Shown here piece by piece: positions 1 to 56,710 of a stretch of DNA of 56,710 nt (its first letter is position 1; each line of letters opens with the position of its first letter). This DNA is from an uncultured Verrucomicrobiota bacterium (lineage in GTDB: Bacteria; Verrucomicrobiota; Verrucomicrobiia; Limisphaerales; UBA1412). Made by a program: the position numbers and the translations under genes. The stretch spans positions 1 to 56,710 of the forward strand of contig CAZSTC010000003.1 of the NCBI GenBank assembly GCA_964609795.1, given 5' to 3'. The notes below the pieces were generated by a model. That model saw nothing but the letters and a program-made list of their open reading frames with translations, was not told the DNA's origin and searched no databases.

Positions 1-20
1 CACAACCATGTGAAATGGAA

Positions 21-50
21 TTGACATGAGAAGATCCCTTTTATTATAGT
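21..50 (+). promoter_or_regulatory. sigma70-type promoter of efflux operon
   Basis: TTGACA (21-26), 18-nt spacer, TATAGT (45-50), 35 nt upstream of ATG 86. Confidence 0.6.
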
Positions 51-85
51 GTATCGGATGGTTCGCGATTCCATGTCTTGAAAGA

Positions 86-1066
86 ATGAAAGAAAAAATT
101 ATTAAAGCGCTTTCCTGTGCCCTCTCGTTGATGTATGCCCTGTTTTTTTTACCAAGTTGCAGTTCAGAAAATGAAGAGAGTGTTCTTGGGTATGTTGAAG
201 GCGAGTACATTTATGTGGCGCCCTCAACAGCGGGAATTTTGCAAACTCTCAACGTAGAGCGCGGGGATCTTGTAGAAACGGGAGCAAAGCTGTTTGCTCT
301 GGATTCTCTACAATTAAATTCTTCATTGGAAGTCGCTCGTCTAAAAATGGCTGCCGCCGAGTCTACTTTGAAGGATTTAAGTAAAGGGGCCAGGCCTGAA
401 GAGATATCCGTTCTTTTAAAGCAACAAGAAGAACTTAAATTGGTGCTGGAGAATGAGAAAAAAGAATACGACCGCGTACAACAATTAGTCAAGGATGGCG
501 TCATTACCGCTTCCGATTTTGATGCTCGTGAGACATCATGGCAGGTGGCCCAGGAAAGATTAAAGGGAATAGAAGCTCAACTAGCTGTGGCAAACTTGAG
601 CGCTCGAGAGGATCAGCTCAATGTTGCCCAAAGACAAGTACTCATAGCAGCCCAGGGAGTGGAGCAAGCTGAAAAGCTTTTACAGGAATCCGCGCCATTA
701 GCCGTGACTGCTGGTAGCGTGGAAGACGTCTTCTATCGCCCGGGTGAGTTTGTGAAAGCAGGTTCTCCGGTGGTGTGCCTTTTACCTCCAGAAAACATTA
801 AAATACGTTTTTTTATACCCGAAAAAATGGTCAGCAAAGTTCAATTGGGTGGCTTGGTTCGAGTCTTCGTCAGCGGCAGTAAGAAGGGGATTTCGAGCAA
901 AATAACTTTTATATCGAAGGCTGCTGAATTCACCCCTCCCGTCATTTACAGCTTGGAATCGCGAGAAAAACTCGTTTTTATGATAGAGGCGACACCAGAA
1001 GAGTCTGTTCAAATTTTACGGCCCGGACTACCGGTTAATGTGCTGATTGATCAAGAGAGTAAATAA
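86..1066 (+). CDS. HlyD/YbhG-family membrane fusion protein
   Basis: N-terminal hydrophobic anchor, GYVEGEYIYVAP start, lipoyl-like halves around a coiled coil, AEFTPPVIYSLESREKLVF motif; upstream of ABC ATPase and permease. Confidence 0.9.
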   Translation: MKEKIIKALSCALSLMYALFFLPSCSSENEESVLGYVEGEYIYVAPSTAGILQTLNVERGDLVETGAKLFALDSLQLNSSLEVARLKMAAAESTLKDLSKGARPEEISVLLKQQEELKLVLENEKKEYDRVQQLVKDGVITASDFDARETSWQVAQERLKGIEAQLAVANLSAREDQLNVAQRQVLIAAQGVEQAEKLLQESAPLAVTAGSVEDVFYRPGEFVKAGSPVVCLLPPENIKIRFFIPEKMVSKVQLGGLVRVFVSGSKKGISSKITFISKAAEFTPPVIYSLESREKLVFMIEATPEESVQILRPGLPVNVLIDQESK

Positions 1067-1086
1067 TGGGATAAGAGGGGTGTGAT

Positions 1087-2022
1087 GTGAAAGATGAAGT
1101 GCTTCTGGCAATAGATGTGCATAACCTCACAAAACGTTTTGGGAGACATACCGTCGTTAATCGAATTAATTTAGTTGTTCCGCAAGGTAAAGTTTACGGA
1201 TTTTTGGGACCCAATGGCAGCGGGAAAACAACGACGATTCGAATGATTTGTGGGCTTCTTACGCCGGATGAAGGCGAGGGTACCTGTCTCGGGTATGATT
1301 TACGAAGAGAATCTGAAGAAATTCGCAAAAATGTGGGATATATGACTCAGAAGTTCAGTTTCTGGGATGATCTCACAATTCGTGAAAACCTCAATTTTGT
1401 GGGTAAAATTTTTGGGATAAAAGAGTCTAGGGAGCGAATGCAGAATGCACTGCAGAAGTTAGGATTGGAACACAGGGCAGATCAATTGGCAGGAAGTCTC
1501 TCTGGAGGCTGGAAGCAAAGGTTAGCCTTGGCAGCCTGTACGCTTCATGAGCCCAAATTGCTGCTTTTGGATGAACCCACTGCTGGTGTAGACCCTAAAG
1601 CGCGACGTGAGTTTTGGGATGAGATTCATCAACTGGCTTCTCAAGGAATTACTGTGTTGGTTAGCACTCACTATATGGACGAAGCAGAGCGCTGCCATTC
1701 CATTGTTTATATCGCGAATGGAAATATTCTTTCTCAAGGCACCGTTGACGACGTGATTTCTCAATCGGGTTTGAGTACATGGGTAGTGGAGGGAAAAGAT
1801 TTGGTTTCTCTCAAAGAAGAATTACTCAAAAATCCTGCTGTGATGACCGCGGCTGTTTTTGGAGAATCCTTGCATGTCAGTGGATTGGTGCCTGAAGAGC
1901 TCGAAGCCGCTATTGAACCTTACAAGAGCCGAAAAAACCTTTTTTGGAGTCGAGAAGAAACGTCTCTTGAGGACGCCTTCATCTATTACAATACGCTGAT
2001 AAAAGATTTTGAAAGGAGCTAG
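1087..2022 (+). CDS. ABC transporter ATP-binding protein (YbhF-like, single NBD)
   Basis: Walker A GPNGSGKT, signature LSGGWKQR, Walker B LLLLDEPT, H-loop STHY; GTG start after GAGGGG. Confidence 0.95.
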   Translation: MKDEVLLAIDVHNLTKRFGRHTVVNRINLVVPQGKVYGFLGPNGSGKTTTIRMICGLLTPDEGEGTCLGYDLRRESEEIRKNVGYMTQKFSFWDDLTIRENLNFVGKIFGIKESRERMQNALQKLGLEHRADQLAGSLSGGWKQRLALAACTLHEPKLLLLDEPTAGVDPKARREFWDEIHQLASQGITVLVSTHYMDEAERCHSIVYIANGNILSQGTVDDVISQSGLSTWVVEGKDLVSLKEELLKNPAVMTAAVFGESLHVSGLVPEELEAAIEPYKSRKNLFWSREETSLEDAFIYYNTLIKDFERS

Positions 2023-2029
2023 AAGATAG

Positions 2030-3169
2030 ATGTGGAAGGGTAGGTTTTCTTTTGGCCGCACCTGGGCCATCATGCAGAAAGAATTTACGCAGCTGAGGCG
2101 TGAGCGCTCTACTTTTGCTATGATAGTTTTGTTGCCAATAATTCAATTGCTTCTATTCGGATACGCTGTTGATACGAATCCCAAAAATCTTCCTACTTAC
2201 ATTCTCTGTCGTGACCAAAGCGTGTTTTCACGTAGTCTGGTAGCAGGTCTGAAAAATTCTCTCTACTTTGATATTCGTGGAGATGTGCATTCTGACGAAG
2301 AAGGGGAAAACCTTTTACGAAAAGGCCAAGCTCAATTCATAGTTACAATTCCTGAGAATTTTGAGCGGGATTTAGTTGGTGGAAAAAAACCTGCCGTATT
2401 GGTCCAGGTTGATGCCACAGACCCTGTTGCTTCCAGTGGACCTGTAGCAGCAATGAACGGCATTTTGGAGAGCGTTTCGAGGCATGATTTGAAAGGACCG
2501 CTGGAACATTTAAACACTGGTAAACCTGCTGTGGAGCTAATTCAGCATCGAATGTACAATCCGGAAGGATTAACCCGTTTTAATATTGTGCCGGGGCTTT
2601 TGGGAATTGTTCTGACAATGACTGGAGTAATGATGGTGGCTTTAGCTCTTACACGTGAGAGAGAACGCGGCACGATGGAAAATTTGTTGGCAATGCCCGC
2701 AAGACCCTTAGAAGTCATGATTGGGAAAATTGTGCCCTATATTTTTATTGGTTATATTCAGTCGACGATAGTAGTAACGGCAGCCCGGATTTTATTTTCC
2801 GTTCCCGTCTTGGGAAGCTTGTGGTTGTTAGGCGGGGTCCTTGGAATTTTTATCACATGCAATATGGCGATGGGATATGCATTGGCTACAATTTCCCGAA
2901 CACAAATGCAGGCAATGCAGGGAACTATTTTAATCACATTACCTTCTTTAATGCTTTCCGGATTTATCTTCCCTTTCTTGGGGATGCCGGCGTGGGCTCA
3001 GACTATCGGGCATATGATTCCAATGACCTATTTTAATCGTATAGTCAGAGGGATCATGCTTAAAGGAAGCGGAATAGGAGAGATTTGGCCTGAAACCTGG
3101 CCGCTATTGATCTTCCTGTTAATAGCTACAATGATTGCGATTAAGTGCTATCGCAAAACGATTGATTAA
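2030..3169 (+). CDS. ABC-2 type permease (YbhR/YbhS-like)
   Basis: KEFTQLRRE start, periplasmic loop, YNP..RFNIVPGLLG, RERERGTMENLL motif, several TM helices. Confidence 0.92.
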   Translation: MWKGRFSFGRTWAIMQKEFTQLRRERSTFAMIVLLPIIQLLLFGYAVDTNPKNLPTYILCRDQSVFSRSLVAGLKNSLYFDIRGDVHSDEEGENLLRKGQAQFIVTIPENFERDLVGGKKPAVLVQVDATDPVASSGPVAAMNGILESVSRHDLKGPLEHLNTGKPAVELIQHRMYNPEGLTRFNIVPGLLGIVLTMTGVMMVALALTRERERGTMENLLAMPARPLEVMIGKIVPYIFIGYIQSTIVVTAARILFSVPVLGSLWLLGGVLGIFITCNMAMGYALATISRTQMQAMQGTILITLPSLMLSGFIFPFLGMPAWAQTIGHMIPMTYFNRIVRGIMLKGSGIGEIWPETWPLLIFLLIATMIAIKCYRKTID

Positions 3170-4329
3170 AGGGAAGTATTCTCAGTAAACGATAATGATT
3201 GCTCCCAGTCTTTCCAGACAGGCTCATAACCGAGGTTTTTGAGAAAGGCGGAAACTTCTTCAGGCGTTCTGCTATCGGCTATTTCAAACTGAGTAGTAGC
3301 CGGTGTTTCAGGCGTTTTTTCCGAAGTGCAGCTTTCGTGGGTGTAGCCCCCAGGTTCTGTGTGGCTGCCAGCACTTACGGAGGTAAAACCTAGAGGGAAA
3401 AGACGATTGCGCATTTCCGGGGACTCCCGTGTGGAAAGCGTCATAGCGACATCAGGGAAAAGAATCCGCAACGCACATACTAAACCTACAAATTGGCGAT
3501 CGCTCAAAAGGTGTTCAGGCTTGAATTCACCGGCATGAGGGCGAAGTCTGGGAAAGGAAATACCTATTTGAGCTTTCCAGCAATGCTTGATCAAATACTG
3601 AACATGAGCAGCCAGGCAAATAACATCTTTTTGCCAAGAGCTCAGGCCAAAAAGAACTCCCAGGCCAAGCTTTTTCATTCCTCCATCATAGGCTCGCTCC
3701 GGTGTTTCCAAACGCCATTGAAAATTGCGCTTTGGGCCGGATGGGTGAAATTCACCATAGCCCGATTCGATATAAGTTTCCTGAAAAACCGTAATCCCTG
3801 CAGTGCCTGCTTCGACTAAATTTCGATAGTCCTCCACTGAAGTTGGAGCCACCTCAAAACAAACCTCGGAAAACCGTTCAGCTGCCAGTTTGGCACACTG
3901 ACAAAGATAGGAATTGGAAACTTTAAGAGGATTTTCAGACGCGACTAATAGAAGGCTGCGAAAACCGTGCTCGTATAAGAACCCCATCTCTCGATCAACC
4001 TCTTTTAAATTAAGAGATTTTCGATGAATTATATTATGGCGGTTAAAGCTACAATATTTACAAGCATTCACGCACTCATTGGAAAGGTAAAGCGGGGCAA
4101 AGAAGCGGATAGCCTTTCCGAAACGTTGAATAGTGAGGAGGTGCGCTCGTTGGGCAATTCTTTTTAATAGATGGCTCTCAAAAGCGGCAGGAGAAATTAG
4201 AGCTGCAAAATCGGCTAGAGACGGGTGAGGCTGAGATAAAGCCCGCTCAACAGCCACACTATCGGCCCGTTGAGACAGATCATTGAGCTCATTAATTGGA
4301 AGCGATTGAAGTTCAGAATAAAAGGACAT
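3166..4329 (-). CDS. thiH: 2-iminoacetate synthase (radical SAM tyrosine lyase)
   Basis: APLYLSNECVNACKYCSF (CxxxCxxC), FQETY, ISFPRLRP, LSTRE, SAGSHTEPGGY. Confidence 0.88.
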   Translation of the reverse strand: MSFYSELQSLPINELNDLSQRADSVAVERALSQPHPSLADFAALISPAAFESHLLKRIAQRAHLLTIQRFGKAIRFFAPLYLSNECVNACKYCSFNRHNIIHRKSLNLKEVDREMGFLYEHGFRSLLLVASENPLKVSNSYLCQCAKLAAERFSEVCFEVAPTSVEDYRNLVEAGTAGITVFQETYIESGYGEFHPSGPKRNFQWRLETPERAYDGGMKKLGLGVLFGLSSWQKDVICLAAHVQYLIKHCWKAQIGISFPRLRPHAGEFKPEHLLSDRQFVGLVCALRILFPDVAMTLSTRESPEMRNRLFPLGFTSVSAGSHTEPGGYTHESCTSEKTPETPATTQFEIADSRTPEEVSAFLKNLGYEPVWKDWEQSLSFTENTSL

Positions 4330-4341
4330 GGAAAAATACAG

Positions 4342-4372
4342 AAGTTGCCGGCCCCAGAAAGACCAGCAACTT
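4342..4372 (-). terminator. 12-bp hairpin between secA stop and thiH start (weak terminator or attenuator)
   Basis: Minus strand AAGTTGCTGGTC-N7-GGCCGGCAACTT with two G-U pairs, then CTGTATTTTT. Confidence 0.45.
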
Positions 4373-4433
4373 GCTTATCATTCAATATAAAAACACCTTG
4401 CTACATAAGCCGGCCGATCTTTGCCACAGTTCA

Positions 4434-7400
4434 CTAATTGGAACCCTCGTTATGCTTCAGAACGCCACAGCAATGTTTGAATTTTTTACCACTGCCACAA
4501 GGACAGGGATCATTCCGTCCCACCGTGGGATGCCTCCGAACTGGCTGCCGTTTGGGGGCAATCCGCTCTTGGCTTGCAGGCGCACTCGCACTTTGAGAAA
4601 CATCCCCTGATTCAACAGATGATGTATCGTGAACCGTTTGCATCTTAGAAAGGTTTTGCAAAAACTGTTGGAAAGCCATCAAGCTTGAAGCACTACGGAA
4701 AATGTTATGGCAAATCTGAGTTTTAATGTCCAGCATGAGCTTGTCGAACGTTTTGTAAGCTTCTGCTTTATATTCCAGAAGAGGATCACGCTGACCATAG
4801 GCACGCAAAGAAATTGCATTGCGCAAATGGTCCATATGATAGAGATGCTCTTGCCACAAACGGTCAATCGCGCTCAGGATGGTATAGCGTTCTACACTCT
4901 TCAAAGCATCGGGATTTTCAAAGCTTGCTTTGAGCATGTAAGCTTCACGAATAGCTTCAACCAAATGCACTGCCACTGCAAATTGCTGTGGACTCAACTC
5001 TCCGTAGAGCGAATCCGAAAGGGGCTTCTCTGTGCCAGTGTTAGCCACGTTCTCCAATATTTGAATTGTCTGAGAGAGTGGGAAGTGCAGGTTTACCCAA
5101 TCCAGGAGCTCACGCAAATTCCAGTCTCCTACGTCCTGGCCGGGAAGAGAGCATTTTTGCACCTTTTGGACAACGACCTCTTCCATGACATCCAGGAGTC
5201 GGTCCTGAACATCTTCAGAATGAATAATCTCATTCCGGAATCCGTAAACGACCTCTCTCTGTTTGTTCATCACATCATCATATTCAAGAGTGCGTTTACG
5301 AATCTGATAATGATGTTGTTCAACTCGTTTTTGCGCTGTCTGGATGGATCGATTTAAAAGAGGGTGGTTTAACTCCTGATTCTCTTCCAAACCTACGCGC
5401 TCCATTATTTTGATGATACGATCTGAACCAAAAAGGCGCATAACGTCATCCTCAAGCGAAATAAAGAAATGAGAAGAACCCGGATCGCCCTGACGTGCAC
5501 AGCGCCCTCTCAACTGCCGATCAATACGGCGTGATTCATGGCGCTCTGTTCCGACGACATGTAACCCACCGAGCGCCGCTATCCCTTCGCCCAGCTTAAT
5601 ATCTGTACCGCGCCCGGCCATGTTCGTTGCGATAGTTACCGCACCGCGTTGGCCTGCTCGAGCGATAATCTCGGCTTCTTTTTGGTGATATTTTGCATTT
5701 AAGACACTATGAGGAATATTCACTTTGCGCAGCATATTAGAGAGAACCTCACTGCTCTCCACGGAGCGGGTGCCGACCAAAATGGGGCGCCCTACACGAT
5801 GCAATTCAGTGATTTCATTAACTACGGCAGTGTACTTCTCACGCTGAGTTTTATAAACAGAGTCATTGGAATCCTTACGTGCCACAACGCGATTGGTGGG
5901 AATAACCAATACCTTTAATTTATAAATATCAAAAAATTCGTTCGCTTCAGTTTCAGCTGTACCCGTCATGCCGGCTAGCTTTTTGTAGAGACGGAAGTAA
6001 TTTTGAATTGTAATCGTGGCTAAGGTTTGAGTCTCTCGCTCAATTTCCACACCCTCTTTTGCTTCAACTGCCTGGTGCAACCCATCGCTCCAGCGACGCC
6101 CCGTCATCAAACGCCCCGTATGTTCGTCTACGATAATGACTTTATTGTCTTGGACTACGTATTGAACATCTTTCTCAAAGAGGCAATATGCCTTAAGCAA
6201 TTGGGAAATGACATGAATCTGGGCTGATTTGTTTTCGAACTCCTGCTGAACAGCCTGTTTAAGCTGCATTTTTTTTGCAGGATCGTACTCAGGGTTTGAA
6301 TCAATATCATGAAATGCAGTGATAGTATCCGGTAAGACATAGGCGTTCGGATCATCGGGATGCATAAAGTTGCGTCCCTTTTCGGTTAAATCCGCATCAT
6401 GTCCTTTTTCGTCCACAGCAAAATAAAGTTCTTCTTTTTGCGCATAAAGAGTTTTTTTGGACTGGTCGGCATGAAGCTCCAGCTCTACGTCGTTGACCAA
6501 ACGTAAGTTGTCGGGATCCTCCATGAGAGAGAGGAAGGCTGGCATCTTTGGCGCTCCAATTTTAGTCCGGTAAAGCAGAAGGCCAATTTCCTGTTTGAGA
6601 TTTGCAACCGTTTCGGAACGCGCGTCCTTTTCCTTCTCTAACTCTAATTTTTTTAAGAGTTTTTTGGCTTCCTCCAAATATCCGCCGCAGTGCCGCCTTT
6701 GTAACTCCACCAGACTGGTAATTCTGGGTTTGAACTGCTCGTACAGCTTGTTATCAAAAGCAACAACAGAGGGGCCGCTGATAATCAACGGAACTCGAGC
6801 CTCATCTATCAGAATGGAGTCAACCTCGTCTACAATTGCAAAGTTATATCCCCTTTGAACTTGCTCTGTGGCTGTGGTCGCCATCCCGTTATCTCTAAGA
6901 TAATCAAAACCATATTCCGCATTTGTGCCGTATGTGATGTCACAGGCATATTGCGCTCTGCGCTCCATGGGGGATTGATCATGTAGAATACAACCGACAC
7001 TTAGGCCGAGAAACTTGAAAATAGTTCCCATCCATTCACTATCGCGTGCGGCGAGATAGTCGTTCACGGTAACCAGATGAGCACCTCGTCCGCTTAGCGC
7101 GTTCAGGTAAAGGGGCAAAGTGGCCACCAAGGTTTTACCTTCACCTGTAGCCATTTCGGAAATCATACCTCGATGAAGGGCGATACCGCCGATCAGCTGG
7201 ACGTCAAAGGGGATCATATCCCAAATCAGCTTCTGCCCACGAACCTCCATCTCTCTACCCATCAACCTGCGGCACGCATTCTTAACAGCAGCAAATGCCT
7301 CTGGCAAAACTTCATCGAGGGCTTGAGTCCTTTTTTCATCATCCTCGATTGCCGAGATACTGGCTTTCCATTGAAGGGTTTTTTCCCTCAAAGCTTCATC

Positions 7401-7517
7401 TGATAAAGATTGAAAAGAAACCTCGAGGTCGTTAATTTTTTTTACCAAACCCCGGAGTTTCTTCACCTCACGATCATTCTTGGTACCGAATACTTTTTTA
7501 AATAAATAGCCTATCAT
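4434..7517 (-). CDS. secA: preprotein translocase subunit SecA (long form)
   Basis: MATGEGKT, VDEVDSILIDEAR, ATNMAGRGTDIKL, RRIDRQLRGR, C-terminal GRNDPCPCGSGKKFKHCC. Confidence 0.99.
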   Translation of the reverse strand: MIGYLFKKVFGTKNDREVKKLRGLVKKINDLEVSFQSLSDEALREKTLQWKASISAIEDDEKRTQALDEVLPEAFAAVKNACRRLMGREMEVRGQKLIWDMIPFDVQLIGGIALHRGMISEMATGEGKTLVATLPLYLNALSGRGAHLVTVNDYLAARDSEWMGTIFKFLGLSVGCILHDQSPMERRAQYACDITYGTNAEYGFDYLRDNGMATTATEQVQRGYNFAIVDEVDSILIDEARVPLIISGPSVVAFDNKLYEQFKPRITSLVELQRRHCGGYLEEAKKLLKKLELEKEKDARSETVANLKQEIGLLLYRTKIGAPKMPAFLSLMEDPDNLRLVNDVELELHADQSKKTLYAQKEELYFAVDEKGHDADLTEKGRNFMHPDDPNAYVLPDTITAFHDIDSNPEYDPAKKMQLKQAVQQEFENKSAQIHVISQLLKAYCLFEKDVQYVVQDNKVIIVDEHTGRLMTGRRWSDGLHQAVEAKEGVEIERETQTLATITIQNYFRLYKKLAGMTGTAETEANEFFDIYKLKVLVIPTNRVVARKDSNDSVYKTQREKYTAVVNEITELHRVGRPILVGTRSVESSEVLSNMLRKVNIPHSVLNAKYHQKEAEIIARAGQRGAVTIATNMAGRGTDIKLGEGIAALGGLHVVGTERHESRRIDRQLRGRCARQGDPGSSHFFISLEDDVMRLFGSDRIIKIMERVGLEENQELNHPLLNRSIQTAQKRVEQHHYQIRKRTLEYDDVMNKQREVVYGFRNEIIHSEDVQDRLLDVMEEVVVQKVQKCSLPGQDVGDWNLRELLDWVNLHFPLSQTIQILENVANTGTEKPLSDSLYGELSPQQFAVAVHLVEAIREAYMLKASFENPDALKSVERYTILSAIDRLWQEHLYHMDHLRNAISLRAYGQRDPLLEYKAEAYKTFDKLMLDIKTQICHNIFRSASSLMAFQQFLQNLSKMQTVHDTSSVESGDVSQSASAPASQERIAPKRQPVRRHPTVGRNDPCPCGSGKKFKHCCGVLKHNEGSN

Positions 7518-7537
7518 ATCGCCGACAAACCAAGGGA

Positions 7538-7565
7538 ATTATCCCGCAGGGGGCTGAGAAGTCAA
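7538..7565 (-). promoter_or_regulatory. sigma70-type promoter of secA
   Basis: Minus strand TTGACT-N16-GATAAT ending 20 nt before the ATG. Confidence 0.5.
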
Positions 7566-7610
7566 CAAAAGAGCGTAATTTAAATAATAGGATTATCTTA
7601 TCTCCCTCTT

Positions 7611-8654
7611 TTAGAAAAGGTTATATTTTGGGAGATGTTGGTCCAGCGTAGAGTGGACTGGCTGTGGCTTGTAAGAATGCTTTAGTTCACCCGCATCATC
7701 CAAAAAACGGAGCCTCTCCTTAGAGTACTGTTCTACAATTTGGTGAAATTGTGCCAAAGAAGTGCATTGGCTAATTTGCCGGTTAACCTCACGAGACGGC
7801 CCCATTCTGCGTGTATAAAACGGGGCGATTTTACGAAATTGGCAGCAAGCAGATTTTTCTCCACAAAGTTCAACCAACAACTCCAGATGACGGATCATAA
7901 AATCCAGGCGGTTCTGAAATGATGGATTGGCAGATGAGTTTTCTTTAATTTCTTTAAAAATCCAAGGGTTATAAAGCGCACCACGTCCAATTGAAAGTCC
8001 TGAAGCTTCCGTTCTCTCAAGCATCAGCCGTGCGTTTTCTAGTGTCGTCACATCGCCATTAGCAAAGACAGGAATTTTTGAAGCCTCTTGTACTACGGCC
8101 GCAATTCCATCCAGGCTGACATCTCCTGAAAAACCTTGAGAACGATATCGCCCGTGAATTGTGATGGATTGAATTCCAGTTTCCTGAAAAGCGTTTGCCA
8201 AGCTAGGGGCGATAAGGTTGCCCAGTTCTACTCCTAAGCGCATTTTTACCGTAACCGGAATTTTTACTGCTTCAACAACAGATTCAACAAGCCTCAACGC
8301 TAACTCCGGTTGTGTAAGAAGTGCCGCCCCCCCGCCATTTTTGAAGATTTTGGGCGCAGGGCAACCCATGTTTATATCGATAAAGAATGCCCCGTGAGCC
8401 TCAGCAATGCGAGCGGCCTCGGCCATTTCTTGGGTGATATTGCCAAAAAGTTGGACTCCACAGGGAGTATCCTCTTCTGAAAGTGTAATCAACCGTAAGG
8501 CTTCAGGATTCCTTTCGATCAGGGATCGTGCATTGATTAGCTCGGTTACGGTATAATCCACCCCGGGAGCTATCATTCTAATCAAGGCCCGGAAGGGGAG
8601 GTTTGTGTAGCCTGCCATAGGGGCTAAAATTAATGGGACTGGTGATGTGGGCAA
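7611..8654 (-). CDS. dusB: tRNA-dihydrouridine synthase (DusB-like)
   Basis: LAPMAGYT, QLFG, IDINMGCP, GAALL, VTVKMRLG, TIHGR, ANGDV, IGRGALYNPW; TTG start. Confidence 0.9.
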   Translation of the reverse strand: MPTSPVPLILAPMAGYTNLPFRALIRMIAPGVDYTVTELINARSLIERNPEALRLITLSEEDTPCGVQLFGNITQEMAEAARIAEAHGAFFIDINMGCPAPKIFKNGGGAALLTQPELALRLVESVVEAVKIPVTVKMRLGVELGNLIAPSLANAFQETGIQSITIHGRYRSQGFSGDVSLDGIAAVVQEASKIPVFANGDVTTLENARLMLERTEASGLSIGRGALYNPWIFKEIKENSSANPSFQNRLDFMIRHLELLVELCGEKSACCQFRKIAPFYTRRMGPSREVNRQISQCTSLAQFHQIVEQYSKERLRFLDDAGELKHSYKPQPVHSTLDQHLPKYNLF

Positions 8655-8685
8655 TATATTAAGAAGGGTAGGAGGTTAGCGAAGA

Positions 8686-10593
8686 TCAAAGTGAAAATAC
8701 AAAAGCTTCCAGTGCGCGAAGCTCAGGTTCTGTCAGGTGTTTTGTGTTTCCGTGAATGTTTTCCGGATTTCGAATGGTGAGCATTTCATAAATTGTCAGA
8801 GCCGAGCCATCATGAAGATATGGGGCAGTTCTCCATGTTTCTATTAAGGTTGGAGTATCGAACAATTGGTGAGGCTTATCACGCTCACTTGATGTCCCCA
8901 CATCATATTGTTTAGTGTCAGTGTAGAAAGTACCATTATGGCAGCGGGAGCATCCCACTTCAGGAGATTCAAAAAGTTTTTTCCCTTTCTCCGCTTCATC
9001 TGTGAGCTTCCCCATTTTTTCCAAATAGGGACTGGAAAGAGGTTGTAGAGATTTCAGATATTCATCAATTGCCTCTGCTTCAAATTCAGTGTGTTCTCTG
9101 AAAAGAATATAGCGAATACCAGAACGTACAGCCATCTCGGCTGTAGGCCGAATCCCCGTCGACATAGAGGGAGGAGTTTTGTGCGAGTGAAGTAGAGATT
9201 TCGTGTTTTTGGGATTTCCAATTCCATCGTTTATCAGATCCCAATTGAGACCGTCGATGCGGGCATCATACGAATGGCAGCTGGCACAGGACTGCCATTC
9301 CTGGTAACAAAGTTTGGCGTCATTAAACATTCTTTCTCCCCAGTATATTGGGATTTCTTCAGGTTTTTTGTCGAGAACGTTGCTCGATTGAAGGCTGATG
9401 CTTTCCACGGTTGGATGTAAGTTTTCACAATCTACAATATCCAGGGAGTCGCTAAAAAAATGCGCGACATAAATTTTATTACCGAAAACGCATAGTGAGC
9501 GTGGACCATTGCCTCCAAGGCCTACTCGCTCTCTATAGTCATTTAGAAACAAAAAATTGTTAAAGAGATTTAAACTTTCCTTCTCAGGAAGGGATGTTAT
9601 CTTTTCTATAAGCTTATTGAAGTAGATCACACTCAGCTCATGAGTGCCGGCGTGTGTTATGTATAAATTGCTTCCATCCTCCGACCATACGACTCCCCAC
9701 GGATTGGCAGCCCCACAATCTATCTGGTCTAAAAGAAGTGTACACATAAGCTCCTTCTTTCCCATATCTATTAAGGTGAATACATTACTATTCATCCAAC
9801 CTCGGTCAACGTGTGTCGCTGGTAAAGAAAACTTAGCCAGGAGATGCGCCACTACGGCATATTTGCCGCAAGGAGAAATCTTAATATTTCGCAACCCTAC
9901 AGAGCCATTTGGGAGTTGGATTTCATTAAGAAGATTTCCGCTTCGAGCATCCAGGATTGAAACGCTGCTTGCTACAGTTTTTGAATTTGCGGCCATACCA
10001 GGAAGAGAGTGAGAAATAGCTAGTAAGCTGCCATCGGGTGTAACATCAAGAGAAATGGGCTCTCGGTTGTTTGGTGAGATAGATGTCCGCTCGACAAAAT
10101 TTTTTGAGCCGTCCTTTGTCCTATAAGTTGCTACGGTTCCATCAAATTGATTGCATACAAATAAAAACTCTCCATCTTGACTAAGAACGGGACTGCTTAC
10201 GCCATAGCCTGCAGGCCAAGTGTCTATAAGATTTCCTTTTGGTAATTGATATACGCAAACATTGCCTGAACGTGGCATATTGTCTGAAGAGGTTACATAG
10301 AGCTTCTGAAATTTGCAGTCTAAAGTAAATCCTGTGGATTGGGGGTGAACTGGGATGCTGTGTTTTTGTTCCGGCCTGAGAACACGCACTTCGTTGGCAC
10401 CTGGGCAAAGCACGTAGAATTGCGAATCTGACGACACCGAAATCGCTGAGGGACGAAGCCAGCACATTTTATCATTTACAGCTGCTTGTCCCCAAACCAA
10501 GGCATTAGATAATAGCCAAGCCATACAACCGACCCCATACAGGGCCAGTCGTATTCGATTGAGTAGTGAAGCGGTAGCATCCACGAGAGACAT
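8686..10593 (-). CDS. exported YVTN-type beta-propeller fused to diheme cytochrome c peroxidase/MauG-like domain
   Basis: Signal-like N-terminus, repeated beta-propeller blades, CASCH and CSRCH heme motifs, FDTPTL...APYLHDGS. Confidence 0.8.
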   Translation of the reverse strand: MSLVDATASLLNRIRLALYGVGCMAWLLSNALVWGQAAVNDKMCWLRPSAISVSSDSQFYVLCPGANEVRVLRPEQKHSIPVHPQSTGFTLDCKFQKLYVTSSDNMPRSGNVCVYQLPKGNLIDTWPAGYGVSSPVLSQDGEFLFVCNQFDGTVATYRTKDGSKNFVERTSISPNNREPISLDVTPDGSLLAISHSLPGMAANSKTVASSVSILDARSGNLLNEIQLPNGSVGLRNIKISPCGKYAVVAHLLAKFSLPATHVDRGWMNSNVFTLIDMGKKELMCTLLLDQIDCGAANPWGVVWSEDGSNLYITHAGTHELSVIYFNKLIEKITSLPEKESLNLFNNFLFLNDYRERVGLGGNGPRSLCVFGNKIYVAHFFSDSLDIVDCENLHPTVESISLQSSNVLDKKPEEIPIYWGERMFNDAKLCYQEWQSCASCHSYDARIDGLNWDLINDGIGNPKNTKSLLHSHKTPPSMSTGIRPTAEMAVRSGIRYILFREHTEFEAEAIDEYLKSLQPLSSPYLEKMGKLTDEAEKGKKLFESPEVGCSRCHNGTFYTDTKQYDVGTSSERDKPHQLFDTPTLIETWRTAPYLHDGSALTIYEMLTIRNPENIHGNTKHLTEPELRALEAFVFSL

Positions 10594-10636
10594 TTTAAAA
10601 TGTGGGCTCTCTAATTCAATCTTTGTCTTTTATACC

Positions 10637-10700
10637 AGACGTGCGAAGACGGACAGTTCCATCCTCGCACGTCTCACTCTTGAGTTTTTTGAAAAACTCA
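10637..10700 (-). repeat. two tandem intergenic hairpins
   Basis: 17-bp stem with 4-nt loop (10637-10674; two G-U pairs on minus strand) and 9-bp inverted repeat TGAGTTTTT/AAAAACTCA (10681-10700). Confidence 0.75.
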
Positions 10701-10705
10701 GAAGG

Positions 10706-13204
10706 TTAATCCAGTGGGATAACCTGCCATTCGTGGATACCCACCGCAAATTTATCCTGCTGTTTTACCTTAACTCTCATCGCTTTTGTTACAACTGGTT
10801 TGTGAGTTATTTCTATCCATTTATCCAACTCAACTGAATAGGGGGTTGAAGCATTTACAGCTTTCCATAGTCCTTGTTCGTCTTGATACTCCAAAAGCCA
10901 GCTTACTGGAGGGCGGCATTCTCCCACACCCGTATCGTCAAACCAATAGACACGAGTCGTGGTTGTTTCAACGGGAGCATCCCAAGTATAAGAAACCCAT
11001 TCCTCACCACCTTTGTGTGGCCAGAAATGAGTTAACTGTCCGGTATGTTGATTGGATTTTTTAGGGAATTGGCCGTCTCGAATCCGATCCGGGTAGCAGT
11101 TATTGCTGGTGAAGGACAGGGTAACCTTTGCAGCCCCTTCCATGCCCTCAGAAGCTAATGCCTCCAAGCGAGGGGACATAGGCAACCAAACTTTCATAGG
11201 GCTGGCTTTACGATTATCCCAGGCATAGTAGGGTATGGCTTTAATTTTAGTAGCTCCCATGGTCGGCCCGCTTTTTGCAACGGTCTCCCCAGAATAAAAC
11301 TTTGTTACTTTCTTTTGTTGAGTGCCCGGGAAAGGCTGATATAGCTGATTCAACCACAGAACAGGTAGATTCGCGTAACGGGCATCGCCTTCCAGAACAG
11401 TGACTCCACCGAGAAGTTTTTTGTCGTGTTTAGCTGTAAATTTAGTTTCCGGGGGCAAATAGATGTCCTTAAGAGTGCTCTCTTGATCCATCTCTTCAAG
11501 ACAATAAACCACCGGCCCTCGTTGAATGGCTACCATTCCGTCGTCAGCTTTTACATTAGGGTGTGCTAAAATCAAGCTTGGCTTCATTTTGAAGTTATAA
11601 GTGATTGTGTCTCCCTTTTTCCACACCCGATTATAAACTTCATATCCACGGACCATCTGAGCATTTGAACCTGATGGAGCCGTTTTACTCACATTTTGAG
11701 CCCAAGAGGGGATACGTATGAACAAATCAAACTCTACAGGATCATCCATATCCATGATGAACTTAACTTTCCCATCCCAAGGATAATCGGTTTCTACGTG
11801 CATCTTAACCGGTTTACCTTTGATTTCCGTATTGAAGGAACCTTGAACAAACTGGTTTACATAGAGAGAGTTGTCTCCGGTGGCATACAGGTATTCTCCT
11901 AAAGAAGCCATAAGCCGGGCCACATTGGGCGGACAGCAAGCGCATCCGAACCAACTGGAGCGGTGATGGGAACCACTGCTCTCCAGTGGATTAACATAGA
12001 AGAAACGGTTGCCTTCAAGATTAACTCCAGAAATAAAGCCGTTATAAAGTGTCTGCTCCAGCACGTCGGCATACTTTGCATCGCCGTAGAGTAGTCCTAA
12101 GCGATGATTGAGCAATATCATAGCAACAGACGCACAAGTCTCTTGGTAGGCGCTGGCATTAGGGAGATCGTAATCTTCCGTGAATCCCTCATTGTGTGCA
12201 GAAGGTCCGATTCCACCCGTGATATAAAGATTCTTGTGAACAGTATTTTTCCAGACTCGACGCACCATTCGTAAGAGTTCTTCGTCCTGGGTTTCACGGC
12301 CTATGTCCACACAACCCGAAAGCAAATATGCGGCTCGAACAGCATGTCCCATAATACTTGTAGTATCATAGATGGAATCTTTATCCTGATGATAATCGCC
12401 CACATACTGATCCATCGGAATATTGTGTTCTTTTGCGAAAAATTTCTCACCCCTGTGTACTGTAAAGAAACGTGCCAGCTTTAAATAGCGATCATTGCCT
12501 GTCGCTTTCCAAAGCTTTACCAAGGCCAACTCAATCTCAGGGTGCCCGGCATACCCAGCCCGTTTTCCGGGCTCGTCACCGAAGACAGAATCAATACAGT
12601 CAGCAAGCTTGATAGCTACATTCAGGAAGTTTTTCTTATTTGTTGCTTGATAATGAGCGACTGCGGCTTCAAACAGATGCCCGGCACAATAAAGTTCGTG
12701 AGCATCGCGCAGGTTTTTCCACCGCCGATCAGGCTCAACGACTGTGAAATAAGTGTTCAGATATCCATCGGAACCCTGAGCGCTGGCGATGATTTGAATA
12801 ATTCGATCCATTTCAGCATCCAGCTCGGGTGTATAATCAGTCGCTAATGTGTATGCAGCAGCTTCTAATCCTTTATAAAGGTCTGAGTCCATGAAAAGGG
12901 GGCCTTTGTAGCCCTCATGTTTCCCTTGGGCAGCTAATTTGAAATTGCCTATATTTCCGGCTTTTTCAAGGTTATCCAGGTTAGCGGCGATAGATGCGAG
13001 ACGGTTTGTGTCACGCTTTGGGCCCCAAAAATCACTGGTAATAATAACTTGTGTAAAGGGAACTGCCTGCAACCGGGCTTCCGACAAAACAGAAGAGTCA
13101 GCTTTTTCTGGAGAATCTGCAGCGGAACAGGCTCCTGTTCCTATGACACACAACAGGCTTATGACAAAGCCATTCCAAATTTTTTTTGTTTTTTTATTTT
13201 TCAT
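10706..13204 (-). CDS. GH127 beta-L-arabinofuranosidase-like glycoside hydrolase with C-terminal discoidin/CBM-like domain
   Basis: DSDLYKGLE, HELYCAGHL, GHAVRA, YQETCASVA, CACCPPN; signal peptide from ATG 13204 (ORF track starts at TTG 13228). Confidence 0.9.
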   Translation of the reverse strand: MKNKKTKKIWNGFVISLLCVIGTGACSAADSPEKADSSVLSEARLQAVPFTQVIITSDFWGPKRDTNRLASIAANLDNLEKAGNIGNFKLAAQGKHEGYKGPLFMDSDLYKGLEAAAYTLATDYTPELDAEMDRIIQIIASAQGSDGYLNTYFTVVEPDRRWKNLRDAHELYCAGHLFEAAVAHYQATNKKNFLNVAIKLADCIDSVFGDEPGKRAGYAGHPEIELALVKLWKATGNDRYLKLARFFTVHRGEKFFAKEHNIPMDQYVGDYHQDKDSIYDTTSIMGHAVRAAYLLSGCVDIGRETQDEELLRMVRRVWKNTVHKNLYITGGIGPSAHNEGFTEDYDLPNASAYQETCASVAMILLNHRLGLLYGDAKYADVLEQTLYNGFISGVNLEGNRFFYVNPLESSGSHHRSSWFGCACCPPNVARLMASLGEYLYATGDNSLYVNQFVQGSFNTEIKGKPVKMHVETDYPWDGKVKFIMDMDDPVEFDLFIRIPSWAQNVSKTAPSGSNAQMVRGYEVYNRVWKKGDTITYNFKMKPSLILAHPNVKADDGMVAIQRGPVVYCLEEMDQESTLKDIYLPPETKFTAKHDKKLLGGVTVLEGDARYANLPVLWLNQLYQPFPGTQQKKVTKFYSGETVAKSGPTMGATKIKAIPYYAWDNRKASPMKVWLPMSPRLEALASEGMEGAAKVTLSFTSNNCYPDRIRDGQFPKKSNQHTGQLTHFWPHKGGEEWVSYTWDAPVETTTTRVYWFDDTGVGECRPPVSWLLEYQDEQGLWKAVNASTPYSVELDKWIEITHKPVVTKAMRVKVKQQDKFAVGIHEWQVIPLD

Positions 13205-13301
13205 TTCAAAATGGCAAATTAATGCCAAAAGCGTTAAGACTGGATTCTCTCTGTTATCTTAGCATGATGCAAGACTTAATTGGAAAAACAACACTCACAG
13301 G

Positions 13302-13329
13302 TTGACAAAAAGCCGCATTTTGATAGAAT
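13302..13329 (+). promoter_or_regulatory. sigma70 promoter of tRNA-Gly
   Basis: TTGACA-N16-TAGAAT with extended -10 TG. Confidence 0.7.
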
Positions 13330-13352
13330 CCGCATCACGTTCTACGTTGAGA

Positions 13353-13426
13353 GCGGGTGTAGCTTAGTGGTAAAGCTCCAGCCTTCCAAGCTGGCCATGT
13401 GGGTCCGATTCCCATCACCCGCTCCA
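13353..13426 (+). tRNA. tRNA-Gly (TCC)
   Basis: Cloverleaf: acceptor GCGGGTG/CACCCGC, anticodon arm CCAGC-CTTCCAA-GCTGG, U73, encoded CCA; T-loop TCCGATT. Confidence 0.95.
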
Positions 13427-13480
13427 TTTTTTTGATTCATCCTTTTCAAAGCAATTAAATGTTCATTAATTAATCCTTTA

Positions 13481-13520
13481 AAGAAAAACGCTTGCAAAAC
13501 TTTTTTGAATTGCAAGCGTT
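13481..13520 (-). terminator. intrinsic terminator downstream of cytochrome c peroxidase
   Basis: AACGCTTGCAA/TTGCAAGCGTT 11-bp inverted repeat followed by T-rich run on minus strand. Confidence 0.7.
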
Positions 13521-13538
13521 CTGGTTTAAAAAGGTACG

Positions 13539-14561
13539 TTATTTTTGAACTTCAGCTTTTACACGCCCTTTACCGGTCAGGGTTTTCAAAAAAGTGACAA
13601 TTTCTTCTTTTTCCGTAGAATTAAGTCCTTGTTTGCTTCTTGCAAAGCCCATTAGATCAACAGCTTGTTCTAAAGTTTCCACTTTCCCATCGTGGAAGTA
13701 AGGCGCTGTGATTGCAACATTTCTCAAAGGAGAGGTTCTGAACTTATATTTATCAGATGTCCTCTGGGTTGCATCAAAACGACCCAAGTCTGTTTTATTA
13801 GGATAAGGTTTGTTGAGATCAACCCTATAAAAATTTTCTCCTCCGAGCAGGGGGCCGGTATGACACGTAGCGCATTCTTTTGACAAAAAGGTGGATAACC
13901 CTTTGAGTTCATCCGCATTTAACGCTTGATCGTTCCCATTGAGGAAGTCGTCAAAACGATCTTTAGTATTGAGAGTGCGCTCAAATGCAGCAATAGCCTT
14001 TGCAACGTTATGGAAGGTCAAAGAGGGTTTATCATCGGGAAATGCCTCTGTAAACTCTTTGAGATAGAGAGCATCCTTTGCGAGTTTATCTTCTACAGAC
14101 TTCTCATCAGGCATTTTCATCTCCACCGGGTTTAAAATCGGCCCTTTAGCTTGTTCAACCAAATCAGGGGCTCTTCCATCCCAAAACTGAACCCCAAGGA
14201 ATCCCGAGTTCAGTACAGTAGGCGAATTGCGTGTACCTTTAGCCCCTCCCACACCATCTGAAATAGGTTTCCCATCATCACCAGCTTGATTCTTATCTAT
14301 CAAGTGGCAGGTGTTACAGGAAATGGTGTCGTCGAGCGAAAGTTTGACATCGAAGTAGAGCTTCTCACCCAAAGCAATTTGTTTAGGAGTGTCATTCTCC
14401 GCTCCGGGAGCTTGGGCTGGAATGGTTGATATTTGCTCTAACACTTGTTCTCGCAGGACGTTAGGTTTTAGAACCGGATCCGCTGAAAAGGCCTTAAAGG
14501 GAAAAAGTGCAACAGTAGCTGCACAGGAAATACAAAAAAGAGGTCTAATAATATTTTTCAT
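13539..14561 (-). CDS. diheme cytochrome c peroxidase
   Basis: Signal peptide, LGEKLYFD..LS, CNTCH, RNSPTVLNS, QFWDGRA, PVEM, CATCH, PLRNVAITAPYFHDG. Confidence 0.92.
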   Translation of the reverse strand: MKNIIRPLFCISCAATVALFPFKAFSADPVLKPNVLREQVLEQISTIPAQAPGAENDTPKQIALGEKLYFDVKLSLDDTISCNTCHLIDKNQAGDDGKPISDGVGGAKGTRNSPTVLNSGFLGVQFWDGRAPDLVEQAKGPILNPVEMKMPDEKSVEDKLAKDALYLKEFTEAFPDDKPSLTFHNVAKAIAAFERTLNTKDRFDDFLNGNDQALNADELKGLSTFLSKECATCHTGPLLGGENFYRVDLNKPYPNKTDLGRFDATQRTSDKYKFRTSPLRNVAITAPYFHDGKVETLEQAVDLMGFARSKQGLNSTEKEEIVTFLKTLTGKGRVKAEVQK

Positions 14562-14620
14562 AATCTGATTAAGCTCTTTTACTAAATATGTTAAAATAAT
14601 GAGGCGTCAATAATTTAATT

Positions 14621-16048
14621 TTAGCTTGTTTCCCCATATCGCTTATCAGCCGGGGGGAGTTCTCGTTGAATTTCATTTATGCGGTAACCAAAGCCGGAAC
14701 CGCGAATGGACGAAATATCTACCATCCCATAGCGACGGCTGTATATTCCCAGGTGGACTTTAAGTTCGGGTTCGGAGGTTTCCGGGTAAAACTGCATGGA
14801 CGTAGTCTCTACTCCCATGAGAGTCTGAAAGTTTGCTGCAAGGAGAAGATGTGGAATTTGGGCAATCATCGGATTGCTCAGATCACTGACCATGAGAGGC
14901 ATTCCGTGGGCACTGGCCCAACACGCAGCGAGAATGGCTGAAGTTTGAGAGCGTGCTATTTTGACGGATAGACCGGTCCAACCTAGCTGACGGGCTCTGC
15001 GGAGTATTCGCCAATTATGCGCTCCTTCGTCCAAAAATAACGGCTTTCTCCACGAAACCTGATGAACATCCAAGGGGTTTTCTTCTAAGTTTGGGCTGAA
15101 AGGCTGCTCAAGGTGCAAAAGCATCCCGAAAATACGGGGATGATAATCCCGTATTCGATCCAGGATTGCACTTAAATACTCGGCATGGGTTACTTGTCCA
15201 TTGAAGTCAGCACAGAGCCAGTTAACTCCTTGCTCAATTCCCACGCGTCCCACTTGGACAATTCGGTCATAGTCCCAAGCGCTGTCATTGCCACGGAGCT
15301 TAACCTTCAAGCATTTTAGACCATCACTTCGCACCCAATCTCCCAAAAAAGTGGGATACCTGTCACGAACGGTATCGGAAGAAATATCCCCGGAATCCAA
15401 CAGGTCAGATTCTCCAACCAAGTGCCAAACTCTTATTTGTTCGCAGCGATTGGATAAAAAGAAATTTGAGGGGAATACCCCTTTAAAATTAACCCCCGAA
15501 TCGGGAGCAGGCTCCATAAAAAAGGAGAGATCACGACGCAAGTTATCGGGTCCGTAAAGCTCATAGATAGGCCTTTGGAGTAAGTTACCGAATGCGTCAT
15601 GCAAAGCTATGTCAAAGGGAGCATTGCAGAGAAGAGCTGCAAGACGAGGCATGGGTTCTCGATTCGCTCTCTTTTTTAAGTTGAAATCTTCCAATATGCC
15701 GGAAAGTTCTTTTTCCTGGAATTCCCATCCAATCTCCAAAGGATGCCCAACCCCAATAAACTGAGGCCACTCCTCTGCGAGTTGTCGGCATAAATCTTCC
15801 ATGGCTGCAATTCGCTCTTCCATGCTCAAAGAACTACTCCCACTTCCCCAGCACCAGGAAGCATTCAACGGTACCTCACCCCAACCTTCCGCTTTGTTTC
15901 CCAAAGTATCAATCACATTCAGTTTTACTCGGGCACAAATCACGGTAGTCAGGGTTTCCCTGCCTAGTTTTAATGGGATGCGGGCTTTAACCGGAAGAAA
16001 GTAAAGCTCCGCTCCTACGACCCGGACACGTCTATAATCTTTCCGCAT
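14621..16048 (-). CDS. enolase superfamily (mandelate racemase/muconate lactonizing-like) enzyme
   Basis: GWGEVP in N-domain, KVKLRG (KxK), metal-ligand positions in ADFN, LEQP and LDE. Confidence 0.75.
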   Translation of the reverse strand: MRKDYRRVRVVGAELYFLPVKARIPLKLGRETLTTVICARVKLNVIDTLGNKAEGWGEVPLNASWCWGSGSSSLSMEERIAAMEDLCRQLAEEWPQFIGVGHPLEIGWEFQEKELSGILEDFNLKKRANREPMPRLAALLCNAPFDIALHDAFGNLLQRPIYELYGPDNLRRDLSFFMEPAPDSGVNFKGVFPSNFFLSNRCEQIRVWHLVGESDLLDSGDISSDTVRDRYPTFLGDWVRSDGLKCLKVKLRGNDSAWDYDRIVQVGRVGIEQGVNWLCADFNGQVTHAEYLSAILDRIRDYHPRIFGMLLHLEQPFSPNLEENPLDVHQVSWRKPLFLDEGAHNWRILRRARQLGWTGLSVKIARSQTSAILAACWASAHGMPLMVSDLSNPMIAQIPHLLLAANFQTLMGVETTSMQFYPETSEPELKVHLGIYSRRYGMVDISSIRGSGFGYRINEIQRELPPADKRYGETS

Positions 16049-16338
16049 AATTTTTTATCAACGGCATTTTGTTAAAAATCAAAAACATTTTGTTCTGCTC
16101 GGTCGCGCCTAACTCGTTGAGCGTTTATTCGTTAATTCAGTGAATCTTCGAACAGAAAGTTTTTTGCTACACAGGCCGCTCTTCAGCCAGAACCGATATG
16201 CATGAATGGTACTCTAATTCTAACAAATCTCAAGACTAAAAGGGGGCAGATGAAGAAAATTTGACGAATATTTCCTTATTTACTCATCCAAAGCAGGTTA
16301 CGGGATAAGGAGGGAAAAAACTCTTTCTAAGCTCTCAC

Positions 16339-16366
16339 TTGACTTACCTCACGAATTTCATATAGT
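16339..16366 (+). promoter_or_regulatory. sigma70 promoter of bamD-lptE
   Basis: TTGACT-N16-TATAGT ending 11 nt before ATG 16378. Confidence 0.55.
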
Positions 16367-16377
16367 ATCAGTTTGTT

Positions 16378-17385
16378 ATGAGTCGTTGGGCCATTTTGCT
16401 TGGAATCGCTATGTTACTGACGCTGAGTATCCCCTCCAGATGCCCAGCGCCGCTTGTGTACCGTCCCGGAGAAGGATGGACTTATGAGCCAGTCGGAGGC
16501 AGCAAATGGGAGCGCACAAGGGCAGCCGATCAAATGGATGTGGCTGAGACTTCGTTTGAAAAAAAGGATTACTTTGTAGCCCAAAAAGCCGCGAGAAGGG
16601 TTGTTAAACATTGGCCGCTTTCTGATTACGCACCTCGTGCTCAGTATCTCTTGGCTCGCTGTTTGGAAGAGCGGAAGATGGATGAAAGAGCTTTTAATCA
16701 GTATCAGCTGCTTCTGGACAAATACCCAAAATACGAAGGATACAACGAGGTTGTCGAGCGACAGCTTATGATCGCCAACCGCTTTCTGGCAGGACAATGG
16801 TTTAAGCTCTGGGGATATATTCCGATTGGGTCTTCTATGGACCGAACCGCAAAGCTTTACGAGCAAATTGTTAAAAAAGCTCCCTACCATGAAACGGTGG
16901 GACCCCAAGCACAAATGAGCATTGGCACCGCCAGAGAAAACCAAAAAAATTATTTAAAAGCATCTAAAGCCTATGAGCTGGCTGCTGATCGTTACAGTGA
17001 TCGGCCCAGAGTTGCATCTGAAGCGCTCTGGAAAGCAGGCGAAGCCAATCGCAAACAAGCTGCCGAAGCGGAGTACGATCAAGGAGCATCTGTTCGAGCC
17101 ATTGAAACTTATAATGACTTTATAGCTTTATTCCCTGAAGATTCCCGCCTGCCCCAAGCCAGGGATAATATTATTGAGTTAAGGACTGAGCAGGCGCGAG
17201 GCAGCTATATTGTTGCCAAATTTTATGAGAAGTATCATAGGTATCAGAGTGCTTTAATTTACTATAATGAAGTGCTGATTAAGGATCCTGAATCTTCCTA
17301 TGCACCCTACGCACGTGAGCGCATGGAGGTGCTCAAAAAACGGATAGCTGAGCGCGAGGCTGCCAAGCAAAAGGGCTCCGAGTAA
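16378..17385 (+). CDS. bamD: outer membrane protein assembly factor BamD-like TPR protein
   Basis: TPR helices, YDQGASVRAIETYNDFIALFPEDS, YIVAKFYEK..RYQSALIYYNEVLIKDPES; adjacent to lptE. Confidence 0.75.
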   Translation: MSRWAILLGIAMLLTLSIPSRCPAPLVYRPGEGWTYEPVGGSKWERTRAADQMDVAETSFEKKDYFVAQKAARRVVKHWPLSDYAPRAQYLLARCLEERKMDERAFNQYQLLLDKYPKYEGYNEVVERQLMIANRFLAGQWFKLWGYIPIGSSMDRTAKLYEQIVKKAPYHETVGPQAQMSIGTARENQKNYLKASKAYELAADRYSDRPRVASEALWKAGEANRKQAAEAEYDQGASVRAIETYNDFIALFPEDSRLPQARDNIIELRTEQARGSYIVAKFYEKYHRYQSALIYYNEVLIKDPESSYAPYARERMEVLKKRIAEREAAKQKGSE

Positions 17386-17408
17386 ACCTGACAATTCTGA
17401 AATAAGAG

Positions 17409-17942
17409 ATGTTTTCTTTAAACCGGTTTTTTTTCCCCCTTCAGCTTTGTATTACCCTCTGTTGGTTAGTTGGGTGTGCCGGTTACCAACTGGGGCCGCC
17501 GGCAGGACAAGTGTCCGGAGGCAATAGCGTTGAGGTAGCGCGTTTCAGAAATGAAACACTGGAGCCTCGTTTGAGCGAATATTTAATGAGCCCCTTGCGT
17601 CGTTCCATACAGCAGGATGGAACCTACTGGCTTTGCACAGAACGTGATTCGAGTGATTATGTTTTAGAAGGGGTTATAACAAATTTTGAAAGAAGAGGAA
17701 TTGGCTCTTATCCCAGCGAAGTGATGGTTCGCGTGGATGAATATATCATCATTTCGGTTAAGATATTATTGAGGGAGAGGGCTACCGGTAAAATTATTCT
17801 AGAACAGGATTTTTCCGGGAGCACTACTTTGCCCATTGGCGCTGATCAGACCAGTGCAGAACGGCAACATATTCCCGTTGCGATGGAAAACCTGGCACGG
17901 GATATTGCTTCTATTTTGGGGGATGGTAGAATCAAGGACTAG
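17409..17942 (+). CDS. lptE: LPS assembly lipoprotein LptE family
   Basis: Lipobox LVGC then AGYQLG, FRNETLEPRL, DYVLEGVIT, C-terminal helix ENLARDI. Confidence 0.75.
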   Translation: MFSLNRFFFPLQLCITLCWLVGCAGYQLGPPAGQVSGGNSVEVARFRNETLEPRLSEYLMSPLRRSIQQDGTYWLCTERDSSDYVLEGVITNFERRGIGSYPSEVMVRVDEYIIISVKILLRERATGKIILEQDFSGSTTLPIGADQTSAERQHIPVAMENLARDIASILGDGRIKD

Positions 17943-18059
17943 AGTCTGTTTATCTTCCCGGTTCCATTTATCTTTTAACTTCTTTTACTTGCTTTTTTCT
18001 TATAAAGGATTTAGCTTATCCCATAGCCAGGCTTTTCTTGGCATTAAACCAAATATTAT

Positions 18060-18464
18060 ATGCTTAAAGAGTTCAAACAGTTTCTATTGAGGGGCAATGT
18101 GATTGACTTAGCCGTTGCCGTAGTCATTGGTAGCGCGTTTGGTGCTGTAGTAAGTTCTCTGGTTTCAGACCTATTGACTCCTTTAATAGGAGTTTTTGGG
18201 AAGATTCCTGAATTTAAAGAGCTGGATTTTTCCATTAACGGCAGCAAATTTATGATAGGGCACTTCTTGAACGTGTTAATTACGTTCTTTTTTGTAGCTA
18301 GTGCCATTTTCTTTTTTGTTATTAAGCCAGTTAACATGCTTGTAAAGAGATCCACACCAGCCCCAGCCCCGAAAGAGCCCACTACTAAAAAGTGCCCTGA
18401 ATGTTTGGGGGATATTCCATTGGCTGCCAAACGGTGCATGCACTGTACGCAAATCGTTTCCTAG
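18060..18464 (+). CDS. mscL: large-conductance mechanosensitive channel with C-terminal zinc ribbon
   Basis: MLKEFKQFLLRGNVIDLAVAVVIGSAFG; C-terminal CPEC...CMHC. Confidence 0.95.
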   Translation: MLKEFKQFLLRGNVIDLAVAVVIGSAFGAVVSSLVSDLLTPLIGVFGKIPEFKELDFSINGSKFMIGHFLNVLITFFFVASAIFFFVIKPVNMLVKRSTPAPAPKEPTTKKCPECLGDIPLAAKRCMHCTQIVS

Positions 18465-18490
18465 TTAGTGGATTTGTAATTTATTAAAGC

Positions 18491-18523
18491 GACCGTCCGA
18501 ATACTGATAAGTTCCGGACGGTC
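18491..18523 (+). terminator. hairpin/terminator between mscL and mscS
   Basis: GACCGTCCG/CGGACGGTC 9-bp perfect inverted repeat with AT-rich flanks. Confidence 0.55.
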
Positions 18524-18555
18524 TTAATATATTTCAAGTTTAAATTCTTTTTATC

Positions 18556-19755
18556 ATGAATAAATTTTCCTTCAAATTTAGTATTGTTTTTTACTTTTTA
18601 CTAAGCGTGTTTTTCACTTGTCAAGCGCAGGAAGCGATCACTCCCTCTCTCGAAAAAAACACTCAAATGGTTAGTTCTTCGAAAGCATCTTTCTGGCTTG
18701 ATCAGATTCCTTGGCTCGAAGTAAAATTTCAAGGGACACCCCTTTGGCAGTATTTCGCTTTTTTAATCTTCCTGGTAATAGCATACTTTGTGACTAAGCT
18801 GTTATCTGCAATTCTTTTTTCTTCCGCCAAAAAGTGGCTTCCGTCTGCAGAAAATAATCTTGGAAAAAGAGTTCTTTCTTTAATGTGCAAACCGGCTCGG
18901 CTGATCATTTTTGTGACCTTTCTTTACATAGGGTTGGAACTATACAAATGGCCCACCTGGTTTTCCAGCATCCTTTATAAAATATTTAAATTATCCGTAG
19001 CTCTTTCCGCGACCTATGCTTTCGCAAAGTTGGTAGATATTGTTTTCTTAACATGGCACGAAAAAACTCATGCGGACAAAACTTTTTCAGAACAAGTTAT
19101 TCCGCTACTAAATAGTGCTGTAAAATACGTGGTAGTCTTTATCGGTATTCTAACGATGGCTTCCAACCTTGGCGTAGATATTACTTCTATACTAACACTG
19201 GGATCAGTCGGGGCACTTGCAGTGAGCTTGGCTGCGCAAGATCTTCTAAGCAATATTTTTGGGGGAATCGCTATCTTAATGGATAAACCTTTTGTGATAG
19301 GGGATGCTGTAAAAGTAGAAAACAGGGATGGAACCGTAGAAACGATTGGACTTCGAAGCACTCGCATCCGAACTTATGATGGTTTCCTGGTGACTATCCC
19401 TAACAAGACCATGGCAAACTCAACGATTGCAAACGTTACATGCCGTCCCACTATTAAGACTGAAATTAATGTAGGTGTCACTTACGATACAACTTCTGAA
19501 CAACTTCGTAAGGCTTTAGATATTGCCAACGATGTTTATGCCAACCATCGAAACACGCAAAGCACTGTAGTAAGCTTCAATAAGTTTGGGGATTTCGCCT
19601 TAAATATCCAGATAGTTCATTGGCACAACCCGGCGGCATGGGCTGACTACGTAAAAAGTATTGAAGAAATGAACTTGGAGTTGAAAAAGCGCTTTGACTC
19701 TGAGGGGATCGACTTCGCCTTTCCAACGCAAACAGTCTATTTAAAACAAGAGTAG
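18556..19755 (+). CDS. mscS: MscS-family mechanosensitive channel
   Basis: SLAAQDLLSNIFGG, DKPFVIGD, GTVETIGLRSTRIRT, VTIPN, GIDFAFPTQTVY. Confidence 0.92.
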   Translation: MNKFSFKFSIVFYFLLSVFFTCQAQEAITPSLEKNTQMVSSSKASFWLDQIPWLEVKFQGTPLWQYFAFLIFLVIAYFVTKLLSAILFSSAKKWLPSAENNLGKRVLSLMCKPARLIIFVTFLYIGLELYKWPTWFSSILYKIFKLSVALSATYAFAKLVDIVFLTWHEKTHADKTFSEQVIPLLNSAVKYVVVFIGILTMASNLGVDITSILTLGSVGALAVSLAAQDLLSNIFGGIAILMDKPFVIGDAVKVENRDGTVETIGLRSTRIRTYDGFLVTIPNKTMANSTIANVTCRPTIKTEINVGVTYDTTSEQLRKALDIANDVYANHRNTQSTVVSFNKFGDFALNIQIVHWHNPAAWADYVKSIEEMNLELKKRFDSEGIDFAFPTQTVYLKQE

Positions 19756-19838
19756 AGGTTTTTAAGGGAAAAAAGACGCTATCCTTGGAATACCAGTGTT
19801 ATTATCGGAGTAGACAAACTCCAAGAATAATTATGCTG

Positions 19839-19886
19839 GTATTTAGCTAAATACAGGTTGCTTTTCATAGTGTCTGGAAGTAAGCT
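19839..19886 (+). promoter_or_regulatory. 16-bp palindromic operator candidate plus promoter of DUF2961 gene
   Basis: GTATTTAGCTAAATAC (19839-19854); TTGCTT(19858)-N17-TAAGCT(19881-19886)-N6-ATG. Confidence 0.55.
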
Positions 19887-19892
19887 CCGACT

Positions 19893-21920
19893 ATGAGAAA
19901 TTGGTTTTTTTGTTCTCTACTGGCTTTAGCTTTCTTAGCTAAGGGAACATGTCTTCATGCAGACCAAGTTTTGAATTATCCCGATTTGGTCAAACGCATC
20001 ACGGATTTGGAGTATTTAGCCACCCTTCCTCAAGCGGGTGAAAAATGTCTTCAGTGGTCCAGTTATGATCGCAGGAGCAAATTGGAAAATGGCAAATACC
20101 TGGAATGGGATGCCAATGGCGACAACAACGGCCATCTTCGGATGGAGGGTGATCAGATGGTAATAGGTGAGATGGATGGCCCTGGCTGTATTTGGCGTAT
20201 CTGGTCTGCGACCCCGGAACAAGGGCACGTGAAAATATACCTGGATGGGAATTCTGTTCCGGCTGTTGATTTGCCCTTTATTGAATATTTCAATCGTACC
20301 CAAGCTCCTTTCAACTACACTGAACTCAACCACACTGTTGCCATGGGGTGGAATTGCTATATTCCAATTCCGTTCCAAAAATCCTGTAAAATCGTTGCGG
20401 ATCCAGGTTGGGGGCATTATTACCACTTCACCTATAGTGCGTTTGCCAAAGATACTGTAGTCCCCACTTTCACTCGAAATCTGGATTCAGACAGCTTGCT
20501 GGCATTGATGCAGGCAAATGATACCTTACAAAATTCAGGCGTTAGACCTTCAGAACATCAGGATGTGAGACGCGATGGAAAAATAGGCCTTAAACTGGAA
20601 CCCGGGAAGGCTCTTGAAGTCGCAAAAATTAATGGCCCCCGAGCAATCACTGCTATCCGGGCAAGAGTTAAACTTCCCGAAGATGAGGAACAAACCAGAA
20701 ATATTCTTCGCCAGTTGGTTATAAAAATCACGTGGGATAATGATGTTGTACCCTCCGTATTTGTGCCATTCGGGGACTTTTTTGGCACAGCCGCCGGAGC
20801 TAATGAATATCGTTCATTACCCTGTGGCTTATTTGATGGTGAATGGTATTCATATTGGTATATGCCGTTTGAGAAAATGGCGTTGATTGAAGTAATTAAT
20901 GAGTCCGATTCACCACAAGTTCTGTTTATGAATGTAGAACATGCAGAGCTTAAGTATCCCATTGAAAAGCTGGCTCGTTTCCATGCGAAATGGCATCGGG
21001 ATACTTTTTCCGCCCCTGAACCTGAGCGTGCCGCGATTGATTGGAGCATTCTTAATACTGAAGGAACAGGACGTTTTTGCGGGATGATGCTTCACGTCTG
21101 GAATCCGCGCGGCAGCTGGTGGGGAGAGGGTGACGAAAAATTCCATATAGACGGCGAAAAGTTTCCTTCAACATTCGGAACCGGTTCAGAAGACTATTTT
21201 GGATATGCCTGGTGCAGCCCCATTCTTTTTCATAATGGTTTGCATAACCAAACGATCAGCATGGGCAATAAAGGTCACATTTCAGTAAATCGCTGGCACA
21301 TTTCTGATAACCTCCCGTTCCAAACATCCTTCGAAGGATACATTGAAAAATATTTTCCCAATACGCGTCCCACCCTCTATGCAACGACGGTTTATTGGTA
21401 TCTGGCTCCTGGCGGCAAGGACCCGTATGCTCCAGTCCCTGTTTCAGAGAGGATAGGCTACTGGAAGCCTGTTCAGCAGTATAAAGAGCAGGGCGCAATC
21501 GAGGGAGAAAAAATGAAGGTACTCTCTTGCAGTGGGGGTACATTTGAAGTACAGGATTTGTCCATTTTTTCGGATAGCAATTGGAGTGGCGACGAACACC
21601 TTTGGTGGAAGAATCCAAAAGTTGGTGATCAGATAGCTTTAGAGTTTGCTGTTCAGGAAAAGGGGACTTATGAGCTTAGGGTTGCCATGACTCGAGCCAA
21701 GGATTACGGCATTTTCCAGCTTTCCCTGGATGGAAAAAAGATTGGAGTGCCAATAGATCTATATGGTCCGAACGTCGTCCCGACAGGTGCCCTGACCTTT
21801 AGTGAGCACCAACTTGAGCCGGGCAAACACACTTTGAGCTTCGAACTTGTTGGGAAAAACGAAAAATCTATTCCCAACCACATGCTTGGATTGGACTACA
21901 TTCTTTTAATGAGCCAGTAG
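19893..21920 (+). CDS. secreted DUF2961 (GH172-like) glycoside hydrolase with C-terminal CBM-like domain
   Basis: Signal peptide, GPGCIWRIWS, WWGEGDEKFHIDGE..TFGTGSEDYF, C-terminal beta-sandwich. Confidence 0.82.
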   Translation: MRNWFFCSLLALAFLAKGTCLHADQVLNYPDLVKRITDLEYLATLPQAGEKCLQWSSYDRRSKLENGKYLEWDANGDNNGHLRMEGDQMVIGEMDGPGCIWRIWSATPEQGHVKIYLDGNSVPAVDLPFIEYFNRTQAPFNYTELNHTVAMGWNCYIPIPFQKSCKIVADPGWGHYYHFTYSAFAKDTVVPTFTRNLDSDSLLALMQANDTLQNSGVRPSEHQDVRRDGKIGLKLEPGKALEVAKINGPRAITAIRARVKLPEDEEQTRNILRQLVIKITWDNDVVPSVFVPFGDFFGTAAGANEYRSLPCGLFDGEWYSYWYMPFEKMALIEVINESDSPQVLFMNVEHAELKYPIEKLARFHAKWHRDTFSAPEPERAAIDWSILNTEGTGRFCGMMLHVWNPRGSWWGEGDEKFHIDGEKFPSTFGTGSEDYFGYAWCSPILFHNGLHNQTISMGNKGHISVNRWHISDNLPFQTSFEGYIEKYFPNTRPTLYATTVYWYLAPGGKDPYAPVPVSERIGYWKPVQQYKEQGAIEGEKMKVLSCSGGTFEVQDLSIFSDSNWSGDEHLWWKNPKVGDQIALEFAVQEKGTYELRVAMTRAKDYGIFQLSLDGKKIGVPIDLYGPNVVPTGALTFSEHQLEPGKHTLSFELVGKNEKSIPNHMLGLDYILLMSQ

Positions 21921-21990
21921 AGTTCTTCATTCGCTGACGTTTTTTGTAGATTGCGCTAGTTATCGCACGGAAACTGAAGGAAGAGTTGAT

Positions 21991-22020
21991 TTGACGCAGC
22001 CCTATATCTTCCTTTAGAAT
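21991..22020 (+). promoter_or_regulatory. sigma70 promoter of PUR-domain gene
   Basis: TTGACG-N18-TAGAAT; -35 flanked by inverted repeat AAGGAAGA/TCTTCCTT (21977-22014). Confidence 0.55.
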
Positions 22021-22064
22021 CCATCTGTTTAAGGGTGTGTCTGGAGAAGACACTGGAGGAGAAA

Positions 22065-22382
22065 ATGGGAATTTTTTTTAAAGATAAGTCGCAGTATCCC
22101 CGCAAAAAAGGGAATCGTCCTGTTGGAGAAGGAAGGGCTTCGGGCATGGAGGAGACGCTCAGGTCAGAAAGAATAATTGTGGAGCACAAAACATTCTACT
22201 TTTTTTTGAAGCAAAACCAGCGTGGAAGGTTCTTGCGTATTACTGAAGAGTCCAACGGTAAAAGTGATACCATTATTGTCCCTTCTACAGGAATAAAGGA
22301 GGTAAAAGAGATGCTGGATTCTTTACTGCAGACGATTAGTGAAAACCCCAATCCATTGGAAAATAACTCAACTTTAGGCTAA
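22065..22382 (+). CDS. PUR-domain (PurA/BpuR-like) ssDNA/RNA-binding protein
   Basis: LRSERIIVEHKTFYFFLKQNQRGRFLRITEESNGKSDTIIVP fits a PUR repeat; ATG 22065 follows GGAGGAG (ORF track starts at GTG 22035). Confidence 0.8.
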   Translation: MGIFFKDKSQYPRKKGNRPVGEGRASGMEETLRSERIIVEHKTFYFFLKQNQRGRFLRITEESNGKSDTIIVPSTGIKEVKEMLDSLLQTISENPNPLENNSTLG

Positions 22383-22416
22383 CCTCCCTTTTAGAAATTT
22401 TACCGTTTTTTTAAAG

Positions 22417-25173
22417 ATGCAATACAGGTTTATCTTTTGTCGTAAGAATTTGAGCTATTGGATGATACACTGGAAGAAAGCTTTTTTCCAAACATTTTTC
22501 CTTTGTGCTGTTGTGTGCAGTGGAGCTTTGGCCCCAGCCGTCGAGGCAGCTGAGTTTGCAGGAGGTGACGGAACAGAAAATAATCCGTGGAAAATTAAAA
22601 CCAGGGAACATCTCTCCTCATTAACCAATTATATCGGGACTGCCGGAGTGGGTAAGTTTTTTCGGCTGGAAAACGATATTACCTTTGCGGAGGAAGACTT
22701 TGCTCCCGGAGGGGCTTTCTACAACAATGGAGCCGGGTGGGTGCCTGTTGGACATCGCCGAGTAAGCAATCGCATGTTCAGCGGCAACTTTGACGGCAGA
22801 GGATATGCTATCCGAAATCTCTTAATTCATCGTCCAGCATCCGTTGATGTCGGCTTTTTTGGTTTTACAAAAAACGCGACAATTTCCAACCTTCGAATTG
22901 AAGGAGTTTTATTGAATGGGGCCACGAACGTGGCCGCACTTGTCGGAGCTGACGAGTCTTCTCTTTTTTTTAATTGTTCTGCCAGTGGAACAGTAAATGG
23001 GATGAAGACCGTTGCTGGTTTGGTTGGCTATGCTCAAGAAGGTGTTTTCCTCCGTTGTGGGGCTCAGTGCACTGTGTCTGCAAGTTTGATTTCTACCGGA
23101 TTCACGGATATTGGCACGGCCGGAGGGATGCTTGCCTATGCCGAAAATGTATCTTTGGATGAGTGCTACGCTTTAGGGAGTTTGTCTTGCGCTACGTCGG
23201 CTCATGCAGGTCTCACTTCCGGCACTGCTTACGCGGGTGGATTAGTAGGGTACTTGCATTCCAGCACTGTCTCATCCTCAGTAGCCAAGGGAAATGTAAC
23301 ACTGAGCACCGCGGATGCTGACTTTTCAGGCGATGGATATGCGGGTGGACTCATCGGTTATATTCACATATCATCAGTAGAAGACTCCTATGCAACGGGC
23401 CATGTGTCTGCCAACACGGTTCCTCAAGGTCAAATCGTCCCGATTTCCGGTATGGGCAGAGGGTACATAGGGGGGCTGTGTGGTTTCTCTCTTTCATCTT
23501 CCGTTTCTAGGTCCTATGCCGCGGGGCCTTGTAGTGTCACAAGCGGAAATACAAGCGCCTACGCCGGAGGAATCATGGGAGCTTCCAGCTTCAGCCAAAT
23601 TAGTTCCTCTGTAGCCTTGAACAGCTCAGTTCAATCCGACTCTGATACGGTCCCCGTCCAATCCCATGCTGGACGAATTGAGGCTGTAAATGCTGCCGTT
23701 TTTTCTAACAATCTAGCTACGACAGCGCTTGTTCTTAAAGTCAATAATTCAGTTCCCCCCCCCGTAGATGATTTAAATGGTAAAGACGGAGGCTCAACAT
23801 CTCCAGAAGCGTTAAAAGCGGTTACTCCTTATGAGTCTCTAGGTTGGAATTTTGCATCTGTTTGGGATTTTGCATCAGGTGATTATCCTGTGTTGGCTTG
23901 GGAAAAAGAGCTGTTTGTAACTCAAGCTCCTAAAATTATTACTCACCCCCAAAGTCTGGATGTGATAGAGGGACAAAGGGCATTTTTTGAAGTAATAGCT
24001 ACGGGTGGGGCATTAAGCTATATCTGGACACATAATGGAAAAGTGATTCGGGATGAAACTCAGCCCAGATTGGTAATTGAAAGCGCACAAACCTCAAACC
24101 AGGGTGTTTATGTTGTTACTGTGTTCAATTCCAAAGGCAGTGTGGTGAGTTCTCCCGCTACTCTTACAATAGTAAACATTCCTTTAATTACCGAGCATCC
24201 TCAAAACACAGATTTGAATCTGGGTGATCAGCTAGATTTGAGTGTTACGGCAACGGGGACGCCGCCTCTTTATTATCAATGGTATAAAGATGGAGAACTT
24301 CTTCCGGATGCTATATCGCCACAGTTGACTGTACCCAGTGTCAAAGAGACTGATGCAGGTAGCTATACAGTTGTTGTTTCAAATGCAATCGGAAGCGTGA
24401 CCAGCAATCCAGCCAAAGTGACCTTGAAAGAAGAGCCTCCCGTTACTGAAATCTTTTTATTTAATCCCCAATTGGTCCAAGAGGGCGAAAAACTCTATTT
24501 CATATTCGAGATCAGGGGAGCGACCCTATATAACGTGGAAGGAAGCATAGACGGAATACATTGGGATGATGTGGCATACACTTTGACAGATGAAGGAAAA
24601 GTCAAAATATTAGCTTCATATCAGTATGTTTTTTATCGAGCTATTGCAGAAGGCATTCCTGTTGATATCGCTCCAGAGATTATTTCTTCGCCTCAAAATG
24701 CGGACCTGTTCGTCGGTGATAAACTTGACTTGAGCGCATTAGCAAAAGGAACACCGCCCCTTAGCTACCAATGGTACAAAGATGGAGAACCTATTCCGGG
24801 GGCCACTTCGCCTCAGCTAACCATTACTAATGTTACAGAGTTTGATGCAGGTAGTTATACTGTTGTTGTTTCCAATGCAGCCGGAAAAGCGACCAGCAAT
24901 CCTGCTACCGTCAACGTTCATGTATTGCCTCAAGACGAAGTGGTCTTGCTGGATCCGGATGTTAAATTTGTTGAAGATGAAAAATTCTTCTCTTTCTATT
25001 TAGATATCCCTGTTTGGGTCACTCAAGACATGATACATGTGTGGTGCAAAACGCCCCATAGTGATTGGGCTGAAGAAAAAAACGTACGTATTGACTCTGC
25101 TGGACATGAAGTACTTGTACCACTCCAGTCTGGTTCAGCCCTCTACAAAGTGGTTATTATTGATATACCTTAA
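22417..25173 (+). CDS. secreted GLUG-motif/beta-helix surface protein with three Ig-like domains
   Basis: FAGGDGTENNPWKI, FSGNFDGRGYAIRNL, repeated AGGLVG-type units, three I-set-like Ig repeats (YxWxxxG..YTVVVSN); start could be ATG 22462. Confidence 0.8.
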   Translation: MQYRFIFCRKNLSYWMIHWKKAFFQTFFLCAVVCSGALAPAVEAAEFAGGDGTENNPWKIKTREHLSSLTNYIGTAGVGKFFRLENDITFAEEDFAPGGAFYNNGAGWVPVGHRRVSNRMFSGNFDGRGYAIRNLLIHRPASVDVGFFGFTKNATISNLRIEGVLLNGATNVAALVGADESSLFFNCSASGTVNGMKTVAGLVGYAQEGVFLRCGAQCTVSASLISTGFTDIGTAGGMLAYAENVSLDECYALGSLSCATSAHAGLTSGTAYAGGLVGYLHSSTVSSSVAKGNVTLSTADADFSGDGYAGGLIGYIHISSVEDSYATGHVSANTVPQGQIVPISGMGRGYIGGLCGFSLSSSVSRSYAAGPCSVTSGNTSAYAGGIMGASSFSQISSSVALNSSVQSDSDTVPVQSHAGRIEAVNAAVFSNNLATTALVLKVNNSVPPPVDDLNGKDGGSTSPEALKAVTPYESLGWNFASVWDFASGDYPVLAWEKELFVTQAPKIITHPQSLDVIEGQRAFFEVIATGGALSYIWTHNGKVIRDETQPRLVIESAQTSNQGVYVVTVFNSKGSVVSSPATLTIVNIPLITEHPQNTDLNLGDQLDLSVTATGTPPLYYQWYKDGELLPDAISPQLTVPSVKETDAGSYTVVVSNAIGSVTSNPAKVTLKEEPPVTEIFLFNPQLVQEGEKLYFIFEIRGATLYNVEGSIDGIHWDDVAYTLTDEGKVKILASYQYVFYRAIAEGIPVDIAPEIISSPQNADLFVGDKLDLSALAKGTPPLSYQWYKDGEPIPGATSPQLTITNVTEFDAGSYTVVVSNAAGKATSNPATVNVHVLPQDEVVLLDPDVKFVEDEKFFSFYLDIPVWVTQDMIHVWCKTPHSDWAEEKNVRIDSAGHEVLVPLQSGSALYKVVIIDIP

Positions 25174-25224
25174 CCAAGATACCCTTCTAAATAAATGGCT
25201 TGAATTGAAACCTTCCGACTAAGC

Positions 25225-25253
25225 TTGACAAACAATAGGTGTAGGTGTATACA
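25225..25253 (+). promoter_or_regulatory. sigma70 promoter of oxidoreductase
   Basis: TTGACA-N17-TATACA with extended TG. Confidence 0.55.
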
Positions 25254-25287
25254 GACCCCTAACAGTCAGAATACTGAGTGAGTTATT

Positions 25288-26595
25288 ATGAAAAACAATA
25301 AATTGGCAGGTAAGAGCACACGTAGGGAGTTTATCAAAACCTCTGGCACTCTCGCAGTTGCTGGGGCTATGGTTTCTCAAGCTCCTTTTATCCTCACAGG
25401 AAAAGCAGAAAATGCGGGGACTCTTAAAGTTGGTTTGGTGGGAAGTGGAGGACGCGGAATAGGTGCCGCTATTCAAGCATTGAGTGCGGACCCCAATGTT
25501 GAGCTAACTGCAATTGGCGACGTATTTGAGTTCCGCGCAAAATCTGCATTAGAGCAGTTGAAGGGCAACACTAATATTGGTTCCAAAGTAAAAGTAACTC
25601 CTGACACCCTGTTTGTGGGATTAGATGCCTATAAAAAGGTGATTGACAGCGTCGATGTCGTATTATTGACCACCCCACCGGGGTTCAGACCGCCACATCT
25701 GGAATATGCTGTTGAAAAAGGGAAGCACGTTTTCTGCGAAAAACCAATGGCTGTTGATGCTACCGGATATCGCCAGGCTTTGGCTGCTGCTCACAAGGCT
25801 AAAGAGAAGAAACTATCTTTGGTTGCCGGTTTCTGCTGGCGCTATGGTACTCCGGAACGTGAAATAATGAATCGCGTTTTGGGTGGAGAAATTGGCAAGG
25901 TTACCTCTGTATACTCCACTTATAATACTGGAGCTCTCTGGTGCTATCCGCGTCAATCTGATTGGAGTGATCTTTTTTACCAGATGAGGAATTGGTATTA
26001 TTTCTCCTGGATTTCCGGTGATCATATTGTCGAGCAGGCATGTCATAGCGTAGATAAGTTAGTCTGGGCTTTGGGCGACCAGGACCCTGTCTCTGCCATA
26101 GCTCATGGCGGGCGCCAGCAGCGCGTTGAATCGAAATATGGAAATATTTTCGATCATTTTTCCGTTGTGTATGATTTCGCCGGTGGGGAGCGTGGCTTCC
26201 TTTTCTGTCGACAGATGGAAAACTGCACTGGTAGTAACGATGATTATATCATGGGCACCAAAGGATGTGCAAAAATCCAAGCTTTCGGAAATTTGGAAAT
26301 CACTGGGGAGAATCCTTGGAAATTGACCAATCGCACGGGGATAGACATGTATCAACAGGAACACAATGAACTTTTTGCCAGCATCAGAAAAGGTGAGGCG
26401 AAAAATGATGGAGACTGGATGATGCGCAGCACTCTTATGGCTATTATGGGACGTGAATCGGCCTATACTGGACGTCGCCTGAGTTGGGAAGATATAAAAA
26501 ATTCCAGTCAAAAACTGATGCCTGAAAATCTTTCTTGGGATATGGAATTACCTGAACCTCCTATTCCAATGCCCGGACGAACCGAGTTTATCTAA
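25288..26595 (+). CDS. Tat-exported Gfo/Idh/MocA family oxidoreductase
   Basis: Twin-arginine STRREFIK, Rossmann GLVGSGGRG, HVFCEKPMAVD, GDHIVEQACH. Confidence 0.92.
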   Translation: MKNNKLAGKSTRREFIKTSGTLAVAGAMVSQAPFILTGKAENAGTLKVGLVGSGGRGIGAAIQALSADPNVELTAIGDVFEFRAKSALEQLKGNTNIGSKVKVTPDTLFVGLDAYKKVIDSVDVVLLTTPPGFRPPHLEYAVEKGKHVFCEKPMAVDATGYRQALAAAHKAKEKKLSLVAGFCWRYGTPEREIMNRVLGGEIGKVTSVYSTYNTGALWCYPRQSDWSDLFYQMRNWYYFSWISGDHIVEQACHSVDKLVWALGDQDPVSAIAHGGRQQRVESKYGNIFDHFSVVYDFAGGERGFLFCRQMENCTGSNDDYIMGTKGCAKIQAFGNLEITGENPWKLTNRTGIDMYQQEHNELFASIRKGEAKNDGDWMMRSTLMAIMGRESAYTGRRLSWEDIKNSSQKLMPENLSWDMELPEPPIPMPGRTEFI

Positions 26596-26627
26596 TTGTC
26601 GTTTGAAAGAACTTAATGTTTAAGAAG

Positions 26628-26662
26628 CGAACCGAGGTGTTTTATGGCCTCGGTTTCGTTTT
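26628..26662 (+). terminator. intrinsic terminator after oxidoreductase
   Basis: AACCGAGG-N9-CCTCGGTT then TCGTTTTT. Confidence 0.7.
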
Positions 26663-26819
26663 TGTAGATAACGTGAAGAATTTTTAATATAACTTCTAAA
26701 GATTTTCTGAACGGCATAAAAGATGCTCAATCCCAGTGCTCGTGTTACATGGATTCATCGAGGCTTAAGGCGGAGTTCTGTTTAATGCCGGCAAAAATAA
26801 AAGTATTCAAGTATACCAA

Positions 26820-29800
26820 ATGAGCGTCAGGATACTGTTGATTCTTATCTGTTTATTATTAGGGAGCCCGCTCTCAGGATGGGCCGAAAGGGTGACTCTT
26901 CTTCCTCGGAGTAGCGAATGGAAGTATTTTAAGGGGACAAAATCTCCCTCTCTTTTGCCAACTTTTTGGTCTCAGCCTTCTTTTAAGGATGATTCTTGGC
27001 TAAGCGGAATTACCCCCCTCTATTATGGCGGCAACATTGCTTCGGGAACTCATTTGTCAGACATGCGAGGTTATTACTCAAGCGTGTACATGAGGAAAAC
27101 TTTTCTTTTTCCTGAAGGGGAATATTCAAGTTTTACTCTAAATGCTCTCAGCGACGATGGTTTTATCCTTTGGCTCAATGGTATGGAGCTGTTTCGTTAT
27201 AATGTTCCGGATAGTAACATCGGCTATGATGGGGTTGCTGAAAGCTTGATAACAGTACCCGTATGGCAGGCGCATAATTTTGACGATCTAATTTCTTCCA
27301 CTTTGTTACCTGGCGAAATTAATACGTTTGCAATACAGGCTTTCAACGTTAGTTTAGACAACAGTGGTGATTTCGCTATAGATATTGAGCTCACGGCTGA
27401 AGTCTCCTATGATTTCTCCTCGCCGACGATCGTGGATTTGTACCCACAGCCAGAAGCACAGATTTCGAATACCCCCTGGGTTACAGTGACTTTTAGTGAA
27501 CCGGTCCTCAATGTAACGCATTCGGATCTTCTCTGTGATGGCAAAGCGGCTTCGAGCATTCGAGAATTAAATTCCTCCCAATACCTTTTTGAATTTCCCG
27601 GTATAGGCCAAAATGGAAGAGTTTTTTTTAATTGGGATCCTGATACAAAAATTTGTGACGCTTCTCCAAATGCCAATCCCTTTTCTCCTCCCGGCGAAGA
27701 ATGGTACTATGACGTGCGAACAGATTTGTCTGTTCCCAAAGTGCAAATCAACGAAATCATGGCTGTAAACAGTTCCTCTATAAAAAATCGCCAGGGAGAA
27801 TACGTTGACTGGATTGAGCTTTATAATTTTGGAGACCAAACCATAGATATTGGTGGATGGTACCTGACGGATTCGGCTAAAAATCTGACGCAATGGAGTT
27901 TTCCCCAAGGAACCATGCTTCAGCCGGGAGGGTATTTGGTTGTTTTTTGTGACAGTTCCTATTCACAGCCGCTTTTACTTGGAGAGTATCATGCCAATTT
28001 CAGTTTGAGTCAGAAAGGTGAATACTTAGCTCTGGTTTACTCCGATGGGCATACCATCATACACGAGCTTTCACCTACATTCCCCGCACAACGTTCCGAT
28101 ATTTCTTATGGACAAGGATTGTTTTACACAACGCCTACTCCCGGGAAATCAAATGCAGTGGGTTATATGGAACCCGTAGCAGAAATTAAATATAGTGAGC
28201 CAAGAGGATACAAACTCGCTCCTTTTCAGCTTACTCTCTCCACTCCTACAGAAGGGGCGTTTATCTACTATACACTTGATGGAACTGTGCCTGATGAAAA
28301 TTCTACTCCTTACAAAGCTCCACTTCAGATCGATAAAATAACGACACTTCGAGCCGTCGCTATAAAAGAAGGCCATTTGAATTCTACAATCGCTACACGT
28401 ACTTGGCTTTTCATGGAAGAGGTCTTAACTCAGCCGACATCCACCCCTCCAGGTTGGCCAGTGTCGGGCACAGTTAATGGACATAGAATGGAATATGGAA
28501 TGAACCTTGGCATTGTCAATTCCGCGGAATTTCAACAGGATGTTAGAAAGGGGTTAACAAACATCCAAAGCATTTCAATGGTAACGGATTTGGAAAACTT
28601 GTTTAATAGATCCACGGGTATTTATGTTAATCCCGCTGAGCATGACACTGCTTGGGAAAGACCGGCATCTTTTGAGTTAATTGATCCGAACGGGGGAGGG
28701 GAGTTCCAAATTGATGCCGGAATTCGTATTCGAGGTGCTGCCAGCCGCACCAGCAGTAACCCCAAGCATTCCTTTCGCATTTTTTTCCGCTCCAGTTATG
28801 GAGGTGAACTTAACTTCCCGCTTTTCGGAGATGAAGGAGTCTCTGTGTTTGATAAAGTAGATTTGAGAACATCCCAAAACTACTCTTGGGCTTTTGAACA
28901 AACCCCTTATGAGACTTTTATACGAGAGACGTTTGCACGGGATGCACAACGGGATGTTGGAATGCCTTACACCCGCAGCCGTTATTATCATCTCTATATT
29001 AATGGGCAATATTGGGGGCTGTATCAAACTCAAGAACGAAGCGAAACCAGCTACGCTGAGAGCTACCTGGGCGGAGATAAGGAAGATTGGGATTTACTAA
29101 AAACGGAGCAACCGCAGCGAACAACTGTGGTTTCTGAAGGTAACGACAAAGCAGCCAGAGACCTCTTTAGCATCGCCGTTGAAAAAGGTTTCTCTGGGGC
29201 AAATTACACGAACTATTATTACATCAAAGGATTAAACCCTGACGGTACAATTAACCCCAACTTCCCGGTCTATTTGGATGAAGTTAACTTGCAGGAATAT
29301 ATGTTAAACGTCTATGTCACCTGCGACACAGATTCTCCAATTTCAGTTTGGGGGGGCTTTGCTAATAATCTTTTCGGACTTTATAACCGAGTAAATCCCA
29401 CAGGATTTAAGTGGTTTCGGCATGATGGTGAACATGCTTTGGGTGGACGCCGCTTTCTTGGGTATGGCGAGTTTTTCAATCTCGTAGATCAAGGTTGGGA
29501 TTACAATAACTTTGATAGATTTAATCCCATGCGCTTACACCAAAAGCTGATGGAACACCCGGAGTATCGGATTAAGTTCATTGATTTAGTTCAAAAACGG
29601 ATTCTGACCGAGGGTGGTGAATTCACCTTACCCAAAAACATTGAGCGCTGGGATGCCAGAATGTCTGAGATTTATGAACCCATTGTTGTTGAATCCGCTC
29701 GGTGGGGACATGGTTTCACGCGCAATGATTGGTTGAAGGAATGTAACTACGTTACAAACGTTTTCTTCAATGTATATCCTGATAACTTAATAGCAAACTT

Positions 29801-31364
29801 CAGAGCTAGAGGATGGTTCCCTTTGGTGGATGCCCCTTCACTGTCGCGAATCTCAGGGCAGCCTCCCTCTGAGGAGAATCCCTTGCGGATCACTGCAAAA
29901 GCTCCCGTTTATTGCACGACTGATGGGAGCGATCCCCGGTTGCCGGATGGGACTATTAATCCGAATGCCATTCTGCTGCAGGGTGAGAATTTAGGAACAC
30001 AGATGATTATTCCCAAGGAGAGCGGTTGGAAGTATTTTGATTCCGGTTCGGCACCTCCCAGAATAGCAGCAACATCATGGTTTATCCCTCACTATAATGA
30101 TTCAACTTGGAAAGAGGGGAGTGGTCGTCTGGGATTTGGCGGTAAGGAATCTACAACAGTGGAGTCGGTAGTTCCAGCAACTGGTGCCGCCGTCAATACG
30201 GTCTATTTTCGCACATACTTTGATATGCCCTCCGGCATGAGTGCATTAACGATGACTGTGAATCTAAACTGCGATGATGGGGCTGTCGTATATTTGAACG
30301 GTAGTCAGGTGATTAGACATAATATGCCGGTCTCTTCCCAGTATTCTACCTATGCGCTGACCGAAGTTATTAGTGATGATGAAACCAGTTATAAATCTTA
30401 TACTATTCCTGCGACCGCCTTGATTTCAAAGGGAAATGTATTGGCAGTAGAAGTGCATCGGGCTGAGGAGAGTGTGGATCTTTATTTTGATTTAGAGCTA
30501 TTGATTCCGGATGCTTATCCTTCAAATTATCTGGAAGTTAAAATCCCGAATGAGGAAAATCCAAATATCTCTTCTCCGTTTTTTAAGGCCCGCTCGTACA
30601 ACGGATTAGAGTGGAGTGCTATCTCTGAGGCGGACTTCACTGTTTATGCGAATTACTGGGATTTAAAGCTTACTGAAATGATGTATTCACCAGCAATACC
30701 TAACGAAGCGGAGCTGGCACGTGGGTGGAGCCGTGATGATTTTGCCTGGCTGGAGCTGCAAAATACGGGTAGAGGAGTCTTGATGATGAAGGATATTCAG
30801 TTCACTACGGGTATTTCTTTTGTTTTTCCCGAGGCGAATATAAACCCCAGCGAAAGACTGGTGTTGGTGAAAAATCTGGAAGCTTTCTCCAGCCGGTACG
30901 ATACAAACTCATTAAATCTATTTCAGGGATACTCGGGTAATCTGGCCCGCAGGGGAGAAACATTGACCCTCTCATCCCCAACGGGTGAAACGATCTTCAC
31001 TTTTACTTATTCCAATACCTGGTACCCCCAAACAGACCAGGGTAATTATTCTTTGGTAGTCGTCGACATTAATGCAGAAGACCCGTTATGGAGCCTGCCT
31101 GAAAATTGGAAACCGAGTTCAGTACCCGGTGGAACACCGGGATTGTCCTCAAAAAACTCTCAACCTGTAATTGCCAATGCTTCAGTTGCAGAAAATGGAG
31201 TTTTGTGCTTTAATGTCTCAGGAGCAGAGACGTTTTTTATTGAAGTTTCTAGGGACATGAAATCGTGGAGCTTGCTTGAATCATGGGAAGTTTTAGATGG
31301 CTTAATTTCAATTGATACAAAATTATTGGGTGAGGAATTTTTATTTTTTAGAATACGCTTGTAG
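26820..31364 (+). CDS. secreted CotH-kinase/lamin-tail multidomain protein, paralogue 1 (1514 aa)
   Basis: Signal peptide; INEIM..DWIELYN lamin-tail; IYYTLDG FN3-like; RIRGAASR..PKHSFR, YYHLYINGQYWGLY..QE, DTD..NN..HDGEH kinase motifs; second lamin-tail; ends FFRIRL. Confidence 0.85.
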   Translation: MSVRILLILICLLLGSPLSGWAERVTLLPRSSEWKYFKGTKSPSLLPTFWSQPSFKDDSWLSGITPLYYGGNIASGTHLSDMRGYYSSVYMRKTFLFPEGEYSSFTLNALSDDGFILWLNGMELFRYNVPDSNIGYDGVAESLITVPVWQAHNFDDLISSTLLPGEINTFAIQAFNVSLDNSGDFAIDIELTAEVSYDFSSPTIVDLYPQPEAQISNTPWVTVTFSEPVLNVTHSDLLCDGKAASSIRELNSSQYLFEFPGIGQNGRVFFNWDPDTKICDASPNANPFSPPGEEWYYDVRTDLSVPKVQINEIMAVNSSSIKNRQGEYVDWIELYNFGDQTIDIGGWYLTDSAKNLTQWSFPQGTMLQPGGYLVVFCDSSYSQPLLLGEYHANFSLSQKGEYLALVYSDGHTIIHELSPTFPAQRSDISYGQGLFYTTPTPGKSNAVGYMEPVAEIKYSEPRGYKLAPFQLTLSTPTEGAFIYYTLDGTVPDENSTPYKAPLQIDKITTLRAVAIKEGHLNSTIATRTWLFMEEVLTQPTSTPPGWPVSGTVNGHRMEYGMNLGIVNSAEFQQDVRKGLTNIQSISMVTDLENLFNRSTGIYVNPAEHDTAWERPASFELIDPNGGGEFQIDAGIRIRGAASRTSSNPKHSFRIFFRSSYGGELNFPLFGDEGVSVFDKVDLRTSQNYSWAFEQTPYETFIRETFARDAQRDVGMPYTRSRYYHLYINGQYWGLYQTQERSETSYAESYLGGDKEDWDLLKTEQPQRTTVVSEGNDKAARDLFSIAVEKGFSGANYTNYYYIKGLNPDGTINPNFPVYLDEVNLQEYMLNVYVTCDTDSPISVWGGFANNLFGLYNRVNPTGFKWFRHDGEHALGGRRFLGYGEFFNLVDQGWDYNNFDRFNPMRLHQKLMEHPEYRIKFIDLVQKRILTEGGEFTLPKNIERWDARMSEIYEPIVVESARWGHGFTRNDWLKECNYVTNVFFNVYPDNLIANFRARGWFPLVDAPSLSRISGQPPSEENPLRITAKAPVYCTTDGSDPRLPDGTINPNAILLQGENLGTQMIIPKESGWKYFDSGSAPPRIAATSWFIPHYNDSTWKEGSGRLGFGGKESTTVESVVPATGAAVNTVYFRTYFDMPSGMSALTMTVNLNCDDGAVVYLNGSQVIRHNMPVSSQYSTYALTEVISDDETSYKSYTIPATALISKGNVLAVEVHRAEESVDLYFDLELLIPDAYPSNYLEVKIPNEENPNISSPFFKARSYNGLEWSAISEADFTVYANYWDLKLTEMMYSPAIPNEAELARGWSRDDFAWLELQNTGRGVLMMKDIQFTTGISFVFPEANINPSERLVLVKNLEAFSSRYDTNSLNLFQGYSGNLARRGETLTLSSPTGETIFTFTYSNTWYPQTDQGNYSLVVVDINAEDPLWSLPENWKPSSVPGGTPGLSSKNSQPVIANASVAENGVLCFNVSGAETFFIEVSRDMKSWSLLESWEVLDGLISIDTKLLGEEFLFFRIRL

Positions 31365-31394
31365 CGTATCAATATTTAAACGGTATCGCCGATT

Positions 31395-34300
31395 ATGAAA
31401 AAATTTCTGATTATAGTGGGATTGTCGCTGGTGTTCGTTTTTGCTTCTTTGGCAGAAGTTGTGACCTTGGTGCCTGCCGGAAGTGAGGATTGGGCTTATT
31501 TTAAGGGTACAAAAAATGCAAGTTACCCTACAAGCGCATGGCGATCCCTCTATTTTAACGATAGCGAATGGTTAAGAGGGGCTCTGCCTCTTTATTACGG
31601 GGGCAATATTTCTTCAGGAACACAGCTTTCGGATATGCGCTACGGTTATACCAGCGTCTATATGCGGAAAACATTTTTCCTCCCCACTGCCACATATGAA
31701 AACTTGAATGTAAGTATCTTGTGTGATGATGGTTTTATTCTCCGGATTAACGACACCGAGGTTCTTCGCTATAACGCTCCATCCGGGGAGGGAAGATACA
31801 ACGATATTTCAACTTCAATAGTCTCGACAGCTCAATGGCTCACATATGATTTGAACGATTTCAGTTATCTTTTAAAAAGCGGAGAAGAGAATATCCTGAC
31901 TGTACACGCTTTCAATTGTCATTTGTCGACCAGCAGCGATTTTGTTTTGGATTTGGAGCTTAGAGCGGATAAAACCTATGATGTCACACCCCCAACGTTG
32001 GTGAACGTCCTTCCACAGGAGGGAGGTTCCATAGCCAATCCACCTCGGATAACCGTCACTTTTAGTGAAGGGGTTTCCGGTGTTGAGGCAAATACGTTGT
32101 TTTGTAATGGTCAAGCAGCAGCAAGCGTTCGAAAATTGAGTTCAAGCCAATATCTTTTCGAGTTTAGTAAGCATGACCAGAGTGCAGAAATTACTCTCAC
32201 CTGGAATGAATCCGCGCACATATATGATAACTCTTCAAACAAGAATCCATTTGTTGTTCCTACAGATATCTGGACTTATTACTTAGATACGAGCCTTCCG
32301 AATTTTGATATCGTTATCAATGAAGTTTTGGCTGCTAACAGTTCGGGAATAAAAAGCTCATTGGGGAGTCGTCCCGATTGGATTGAGCTTTATAACCAGG
32401 GTCCCCTTGCGGAAGACCTCGGCGGATGGTTTCTGACAGATTCTGCCAGTGATTTGCGCCGCTGGCAATTCCCTGAAAACACTCTTCTCAGGCCAGGTAA
32501 TTTTCTTTTAATTTTTTGTGATGGTTGGGCTGGTGAGCCTTTTGTAAATGGAGAGTACCATGCCAATTTCAGTTTAAATAAAGATGGCGAATATTTGGCT
32601 CTTGTTTATTCCGATGGGAAGACAATAGTGCAAGAGTTCAATCCCGCCTTGCCCCAACAATACACAGATATTTCTTTTGGTTCGGGCCTTTACTATCCAA
32701 TCCCAACGCCTGGTGAAATTAACGGAAGAGGCTATCTGGAACCTGTGAGCGACGTGGTTTTCAGCGAGCCACGGGGATATCGTCCTGCCCCGTTCGAGCT
32801 TTCTCTTTCTACTTTCACGGAGAATGCCTCCATTTATTACACCCTCGACGGGACCGAGCCAACGATAGACTCCACTCTTTACACAGAGCCGCTCCCAATA
32901 GATAAAATTACCTATATTCGAGCAATCGCCCTCAAGGATGGACACATTCCATCTAAAGTAGCTACGCGAACCTGGCTTTTCACTGATGAGATATTGAGTC
33001 AACCTACAACACCTCCTACCGGGTGGCCAGGATCCTATGCTATTAATAATCACAAGATGGAATATGGGATGAACTCCTTTATTGTGCTTAAAAATAGAGA
33101 AGCTTTGAAGCAGGGGATGACTAATATATCGTCAATTTCTTTGGTAACAGATCTCAAGCATCTCTTCGACCGTTCTACGGGAATTTACGTTAATCCTGGG
33201 AGTGACGGTGAAAATTGGGAACGCCCCGTTTCTGTTGAGTTGATTGATCCGTCGGGAGGAGATGAGTTCCAAATTGAATCGGGTATTCGCATTCGTGGTG
33301 CTGCAAGCCGAAATAACAACAACCCTAAACATTCGTTTCGCCTCTTTTTCCGCTCAACTTACGGTGGAAAATTAGAGTTCCCTCTTTTTGGGGATGAAGG
33401 AGCTTCTTCGTTTAGCAAGGTAGACCTTCGCACCTCTCAAAACTATTCATGGGCCAACGAAAACTCAAATTATAACACTTTTATTCGGGAAGTGTTTTCT
33501 CGCGATTCACAACGTGATTTTGGTGTTCCGTATACCCGAAGCCGTTACTATCATCTTTACATTAATGGCCAATATTGGGGACTTTATCAGACTCAAGAAC
33601 GCAGCGAGGCTGATTATGCAGAGAGCTATTTAGGAGGAGATGAGGATGACTGGGATTGCATTAAAACCTCTCATGCCGGCTATAGGACGGAAGCTGGAGA
33701 TGGTACTATGGATGCTTTTTCAGACCTTTGGCGGATTTCATTAGGACAAGGTTTTGCCGGTATATATGACACCAACTACTATTGGATCAAAGGCATTAAT
33801 TCGGATGGTACACCAATCCCTGATTCTCCAAGATACCTTGACGAGGATAATTTAATTGCATACATGCTGATCTCCTACTACACAAGAGATCCTGATTCTC
33901 CTATCTCGGTATGGGGTGGGTTCCCCAACAATCTCTATGGTCTTTATAATCGAAACAACCCGGAGGGTTTTAAATGGTTGCGTCATGATGCTGAACACTC
34001 AATGGCGGCTCAGCGCTCTTACAACGCCTATACTGACCCGACTGCATATGGATTAACAGGCTATGACTCCTTCACACAGTTTAGCCCGATGAGGCTTCAT
34101 CAGCGTTTAATGAGCAATCCAGACTACAGAATGCGCTGGATGGATACTGTTCAACGCCATTTGGTGGCAACGAATGGCTTGCTTTCAGTTGAAAACTGTT
34201 TAGCTCGCTGGAACAAAAGACAGGCAATGATTGATCAGGCCATCTTTATGGAATCTGCCCGTTGGGGCCATGGTACTAAAACAAGAGAGACTTGGCTCAA

Positions 34301-35363
34301 TGAGTGTAACTATGTGAAAAATTCATTCATACCGCAAAGCGGTACAAACCTAGTTAATTTTTTCTTAAATCGCGGTTGGTTTACCGGGATCAAGGCTCCG
34401 GTTTTTGGCTCTTGGGAGCAAAATGAAGACGGAAATTTTGTTGTTACTTTTTCCGGTTATGGAGTAACCACGGCGACATACTACACATTGGATGGAAGCG
34501 ACCCAAGGCTCCCGAAAGGTGATTTGAGTCCTTCTGCTATTAAACTGGAAACTGAAACAATTATTATACCTACCGGCTCCGTGGTTTCAGCTCGTGTATT
34601 CGCAAACCCTCTTTCTTGGAGTCCCATTTCTGTAAAAGATTTTACGGTGTACGGAGAATCTCATGACCTCAAAGTAACTGAAATGATGTACGCTCCTGAA
34701 ACACCTGAGTGGGCAGAAGAAGCCGGTTGGACTCGTGATGATTTTGCTTGGCTAGAACTACAAAACGTTGGTTCTGGCACTCTTGAGCTCGAAGGATATC
34801 AATTTGTTTCAGGTATAAACTATATTTTCTCTTCCGGCAGACTTGCCCCGGGAAATAGAGTCGTTTTGGCAAAAAATAGAGATGCATTTTCTCGCCTTTA
34901 TGAAACGAATGGTTTGTTTTTACTGGACGGCTATTCGGGTAACCTGGCTAGGAAAGGTGAGACTATTACTCTTCAATCTCCTGCTGGAGATAATATTTTA
35001 AGCTACACTTACTCGAATGCTTGGTATCCCCAGACTGATTTGACTGGCTACTCATTAGTTGTCGTGGATGTTAATGCTGAAGAGCCCCTTTGGAGCACTT
35101 CTGATAACTGGACTCCCAGCCTGACAGAGGGTGGTACCCCGGGGAAGAATGAAGTCATTTCTCCTGTCATTAAAAAAGCAACTCTTACAAAGAATAGAGA
35201 ATTAATTTTTGAAATTTCTGGAATGACTGAGTTCGAGGTAGAGATTTCAAGGGACACAGTGATGTGGGAAGTATTTGAGAATTGGTATCTTCAAAATGGT
35301 AATATCGTGGTTGATTTGAAAAATATAAGTGAATCCGCTTTGTTTTTTAGAATAAGTTTATAA
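31395..35363 (+). CDS. secreted CotH-kinase/lamin-tail multidomain protein, paralogue 2 (1322 aa)
   Basis: Same module order as paralogue 1 minus second jelly-roll; DPD..NN..HDAEH; ends FFRISL. Confidence 0.85.
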   Translation: MKKFLIIVGLSLVFVFASLAEVVTLVPAGSEDWAYFKGTKNASYPTSAWRSLYFNDSEWLRGALPLYYGGNISSGTQLSDMRYGYTSVYMRKTFFLPTATYENLNVSILCDDGFILRINDTEVLRYNAPSGEGRYNDISTSIVSTAQWLTYDLNDFSYLLKSGEENILTVHAFNCHLSTSSDFVLDLELRADKTYDVTPPTLVNVLPQEGGSIANPPRITVTFSEGVSGVEANTLFCNGQAAASVRKLSSSQYLFEFSKHDQSAEITLTWNESAHIYDNSSNKNPFVVPTDIWTYYLDTSLPNFDIVINEVLAANSSGIKSSLGSRPDWIELYNQGPLAEDLGGWFLTDSASDLRRWQFPENTLLRPGNFLLIFCDGWAGEPFVNGEYHANFSLNKDGEYLALVYSDGKTIVQEFNPALPQQYTDISFGSGLYYPIPTPGEINGRGYLEPVSDVVFSEPRGYRPAPFELSLSTFTENASIYYTLDGTEPTIDSTLYTEPLPIDKITYIRAIALKDGHIPSKVATRTWLFTDEILSQPTTPPTGWPGSYAINNHKMEYGMNSFIVLKNREALKQGMTNISSISLVTDLKHLFDRSTGIYVNPGSDGENWERPVSVELIDPSGGDEFQIESGIRIRGAASRNNNNPKHSFRLFFRSTYGGKLEFPLFGDEGASSFSKVDLRTSQNYSWANENSNYNTFIREVFSRDSQRDFGVPYTRSRYYHLYINGQYWGLYQTQERSEADYAESYLGGDEDDWDCIKTSHAGYRTEAGDGTMDAFSDLWRISLGQGFAGIYDTNYYWIKGINSDGTPIPDSPRYLDEDNLIAYMLISYYTRDPDSPISVWGGFPNNLYGLYNRNNPEGFKWLRHDAEHSMAAQRSYNAYTDPTAYGLTGYDSFTQFSPMRLHQRLMSNPDYRMRWMDTVQRHLVATNGLLSVENCLARWNKRQAMIDQAIFMESARWGHGTKTRETWLNECNYVKNSFIPQSGTNLVNFFLNRGWFTGIKAPVFGSWEQNEDGNFVVTFSGYGVTTATYYTLDGSDPRLPKGDLSPSAIKLETETIIIPTGSVVSARVFANPLSWSPISVKDFTVYGESHDLKVTEMMYAPETPEWAEEAGWTRDDFAWLELQNVGSGTLELEGYQFVSGINYIFSSGRLAPGNRVVLAKNRDAFSRLYETNGLFLLDGYSGNLARKGETITLQSPAGDNILSYTYSNAWYPQTDLTGYSLVVVDVNAEEPLWSTSDNWTPSLTEGGTPGKNEVISPVIKKATLTKNRELIFEISGMTEFEVEISRDTVMWEVFENWYLQNGNIVVDLKNISESALFFRISL

Positions 35364-35389
35364 ATATATTTTTAGTTTTTAATAATCTA

Positions 35390-38300
35390 ATGAAAAAATG
35401 GCTATCGATCGGTTCGCTTCTATTGGGAATGTTGGTGCTTTCTCATGCGGAGATTTTGACGCTGGTTCCTTCATCGGCTCAATGGAAATACGCTAAGGGA
35501 ACTAAAGAGCCCAGTACATCTACAGGCACGTGGAGGACCATTGCTTTTGACGATTCGGACTGGAACACATCTGCTGCCCCTTTCTATTACGGAGGAAATA
35601 TAACGCAAGGAACTCTGCTATCAGATATGCGGTACAATTATTCGTCTGTTTATTTGAGAAAAACATTTTCCCCACCCAGTGGTTCTTATGAGAATCTGAG
35701 CCTGAGAGCCCTTTCTGATGATGGCTTCATTCTTTGGATTAATGGTGAAGAGGTGCTTCGATTTAATGTTTCTCCTGGAGAGATAGCCTTTGATGCCGTG
35801 GCATCCAGCGTCGTGGGTACTGCCAGTTGGCAAACGCACGATCTGAGCGAATACAGCCATCTCTTGAGGGCTGGAGAGGTCAATGTAGTGGCTGTTCATG
35901 CTTTTAACATGAGCCGGACAACCAGCAGCGATTTTGCCATAGATGTAGAGCTTACGGCGAACCAGACTCTGGACCTGCTTTCTCCGACTATTAATAGAGT
36001 ATCCCCTATTGTAAATTCTGTTGTTTCAGACCCTCTGCGTCTTACTGTTTATTTCAGCGAACCTGTGTCCGGAGTCACTGCTGCAGATGTTCTATGCAAC
36101 GATACAACCGCCATGGAAGTTGAAGAAATTACATCCAGCCAATATCTTTTCAAATTTCCAAAGTTCGATATTGAAGGACCGGTCACTTTGAAATGGAATT
36201 CAACGGCTAACATTTCCGACAATTCTCCCAATCATAACCCATTTATCCCCCCTACAGAAAGCTGGAGCTATACACTGAGTGCTTCCGTTCCGGACAGCGA
36301 TGTGATTATTAATGAGTTTCTGGCATCAAATACCACAGGGTTACAAACAAGATCCGGAGAACAGGCTGATTGGCTTGAGCTTTATAACAAATCAAATACT
36401 ACTACCGATATCAGCGGCTGGTATCTCACTGACTCCAGAAGCAATTTACCTCTCTGGCAATTTCCTCCAAGGACAACAATTCCTCCTCAAGGATATCTCA
36501 TAGTATTTTGTAATGGCTGGACCGGAGACCCTCAAGTCAATGGTGAGTATTTGGCCAATTTTAGTTTAAGTAAGACAGGTGAGTATTTAGCTTTAGTGAA
36601 GGATGATGGGACGACCATTGCCCACGAATTCCATCCTGTTTACCCTCCACAGTATAGTAACATTTCATTTGGAAATGGTCTTTATTATCCTATACCCACC
36701 CCCGGAAAGGAGAACGGAGAGGGATTTTTAGAACCGGTTGGCGAAGTGACTTTCAGCGAACCTCGTGGGTACAAATCCGCACCCTTTACCCTCTCAATGA
36801 ATTCAACAACAGAGGACGCTGTCATTTATTATACGCTGGATGGTACTATTCCTACCACTTCTTCGACTCGTTATAGGGATCCCCTGTCTATTGACAAAAT
36901 TACATGTATTCGAGCCATCGCTATTAAGGCGGGGCATATTGATTCAATTGTGAGCACACGCACCTGGCTGTTTTTGGAAGAAGCTCTTGCTCAACGAAGC
37001 TCTGTACCAGCGGGATGGCCCGCCAATAATACCGTAAATAACCATCGGATGGTATACGGGATGAAGCAGGACATTGTCAACAATCCAAGGTATAGAGACA
37101 GCATTCGAGAAGGAATGACCAATATCGGTACTATTTCGATGGTGACTGATTTAGAAAATCTGTTTAATAGATCAACGGGTATTTACGTTAACCCAAGTGG
37201 AGATGGAATTACCTGGGAAAGGCCGGCATCGCTGGAGTTAATTGATCCAAGTGGAGGAGAAGAATTTCAACTAGAATCGGGTGTTAGGATTCGGGGCGGC
37301 TTTAGCCGATCAAGCTCAAATCCTAAGCATTCATTCCGCCTCTTTTTCCGCTCAGAATATGGTGGAAAACTAAATTTCCCACTCTTTGGAAATGAAGGTG
37401 CTACCGAATTTTCAAAAGTAGACTTACGGACATCGCAAAACTATGCCTGGTCTTATTTGGCGGGAAATCCTCCGGAATATAACACCTTTATTCGTGAAAC
37501 ATTTACCCGTGATTCACAGCGTGACGTGGGCATGCCTTATACCCGCAGCCGCTTCTATCATCTCTTTATCAACGGACAGTATTGGGGACTTTACCAAACC
37601 CAGGAACGCAGTGAAGCCGATTTTGCAGAAACATATCTGGGTGGAGACGATAATGATTGGGACTGTGTGAAGTCAGGAGCAGTGGCCAGTGACGGTACTA
37701 TTGATGGCTTTTCTAAACTATTTCAAATAGCGGTTCAAGAGGGTTTTTCTGGAGCCTATCGAACGAACTATAACCGCATCAAAGGGCTGAATCCGGATGG
37801 CACCCCTAATCCCAACCTTCCACAATATTTGGATGAAGAAAATCTCATCCAGTTCGTATTGAATTATTTTTTCACTGCTGATCCGGATTCTCCGATAGGC
37901 TTGGGTGGTAATTCTCCGAACAACCTCTATGGGTTATTCAACCGGGTTAATCCAAGTGGTTTTAGTTGGTATCGCCATGATGCTGAGCATTCCATGGGGG
38001 CTTGGAGAAATTCGGGCGTGAGCACCACTTATGACATGACCGCTCGCGGCTGGTCTATGAACACAATCGGAACCTTTACTCCAGTCAGACTCCACCAAAA
38101 ACTGATGGATCATCCTGACTATAAAATGCGTTTTATAGACCTTTACCAGCAAACTTACCTGAATAAAAATGGTGCGATGTCCACCAGAAGTAATCTATTC
38201 CGCTGGAACTCCCGCCAAAATGAAGTAGATAAAGCTATTTATGCCGAATCTGCACGTTGGACTTGGGATTCAAACATGACTTATGAACATTGGTTAGCAG

Positions 38301-41300
38301 AATGTGATTGGGTAAAAAATAATTTTCTCTCATTACGTATGGGCTATTTAACCACACACCTTAAGAATCGTGGTTGGTACCCTAAAGTGGCTGTTCCCAC
38401 TTTTTCGCAATCTGGAGGCGAGCTATTACAGGACACACAGATTTACCTGGCCGGAGGAGGAACAGTTTATTACACACTGGATGGATCTGATCCAAGGCTT
38501 CCAGGCGGAGAGCTGAACAGCGCTTCTTTAAAATTAGAACCTTCTTTTTCAGAAGAGAGAGTACTCGTTAATAAAGGCAGTGAGTGGGATTACTACGACC
38601 TGGGCGACACCCCGGCTCGAGAAGGGACTGCTTATTGGTATCAAGCGTCACATTCGCATGAAGGTTGGGCACAAGGACCTGCCCGCTTTGGTTTTGGTGA
38701 TAAGCAATTTCAAACAGAAATCAGCCGCTATAAAATTGATGGCACTACACCGCTTGTGACGGCATATTTTTCAAAGCGCTTTGAAGTGTTTTCGGCTATA
38801 ACAATTCCGGAATTACTTCTGGAACTTAATTGTGATGACGGTGCTGTGGTTTACCTTAATGGCTATAGAATTGTGGATCAAAATATGCCTTTAGCCTATT
38901 TGACTGCTGATCTATTAGCCAATTCAGACGTTTCCGGGGCGGCCGAGGACGAGTATACTTCTTACCAGATTGATAGTAAATATCTGGTGGATGGTATAAA
39001 TACGATTTCTGTTGAAGTTCATCAAAGTAGTCCGCAGAGCGACGATCTTTATTTTGACTTGGAATTAAAAGCTTTGGGTGGTTATTCGGGTGGAGCCTCG
39101 GAAGGAATTGTAATAGCATCGCCGGGTGCTGTAATAAAGGCACGCTCATTAAGTTCTGATGGTGAATGGAGTGCAATCTCTGTAGCTGATTTCACGGTTT
39201 TCTCTGAAGCCACTGATCTCAAAGTTACTGAGCTGATGTATGCGCCTGAAACACCTGCTTGGGCAGAAGAACAGGGCTGGACTCGAGATGATTTTGCCTG
39301 GATTGAGCTTCAAAACACGGGACGTGGTATTTTGAAAATGGATGGTTTTTCTTTTGTAGAGGGCATCAATTATACCTTTCCTGTCTTTACATTGGAATCT
39401 GGCGAGTATGTAGTCCTTGCTAAAAACTTGCAGGCATTTTCAACCTTATACGACACAAATGGTATCATTCTTTTAGATAACTATTCCGGCAATCTTGCTC
39501 GGAAAGGTGAGACGCTCACCCTTTATTCGCCGAAAGGTGAAAACGTTCTTTCCTTTACATATTCCAATGAATGGTATCCGGAAACCGACCAGAATGGATA
39601 TTCATTAAATGTGGTAGATATAGAAGCCCCGTTGTCTCTCTGGAGTACATTGGAGAACTGGAAGGTCAGTGCAACTCGTGGAGGAAGCCCAGGCAGTGAT
39701 GATGGCGGTGTAATTGAACCTCCTACGCTCAGCACAATTTCCCCGGGAGAAGGAGGTCAGTTGGCGCTAAACACAGGGGATTCCGTTACTTTTTCTGTCA
39801 CTTCGAGTGGTTCAGCACCTGTGCGATATCAATGGTTCAAGAATGGTGTGGCTTTGCCGGGTACAACAAGCACCCGATACACTATCAACAATCTGACGCC
39901 TCTTCATGCAGGAGTTTACACTGTTACTGCCACAAACAGGGCCGGCAGTGTTACCAGCGAAGAATTGAACTTAACGGTCATCTTTGAATTAAAGCTCTCG
40001 TCTATTACCATTTCAGGTAATTCCTCGGTGACTGAAGGCAAAACCGCTATGTACACCTGCACTGCCAATTACAACGATGGCAGCTCAAAGCAGGTAATTC
40101 CGGATTGGTCGGTATCGCCCACTCAGTATGCCACCATAGATACCAATGGACTTCTCTCCGCTTTGGCGGAGGGTGAAGTGGATGTCACTGCATTTTACGA
40201 GGATGGCAGCATAAGCAAGACTATCTCAAAAGTTGTGACTATTGCCTCATCTATTATTCCGCCCTCATTCCTTTCACAGCCTGTGAGTCAAACAATCAGA
40301 GAAGGAGAGTCTGTCACCTTGAGTGCAACGGTCCAGGGTTCTGAGCCTTTAGTTTTTGAGTGGAATAAAAACGGTGTAATTGTGGAAGGATCTAATTCTT
40401 CTTCTTATACTATTGACAGTGTAGCCCCCTCTGACGCTGGAACTTATACTTTAACGGTTACTAATTCGAAGGGAAGTGCTACCAGCGAACCTGCTTATCT
40501 AAAGGTCGTTACCGGTAGTGGGCTTCAGCTGATGCTCGATTTTCAATTTAACGAAGGCACCGGCAGAAATACTACGGACAGTGTGAGCGGAATAGTTGCT
40601 GACTTGGGGGACAGTGTTTCAGAAGACAAACCGTTTTTCACGACAGAATCACCTTCCGGAAAACCTGGTGATTATGCAGCGCTCCTGCAAGGCTCAAGTT
40701 GGCTATTGGGATGGTTTGAAACAGCCCCCCTAGATATCTCCGAACCCTTCACTTTTGAGTCGTGGATTTGGATGAATCCTGACAGTAGCGGTTATAGAGA
40801 TTTGATTCGACTTGGAGAAACGCTCAAATTTGGTTTCGGCAATTCGGATGACTTATTTCAAGCTACCTTCCTAGGCGTTGTTGATGTAAATTCCACAATC
40901 TCGGTGCCCAGAGGTGATTGGGTACATTTGGCGTGCTCCTGGGAGCCGAATGTTGGGTTTCACTTTTTTCAAAATGGGATTGCATCCGACATGGTTCAGT
41001 CTACTGCGTTTCCTAATAATTACGTAAGTGCATCACTTTCTATTGGAGCTAATGAGAGCGGAGTAAGTCCATTCCGCGGTAGAATGGATCGGGTTCGGCT
41101 TCATAAGGGGCTTTTAAGTGCCTCTGAATTGGATTCAGACCCAATTAATCCAAAACCGGTCACGGAAAATACAATCTTATCCTATGATTTTAATTCTACC
41201 ATTCTTCCTTTTGCGAGTGATGGGACCTTCAGCATCCCTCTTTATAATGAGGATATTTCTACAACCAACCCCAACGCGGTGAATTGGTCAAACTCGACAC

Positions 41301-43087
41301 CGACTAAGGATCAAAATTGGCCAGGCTCTGAAAATGATTATTCTCTCTATATCGACAACAGCACTGTGCAAGGTAGTACTACTCACAGAATTATTTTCCC
41401 AACAGAGAAGTTGGTGTTTGAGGACCAATCCGATCCGAGTTTTTCAATGGAAGCTTGGATTAAGGGTTTTGAAAGAAGGACATCAAAGCAGGTCTTCTTG
41501 CAAATTCTTGGAAGTCCAACAGGCGGTGTACCACGTATAGCTTTTGCAGTCAGCTCAGACTTGACGGTTTACATGACAACTATGGGGCTTCAAGATATTG
41601 ATACGGGTGTTCCAATCCCGGAAGATGGAATGTGGCATCATATTGCTTGCGCATATGACCATTCAGCCCAAAAAATATACACTTATGTGGATGGTGAACT
41701 GAAAGGTGAGCTGGATTATGGTCAAGGCGTAAATTTTTCGCCCTACCAAGCTGATGTTAGAGGTTGCATTGGTAGCGAATGTTCAGGAGGTAATCACACC
41801 ACGGGTTATGTTGATCGGATTCGAGTCTACAAGGGAGTGCTTTTGCCAAGAGACCTGGACTACCAGGATTATAGCCAGGTAATAGATGTCCCGGTAATTA
41901 CTCTTCAACCCGAAAGTCAAAATGTGGATGAAGGAGAAAATGTCGTTTTCTCCGTTGCTGCAACGGGAACTGAACCCCTGACTTATCAATGGTACAAAGA
42001 TGATGTGGCTATTAATGGGGCTGTAAGTTCTTCTTACACGCTTCAGAGTGCCGTTTTAGTTGATTCAGGAAATTACTTTGTAACTGTAAGCAATGCGGGA
42101 GGCTCTGTCTCAAGTCAATCAGCGACGCTGCAGGTTAAAACACCTGTGACCGTCTTTACCGTGCGGGCGAATGATGTCGCCCGTGTTTACAAAACACAAA
42201 ATCCAGTCTTTACGTACACTATTCTCAACTCGGAGGGTGAGGATGTGACATCAATTATTTCGGGTAAGCCGACTTTAAGTACGACAGCCCTTTTAGGGAG
42301 CTCTGCAGGAACTTACCCTATTGTTCCAACAAGGGGGACATTACCCTCTTCTAATCAGTATCAGTATGTCAGAGGAACCTTAACAATCAATAAGGCAAAG
42401 CCTCAAATCACGTGGGCTTCTCCATCACCCATTGTATACGGGACTTCTTTAGGTGCCGGCCAATTAAATGCGGTTGCTGACGTCGCCGGGGTTTTTGAAT
42501 ATACTCCGCCTACAGGTACAATTCTCGAAGTGGGACTCCATGAACTTCATGTTTCATTGACTCCAACAGAGATTAATAATTATGAAATAGCTGAAAAAAC
42601 AGTTCAGCTTTCAGTTGATCCTCTTCATACATTGATTCTTGATCCCGAATCCCAGTTGGTCTCAGCCGGAGGCGGGGAGTTTAACATTCAGGTCTCTTCA
42701 ACAACGCCTTGGGTCGCAACGGGCCCTGAAGGAGAAGATTGGATTCAAATTACAAACGTTGAGTCTGATCCGGGTAATCATGGCTTGATTAGTTATCAAG
42801 TTCTTGAAAATACCCGGACCGAATCTCGCCAGGCAATCATTAAAGTTCAATCTACAGAGTTACCTTTCATATTCTCGGAGCATTTATTGACTCAAGAGCC
42901 GGCTCAACAGGAGTACCCCGTCGTGAGTTTTAAAGTAGAAGGAAACGCTCTTACACTCACTTTCACTGGAAATCTCTATGAAAGTGAGGATATGCTCTCT
43001 TGGACTTTGATCGAGGGGGCGCAACTGACTTACACGGTGGATATTTCGAATAAAAAACATAGATATTATAGGTCTATAATTGAGTAG
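35390..43087 (+). CDS. secreted CotH-kinase/lamin-tail protein with Ig, LamG, MBG and BACON tail, paralogue 3 (2565 aa)
   Basis: CotH core as above; Ig repeats, Big_2-like domain, two LamG-like domains, MBG-like and BACON-like domains; ends YYRSIIE. Confidence 0.85.
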   Translation: MKKWLSIGSLLLGMLVLSHAEILTLVPSSAQWKYAKGTKEPSTSTGTWRTIAFDDSDWNTSAAPFYYGGNITQGTLLSDMRYNYSSVYLRKTFSPPSGSYENLSLRALSDDGFILWINGEEVLRFNVSPGEIAFDAVASSVVGTASWQTHDLSEYSHLLRAGEVNVVAVHAFNMSRTTSSDFAIDVELTANQTLDLLSPTINRVSPIVNSVVSDPLRLTVYFSEPVSGVTAADVLCNDTTAMEVEEITSSQYLFKFPKFDIEGPVTLKWNSTANISDNSPNHNPFIPPTESWSYTLSASVPDSDVIINEFLASNTTGLQTRSGEQADWLELYNKSNTTTDISGWYLTDSRSNLPLWQFPPRTTIPPQGYLIVFCNGWTGDPQVNGEYLANFSLSKTGEYLALVKDDGTTIAHEFHPVYPPQYSNISFGNGLYYPIPTPGKENGEGFLEPVGEVTFSEPRGYKSAPFTLSMNSTTEDAVIYYTLDGTIPTTSSTRYRDPLSIDKITCIRAIAIKAGHIDSIVSTRTWLFLEEALAQRSSVPAGWPANNTVNNHRMVYGMKQDIVNNPRYRDSIREGMTNIGTISMVTDLENLFNRSTGIYVNPSGDGITWERPASLELIDPSGGEEFQLESGVRIRGGFSRSSSNPKHSFRLFFRSEYGGKLNFPLFGNEGATEFSKVDLRTSQNYAWSYLAGNPPEYNTFIRETFTRDSQRDVGMPYTRSRFYHLFINGQYWGLYQTQERSEADFAETYLGGDDNDWDCVKSGAVASDGTIDGFSKLFQIAVQEGFSGAYRTNYNRIKGLNPDGTPNPNLPQYLDEENLIQFVLNYFFTADPDSPIGLGGNSPNNLYGLFNRVNPSGFSWYRHDAEHSMGAWRNSGVSTTYDMTARGWSMNTIGTFTPVRLHQKLMDHPDYKMRFIDLYQQTYLNKNGAMSTRSNLFRWNSRQNEVDKAIYAESARWTWDSNMTYEHWLAECDWVKNNFLSLRMGYLTTHLKNRGWYPKVAVPTFSQSGGELLQDTQIYLAGGGTVYYTLDGSDPRLPGGELNSASLKLEPSFSEERVLVNKGSEWDYYDLGDTPAREGTAYWYQASHSHEGWAQGPARFGFGDKQFQTEISRYKIDGTTPLVTAYFSKRFEVFSAITIPELLLELNCDDGAVVYLNGYRIVDQNMPLAYLTADLLANSDVSGAAEDEYTSYQIDSKYLVDGINTISVEVHQSSPQSDDLYFDLELKALGGYSGGASEGIVIASPGAVIKARSLSSDGEWSAISVADFTVFSEATDLKVTELMYAPETPAWAEEQGWTRDDFAWIELQNTGRGILKMDGFSFVEGINYTFPVFTLESGEYVVLAKNLQAFSTLYDTNGIILLDNYSGNLARKGETLTLYSPKGENVLSFTYSNEWYPETDQNGYSLNVVDIEAPLSLWSTLENWKVSATRGGSPGSDDGGVIEPPTLSTISPGEGGQLALNTGDSVTFSVTSSGSAPVRYQWFKNGVALPGTTSTRYTINNLTPLHAGVYTVTATNRAGSVTSEELNLTVIFELKLSSITISGNSSVTEGKTAMYTCTANYNDGSSKQVIPDWSVSPTQYATIDTNGLLSALAEGEVDVTAFYEDGSISKTISKVVTIASSIIPPSFLSQPVSQTIREGESVTLSATVQGSEPLVFEWNKNGVIVEGSNSSSYTIDSVAPSDAGTYTLTVTNSKGSATSEPAYLKVVTGSGLQLMLDFQFNEGTGRNTTDSVSGIVADLGDSVSEDKPFFTTESPSGKPGDYAALLQGSSWLLGWFETAPLDISEPFTFESWIWMNPDSSGYRDLIRLGETLKFGFGNSDDLFQATFLGVVDVNSTISVPRGDWVHLACSWEPNVGFHFFQNGIASDMVQSTAFPNNYVSASLSIGANESGVSPFRGRMDRVRLHKGLLSASELDSDPINPKPVTENTILSYDFNSTILPFASDGTFSIPLYNEDISTTNPNAVNWSNSTPTKDQNWPGSENDYSLYIDNSTVQGSTTHRIIFPTEKLVFEDQSDPSFSMEAWIKGFERRTSKQVFLQILGSPTGGVPRIAFAVSSDLTVYMTTMGLQDIDTGVPIPEDGMWHHIACAYDHSAQKIYTYVDGELKGELDYGQGVNFSPYQADVRGCIGSECSGGNHTTGYVDRIRVYKGVLLPRDLDYQDYSQVIDVPVITLQPESQNVDEGENVVFSVAATGTEPLTYQWYKDDVAINGAVSSSYTLQSAVLVDSGNYFVTVSNAGGSVSSQSATLQVKTPVTVFTVRANDVARVYKTQNPVFTYTILNSEGEDVTSIISGKPTLSTTALLGSSAGTYPIVPTRGTLPSSNQYQYVRGTLTINKAKPQITWASPSPIVYGTSLGAGQLNAVADVAGVFEYTPPTGTILEVGLHELHVSLTPTEINNYEIAEKTVQLSVDPLHTLILDPESQLVSAGGGEFNIQVSSTTPWVATGPEGEDWIQITNVESDPGNHGLISYQVLENTRTESRQAIIKVQSTELPFIFSEHLLTQEPAQQEYPVVSFKVEGNALTLTFTGNLYESEDMLSWTLIEGAQLTYTVDISNKKHRYYRSIIE

Positions 43088-43139
43088 AATTCCTAAAATT
43101 GACGACAATATAATCCTGGTAAAACTAAATTTAAATAGA

Positions 43140-46100
43140 ATGAGAAAGTTCTACATGTTTATTGGAATGCTTTTTTGCATAACGTTTGTTTCTTTTGCTG
43201 AAGTGTCGCTTACATCAGCGGCTGACTCTCAACCAAAGGAGGTAGAGCTTGGGGATAACGTAATCACTGAAGACACAGCTATTCCTAATATTATCATTAA
43301 TGAGATTGTTGCGAGTAACGCGACTGGCTTAAGAACCCGCAAGGGCAATTATGAGGATTGGGTAGAGCTTTTTAATCCGACCACTGAGTCCGTAAATATC
43401 AGTGGATGGTATCTGACGGACTCTCTCAACAATCTGGCTCAGTGGCAATTCCCCGATGGAGTCATTCTCAAACCAGGGGGCTTTTTAGTTGTTTTCTGCG
43501 ATGGTTGGGTTGATTCTCAACCGCTGGGAGAATATCATTCCAATTTCAGCTTAAGTAAATCGGGCGAGTACTTAGCCCTTGTTGCCGCTGATGCTGAAAC
43601 GATTGTTTATGAACTTGCACCTTCTTTTCCTCTACAATATAAGGATGCATCTTACGGATGCATTCCGGCTTCCATAGCGAACTCCGAGCAGCAGTGGGCA
43701 TATTTTAAAACTCCGACACCCGGCGCTTCCAACACAGGGACTCCGCTCTGGGGTATGGTTGAGAGTGTGACTTTTAGTGAATCTCAAGGCTACAAGAGCG
43801 GTCCCTTCAGTTTAACCTTAGAGTCACCCACGGAAGGATCGAGTATTTATTACACACTGGACGGCACAATTCCCACATCGAAATCATTCCGCTATACTGA
43901 ACCGATTTCTATAGAAACAATCACTTTTTTGAGGGCTGTTGCCATAAAAGAGGGCTATTTGGATGCTCCTGTAACAACACGCACTTGGCTCTTTATGGAG
44001 GATGTACTCACACAGCCGTCCTCCACACCCGCAGGTTGGCCAAGTTCTTATGCAGTTAATAACCATAAAATGGAATATGGTATGAATTCGTCAATAGTAA
44101 GATATAATAAAACTGCTATTCGAACTGGCATGACTAATATTCAAACCATTTCACTGGTGACCGATTTAAAAAATCTATTTGATTCAAAATCTGGGATTTA
44201 TGTTAATCCAGGGCAAGATGGTGAGGCCTGGGAACGGCCTGTTTCTGTAGAGCTTATAGACCCAAAGGGTGGGGAAGAATTTCAGATTGAAGCTGGTTTG
44301 AGGATAAGAGGAGCTTTTAGTCGCAGCAGCAGCAATCCTAAACATTCTCTTCGCCTCTTTTTCAGGGACAGTTATGGAGGAAAACTGAACTTTCCGCTAT
44401 TTGAAGGTGAAGGCGCTGACACATTCGATAAGGTAGACTTACGCACTTCTCAGAATTTTTCCTGGTCTTTTGAAGGTTCCCCTTACAACACGTTTATACG
44501 AGAAACATTTTCACGAGACGCTCAGGGAGATTTTGGTATGCAATATACTCGCAGCCGCTACTACCATCTTTTTATTAATGGACAGTATTGGGGATTGTAT
44601 CAAACACAGGAGCGCAGCGATTCTGATTATGCCAAAACTTATTATGGAGGATCGGGTGACGACTGGGATTGTATAAAAACATCTCAGCCGGGTTATTACA
44701 CTGAAGCTTCTGATGGGAACATAAATGCTTTCAGTGATCTTTATAATATTGCCGTCAAACAGGGATTTTCCGGACTGTACTCGACAAATTATAATTGGAT
44801 TAAGGGAGTCAATCCTGATGGTACTCCCATTCCAGAATCACCGGTTTATTTGGATGAAGATAATCTAATTGCCTACATGTTGATTACGTATTTTGCTCGT
44901 GACCCAGATTGCCCTGTGGCGGTCAACAGCCATGCAAATAATCTCTATGGGCTTTATAATCGAGTCAATCCTACCGGTTTCAAATGGTTCAAGCATGACG
45001 GCGAGCACTCAATGGCGGCTAATCGCTCGTATCCGGTGACAACGGATCTCACTTCTCACGGTTGGCATTTGAATACTTTGGCTAATTTTAATCCGATGCG
45101 TCTGCACCAGAAATTGATGGATCATCCGGATTATAAAATGCGCTGGGTGGACACTGTCCAAAAAGAAATGCTTAATCCGGGCGGTGCATTGACATTGAGC
45201 AACAGCTTGGCTCGCTGGAATAAGCGCCAGGCTGAAATTGACCAAGCTATCATTTTGGAGTCAGCCAGATGGGGACATGGCCGTGATCGCGGTGACTGGT
45301 TAAGGGAATGCGATTACGTTAAAGAGAGCTTTATTTCATTAAGTGCCGATTACTTAATGAAAAATTTTAAAAGCAGGGGGTGGTTCCCTGCAATAGAGGC
45401 TCCTATTATTTCTGATATAATGCGTTCCAATGAAAGCATCACTTTTACTCTTTCTGGAGCCCTTAACCTTTATTACACTTTAAATGGGGATGATCCTCGA
45501 TTGCCGGGCGGAGAATTAAATCCCTTTGCCAATAAATTGGTAGCCCAGCCTGTAGGAGAGAAGACCCTAATAGGCAAAGGAGAAACTTGGAGATATTTTG
45601 ATGAAGGGATTGCTCCTCCTAAAGACGGTATGTTTTTCTGGTATCAAAAGGGATATTCTTACAATTACTGGAAAGAGGGGGCCGGGAGGTTCGGCTTTGG
45701 TTCTCGGCCGGTAAAAACATCTATCAACCGCTACAAAACCGACACAAACGAACCTCTGATAACCGCGTATTTTTCAAAAACATTTGAGGTTACATCTGCC
45801 AGTTTAGTTCCGGGGTTGACCATAGATATTAATGCAGACGATGGTGCTGTTGTATACATTAATGGTAGCCGTGTTTTGCTGCATAATATGGAGACTGGAT
45901 ACAATTATTATTCCTATGCTAAGTCCGAAGTCTCTGGCTCTGACGAGAACACCTATTTTTCCTACGAAATCGATAGTAAATATCTGGTCGATGGTGAAAA
46001 CATGATTTCAGTAGAAATTCACCAAGGTAGTCCGGAAAGCGATGATTTCTATTTTGATCTGGAACTCTCAACGATGTCCGGACAAAGCGAATATGGCACT

Positions 46101-48182
46101 GAAGGTTCTCTAACCGTTGCTCCTGGAACGCTCATAAAAACTCGCTCTTGGAATGGGGTAGAGTGGAGCGCTATTACTGAATTGGACCTTACCGTTTATG
46201 GCGAACAAACTGATCTCAAAATAAATGAAATGATGTACTCATCGCCTGTGCCTGACGACGCTGCTGAGCACGGATGGGACCGCGATGATTATTCTTGGAT
46301 TGAATTAAAAAATACCGGCAAAGGTGTCCTTGATACCCAGGAAATTCAGTTTACAAGTGGAATTGAATATACGCTTCCTCAGTTGCTCCTTCATCCAGGC
46401 GAAATGCTGGTTCTTGTTAAAAATTTGGATGCTTTTTCGACACTCTATTCCACTAATGGAATGACTATTTTAAGTGGTTTTTCAGGAAACCTGGCAAGGA
46501 GAGGGGAGAATATCACAATTCAAGCGGCTGATGGATCAAACATCCTAAGCTTTAATTACTCTAGTTCCTGGTATCCTGAGACAGACCAAGGAGGATACTC
46601 CCTGGAAGTCGTAGACACTGCCGCCGAAGAATCAGTTTGGAGCAGTGCTTTAAATTGGAAATCAAGTTCTCTAATGTACGGAACTCCAGGTGCTGAAAAT
46701 GACTCTTCCGGTGGCATTCCCCCAATTATAAAAATACAACCCAAAGACCAATGGGTAACTGAAGGGGAGAATGTTCTCTTCTTTGCTACTGTGGTTGGAT
46801 CCTCTCCCTTAAACTATCAGTGGTATAAGGATGGTTCCCCTATTGAAAATGCTAACACCTCACAACTCATACTTTCCGGAACTAAACTTTCGGATGCCGG
46901 GAGTTATGCAGTTGAAGTGACTAATCCGGCTGGCTCCCTTATGAGCAGACAGGCTACGCTCCTCGTACAGGTGTTTATTCCTGTCCCTCCCTCAATTATC
47001 CTTCAGCCGGAAAATCAAATTGTAATGGCTGGCGAAAGCGCGAGCTTCATAGTTGCAGCATCCGGCTCCGAACCGTTAAATTATCAATGGTATAAAAACG
47101 GGATTCCAATAGAAGGGGCTGTTCGCAACAGCTATACTATTCCGGTAGTTAAAACAGGAGATCAAGCTAATCTGTACACAGTGCGTGTCAGCAATATGCT
47201 CAGCTCACTGATGAGCAGCCCCGCTGGTCTGACTGTGATGGATGGACCAATCCTCAAAAAAGGAGATTTCATTATTGCTATAGATCCGAATTCAAGCAGC
47301 TATCCGTCCAACGAAAATCCTCCGCTCGCCATAGACGGGGATACAGGTACTAAATATTTGAATTTTGGTGGTGTCAATTCTGGCTTTATCACTACCCCTT
47401 CAGTGGGGCACTCGCTAATAAGCTCTTTTGCCATAACAACAGCCAATGACGTTGAAGGACGTGATCCAGCCAGTTACGATATCTATGGGACAAACGAGAA
47501 AATACTGAGTATGGATAAAAGTCCGGGCACTGCAGAAGGGTGGACATGGATAGCAAGCGGAAGCTTAAGTTTGCCCACAGAAAGGTTCACGGAGAGTGGG
47601 TGGATTAATATAGAAAATAGCACTCCCTATCGTTCCTATAAAGTTGTTTTTTCGAGCCTCAAAGTCCCCTCTGTCGGGATGATGCAATTGTCTGAGTTTC
47701 AATTTTATGGAGTTGTTTGGACCAATGGAGTCCCGGTCATAGCTACCCAGCCTTCCGATTATGTGGTCCTGGAAGGAGGAACAGCAATACTCTCGGCTGT
47801 TGCAATGGGCACCCTGCCTTTGAGTTACCAATGGTATAAAGATGGAAACATCTTAACCGGGGAAACAGAGTCCAGAATAACATTCCCAGATTCTGTTCCT
47901 TCCGATTCAGGCGTTTATTTTCTGGAAGTGACAAATTCTCTTGGCTCGACAACCAGCTACCAAGCCACTCTCACCGTAATTCCAGAAGTGATTGAGCCGC
48001 CAACTCTCAAGTGCTCGATAGAAGGGGATTTGCTGGTAATTGATTTTTCGGGGGTGCTCTATGAAAGCACCGATATGGTTGAATGGACTTTGGTAGAGAA
48101 TGCTCAGCCACCTACTTACAAAGTGGAAATTCAAAAATCAGGAAATCAGTACTATTTGGCGGCCTATTCTGACGCGCCATAA
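43140..48182 (+). CDS. secreted CotH-kinase/lamin-tail protein with Ig and discoidin-like tail, paralogue 4
   Basis: Signal peptide from ATG 43140 (ORF track starts at TTG 43080); lamin-tail, CotH core DPD..NN..HDGEH, three Ig domains, TANDVEGRDP discoidin-like domain. Confidence 0.85.
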   Translation: MRKFYMFIGMLFCITFVSFAEVSLTSAADSQPKEVELGDNVITEDTAIPNIIINEIVASNATGLRTRKGNYEDWVELFNPTTESVNISGWYLTDSLNNLAQWQFPDGVILKPGGFLVVFCDGWVDSQPLGEYHSNFSLSKSGEYLALVAADAETIVYELAPSFPLQYKDASYGCIPASIANSEQQWAYFKTPTPGASNTGTPLWGMVESVTFSESQGYKSGPFSLTLESPTEGSSIYYTLDGTIPTSKSFRYTEPISIETITFLRAVAIKEGYLDAPVTTRTWLFMEDVLTQPSSTPAGWPSSYAVNNHKMEYGMNSSIVRYNKTAIRTGMTNIQTISLVTDLKNLFDSKSGIYVNPGQDGEAWERPVSVELIDPKGGEEFQIEAGLRIRGAFSRSSSNPKHSLRLFFRDSYGGKLNFPLFEGEGADTFDKVDLRTSQNFSWSFEGSPYNTFIRETFSRDAQGDFGMQYTRSRYYHLFINGQYWGLYQTQERSDSDYAKTYYGGSGDDWDCIKTSQPGYYTEASDGNINAFSDLYNIAVKQGFSGLYSTNYNWIKGVNPDGTPIPESPVYLDEDNLIAYMLITYFARDPDCPVAVNSHANNLYGLYNRVNPTGFKWFKHDGEHSMAANRSYPVTTDLTSHGWHLNTLANFNPMRLHQKLMDHPDYKMRWVDTVQKEMLNPGGALTLSNSLARWNKRQAEIDQAIILESARWGHGRDRGDWLRECDYVKESFISLSADYLMKNFKSRGWFPAIEAPIISDIMRSNESITFTLSGALNLYYTLNGDDPRLPGGELNPFANKLVAQPVGEKTLIGKGETWRYFDEGIAPPKDGMFFWYQKGYSYNYWKEGAGRFGFGSRPVKTSINRYKTDTNEPLITAYFSKTFEVTSASLVPGLTIDINADDGAVVYINGSRVLLHNMETGYNYYSYAKSEVSGSDENTYFSYEIDSKYLVDGENMISVEIHQGSPESDDFYFDLELSTMSGQSEYGTEGSLTVAPGTLIKTRSWNGVEWSAITELDLTVYGEQTDLKINEMMYSSPVPDDAAEHGWDRDDYSWIELKNTGKGVLDTQEIQFTSGIEYTLPQLLLHPGEMLVLVKNLDAFSTLYSTNGMTILSGFSGNLARRGENITIQAADGSNILSFNYSSSWYPETDQGGYSLEVVDTAAEESVWSSALNWKSSSLMYGTPGAENDSSGGIPPIIKIQPKDQWVTEGENVLFFATVVGSSPLNYQWYKDGSPIENANTSQLILSGTKLSDAGSYAVEVTNPAGSLMSRQATLLVQVFIPVPPSIILQPENQIVMAGESASFIVAASGSEPLNYQWYKNGIPIEGAVRNSYTIPVVKTGDQANLYTVRVSNMLSSLMSSPAGLTVMDGPILKKGDFIIAIDPNSSSYPSNENPPLAIDGDTGTKYLNFGGVNSGFITTPSVGHSLISSFAITTANDVEGRDPASYDIYGTNEKILSMDKSPGTAEGWTWIASGSLSLPTERFTESGWINIENSTPYRSYKVVFSSLKVPSVGMMQLSEFQFYGVVWTNGVPVIATQPSDYVVLEGGTAILSAVAMGTLPLSYQWYKDGNILTGETESRITFPDSVPSDSGVYFLEVTNSLGSTTSYQATLTVIPEVIEPPTLKCSIEGDLLVIDFSGVLYESTDMVEWTLVENAQPPTYKVEIQKSGNQYYLAAYSDAP

Positions 48183-48844
48183 TGAAAAGTAGTTACGATC
48201 GCTTTTTCCATGAACGAGAGCTTTTTCAGACAGCCCACACCTATCCAATTGCGGGCGTAGATGAAGCCGGGCGAGGGCCTCTTGCCGGTCCCCTAGTCGT
48301 GGCTGCAGTTGTTCTGCCTGAAGAGTGGATTGTTGAAGGAGTTCCAAGATCTCTGGTGGACTTGAACGACTCAAAAAAGACATCCCAGCTTAACAGAGAA
48401 AAATTCTACGAGTGTCTGCAATCGGATGATAATATAGCGAAGGCGATCGTGGAGGTAAGCGTCGAAGAGATTGAAAAAATAAATATTTTACAAGCTACTT
48501 TTCTCGGAATGCGCTTGAGCCTGGAACAAATTATGAGCCAAGGGATAGCATTGAAACATGTCTTAGTTGATGGCCCCTTTGCGCCGCCGGTTCCTTATCC
48601 TTGTACTCCCTTAATTAAGGGAGATTCAAAAAGTTATTCTATAGCAGCAGCCAGTATCCTTGCGAAAGTGTATAGAGATAGGATTATGATCCAATACGCT
48701 GAAAAGTGGCCTGCTTATGGTTTTGAACGCCACAAAGGCTACGCCACCCGAGAACACAAAGAGGCACTTCGAGCTTTAGGTCCTTGCCCTATCCATCGAA
48801 AAACTTTTCTTCATCTTGAGGTGCAGGGTGAATTCACTTTTTAG
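48182..48844 (+). CDS. rnhB: ribonuclease HII
   Basis: IAGVDEAGRGPLAGP, LNDSKK, VLVDG, IKGDSKSYSIAAASILAKV, GFERHKGYAT, GPCPIHR. Confidence 0.97.
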   Translation: MKSSYDRFFHERELFQTAHTYPIAGVDEAGRGPLAGPLVVAAVVLPEEWIVEGVPRSLVDLNDSKKTSQLNREKFYECLQSDDNIAKAIVEVSVEEIEKINILQATFLGMRLSLEQIMSQGIALKHVLVDGPFAPPVPYPCTPLIKGDSKSYSIAAASILAKVYRDRIMIQYAEKWPAYGFERHKGYATREHKEALRALGPCPIHRKTFLHLEVQGEFTF

Positions 48845-48851
48845 TGGGTCA

Positions 48852-49295
48852 ATGAAAATAGCATGGCTTAAAAAACTTCTGAAATTAATTACACCGTTAC
48901 CTCAACATCTATTGGTTGGCAGGAGAGGGGAGCAATGTGCAAAAAAACATCTTTCTAGTCTGGGGATGAAACATCTCACTTCCAATTTTTCATGCGAATC
49001 CGGTGAGATTGATTTAATTTTCAGAGAGGGTGAAATATTAGTATTCGTGGAAGTGAAAACAAGGACTCAGGCAACAGAGCACGGACTTATTGTGAGGCCT
49101 GCAGGAGCGGTCAATCAAAACAAACGGGATGCTATTCATGCCACTGTTAAGTGTTATCTTCGGAAAATAAAGCCATTAAGACCTGTTTGGAGAGTAGATA
49201 TTGTAGAGGTAATACTGGATGCAAAAATGAACCCACTGAAGATTACCCATATACAGGGAGTACCCTTGAAAAAAGGTTTTTCTAATAGAAAATGA
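48852..49295 (+). CDS. yraN: YraN family (UPF0102) nuclease-like protein
   Basis: GRRGEQCA, GEIDLI, LVFVEVKTR, WRVDIVEV; follows rnhB (ORF track starts at GTG 48816). Confidence 0.9.
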   Translation: MKIAWLKKLLKLITPLPQHLLVGRRGEQCAKKHLSSLGMKHLTSNFSCESGEIDLIFREGEILVFVEVKTRTQATEHGLIVRPAGAVNQNKRDAIHATVKCYLRKIKPLRPVWRVDIVEVILDAKMNPLKITHIQGVPLKKGFSNRK

Positions 49296-49314
49296 AAATG
49301 CCCATCCTCGTATT

Positions 49315-49379
49315 GCCTCAAAAATAGAGCGTATCTTGCTGGTATGTAATTAGAGGGTGTTTTGCATACGATTTTCATT
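49315..49379 (+). repeat. 65-bp dispersed repeat, copy A
   Basis: Ungapped 51/65 match (manual count) to reverse complement of 56584-56648. Confidence 0.8.
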
Positions 49380-49572
49380 TGCGATCCAGTTGTAAAGTTT
49401 ATTTAGTCTCTCTGTCGTGTATAGATCAATAGAGGAAAGACTCAGAGGATTTTAGAAGAGAAGAGGATGGAAGGGAAAGAGGAATGAGTGGGTTTATTGG
49501 ATAGGATAGAGAAGGAGTTATCAACATGATTGCAAATCTAGACCTTGGAACCATTGTTTAAAATCAAGTTAT

Positions 49573-49601
49573 TTGACTACAATTGTCTTTAAGGCTAATC
49601 T
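49573..49601 (+). promoter_or_regulatory. sigma70 promoter of ilvN
   Basis: TTGACT-N17-TAATCT ending 9 nt before the ATG. Confidence 0.6.
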
Positions 49602-49610
49602 GTCGATGGT

Positions 49611-50087
49611 ATGTGGCATACAGTATCAGTACTAGTAGAGAATAAGTTCGGAGTTTTAACCCGTGTGGCCGGTCTTTTTAGTGGCCGCGGCTATAATATC
49701 CATTCCTTGAATGTGGCGCCAACCCATGACGCCACCTTGTCGAGAATGACAATCGTAACCCATGGCAACGAAGAAACTATCGAACAAATCATTAAGCAGC
49801 TCAATAAGTTAGTTGAAGTTGTCAAGGTTGACGTTTTCGCCAGCGATGAGGACCATATTGAACGCGAATTAGTACTAATTAGAGTAAAAACTTCATCTGC
49901 CACACGGACGGATATTCTTCAAACAGCTCAAATATTCCGTGCCAAAATCGTAGATGTGCAACTGGATACGCTCACACTCGAACTGACCGGTCAGGCATCC
50001 AAAATAGAAAAGTTTATTGAGTTAATGGGATCCTTCCAGATTATCACAATCAATCGTACCGGCAGAATAGCTATGTCGCGTGAGTAG
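49611..50087 (+). CDS. ilvN: acetolactate synthase small regulatory subunit
   Basis: HTVSVLVENKFGVLTRVAGLFSGRGYNIHSLNV, SRMTIV, QIIKQLNKLVEVVKV, RTGRIAM. Confidence 0.96.
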   Translation: MWHTVSVLVENKFGVLTRVAGLFSGRGYNIHSLNVAPTHDATLSRMTIVTHGNEETIEQIIKQLNKLVEVVKVDVFASDEDHIERELVLIRVKTSSATRTDILQTAQIFRAKIVDVQLDTLTLELTGQASKIEKFIELMGSFQIITINRTGRIAMSRE

Positions 50088-50183
50088 AAAGAGCCTGCTT
50101 GGGTATTCTTGTCCAATTTTTTGGATTTGAGTTGAGTTTTTTTTGAGTTTTGCCCATTATGTGTCTGTAGGGCACCCGTTAGG

Positions 50184-50260
50184 CGGGGCGTAGCTCAGCC
50201 TGGTAGAGCGCTTGCTTTGGGAGCAAGAAGTCGAGAGTTCGAATCTCTCCGTCCCGACCA
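50184..50260 (+). tRNA. tRNA-Pro (TGG)
   Basis: Acceptor CGGGGCG/CGTCCCG, anticodon arm CTTGC-TTTGGGA-GCAAG, GTTCGAATC, CCA. Confidence 0.97.
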
Positions 50261-50307
50261 TTTAGTTAAATTGGCAGTCAATTTAACAACAAGAAAGTTT
50301 CCAGTTC

Positions 50308-50336
50308 TTGACTTCTTGAAGGATGCTCGTTAGACT
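50308..50336 (+). promoter_or_regulatory. sigma70 promoter of tRNA-His
   Basis: TTGACT-N17-TAGACT. Confidence 0.65.
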
Positions 50337-50356
50337 ACGTCGCGTTTTATACGGTT

Positions 50357-50433
50357 GGTGGCCGTAGTTCAGTTGGTAGAGCACCTGATTGTGGTTCAGG
50401 TTGTCGCGGGTTCGAGCCCCGTCGGTCACCCCA
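50357..50433 (+). tRNA. tRNA-His (GTG)
   Basis: G-1:C73 pair, acceptor GTGGCCG/CGGTCAC, anticodon arm CCTGA-TTGTGGT-TCAGG, GTTCGAG, CCA. Confidence 0.97.
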
Positions 50434-50557
50434 TTTTCCTCTTCTAGATTTCATCACTTGATCCCATTTGCATCTCGGTTTTTGTAGAACCTGCCAGGGG
50501 AGCCATTTCAAACTATGTATTAAGCATAACATACATTGTGCGAAATGACTTAAGACT

Positions 50558-50590
50558 AAAAAAGCCTCTAATGTTTCTCCCTCAGAGGCT
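50558..50590 (-). terminator. intrinsic terminator of glgB-pilT operon
   Basis: AGCCTCT/AGAGGCT stem followed by T6 on minus strand, 33 nt after the pilT stop. Confidence 0.6.
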
Positions 50591-50623
50591 GTTGAGTTTA
50601 AATGCTCTGTATCCCCGATTCTG

Positions 50624-51712
50624 CTACGAGAGGATTCGACGGCCTTCATCAAGGAAAATGCCCTTGAAGTTCATCTCCAACGCCTGAGGATTACTCGCTG
50701 AGGCCAAAGCTTCCTCCTGTGTGATTTTGCCTTCCTGAACAAGTGCGTACAGATGCTGATTAAAGTTAATCATACCTTCATCAGTACCCGTTTCAATTGC
50801 TGCTCCTAATTTTTCAAAACGACTTTCTTCAATCAACTTGCGAACTGTTGGGGTGTTAATCATCACTTCAATCGCAGGTGTTACTCCACCACTAATAGTA
50901 CTTACAAGTCTCTGGCATACAACAGCTTGCAATGTAGATGCTAGCTGTCTGCGTGCTTGGTCTCTATCCTCGGCCGGGAAAAAATCGAGGATTCGGCCGA
51001 TTGCTTGTGGTGCATTCGTGGTATGGAGCGTTGCTAGTACTAAGTGCCCTGTATCAGCAGAACTCATTGCTGCTGAGATACTTGTGACATCTCTAAGCTC
51101 TCCAATCATTATGATATCCGGGTCCTGTCTGAGAATGTGTTTGAGTCCCGCTTGGAATGTAAGTGTATCGAGCCCAATTTCACGTTGTTCCACCACACTC
51201 TGGTTGTCTTCAAAAACAAACTCAATAGGATCCTCCAACGTGATGATATGACGCTTGAAGTTGGCATTGATGTACTCAATCATTGCAGCCAACGTCGTTG
51301 ACTTACCCGACCCAGTAGAACCACTGACTAAAACAATTCCTCGCGGAGAGCGGGAAATATCCCGGATTACCTCCAAAAGGCCAAGTTCTTCGAAAGCAGG
51401 AACTTGAGTTTTTACATAACGCATGGCCAGACAGAACTGCCCACGCTGTTGAAAGACGTTTGTACGAAAGCGCCCGGTTCCGGGTATATAGTAGGAAAAG
51501 TCCGCTTCTCGCTCTGAATCCAATCTTTTTTTCGCATGTGGCGGGACTATTTCTTCAACCACTCTATTCATCCACTCTTCAGTGGGTATTGGTGCTTCAA
51601 CTGCGACCAAATCTCCGTGAATGCGGAAGATAATGGGGCCACCTATTTTAACATGCACGTCTGAGGCTTCGCCATCAACCGCAGTCTTTAATATTCTTTT
51701 GAATAATTCCAT
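50624..51712 (-). CDS. pilT: PilT/PilU-family type IV pilus retraction ATPase
   Basis: GSTGSGKSTTLAAMI, TLEDPIEF, LRQDPDIIMIGELRD, TGHLVLATLHT. Confidence 0.9.
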   Translation of the reverse strand: MELFKRILKTAVDGEASDVHVKIGGPIIFRIHGDLVAVEAPIPTEEWMNRVVEEIVPPHAKKRLDSEREADFSYYIPGTGRFRTNVFQQRGQFCLAMRYVKTQVPAFEELGLLEVIRDISRSPRGIVLVSGSTGSGKSTTLAAMIEYINANFKRHIITLEDPIEFVFEDNQSVVEQREIGLDTLTFQAGLKHILRQDPDIIMIGELRDVTSISAAMSSADTGHLVLATLHTTNAPQAIGRILDFFPAEDRDQARRQLASTLQAVVCQRLVSTISGGVTPAIEVMINTPTVRKLIEESRFEKLGAAIETGTDEGMINFNQHLYALVQEGKITQEEALASASNPQALEMNFKGIFLDEGRRILS

Positions 51713-51721
51713 ATAAATCTT

Positions 51722-52315
51722 TTATTTTAATAAACTCTGATTTCTAAATTTTTTACGCTTTAAACGCTCTTTAGTGAGTGATCTCAAGTGATGCAGGCTT
51801 TCTTCGTTGTTCTCCCGATCGGCAAAGCCCATCCGGTCTATGAAGAGTACTCCCTGCAAGTGATCGCATTCATGCTGGATGGCCCTGGATAAGAGCCCTC
51901 CACATCGAAAGTTGATTTCTTTGCCGGAAAAATCAAGCGCCTTTACCCCGATTGTTGCTGGGCGCTTAATGTCAGCAAAAATATTAGGGAAACTCAGACA
52001 TCCTTCCGGGCCTATTTCAGTTTTTTCTTCGAACGTAAGAGATGGATTAATCAAAACCATTGGCATATACTGACCCGGATCCACCTGACTGCCTTGAATC
52101 TCCATCCAAGAAGGACGATCGGAAGGACGAATGTCGATGACACAAATTTGCAAATCTTCTCCTACCTGTTGAGCCGCTAATCCAACACCTTCGGCTGTAA
52201 TCATAGACTCGAGCATATTTTCGACTAAAGCTTTGACTTCCGGTGTAATTTCTTCAACAAGCCTTCCTTTTCTTCTTAAGACCGGATCTCCGTATTTTGT
52301 AACTTCAATTTTCAT
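51722..52315 (-). CDS. def: peptide deformylase
   Basis: GVGLAAQQVG, EGCLS, QHECDHLQG. Confidence 0.97.
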   Translation of the reverse strand: MKIEVTKYGDPVLRRKGRLVEEITPEVKALVENMLESMITAEGVGLAAQQVGEDLQICVIDIRPSDRPSWMEIQGSQVDPGQYMPMVLINPSLTFEEKTEIGPEGCLSFPNIFADIKRPATIGVKALDFSGKEINFRCGGLLSRAIQHECDHLQGVLFIDRMGFADRENNEESLHHLRSLTKERLKRKKFRNQSLLK

Positions 52316-52331
52316 TTTTTGTGCGCTGAAA

Positions 52332-53447
52332 TTATTTCAAGTCCTCAGGATTAAGCTGTAATAACTCAGGAAGAACAAAAAGCCCATCCTTGCGAATCAG
52401 CTGATTGTCGAACCATATCTCTCCCCCACCCCATTCCGGTCTTTGAACCAACACCATATCCCAATGAACTGCAGAGCGGTTTCCATTATCTGCCTCAGAA
52501 TAAGCAGCCCCAGGGGTAAAGTGCAATGATCCAGAAATTTTTTCATCAAAGAGGATATCGGACATTGGATTGAGGATATACGGATTGACACCCAAGGCAA
52601 ACTCTCCGAAATAGCGGGCACCAGCATCGGTATCTAAAATGTGGTTTAACCGATCCGATGTTTCTGCGGATGACATCGCTTTTACGATTTTTCCGGACTC
52701 CACTTCCAGGGATATTTTCTCAAAGCGAGTTCCTGCATAGAGAGTTGGTGCATTATAGGAAATCACTCCGCTGACTGAGGTTTTGACCGGAGCCGTGTAA
52801 ACCTCTCCGTCGGGAATGTTTCTCAGACCAGAACATTTTATCGCATTAAAACCCGCAATGCTGAAAGAAATGTCAGTTCCTGGGCCCACAATCCGAACCT
52901 TATCAGTTCGGTTCATCAATTGAACCAAAGGATCCATGGCTCTCGACATTTTCTTATAGTCCATTGTACATACTTCAAAATAGAAGTCCTCAAATGCCTC
53001 TGTGCTCATTCCTGCAGCTTGTGCCATACTGGGAGTTGGCCAGCGCAAAACAACCCAACGAGTTTGGTTTACCCGAAAATCCAAGACGGGCCTGAGCGCT
53101 TTAGAATACAGTACCTGCTTATCAGAAGGGACATCGCTTCCCTCACAGAAATTGTTGGTCCCACGGATCGCAACGTATGCCTGAACTTTTTGCATTCTAG
53201 CCAATTCGACATCACAAAGCAGCTGAGCATGTTCGGGAGTAGTATGCAACTGCGCTTCTCTCACCAGACGGCTATGGCGAACATCTAGAAGGGGAATTGC
53301 TCCCAAAGAACGAGCGGCTCTTATCAGCTCGATACCCATTTCATCAGGTGTATCCATGAGGTCTATCAAAACGTTATCACCTGAGCTAAGGCTCATTGAA
53401 TAAGAGGTCAGCAATTGAGCTAATTTTGCAAAACGAGGATCTGTCAT
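52332..53447 (-). CDS. M29-family (AmpS/PepS-like) aminopeptidase
   Basis: NIPDGEVYTAP, YFGEFALGVNP, ILFDEKISGSLHFTPG, NRSAVHWDMV. Confidence 0.92.
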   Translation of the reverse strand: MTDPRFAKLAQLLTSYSMSLSSGDNVLIDLMDTPDEMGIELIRAARSLGAIPLLDVRHSRLVREAQLHTTPEHAQLLCDVELARMQKVQAYVAIRGTNNFCEGSDVPSDKQVLYSKALRPVLDFRVNQTRWVVLRWPTPSMAQAAGMSTEAFEDFYFEVCTMDYKKMSRAMDPLVQLMNRTDKVRIVGPGTDISFSIAGFNAIKCSGLRNIPDGEVYTAPVKTSVSGVISYNAPTLYAGTRFEKISLEVESGKIVKAMSSAETSDRLNHILDTDAGARYFGEFALGVNPYILNPMSDILFDEKISGSLHFTPGAAYSEADNGNRSAVHWDMVLVQRPEWGGGEIWFDNQLIRKDGLFVLPELLQLNPEDLK

Positions 53448-53456
53448 AATTGATAC

Positions 53457-55715
53457 TTAAATATGTTTACCTTTATATTTGAAAACGCAGACGCCTAAAG
53501 GAGGAAGTGTCAAAAGCGCAGACCAGGGTTGCCCGTGGTACTCGATTGGCTCAGACTGAATGCCACCGCCATTGCCAGCGTTACTTCCCGCATATACTTC
53601 AGCGTCGCTGTTTAAAATCTCTATCCATTTGCCATTGCGCGGTAAACCAATCCGATATCCATAGCGAGGGATCGGCGTCAAGTTCATAACAACCAAAACC
53701 ACATCATCACTTTTTTGGCCTTCTCTAAAGAAAGAATAGGTACTTTGATGGTAATCACTGCAATCGATCCACTGAAAACCACCAACCCGGTAATCCGAAT
53801 GCCAAAGGGGAGATTCTACTCTGTAAATCTGATTTAAATCAGCGACTAAACGCTGAATTCCGCAGTGGTAAGGTCCCTGTTCCAGAATGTGCCATGGCAG
53901 ACTTTCATTTTCATTCCATTCTGAGCGAGGGCCAAATTCACATCCCATAAAGAGAAGTTTTTTTCCGGGATAAAGCCAATGCCAAGCCAGTAAAGACCGA
54001 AGGTTAGCCGCTTTTTGCCAATCATCTCCGGGCATTTTTTGCATGAGCGACCCTTTTCCGTGAACCACCTCATCATGTGAGAAAGGAAGGATAAAATTTT
54101 CATGATAGTGGTAGAGCATTCCAAAGGTAAGGTTGTTATGATGGAACTTCCTATGGATTGGCTCTTTTTGAAAATAAGCCAGCGTATCGTGCATCCATCC
54201 CATGTTCCATTTGAAATCAAACCCCAAACCGCCCATATATGGAGGCCTTGTGACCTGAGGCCAGGCAGTAGATTCTTCAGCGATTGTAATCACTCCGGGA
54301 TATTCAGTGTGTGCCAAATGATTGAAGTGTTGTAAAAACTCAATGGCCTCCAAGTTTTCACGTCCCCCATACTTGTTAGGCACCCACTCTCCGTGCTTTC
54401 GCGAATAATCTAAGTACAAAATGGATGCCACGGCATCGACGCGCAAGCCATCCACATGATACTTTTCAAGCCAGAAAAGAGCATTTGCTGTCAGGAAGTT
54501 TTTTACCTCGTTGCGCCCGTAGTTAAAAATATAGGTTCCCCAATCCTGGTGATATCCTTGGCGTGGATCTGCATGTTCATAAAGGGCAGTCCCATCAAAA
54601 CGCGCCAGAGCGAAGTCATCCATGGGGAAATGGGCCGGCACCCAATCGACAATGACTCCGATTTGGGCTTGATGCAGTTGGTCTACCAGATACATGAAAT
54701 CTCTTGGTGAACCATAACGGCTGGTAGGAGCGTAATAACCAGTTACCTGATAACCCCAGGAAGGATAGTAGGCGTGCTCGGCGATCGGTAAAAATTCAAC
54801 ATGGGTAAAACCCATTTTTTTCACGTGTTCGATTAGGAGAGGTGCTAATTCTCTGTAGTTGAAAGATGCGAATGCACTTTTTTTCATCCAGGAACCGATG
54901 TGCACTTCGTAGATGGAGATAGGTTCTGCCAACCAGTTTCTACCCACTCTTGACTCCATCCAGTCACGATCCGCCCACTCATAGCCTTCAATATCACAAA
55001 CAATAGAAGCCGTTCGAGGAGCAATTTCAAACTCAAAGCCCATCGGATCGGTCTTCAATCTTAAGGCTCCATTGCAATCATGAAGTTCATATTTGTAACG
55101 GATTCCTGCATCCAGCCCCGGTACAAAAATTTCCCAAATACCAGAAACCCCAAGGGATCGCATCGGATAATACCTTCCATCCCATCCGTTGAAATCACCT
55201 ACAACACTAACTCTCCGCGCATTTGGGGCCCAAACGGCAAATGCCACGCCCTTTACACCATCGTATTCACGAATATGTGCCCCTAATTTGTCAAACAATC
55301 TTCTCTCATCGCCTTTCGCAAAAAGAAATTCAGACTGGTTATCCACACTTGGCAGAAAAGAATATGGATCACGAGTGCGTCGGACCCGGCCTTGAAAATC
55401 TGTAATCACTAAATCGTATGCATAAACTTCGTCACACCCCAAGACTGAGCCTTCAAACAAACCCGAAGGATGAAGTTGAACCAATGGGAAAGAGGGCTTC
55501 CCTTTATCGTGAACAGGTACGACCTCCACCTTAGTGGCATTAGCAAGCATCGCCCGAACTACCACTCCGGTTTGAATTATTGGCTCGGACTTCTTTCTAT
55601 TTGACAATTTTAATGATGGATCAGTTTTGTGAAACAGATGCATTCCGAGCAAGTGATGTGGGTTTTTTTCCCTTACTTGCATGATTGTATCACACTCGCC
55701 TGACGACAAGATCAT
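53457..55715 (-). CDS. glgB: 1,4-alpha-glucan branching enzyme
   Basis: FAVWAPNA, IYEVHIGSW, SWGYQVTGYYAP, DWVPAHF, DGLRVDAVAS, IAEESTAW, LPFSHDEVVHGK. Confidence 0.98.
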   Translation of the reverse strand: MILSSGECDTIMQVREKNPHHLLGMHLFHKTDPSLKLSNRKKSEPIIQTGVVVRAMLANATKVEVVPVHDKGKPSFPLVQLHPSGLFEGSVLGCDEVYAYDLVITDFQGRVRRTRDPYSFLPSVDNQSEFLFAKGDERRLFDKLGAHIREYDGVKGVAFAVWAPNARRVSVVGDFNGWDGRYYPMRSLGVSGIWEIFVPGLDAGIRYKYELHDCNGALRLKTDPMGFEFEIAPRTASIVCDIEGYEWADRDWMESRVGRNWLAEPISIYEVHIGSWMKKSAFASFNYRELAPLLIEHVKKMGFTHVEFLPIAEHAYYPSWGYQVTGYYAPTSRYGSPRDFMYLVDQLHQAQIGVIVDWVPAHFPMDDFALARFDGTALYEHADPRQGYHQDWGTYIFNYGRNEVKNFLTANALFWLEKYHVDGLRVDAVASILYLDYSRKHGEWVPNKYGGRENLEAIEFLQHFNHLAHTEYPGVITIAEESTAWPQVTRPPYMGGLGFDFKWNMGWMHDTLAYFQKEPIHRKFHHNNLTFGMLYHYHENFILPFSHDEVVHGKGSLMQKMPGDDWQKAANLRSLLAWHWLYPGKKLLFMGCEFGPRSEWNENESLPWHILEQGPYHCGIQRLVADLNQIYRVESPLWHSDYRVGGFQWIDCSDYHQSTYSFFREGQKSDDVVLVVMNLTPIPRYGYRIGLPRNGKWIEILNSDAEVYAGSNAGNGGGIQSEPIEYHGQPWSALLTLPPLGVCVFKYKGKHI

Positions 55716-55721
55716 GGTTCA

Positions 55722-55750
55722 AGTCTCTCAAAAAGAGGCCAAATAAGCAA
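55722..55750 (-). promoter_or_regulatory. putative promoter giving leaderless glgB mRNA
   Basis: Minus strand TTGCTT-N17-GAGACT-N6-ATG. Confidence 0.45.
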
Positions 55751-55879
55751 CTTCAATTCCATTCCATTCAGAAGGCCGCATTGCCTCAAAAATATGCGCA
55801 CCGAAAGGGGGAAGAGGGAGTGAGAGAAAAATGTGGTTGCCTTAAAAAAAACGCACAAAACATGTGTATGTCTCTGAAT

Positions 55880-56585
55880 ATGAGTATAGGAGCTACAAAG
55901 AGTACGTTAAATTAAAAGCGAAGCGGTATCGCCTTCTCAGGAGAAAAAAGGCTAAGGGTCAAATACTTAACGAAGTGGTCGAGACAACGGGCTATGACCG
56001 AAAGCATGCCATTCGTCTTTTGCCCAGGAGAAGGCTTGGACGGCCTCGCAAACTGACACCGGAAGACATCTTCGTCATCAAAGAAATCTGGAAAGCGAGT
56101 AAACAACCTTGAGGAAAGCGTTTGAAGGTAGTCTTTGAAGTGTGGCTTCCTTTTTGGGTAAAAGAGCAAGGTCCTTTGCCTGAAGAACTACTTCAGCGCA
56201 TTCTGAACACAGGGCAGCAATCCTTGATCGAGTCCTAGCCTTGATCAAGACCAAACGGAAAAAGCCGTGAGGACCGCCCAGGGGACTTAGAGCTATACAG
56301 GCAGAGATTCCCGACCGTGGTCCGCTGAAGGATGCGGCTGGATAGAAGGCGATACCGCTGCTCATTGTGGCTCAAGCATGAGGGGCTGCTTTGTCTGGAC
56401 ACTAACCTTGACCGATGTCATGAGCCAATGGACCGAACTGGGTGCAACGTGGAATAAGGGACAGTAAAGTGTCGTCCGCTCTTTAGACTTAATACTCAAA
56501 AGGTTCCCATTCCCCTTGAAAGGAATAGACACAGACAATGGAAGCGAGTTTTTGAATGCACACCCGCAGCGCTATTGGAAAAAAA
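55880..56585 (+). pseudogene. decayed rve/DDE integrase-type transposase (IS relic)
   Basis: Reconstructed MSIGATK/EYVKLK..TTGYDRKHAIRLL..QP*GKRL..AAILDRVL..GWIEGDTAAHCG..TLTLTDVMSQWTE..GIDTDNGSEF; stops at 56110, 56268, 56465, about three frameshifts, 3' half missing. Confidence 0.85.
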
Positions 56586-56648
56586 TGAAAAATTTGTATA
56601 AAACGCCCTCTATTTACATACCATCAAGACGTGCTCTATTTTCGAGCC
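56584..56648 (-). repeat. 65-bp dispersed repeat, copy B (inverted relative to A)
   Basis: Reverse complement GGCTCGAAAATAGAGCACGTCTTGATGGTATGTAAATAGAGGGCGTTTT... matches 49315-49379. Confidence 0.8.
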
Positions 56649-56710
56649 TTTTCTCTCACTTTTTGAGACTTGAGTAGCAAGGGTTTTAGCATTTCGTATT
56701 TTAACCTCCT

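Follow-up and report, generated by a model that had tools for sequence, protein, structure and literature searches.

A tandem expansion of exported, multidomain CotH-family proteins in a Verrucomicrobiota lineage

The window, a stretch of 56,710 nucleotides from an uncultured Verrucomicrobiota bacterium (contig CAZSTC010000003.1), carries four CotH-family genes in one orientation: CotH1 (26820..31364, + strand, 1514 aa), CotH2 (31395..35363, +, 1322 aa), CotH3 (35390..43087, +, 2565 aa) and CotH4 (43140..48182, +, 1680 aa). These assignments combine the list of open reading frames (ORFs) with Pfam matches. In the list, the CotH4 ORF opens at TTG 43080; the ATG at 43140 (MRKFYMF...) gives 1680 aa, which is also the gene-caller length for its orthologue. 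With this start the intergenic gaps are therefore 30, 26 and 52 bp, and orientation, lengths and gaps agree with those given in an earlier, sequence-only reading of this DNA. That reading had also seen no internal terminator, and two scans reported no terminator-like site in the three gaps.

The CotH4 stop codon overlaps the start of rnhB (TAATG), and rnhB (RNase HII) is followed by a UPF0102/YraN gene (48182..49295, +). Because the same pair also lies 3' of the array in a more distant metagenome-assembled genome (MAG), rnhB and yraN are probably co-transcribed housekeeping genes and not functional partners. CotH1-CotH4 probably form a single transcription unit that also takes in rnhB and yraN; we infer this only from how short the gaps are and from the fact that no terminator-like site was reported within them. 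The 5' boundary of the unit is likely a terminator-like hairpin at 26629..26656 (+), whose 10-bp stem leads into a T run and which lies 3' of a GFO/IDH/MocA gene. Further upstream (19893..26595, +) are a GH172 (DUF2961) glycosidase, a GLUG/Ig surface protein that is predicted to be exported (22417-25173, +) and the GFO/IDH/MocA oxidoreductase, whose gene (25288-26595, +) stands between the GLUG gene and the array. Synteny of this trio with the array is limited to close relatives, and we treat the three genes as genomic context of the array.

The four proteins follow a common plan of signal peptide, lamin-tail domain (LTD), CHB_HEX_C/Fn3_assoc, CotH domain and second LTD. The Pfam CotH profile (PF08757) matched all of them at 62.5-77 bits (cut-off 23.8) over profile positions 1-313 of 322, and the LTD on the N-terminal side and CHB_HEX_C_1/Fn3_assoc were likewise matched in 4/4. 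Of the LTDs on the C-terminal side, those of CotH2 and CotH3 exceeded the Pfam cut-off, that of CotH4 fell below it at 26.8 bits, and that of CotH1 was visible solely through 54% identity to the C-terminus of CotH2. The earlier description of a CotH core flanked by two LTDs thus stands, by Pfam on the N-terminal side and by this mixture of matches on the other.

By Pfam, the C-terminal accessory modules differ between copies. CotH1 begins with a signal peptide, a jelly-roll-like module, an Ig-like domain and an LTD (aa 306-413), continues with CHB_HEX_C/Fn3_assoc (aa 465-528) and the CotH core (aa ~525-1005), and ends with a second jelly-roll-like module (weak BetaGal_ABD2 match), a divergent LTD and a C-terminal beta domain terminating in FFRIRL. 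CotH2 has the same plan without the second jelly-roll module, and its C-terminal LTD lies at aa ~1090-1207 (39 bits). CotH3 adds to a CotH1-type plan a long tail of three Ig_3 stretches, Big_2, two Laminin_G_3 stretches, MBG_2 and a weak BACON match. CotH4 lacks the ~290-aa N-terminal module, so that its signal peptide directly precedes LTD, CHB_HEX_C and CotH, and in its C-terminal part a weak LTD precedes three Ig_3 stretches. No NCBIfam model was informative for these proteins, and Pfam gave no dockerin match in CotH1-4, a domain that would have marked them as cellulosome components.

Judged by eye, all four N-termini resemble signal peptides of the Sec type that carry (S/G)-x-A cleavage sites, in keeping with the earlier assignment, and the array proteins accordingly show the order LTD, Fn3-associated/CHB_HEX_C, CotH behind an N-terminal export signal recognised in this way. 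LptE and a BamD-like gene are encoded in the window. Sequence features support the prediction that CotH1-4 are Sec-exported and that the host is a diderm of the PVC type.

We examined the CotH core by structure prediction. An AlphaFold2 model of CotH2 aa 521-1001 (32955..34397, +), built from a 46-sequence alignment, reached a pLDDT of 93.2 and a pTM of 0.92. Its top Foldseek matches were the Bacillus cereus CotH kinase structures 5JDA/5JD9 (E 4e-13, probability 1.00; target-normalised TM 0.74-0.75; ~14% identity), and CtkA and PI3K/PI4K kinases came next. The atypical kinase fold of Bacillus CotH is thus a high-confidence prediction for the core. A shorter segment that started from LIDP, missing ~95 N-lobe residues, had pLDDT <50 in its N-terminal ~80 residues, and Foldseek gave no significant match for this model (alignment A2). 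Sequence searches against PDB sequences did not detect CotH either with the CotH1 core in phmmer or with the narrow 9-sequence profile A2, whereas the broad profile A4, to which Firmicutes and Bacteroidota homologues had been added, matched 5JD9 with an E of 2.5e-12. Since both the single sequence and the narrow profile miss 5JD9, the array clade is, in sequence terms, distant from the characterised Bacillus enzyme.

The motifs RIRG..SR..PKHS[FL]R, [YF]YHL[YF]INGQYWGLYQTQER, DxD, NN and [RK]HD[GA]EH occur in CotH1-4, with DxD at 29325, 33888, 37880 and 44901 and [RK]HD[GA]EH at 29421, 33984, 37976 and 44994, coordinates that the earlier reading had given exactly to the codon. The catalytic segment of CotH1 (29325..29435, +) contains D836-x-D838, N849-N850 and R-H-D869-G-E-H; the candidate catalytic residues are D834, N846 and D865 in CotH2, D833, N845 and D864 in the CotH3 core (36953-38395, +), and D590, N601 and D620 in the CotH4 core (43968-45401, +). 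In Bacillus subtilis CotH, D228 and D251 are essential, and their mutation yields an inactive enzyme (PMC7821199). Profile A4 aligned the family Asp pair to two Asp residues of 5JD9 that lie 23 positions apart, the spacing of D228 and D251, and CotH1 D838 and D869 align with the catalytic and metal-binding Asp of Bacillus CotH. The pair (D838/D869, D834/D865, D833/D864 and D590/D620) is present in 4/4 proteins, which bears out the claim that catalytic residues were kept. A 7-residue insertion separates the catalytic Asp from the Asn, which stands at D+12, compared with D+5 in 5JD9 and the Firmicutes and Bacteroidota homologues; this insertion could change the chemistry. The N-lobe gave no sequence alignment with Bacillus CotH in profile A4, and for this reason the invariant K of PKHS is only a candidate for the ATP-binding Lys.

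These observations bear on whether the cores are catalytic at all. The proteins could instead be non-catalytic binding or structural proteins, in which the CotH fold serves as a ligand-binding or scaffold module and the array supplies adhesins of differing specificity. Binding modules (Ig, LTD, LamG, jelly-roll) dominate the proteins, the catalytic loop carries an insertion, and extracellular ATP is scarce. A structural role is one possibility raised for cellulosomal CotH proteins in a cellulosome review, and ligand-binding has likewise been proposed for the Mucorales CotH invasins. However, no variation was seen at the catalytic-type Asp pair, the Asn and further core residues, either among 46 diverse members of the family or among the four paralogues, and dN/dS is ~0.1; this pattern of conservation is that expected of an enzyme and not of a pseudokinase scaffold. 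We therefore regard purely adhesive or structural proteins as unlikely, although they deserve to be kept in mind.

The age of the copies and the selection acting on them were assessed from the paralogues and their orthologues. Pairwise amino-acid identity among the paralogues is 50-59%, with saturation at synonymous sites (pS ~0.8). Comparison of orthologues gives a dN/dS of 0.08-0.12 for each of the four copies, indicating purifying selection. On this combination of values the earlier claim of old copies under selection holds, and by these substitution measures the four genes are shown to be ancient paralogues, each kept by purifying selection. Recent gene conversion between copies was ruled out, as DNA identity is at most ~78% over any stretch.

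The search of related genomes, a check proposed with the original reading, showed that the array and its flanking genes recur in related MAGs at 70-92% identity. Three related loci (L001, L009 and L010) contain the complete four-gene array with the same flanking genes, and loci L003-L008 each carry at least three CotH copies and are interrupted by contig ends. The exact CotH2 sequence had no entry in the assembly index. The nearest relatives are Verrucomicrobia, Limisphaerales and Kiritimatiellia MAGs, and the host is a gut or digester bacterium from the Verrucomicrobia/Kiritimatiellae group. The LTD-Fn3/CHB_HEX_C-CotH architecture itself was found in 7,603 representatives of 50%-identity clusters from many phyla, and homologues carry PA14, CBM6, F5/8C, LamG and dockerin domains, with PF00404 present on some distant ones. 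Outside the lineage of the window, the LTD-CotH gene is nearly always present as a single copy. The locus thus represents a tandem expansion, specific to this lineage, within a family of exported multidomain CotH proteins that is itself very common.

To look for partner genes, the ORFs of 73 loci were clustered. No conserved partner gene was found around PVC homologues beyond the window's own lineage, which argues against the proposal of a "system" with several components. Besides the array, LptE and the BamD-like gene, the window contains housekeeping and glycan-degrading genes, including GH172 and GH127. No cotB/cotG-like gene with Ser/Lys/Arg repeats, of the kind expected in a sporulation context, was found in it.

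The sequence-only reading had named the upstream GLUG protein as a Ser-rich candidate substrate, so that the locus would be a self-contained extracytoplasmic protein-phosphorylation system. Close relatives keep the GLUG/Ig gene in synteny with the array, and its product is, like the CotH proteins, predicted to be exported. Its Ser content is 9.7%, no richer than that of the CotH proteins (9.1-10.6%), and it contains no Ser/Lys/Arg (SKR-type) repeat tracts such as those of CotB and CotG. The oxidoreductase gene and the terminator-like hairpin intervene between the GLUG gene and the array, and none of the more distant PVC homologues that were examined had a GLUG homologue within ±10 kb. Given its composition and the gene layout, we reject the GLUG protein as a Ser-rich substrate, and a phosphorylation system built around it is very improbable.

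The sole recurrent neighbours in the 73-locus clustering were VTC and DUF4956 genes, in non-PVC loci. In 13 such loci, from Clostridia, one Chloroflexota and two unclassified bacteria, the LTD-CotH gene adjoins two others, one encoding a polyphosphate-polymerase-like protein with a VTC domain and one a DUF4956 membrane protein. The same trio (CotH-VTC-DUF4956/MgtC-ACT) has been reported in the Streptococcus intermedius Pel locus and in Clostridium perfringens NELoc-2, where the CotH-family protein is, as in the array, secreted and found in a non-sporulating context. In S. intermedius (SIR_1592-1594), deletion of the CotH-like gene reduced Pel polysaccharide and aggregation; this exopolysaccharide case was the only genetic phenotype of a secreted non-spore CotH returned by our literature search. 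These loci suggest that CotH cores might use a non-ATP donor such as exported polyphosphate, or might act on small molecules or nucleotides, as in phosphate scavenging, and not on polymers. LTDs are also reported on extracellular nucleases such as ExeM, which counts in favour of this reading. However, tblastn with 23 VTC/DUF4956 proteins detected neither partner: the best E in the window was 0.3, and the PVC loci that were fetched gave no match. No donor-supplying gene was found near the array, and polyphosphate use is not known for any CotH enzyme. We consider this explanation distinctly unlikely for the array.

Comparison with known systems places the array apart from each of them. Bacillus CotH (B. 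subtilis; B. cereus 5JD9/5JDA) shares PF08757, the predicted kinase fold, the catalytic Asp, the Asn and the metal-binding Asp, and at ~14% identity it escapes single-sequence search. Bacillus CotH is cytoplasmic, in the mother cell, whereas the array proteins are exported, embed CotH within multidomain proteins of 1300-2565 aa with the catalytic-loop insertion, lack nearby cotB/cotG-like repeat substrates and belong to a diderm PVC-type host. We know of no endospore former in these PVC-type phyla.

Closer in architecture are the cellulosomal relatives Cthe_0239, CseP/Cthe_0044, Ruminiclostridium cellulolyticum Ccel_1101 and the dockerin-CotH proteins of anaerobic fungi, which are extracellular, carry LTD and Fn3-type modules and come from polysaccharide-degrading anaerobes. 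Clostridium thermocellum Cthe_0239 has been described as "LTD, LTD, Fn3, CotH", an extracellular cellulosome protein of undefined function. The array differs from these in having no dockerin, a PVC and not a Firmicutes host, four tandem paralogues in place of single genes, and a PVC clade with its own extended core and loop insertion. Mucorales CotH invasins, which bind GRP78, are likewise multi-copy in each genome, carry signal peptides and are surface-located, but they are eukaryotic, some are predicted to be GPI-anchored, their ligands are host receptors, and one Mucorales paper describes no LTD/Ig architecture. None of the titles listed by a literature search dealt with CotH proteins in Planctomycetes or Verrucomicrobia.

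Taken as a whole, the sequence-only reading is partly supported. Its suggestion of a new system is not supported, given the breadth of the architecture and its existing record as a cellulosome component without known function: the secreted LTD-Fn3-CotH family is already known, and the four-copy tandem expansion is what is specific to this lineage. Its extracytoplasmic phosphorylation was overstated, being an inference for which no phosphate donor is evident and in which the catalytic loop carries an insertion.

The explanation toward which we lean is a secreted CotH-family expansion whose cores are phosphotransferases acting on polymers or surface ligands. CotH1-4 would reach the periplasm, the cell surface or the surroundings of a saccharolytic PVC bacterium, where their cores may transfer phosphate, with ATP or a different compound such as polyphosphate as donor. 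Through their different binding modules (jelly-roll, Ig, LamG, MBG, BACON-like), the paralogues may each be directed to a polymer or surface ligand of their own, and a glycan-rich matrix or glycoproteins would be likelier targets than a dedicated substrate protein encoded next to the array. The glycan context, namely GH172 and GH127 in the window and glycan-associated domains on homologues, counts in favour of this explanation, and the scarcity of ATP outside the diderm cytoplasm counts against it.

The locus alone reveals no new mechanism. Secreted CotH-domain proteins are nevertheless abundant, with ~7,600 50%-identity clusters for the LTD-Fn3/CHB_HEX_C-CotH clade alone, and occur in polysaccharide-degrading anaerobes, cellulosomes, a Pel biofilm locus and fungal pathogens. 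Biochemistry is known for the family only from the Bacillus spore coat; extracellular members are still listed in recent papers without defined function. One speculative idea, which we would call a long shot, is that the four proteins make up a toolkit for phosphotransfer outside the cytoplasm, which would modify surface or substrate glycans or glycoproteins and draw its phosphate from a source other than cytoplasmic ATP. The leading candidate would be exported polyphosphate, because of the VTC and DUF4956 genes that adjoin LTD-CotH in the 13 non-PVC loci. If true, such a toolkit would give the thousands of secreted proteins of the CotH family a general biochemical role. The four diverged and selected paralogues offer a natural panel for studying the activity of the core, the extracytoplasmic phosphate donor and the setting of targets by accessory modules.

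The four CotH genes share one orientation and occupy 26820-31364 (CotH1), 31395-35363 (CotH2), 35390-43087 (CotH3) and, for CotH4, either 43080 (TTG, as in the ORF listing) or 43140 (ATG) to 48182. Starting from the ATG gives CotH4 1680 aa, also the gene-caller length of its orthologue on a related contig, and a typical signal peptide (MRKFYMFIGMLFCITFVSFA/EV); with this start, the gaps of 30, 26 and 52 bp given in the sequence-only reading are exact. The absence of an internal terminator was likewise borne out by two scans, which reported no terminator-like site in the three gaps. A good terminator-like hairpin lies at 26629-26656, 3' of the upstream GFO/IDH/MocA oxidoreductase gene, and the stop codon of CotH4 shares bases with the rnhB start (TAATG, 48180-48184), with rnhB in turn overlapping a UPF0102 gene. 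Because the scans placed no terminator-like site in the gaps and these last genes overlap, CotH1-4 probably form, judging from spacing alone, one transcription unit running on into rnhB and UPF0102. It is an odd arrangement for these housekeeping genes to close a 21-kb unit of surface-protein genes. The stop codon of CotH1 lies within a perfect 7-bp hairpin (ATACGCT-TGT-AGCGTAT, 31354-31370) that lacks a following T run and was not called by the terminator scan.

All four proteins begin as expected of signal peptides, which the reading had assigned to each: by eye, a short charged start and a hydrophobic stretch lead to a small-x-small cleavage site (GWA/E, SLA/E, SHA/E and SFA/E). Pfam revealed a common cassette of LTD (lamin tail), CHB_HEX_C_1/Fn3_assoc, CotH and, on the C-terminal side, a second LTD. 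The CotH domain scored 62-77 bits against a cut-off of 23.8 and covered profile positions 1-313 of 322 in 4/4 proteins. The proposed pair of flanking LTDs holds for CotH2 and CotH3, and more weakly for CotH4, where the second is sub-threshold, and CotH1, where it is recognised only by its 54% identity with the C-terminus of CotH2. An N-terminal module of ~290 aa, with a jelly-roll-like and an Ig-like domain, is present in CotH1-3 and absent from CotH4, and the jelly-roll module recurs after the kinase core in CotH1, CotH3 and CotH4. CotH3 additionally carries Ig, Big_2, two LamG, MBG and a weak BACON match, and CotH4 three Ig domains (Pfam).

CotH1-3 end in a beta-type domain of ~70 aa (31150-31361, 35150-35360 and 42880-43084) with a ...W...[FY][FY]R.. 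tail (FFRIRL, FFRISL and YYRSIIE, respectively), which had no match among Pfam and NCBIfam models. The same kind of ending occurs in 65/247 long family members, and a similar internal YVFYRAI lies around 24500-24650 within the upstream GLUG/Ig gene. This domain could act in PVC-type sorting or anchoring.

The kinase motifs that the reading placed in the four cores lie, to the codon, where it put them. Neither the single CotH1 core nor a narrow 9-sequence profile detected the solved Bacillus cereus CotH structures (5JD9/5JDA), which places this clade far from the characterised enzyme. When the profile was widened with LTD-CotH cores of Firmicutes, Bacteroidota and other phyla from the genome scan, it matched chain residues 81-357 of 5JD9/5JDA (E 2.5e-12). 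The alignment pairs the family-conserved Asp of ..D-W-P.. with the Asp of NFDGF in 5JD9, a conserved Asn with HNY, and the Asp of ..D-x-D.. with the first Asp of PWDYD. These two Asp residues of 5JD9 show the same 23-position spacing as D228 and D251 of Bacillus subtilis CotH, whose substitution abolishes activity (PMC7821199). CotH1-4 have the equivalent residues in D-x-D (second Asp), NN (second Asn) and HD (Asp). Across 46 aligned sequences from diverse members of the family none of the three varies, nor do the PKHS Lys, the QTQER Glu and the Gly and Arg residues of G-x-R-x-R-G.

A first AlphaFold model, from which the N-lobe had been cut off, was poor. A second, of CotH2 residues 521-1001 with the 46 aligned sequences, was confident throughout (pLDDT 93.2, pTM 0.92). 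Structurally it came closest to B. cereus CotH kinase, AMP-bound and AMP-free (E 4e-13 and 6e-13; probability 1.00; target-normalised TM 0.74-0.75); the secreted Helicobacter pylori kinase CtkA and PI3K/PI4K lipid kinases followed after a large gap. Since the model matches CotH kinase and the catalytic residues are conserved, the core appears to have kinase geometry, and the claims of a kinase fold and an intact active site survive as far as computation allows. Catalytic intactness is qualified in two respects. The N-lobe yielded no sequence alignment to Bacillus CotH, so the ATP-binding Lys is a candidate. Moreover, in the PVC clade a 7-residue insertion (e.g. SPISVWGGF; 29331-29363, 33894-33926, 37886-37918 and 44907-44936 in CotH1-4) widens the distance from the catalytic Asp to the conserved Asn, which stands at D+12 rather than at D+5 as in 5JD9 and the Firmicutes and Bacteroidota homologues.

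The copies share 50-59% amino acid identity over 770-1490 residues, and their synonymous sites are saturated (pS about 0.8). Recent gene conversion between them is ruled out by DNA identity of at most about 78% over any stretch. Against orthologues on two related contigs (88-92% amino acid identity), each gene has a dN/dS of 0.08-0.12. With GH172, a small PurA-like gene, GLUG/Ig and the oxidoreductase ahead of it, the four-gene array recurs at three related loci (L001 and L010, about 90%; L009, 70%), and L003-L008 each retain at least three copies where contig ends interrupt the array. In L007, a more distant MAG (GCA_017454685.1), rnhB and UPF0102 follow the array as in the window. From these shared arrays, saturated sites and low dN/dS, the duplications predate the divergence of these genomes and every copy has been maintained, in agreement with the earlier view of old copies under selection. 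The CotH genes have their nearest relatives in MAGs with the labels Verrucomicrobia, Limisphaerales and Kiritimatiellia; several of these bear isolate names that point to rumen (water-buffalo omasum) or an anaerobic bioreactor. As we know of no endospore former among these phyla, it is reasonable to regard the host as a non-spore-former of the PVC group, as proposed.

A word-seeded search returned over 940 matches, nearly all with the same Pfam set and, where named, called "lamin tail domain-containing protein"; among others, they include Verrucomicrobiota and Planctomycetota (Phycisphaerae, Sedimentisphaerales). An exhaustive HMMER search with the core alone over 1.84 billion cluster representatives found 7,603 at E ≤ 1e-3 and 2,114 at E ≤ 1e-30, and the genome scan added Chloroflexota, Clostridia, Bacteroidota, KSB1 and Marinimicrobia as carriers. 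LTD-CotH is single-copy within ±10 kb at almost every one of 73 other loci. The architecture is thus common, and what sets this lineage apart is the tandem array. A few family representatives of about 2,800-3,300 aa (P0136, P0159 and P0188) contain two to six separate CotH-core matches, and the core may also be duplicated within single genes elsewhere. In a long-read Planctomycetota MAG (L047:9938-13523), a homologue is broken into five short ORFs, probably by frameshift sequencing error or as a pseudogene.

Extracellular CotH modules are also on record. They occur in the cellulosome components CseP and Clostridium thermocellum Cthe_0239 ("LTD, LTD, Fn3, CotH"), the latter sharing LTD and Fn3 with the window cassette, in a Zetaproteobacteria stalk-cluster protein and as targets of diversity-generating retroelements. 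A 2025 report on cellulosomal CotH of R. cellulolyticum describes a family "without any defined function", and a 2025 review suggests structural or regulatory kinase roles. For PVC bacteria we found no literature on CotH; two apparent matches were an author's surname, and none of the other titles listed dealt with the subject.

The window outside the array is ordinary chromosome, with SecA, Dus, ABC transporter, BamD-like, LptE, MscS, IlvN, PilT-like ATPase, Def and GlgB genes, the glycan-degrading GH127 and GH172, and the oxidoreductase (25288-26595). The presence of LptE and a BamD-like gene points to a diderm host. Two di-haem cytochrome c peroxidase/MauG-like genes (8686-10593 and 13539-14561, - strand) lie either side of the GH127 beta-L-arabinofuranosidase gene, the larger with further weak lactonase-propeller and RoxA-like matches. 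Around the PVC homologues no conserved partner gene was found, which, with the common architecture and the recorded modules, speaks against calling the array a new system. The GLUG/Ig protein (22417-25173), put forward as a Ser-rich substrate, is unconvincing: its Ser content is 9.7% versus 9.1-10.6% in the CotH proteins, it lacks the Ser/Lys/Arg repeat tracts of Bacillus CotB/CotG, and another gene and a hairpin set it apart from the array.

Most of the accessory domains are of glycan- or surface-binding types (CHB_HEX_C, LamG, BACON-like), those of homologues include PA14, CBM6, F5/8C and dockerin, and hosts of the family are saccharolytic anaerobes. On sequence and model, CotH1-4 are best read as exported phosphotransferases, whose differing binding modules would direct them to glycan-rich extracellular or surface material. 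The one genetic phenotype we found for a secreted non-spore CotH is that of a Streptococcus intermedius mutant, with reduced Pel exopolysaccharide and aggregation.

The main weakness of the phosphotransferase reading is the phosphate donor. At 13 non-PVC loci (L031, L048, L050-L055, L068, L070, L071, L073 and L074; e.g. L053:12907-14883 and L031:12792-14499), an LTD-CotH gene adjoins genes for a VTC-domain polyphosphate-polymerase-like protein (Pfam E ~1e-40) and a DUF4956 membrane protein; the labels are eleven Clostridia-class, one Caldilineaceae and two unclassified bacteria. The same trio is described in the S. intermedius Pel locus and Clostridium perfringens NELoc-2. This adjacency hints that extracellular CotH enzymes could draw on exported polyphosphate. 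The VTC/DUF4956 pair is absent from the window and all PVC loci examined, so a polyphosphate donor for this array is speculation.

The sequence-only observation is accurate, well beyond chance. The array amounts to a four-fold expansion, specific to this lineage, of a large, recognised, functionally undefined family rather than a new kind of system, and it offers a ready-made panel to settle what secreted CotH kinases do.
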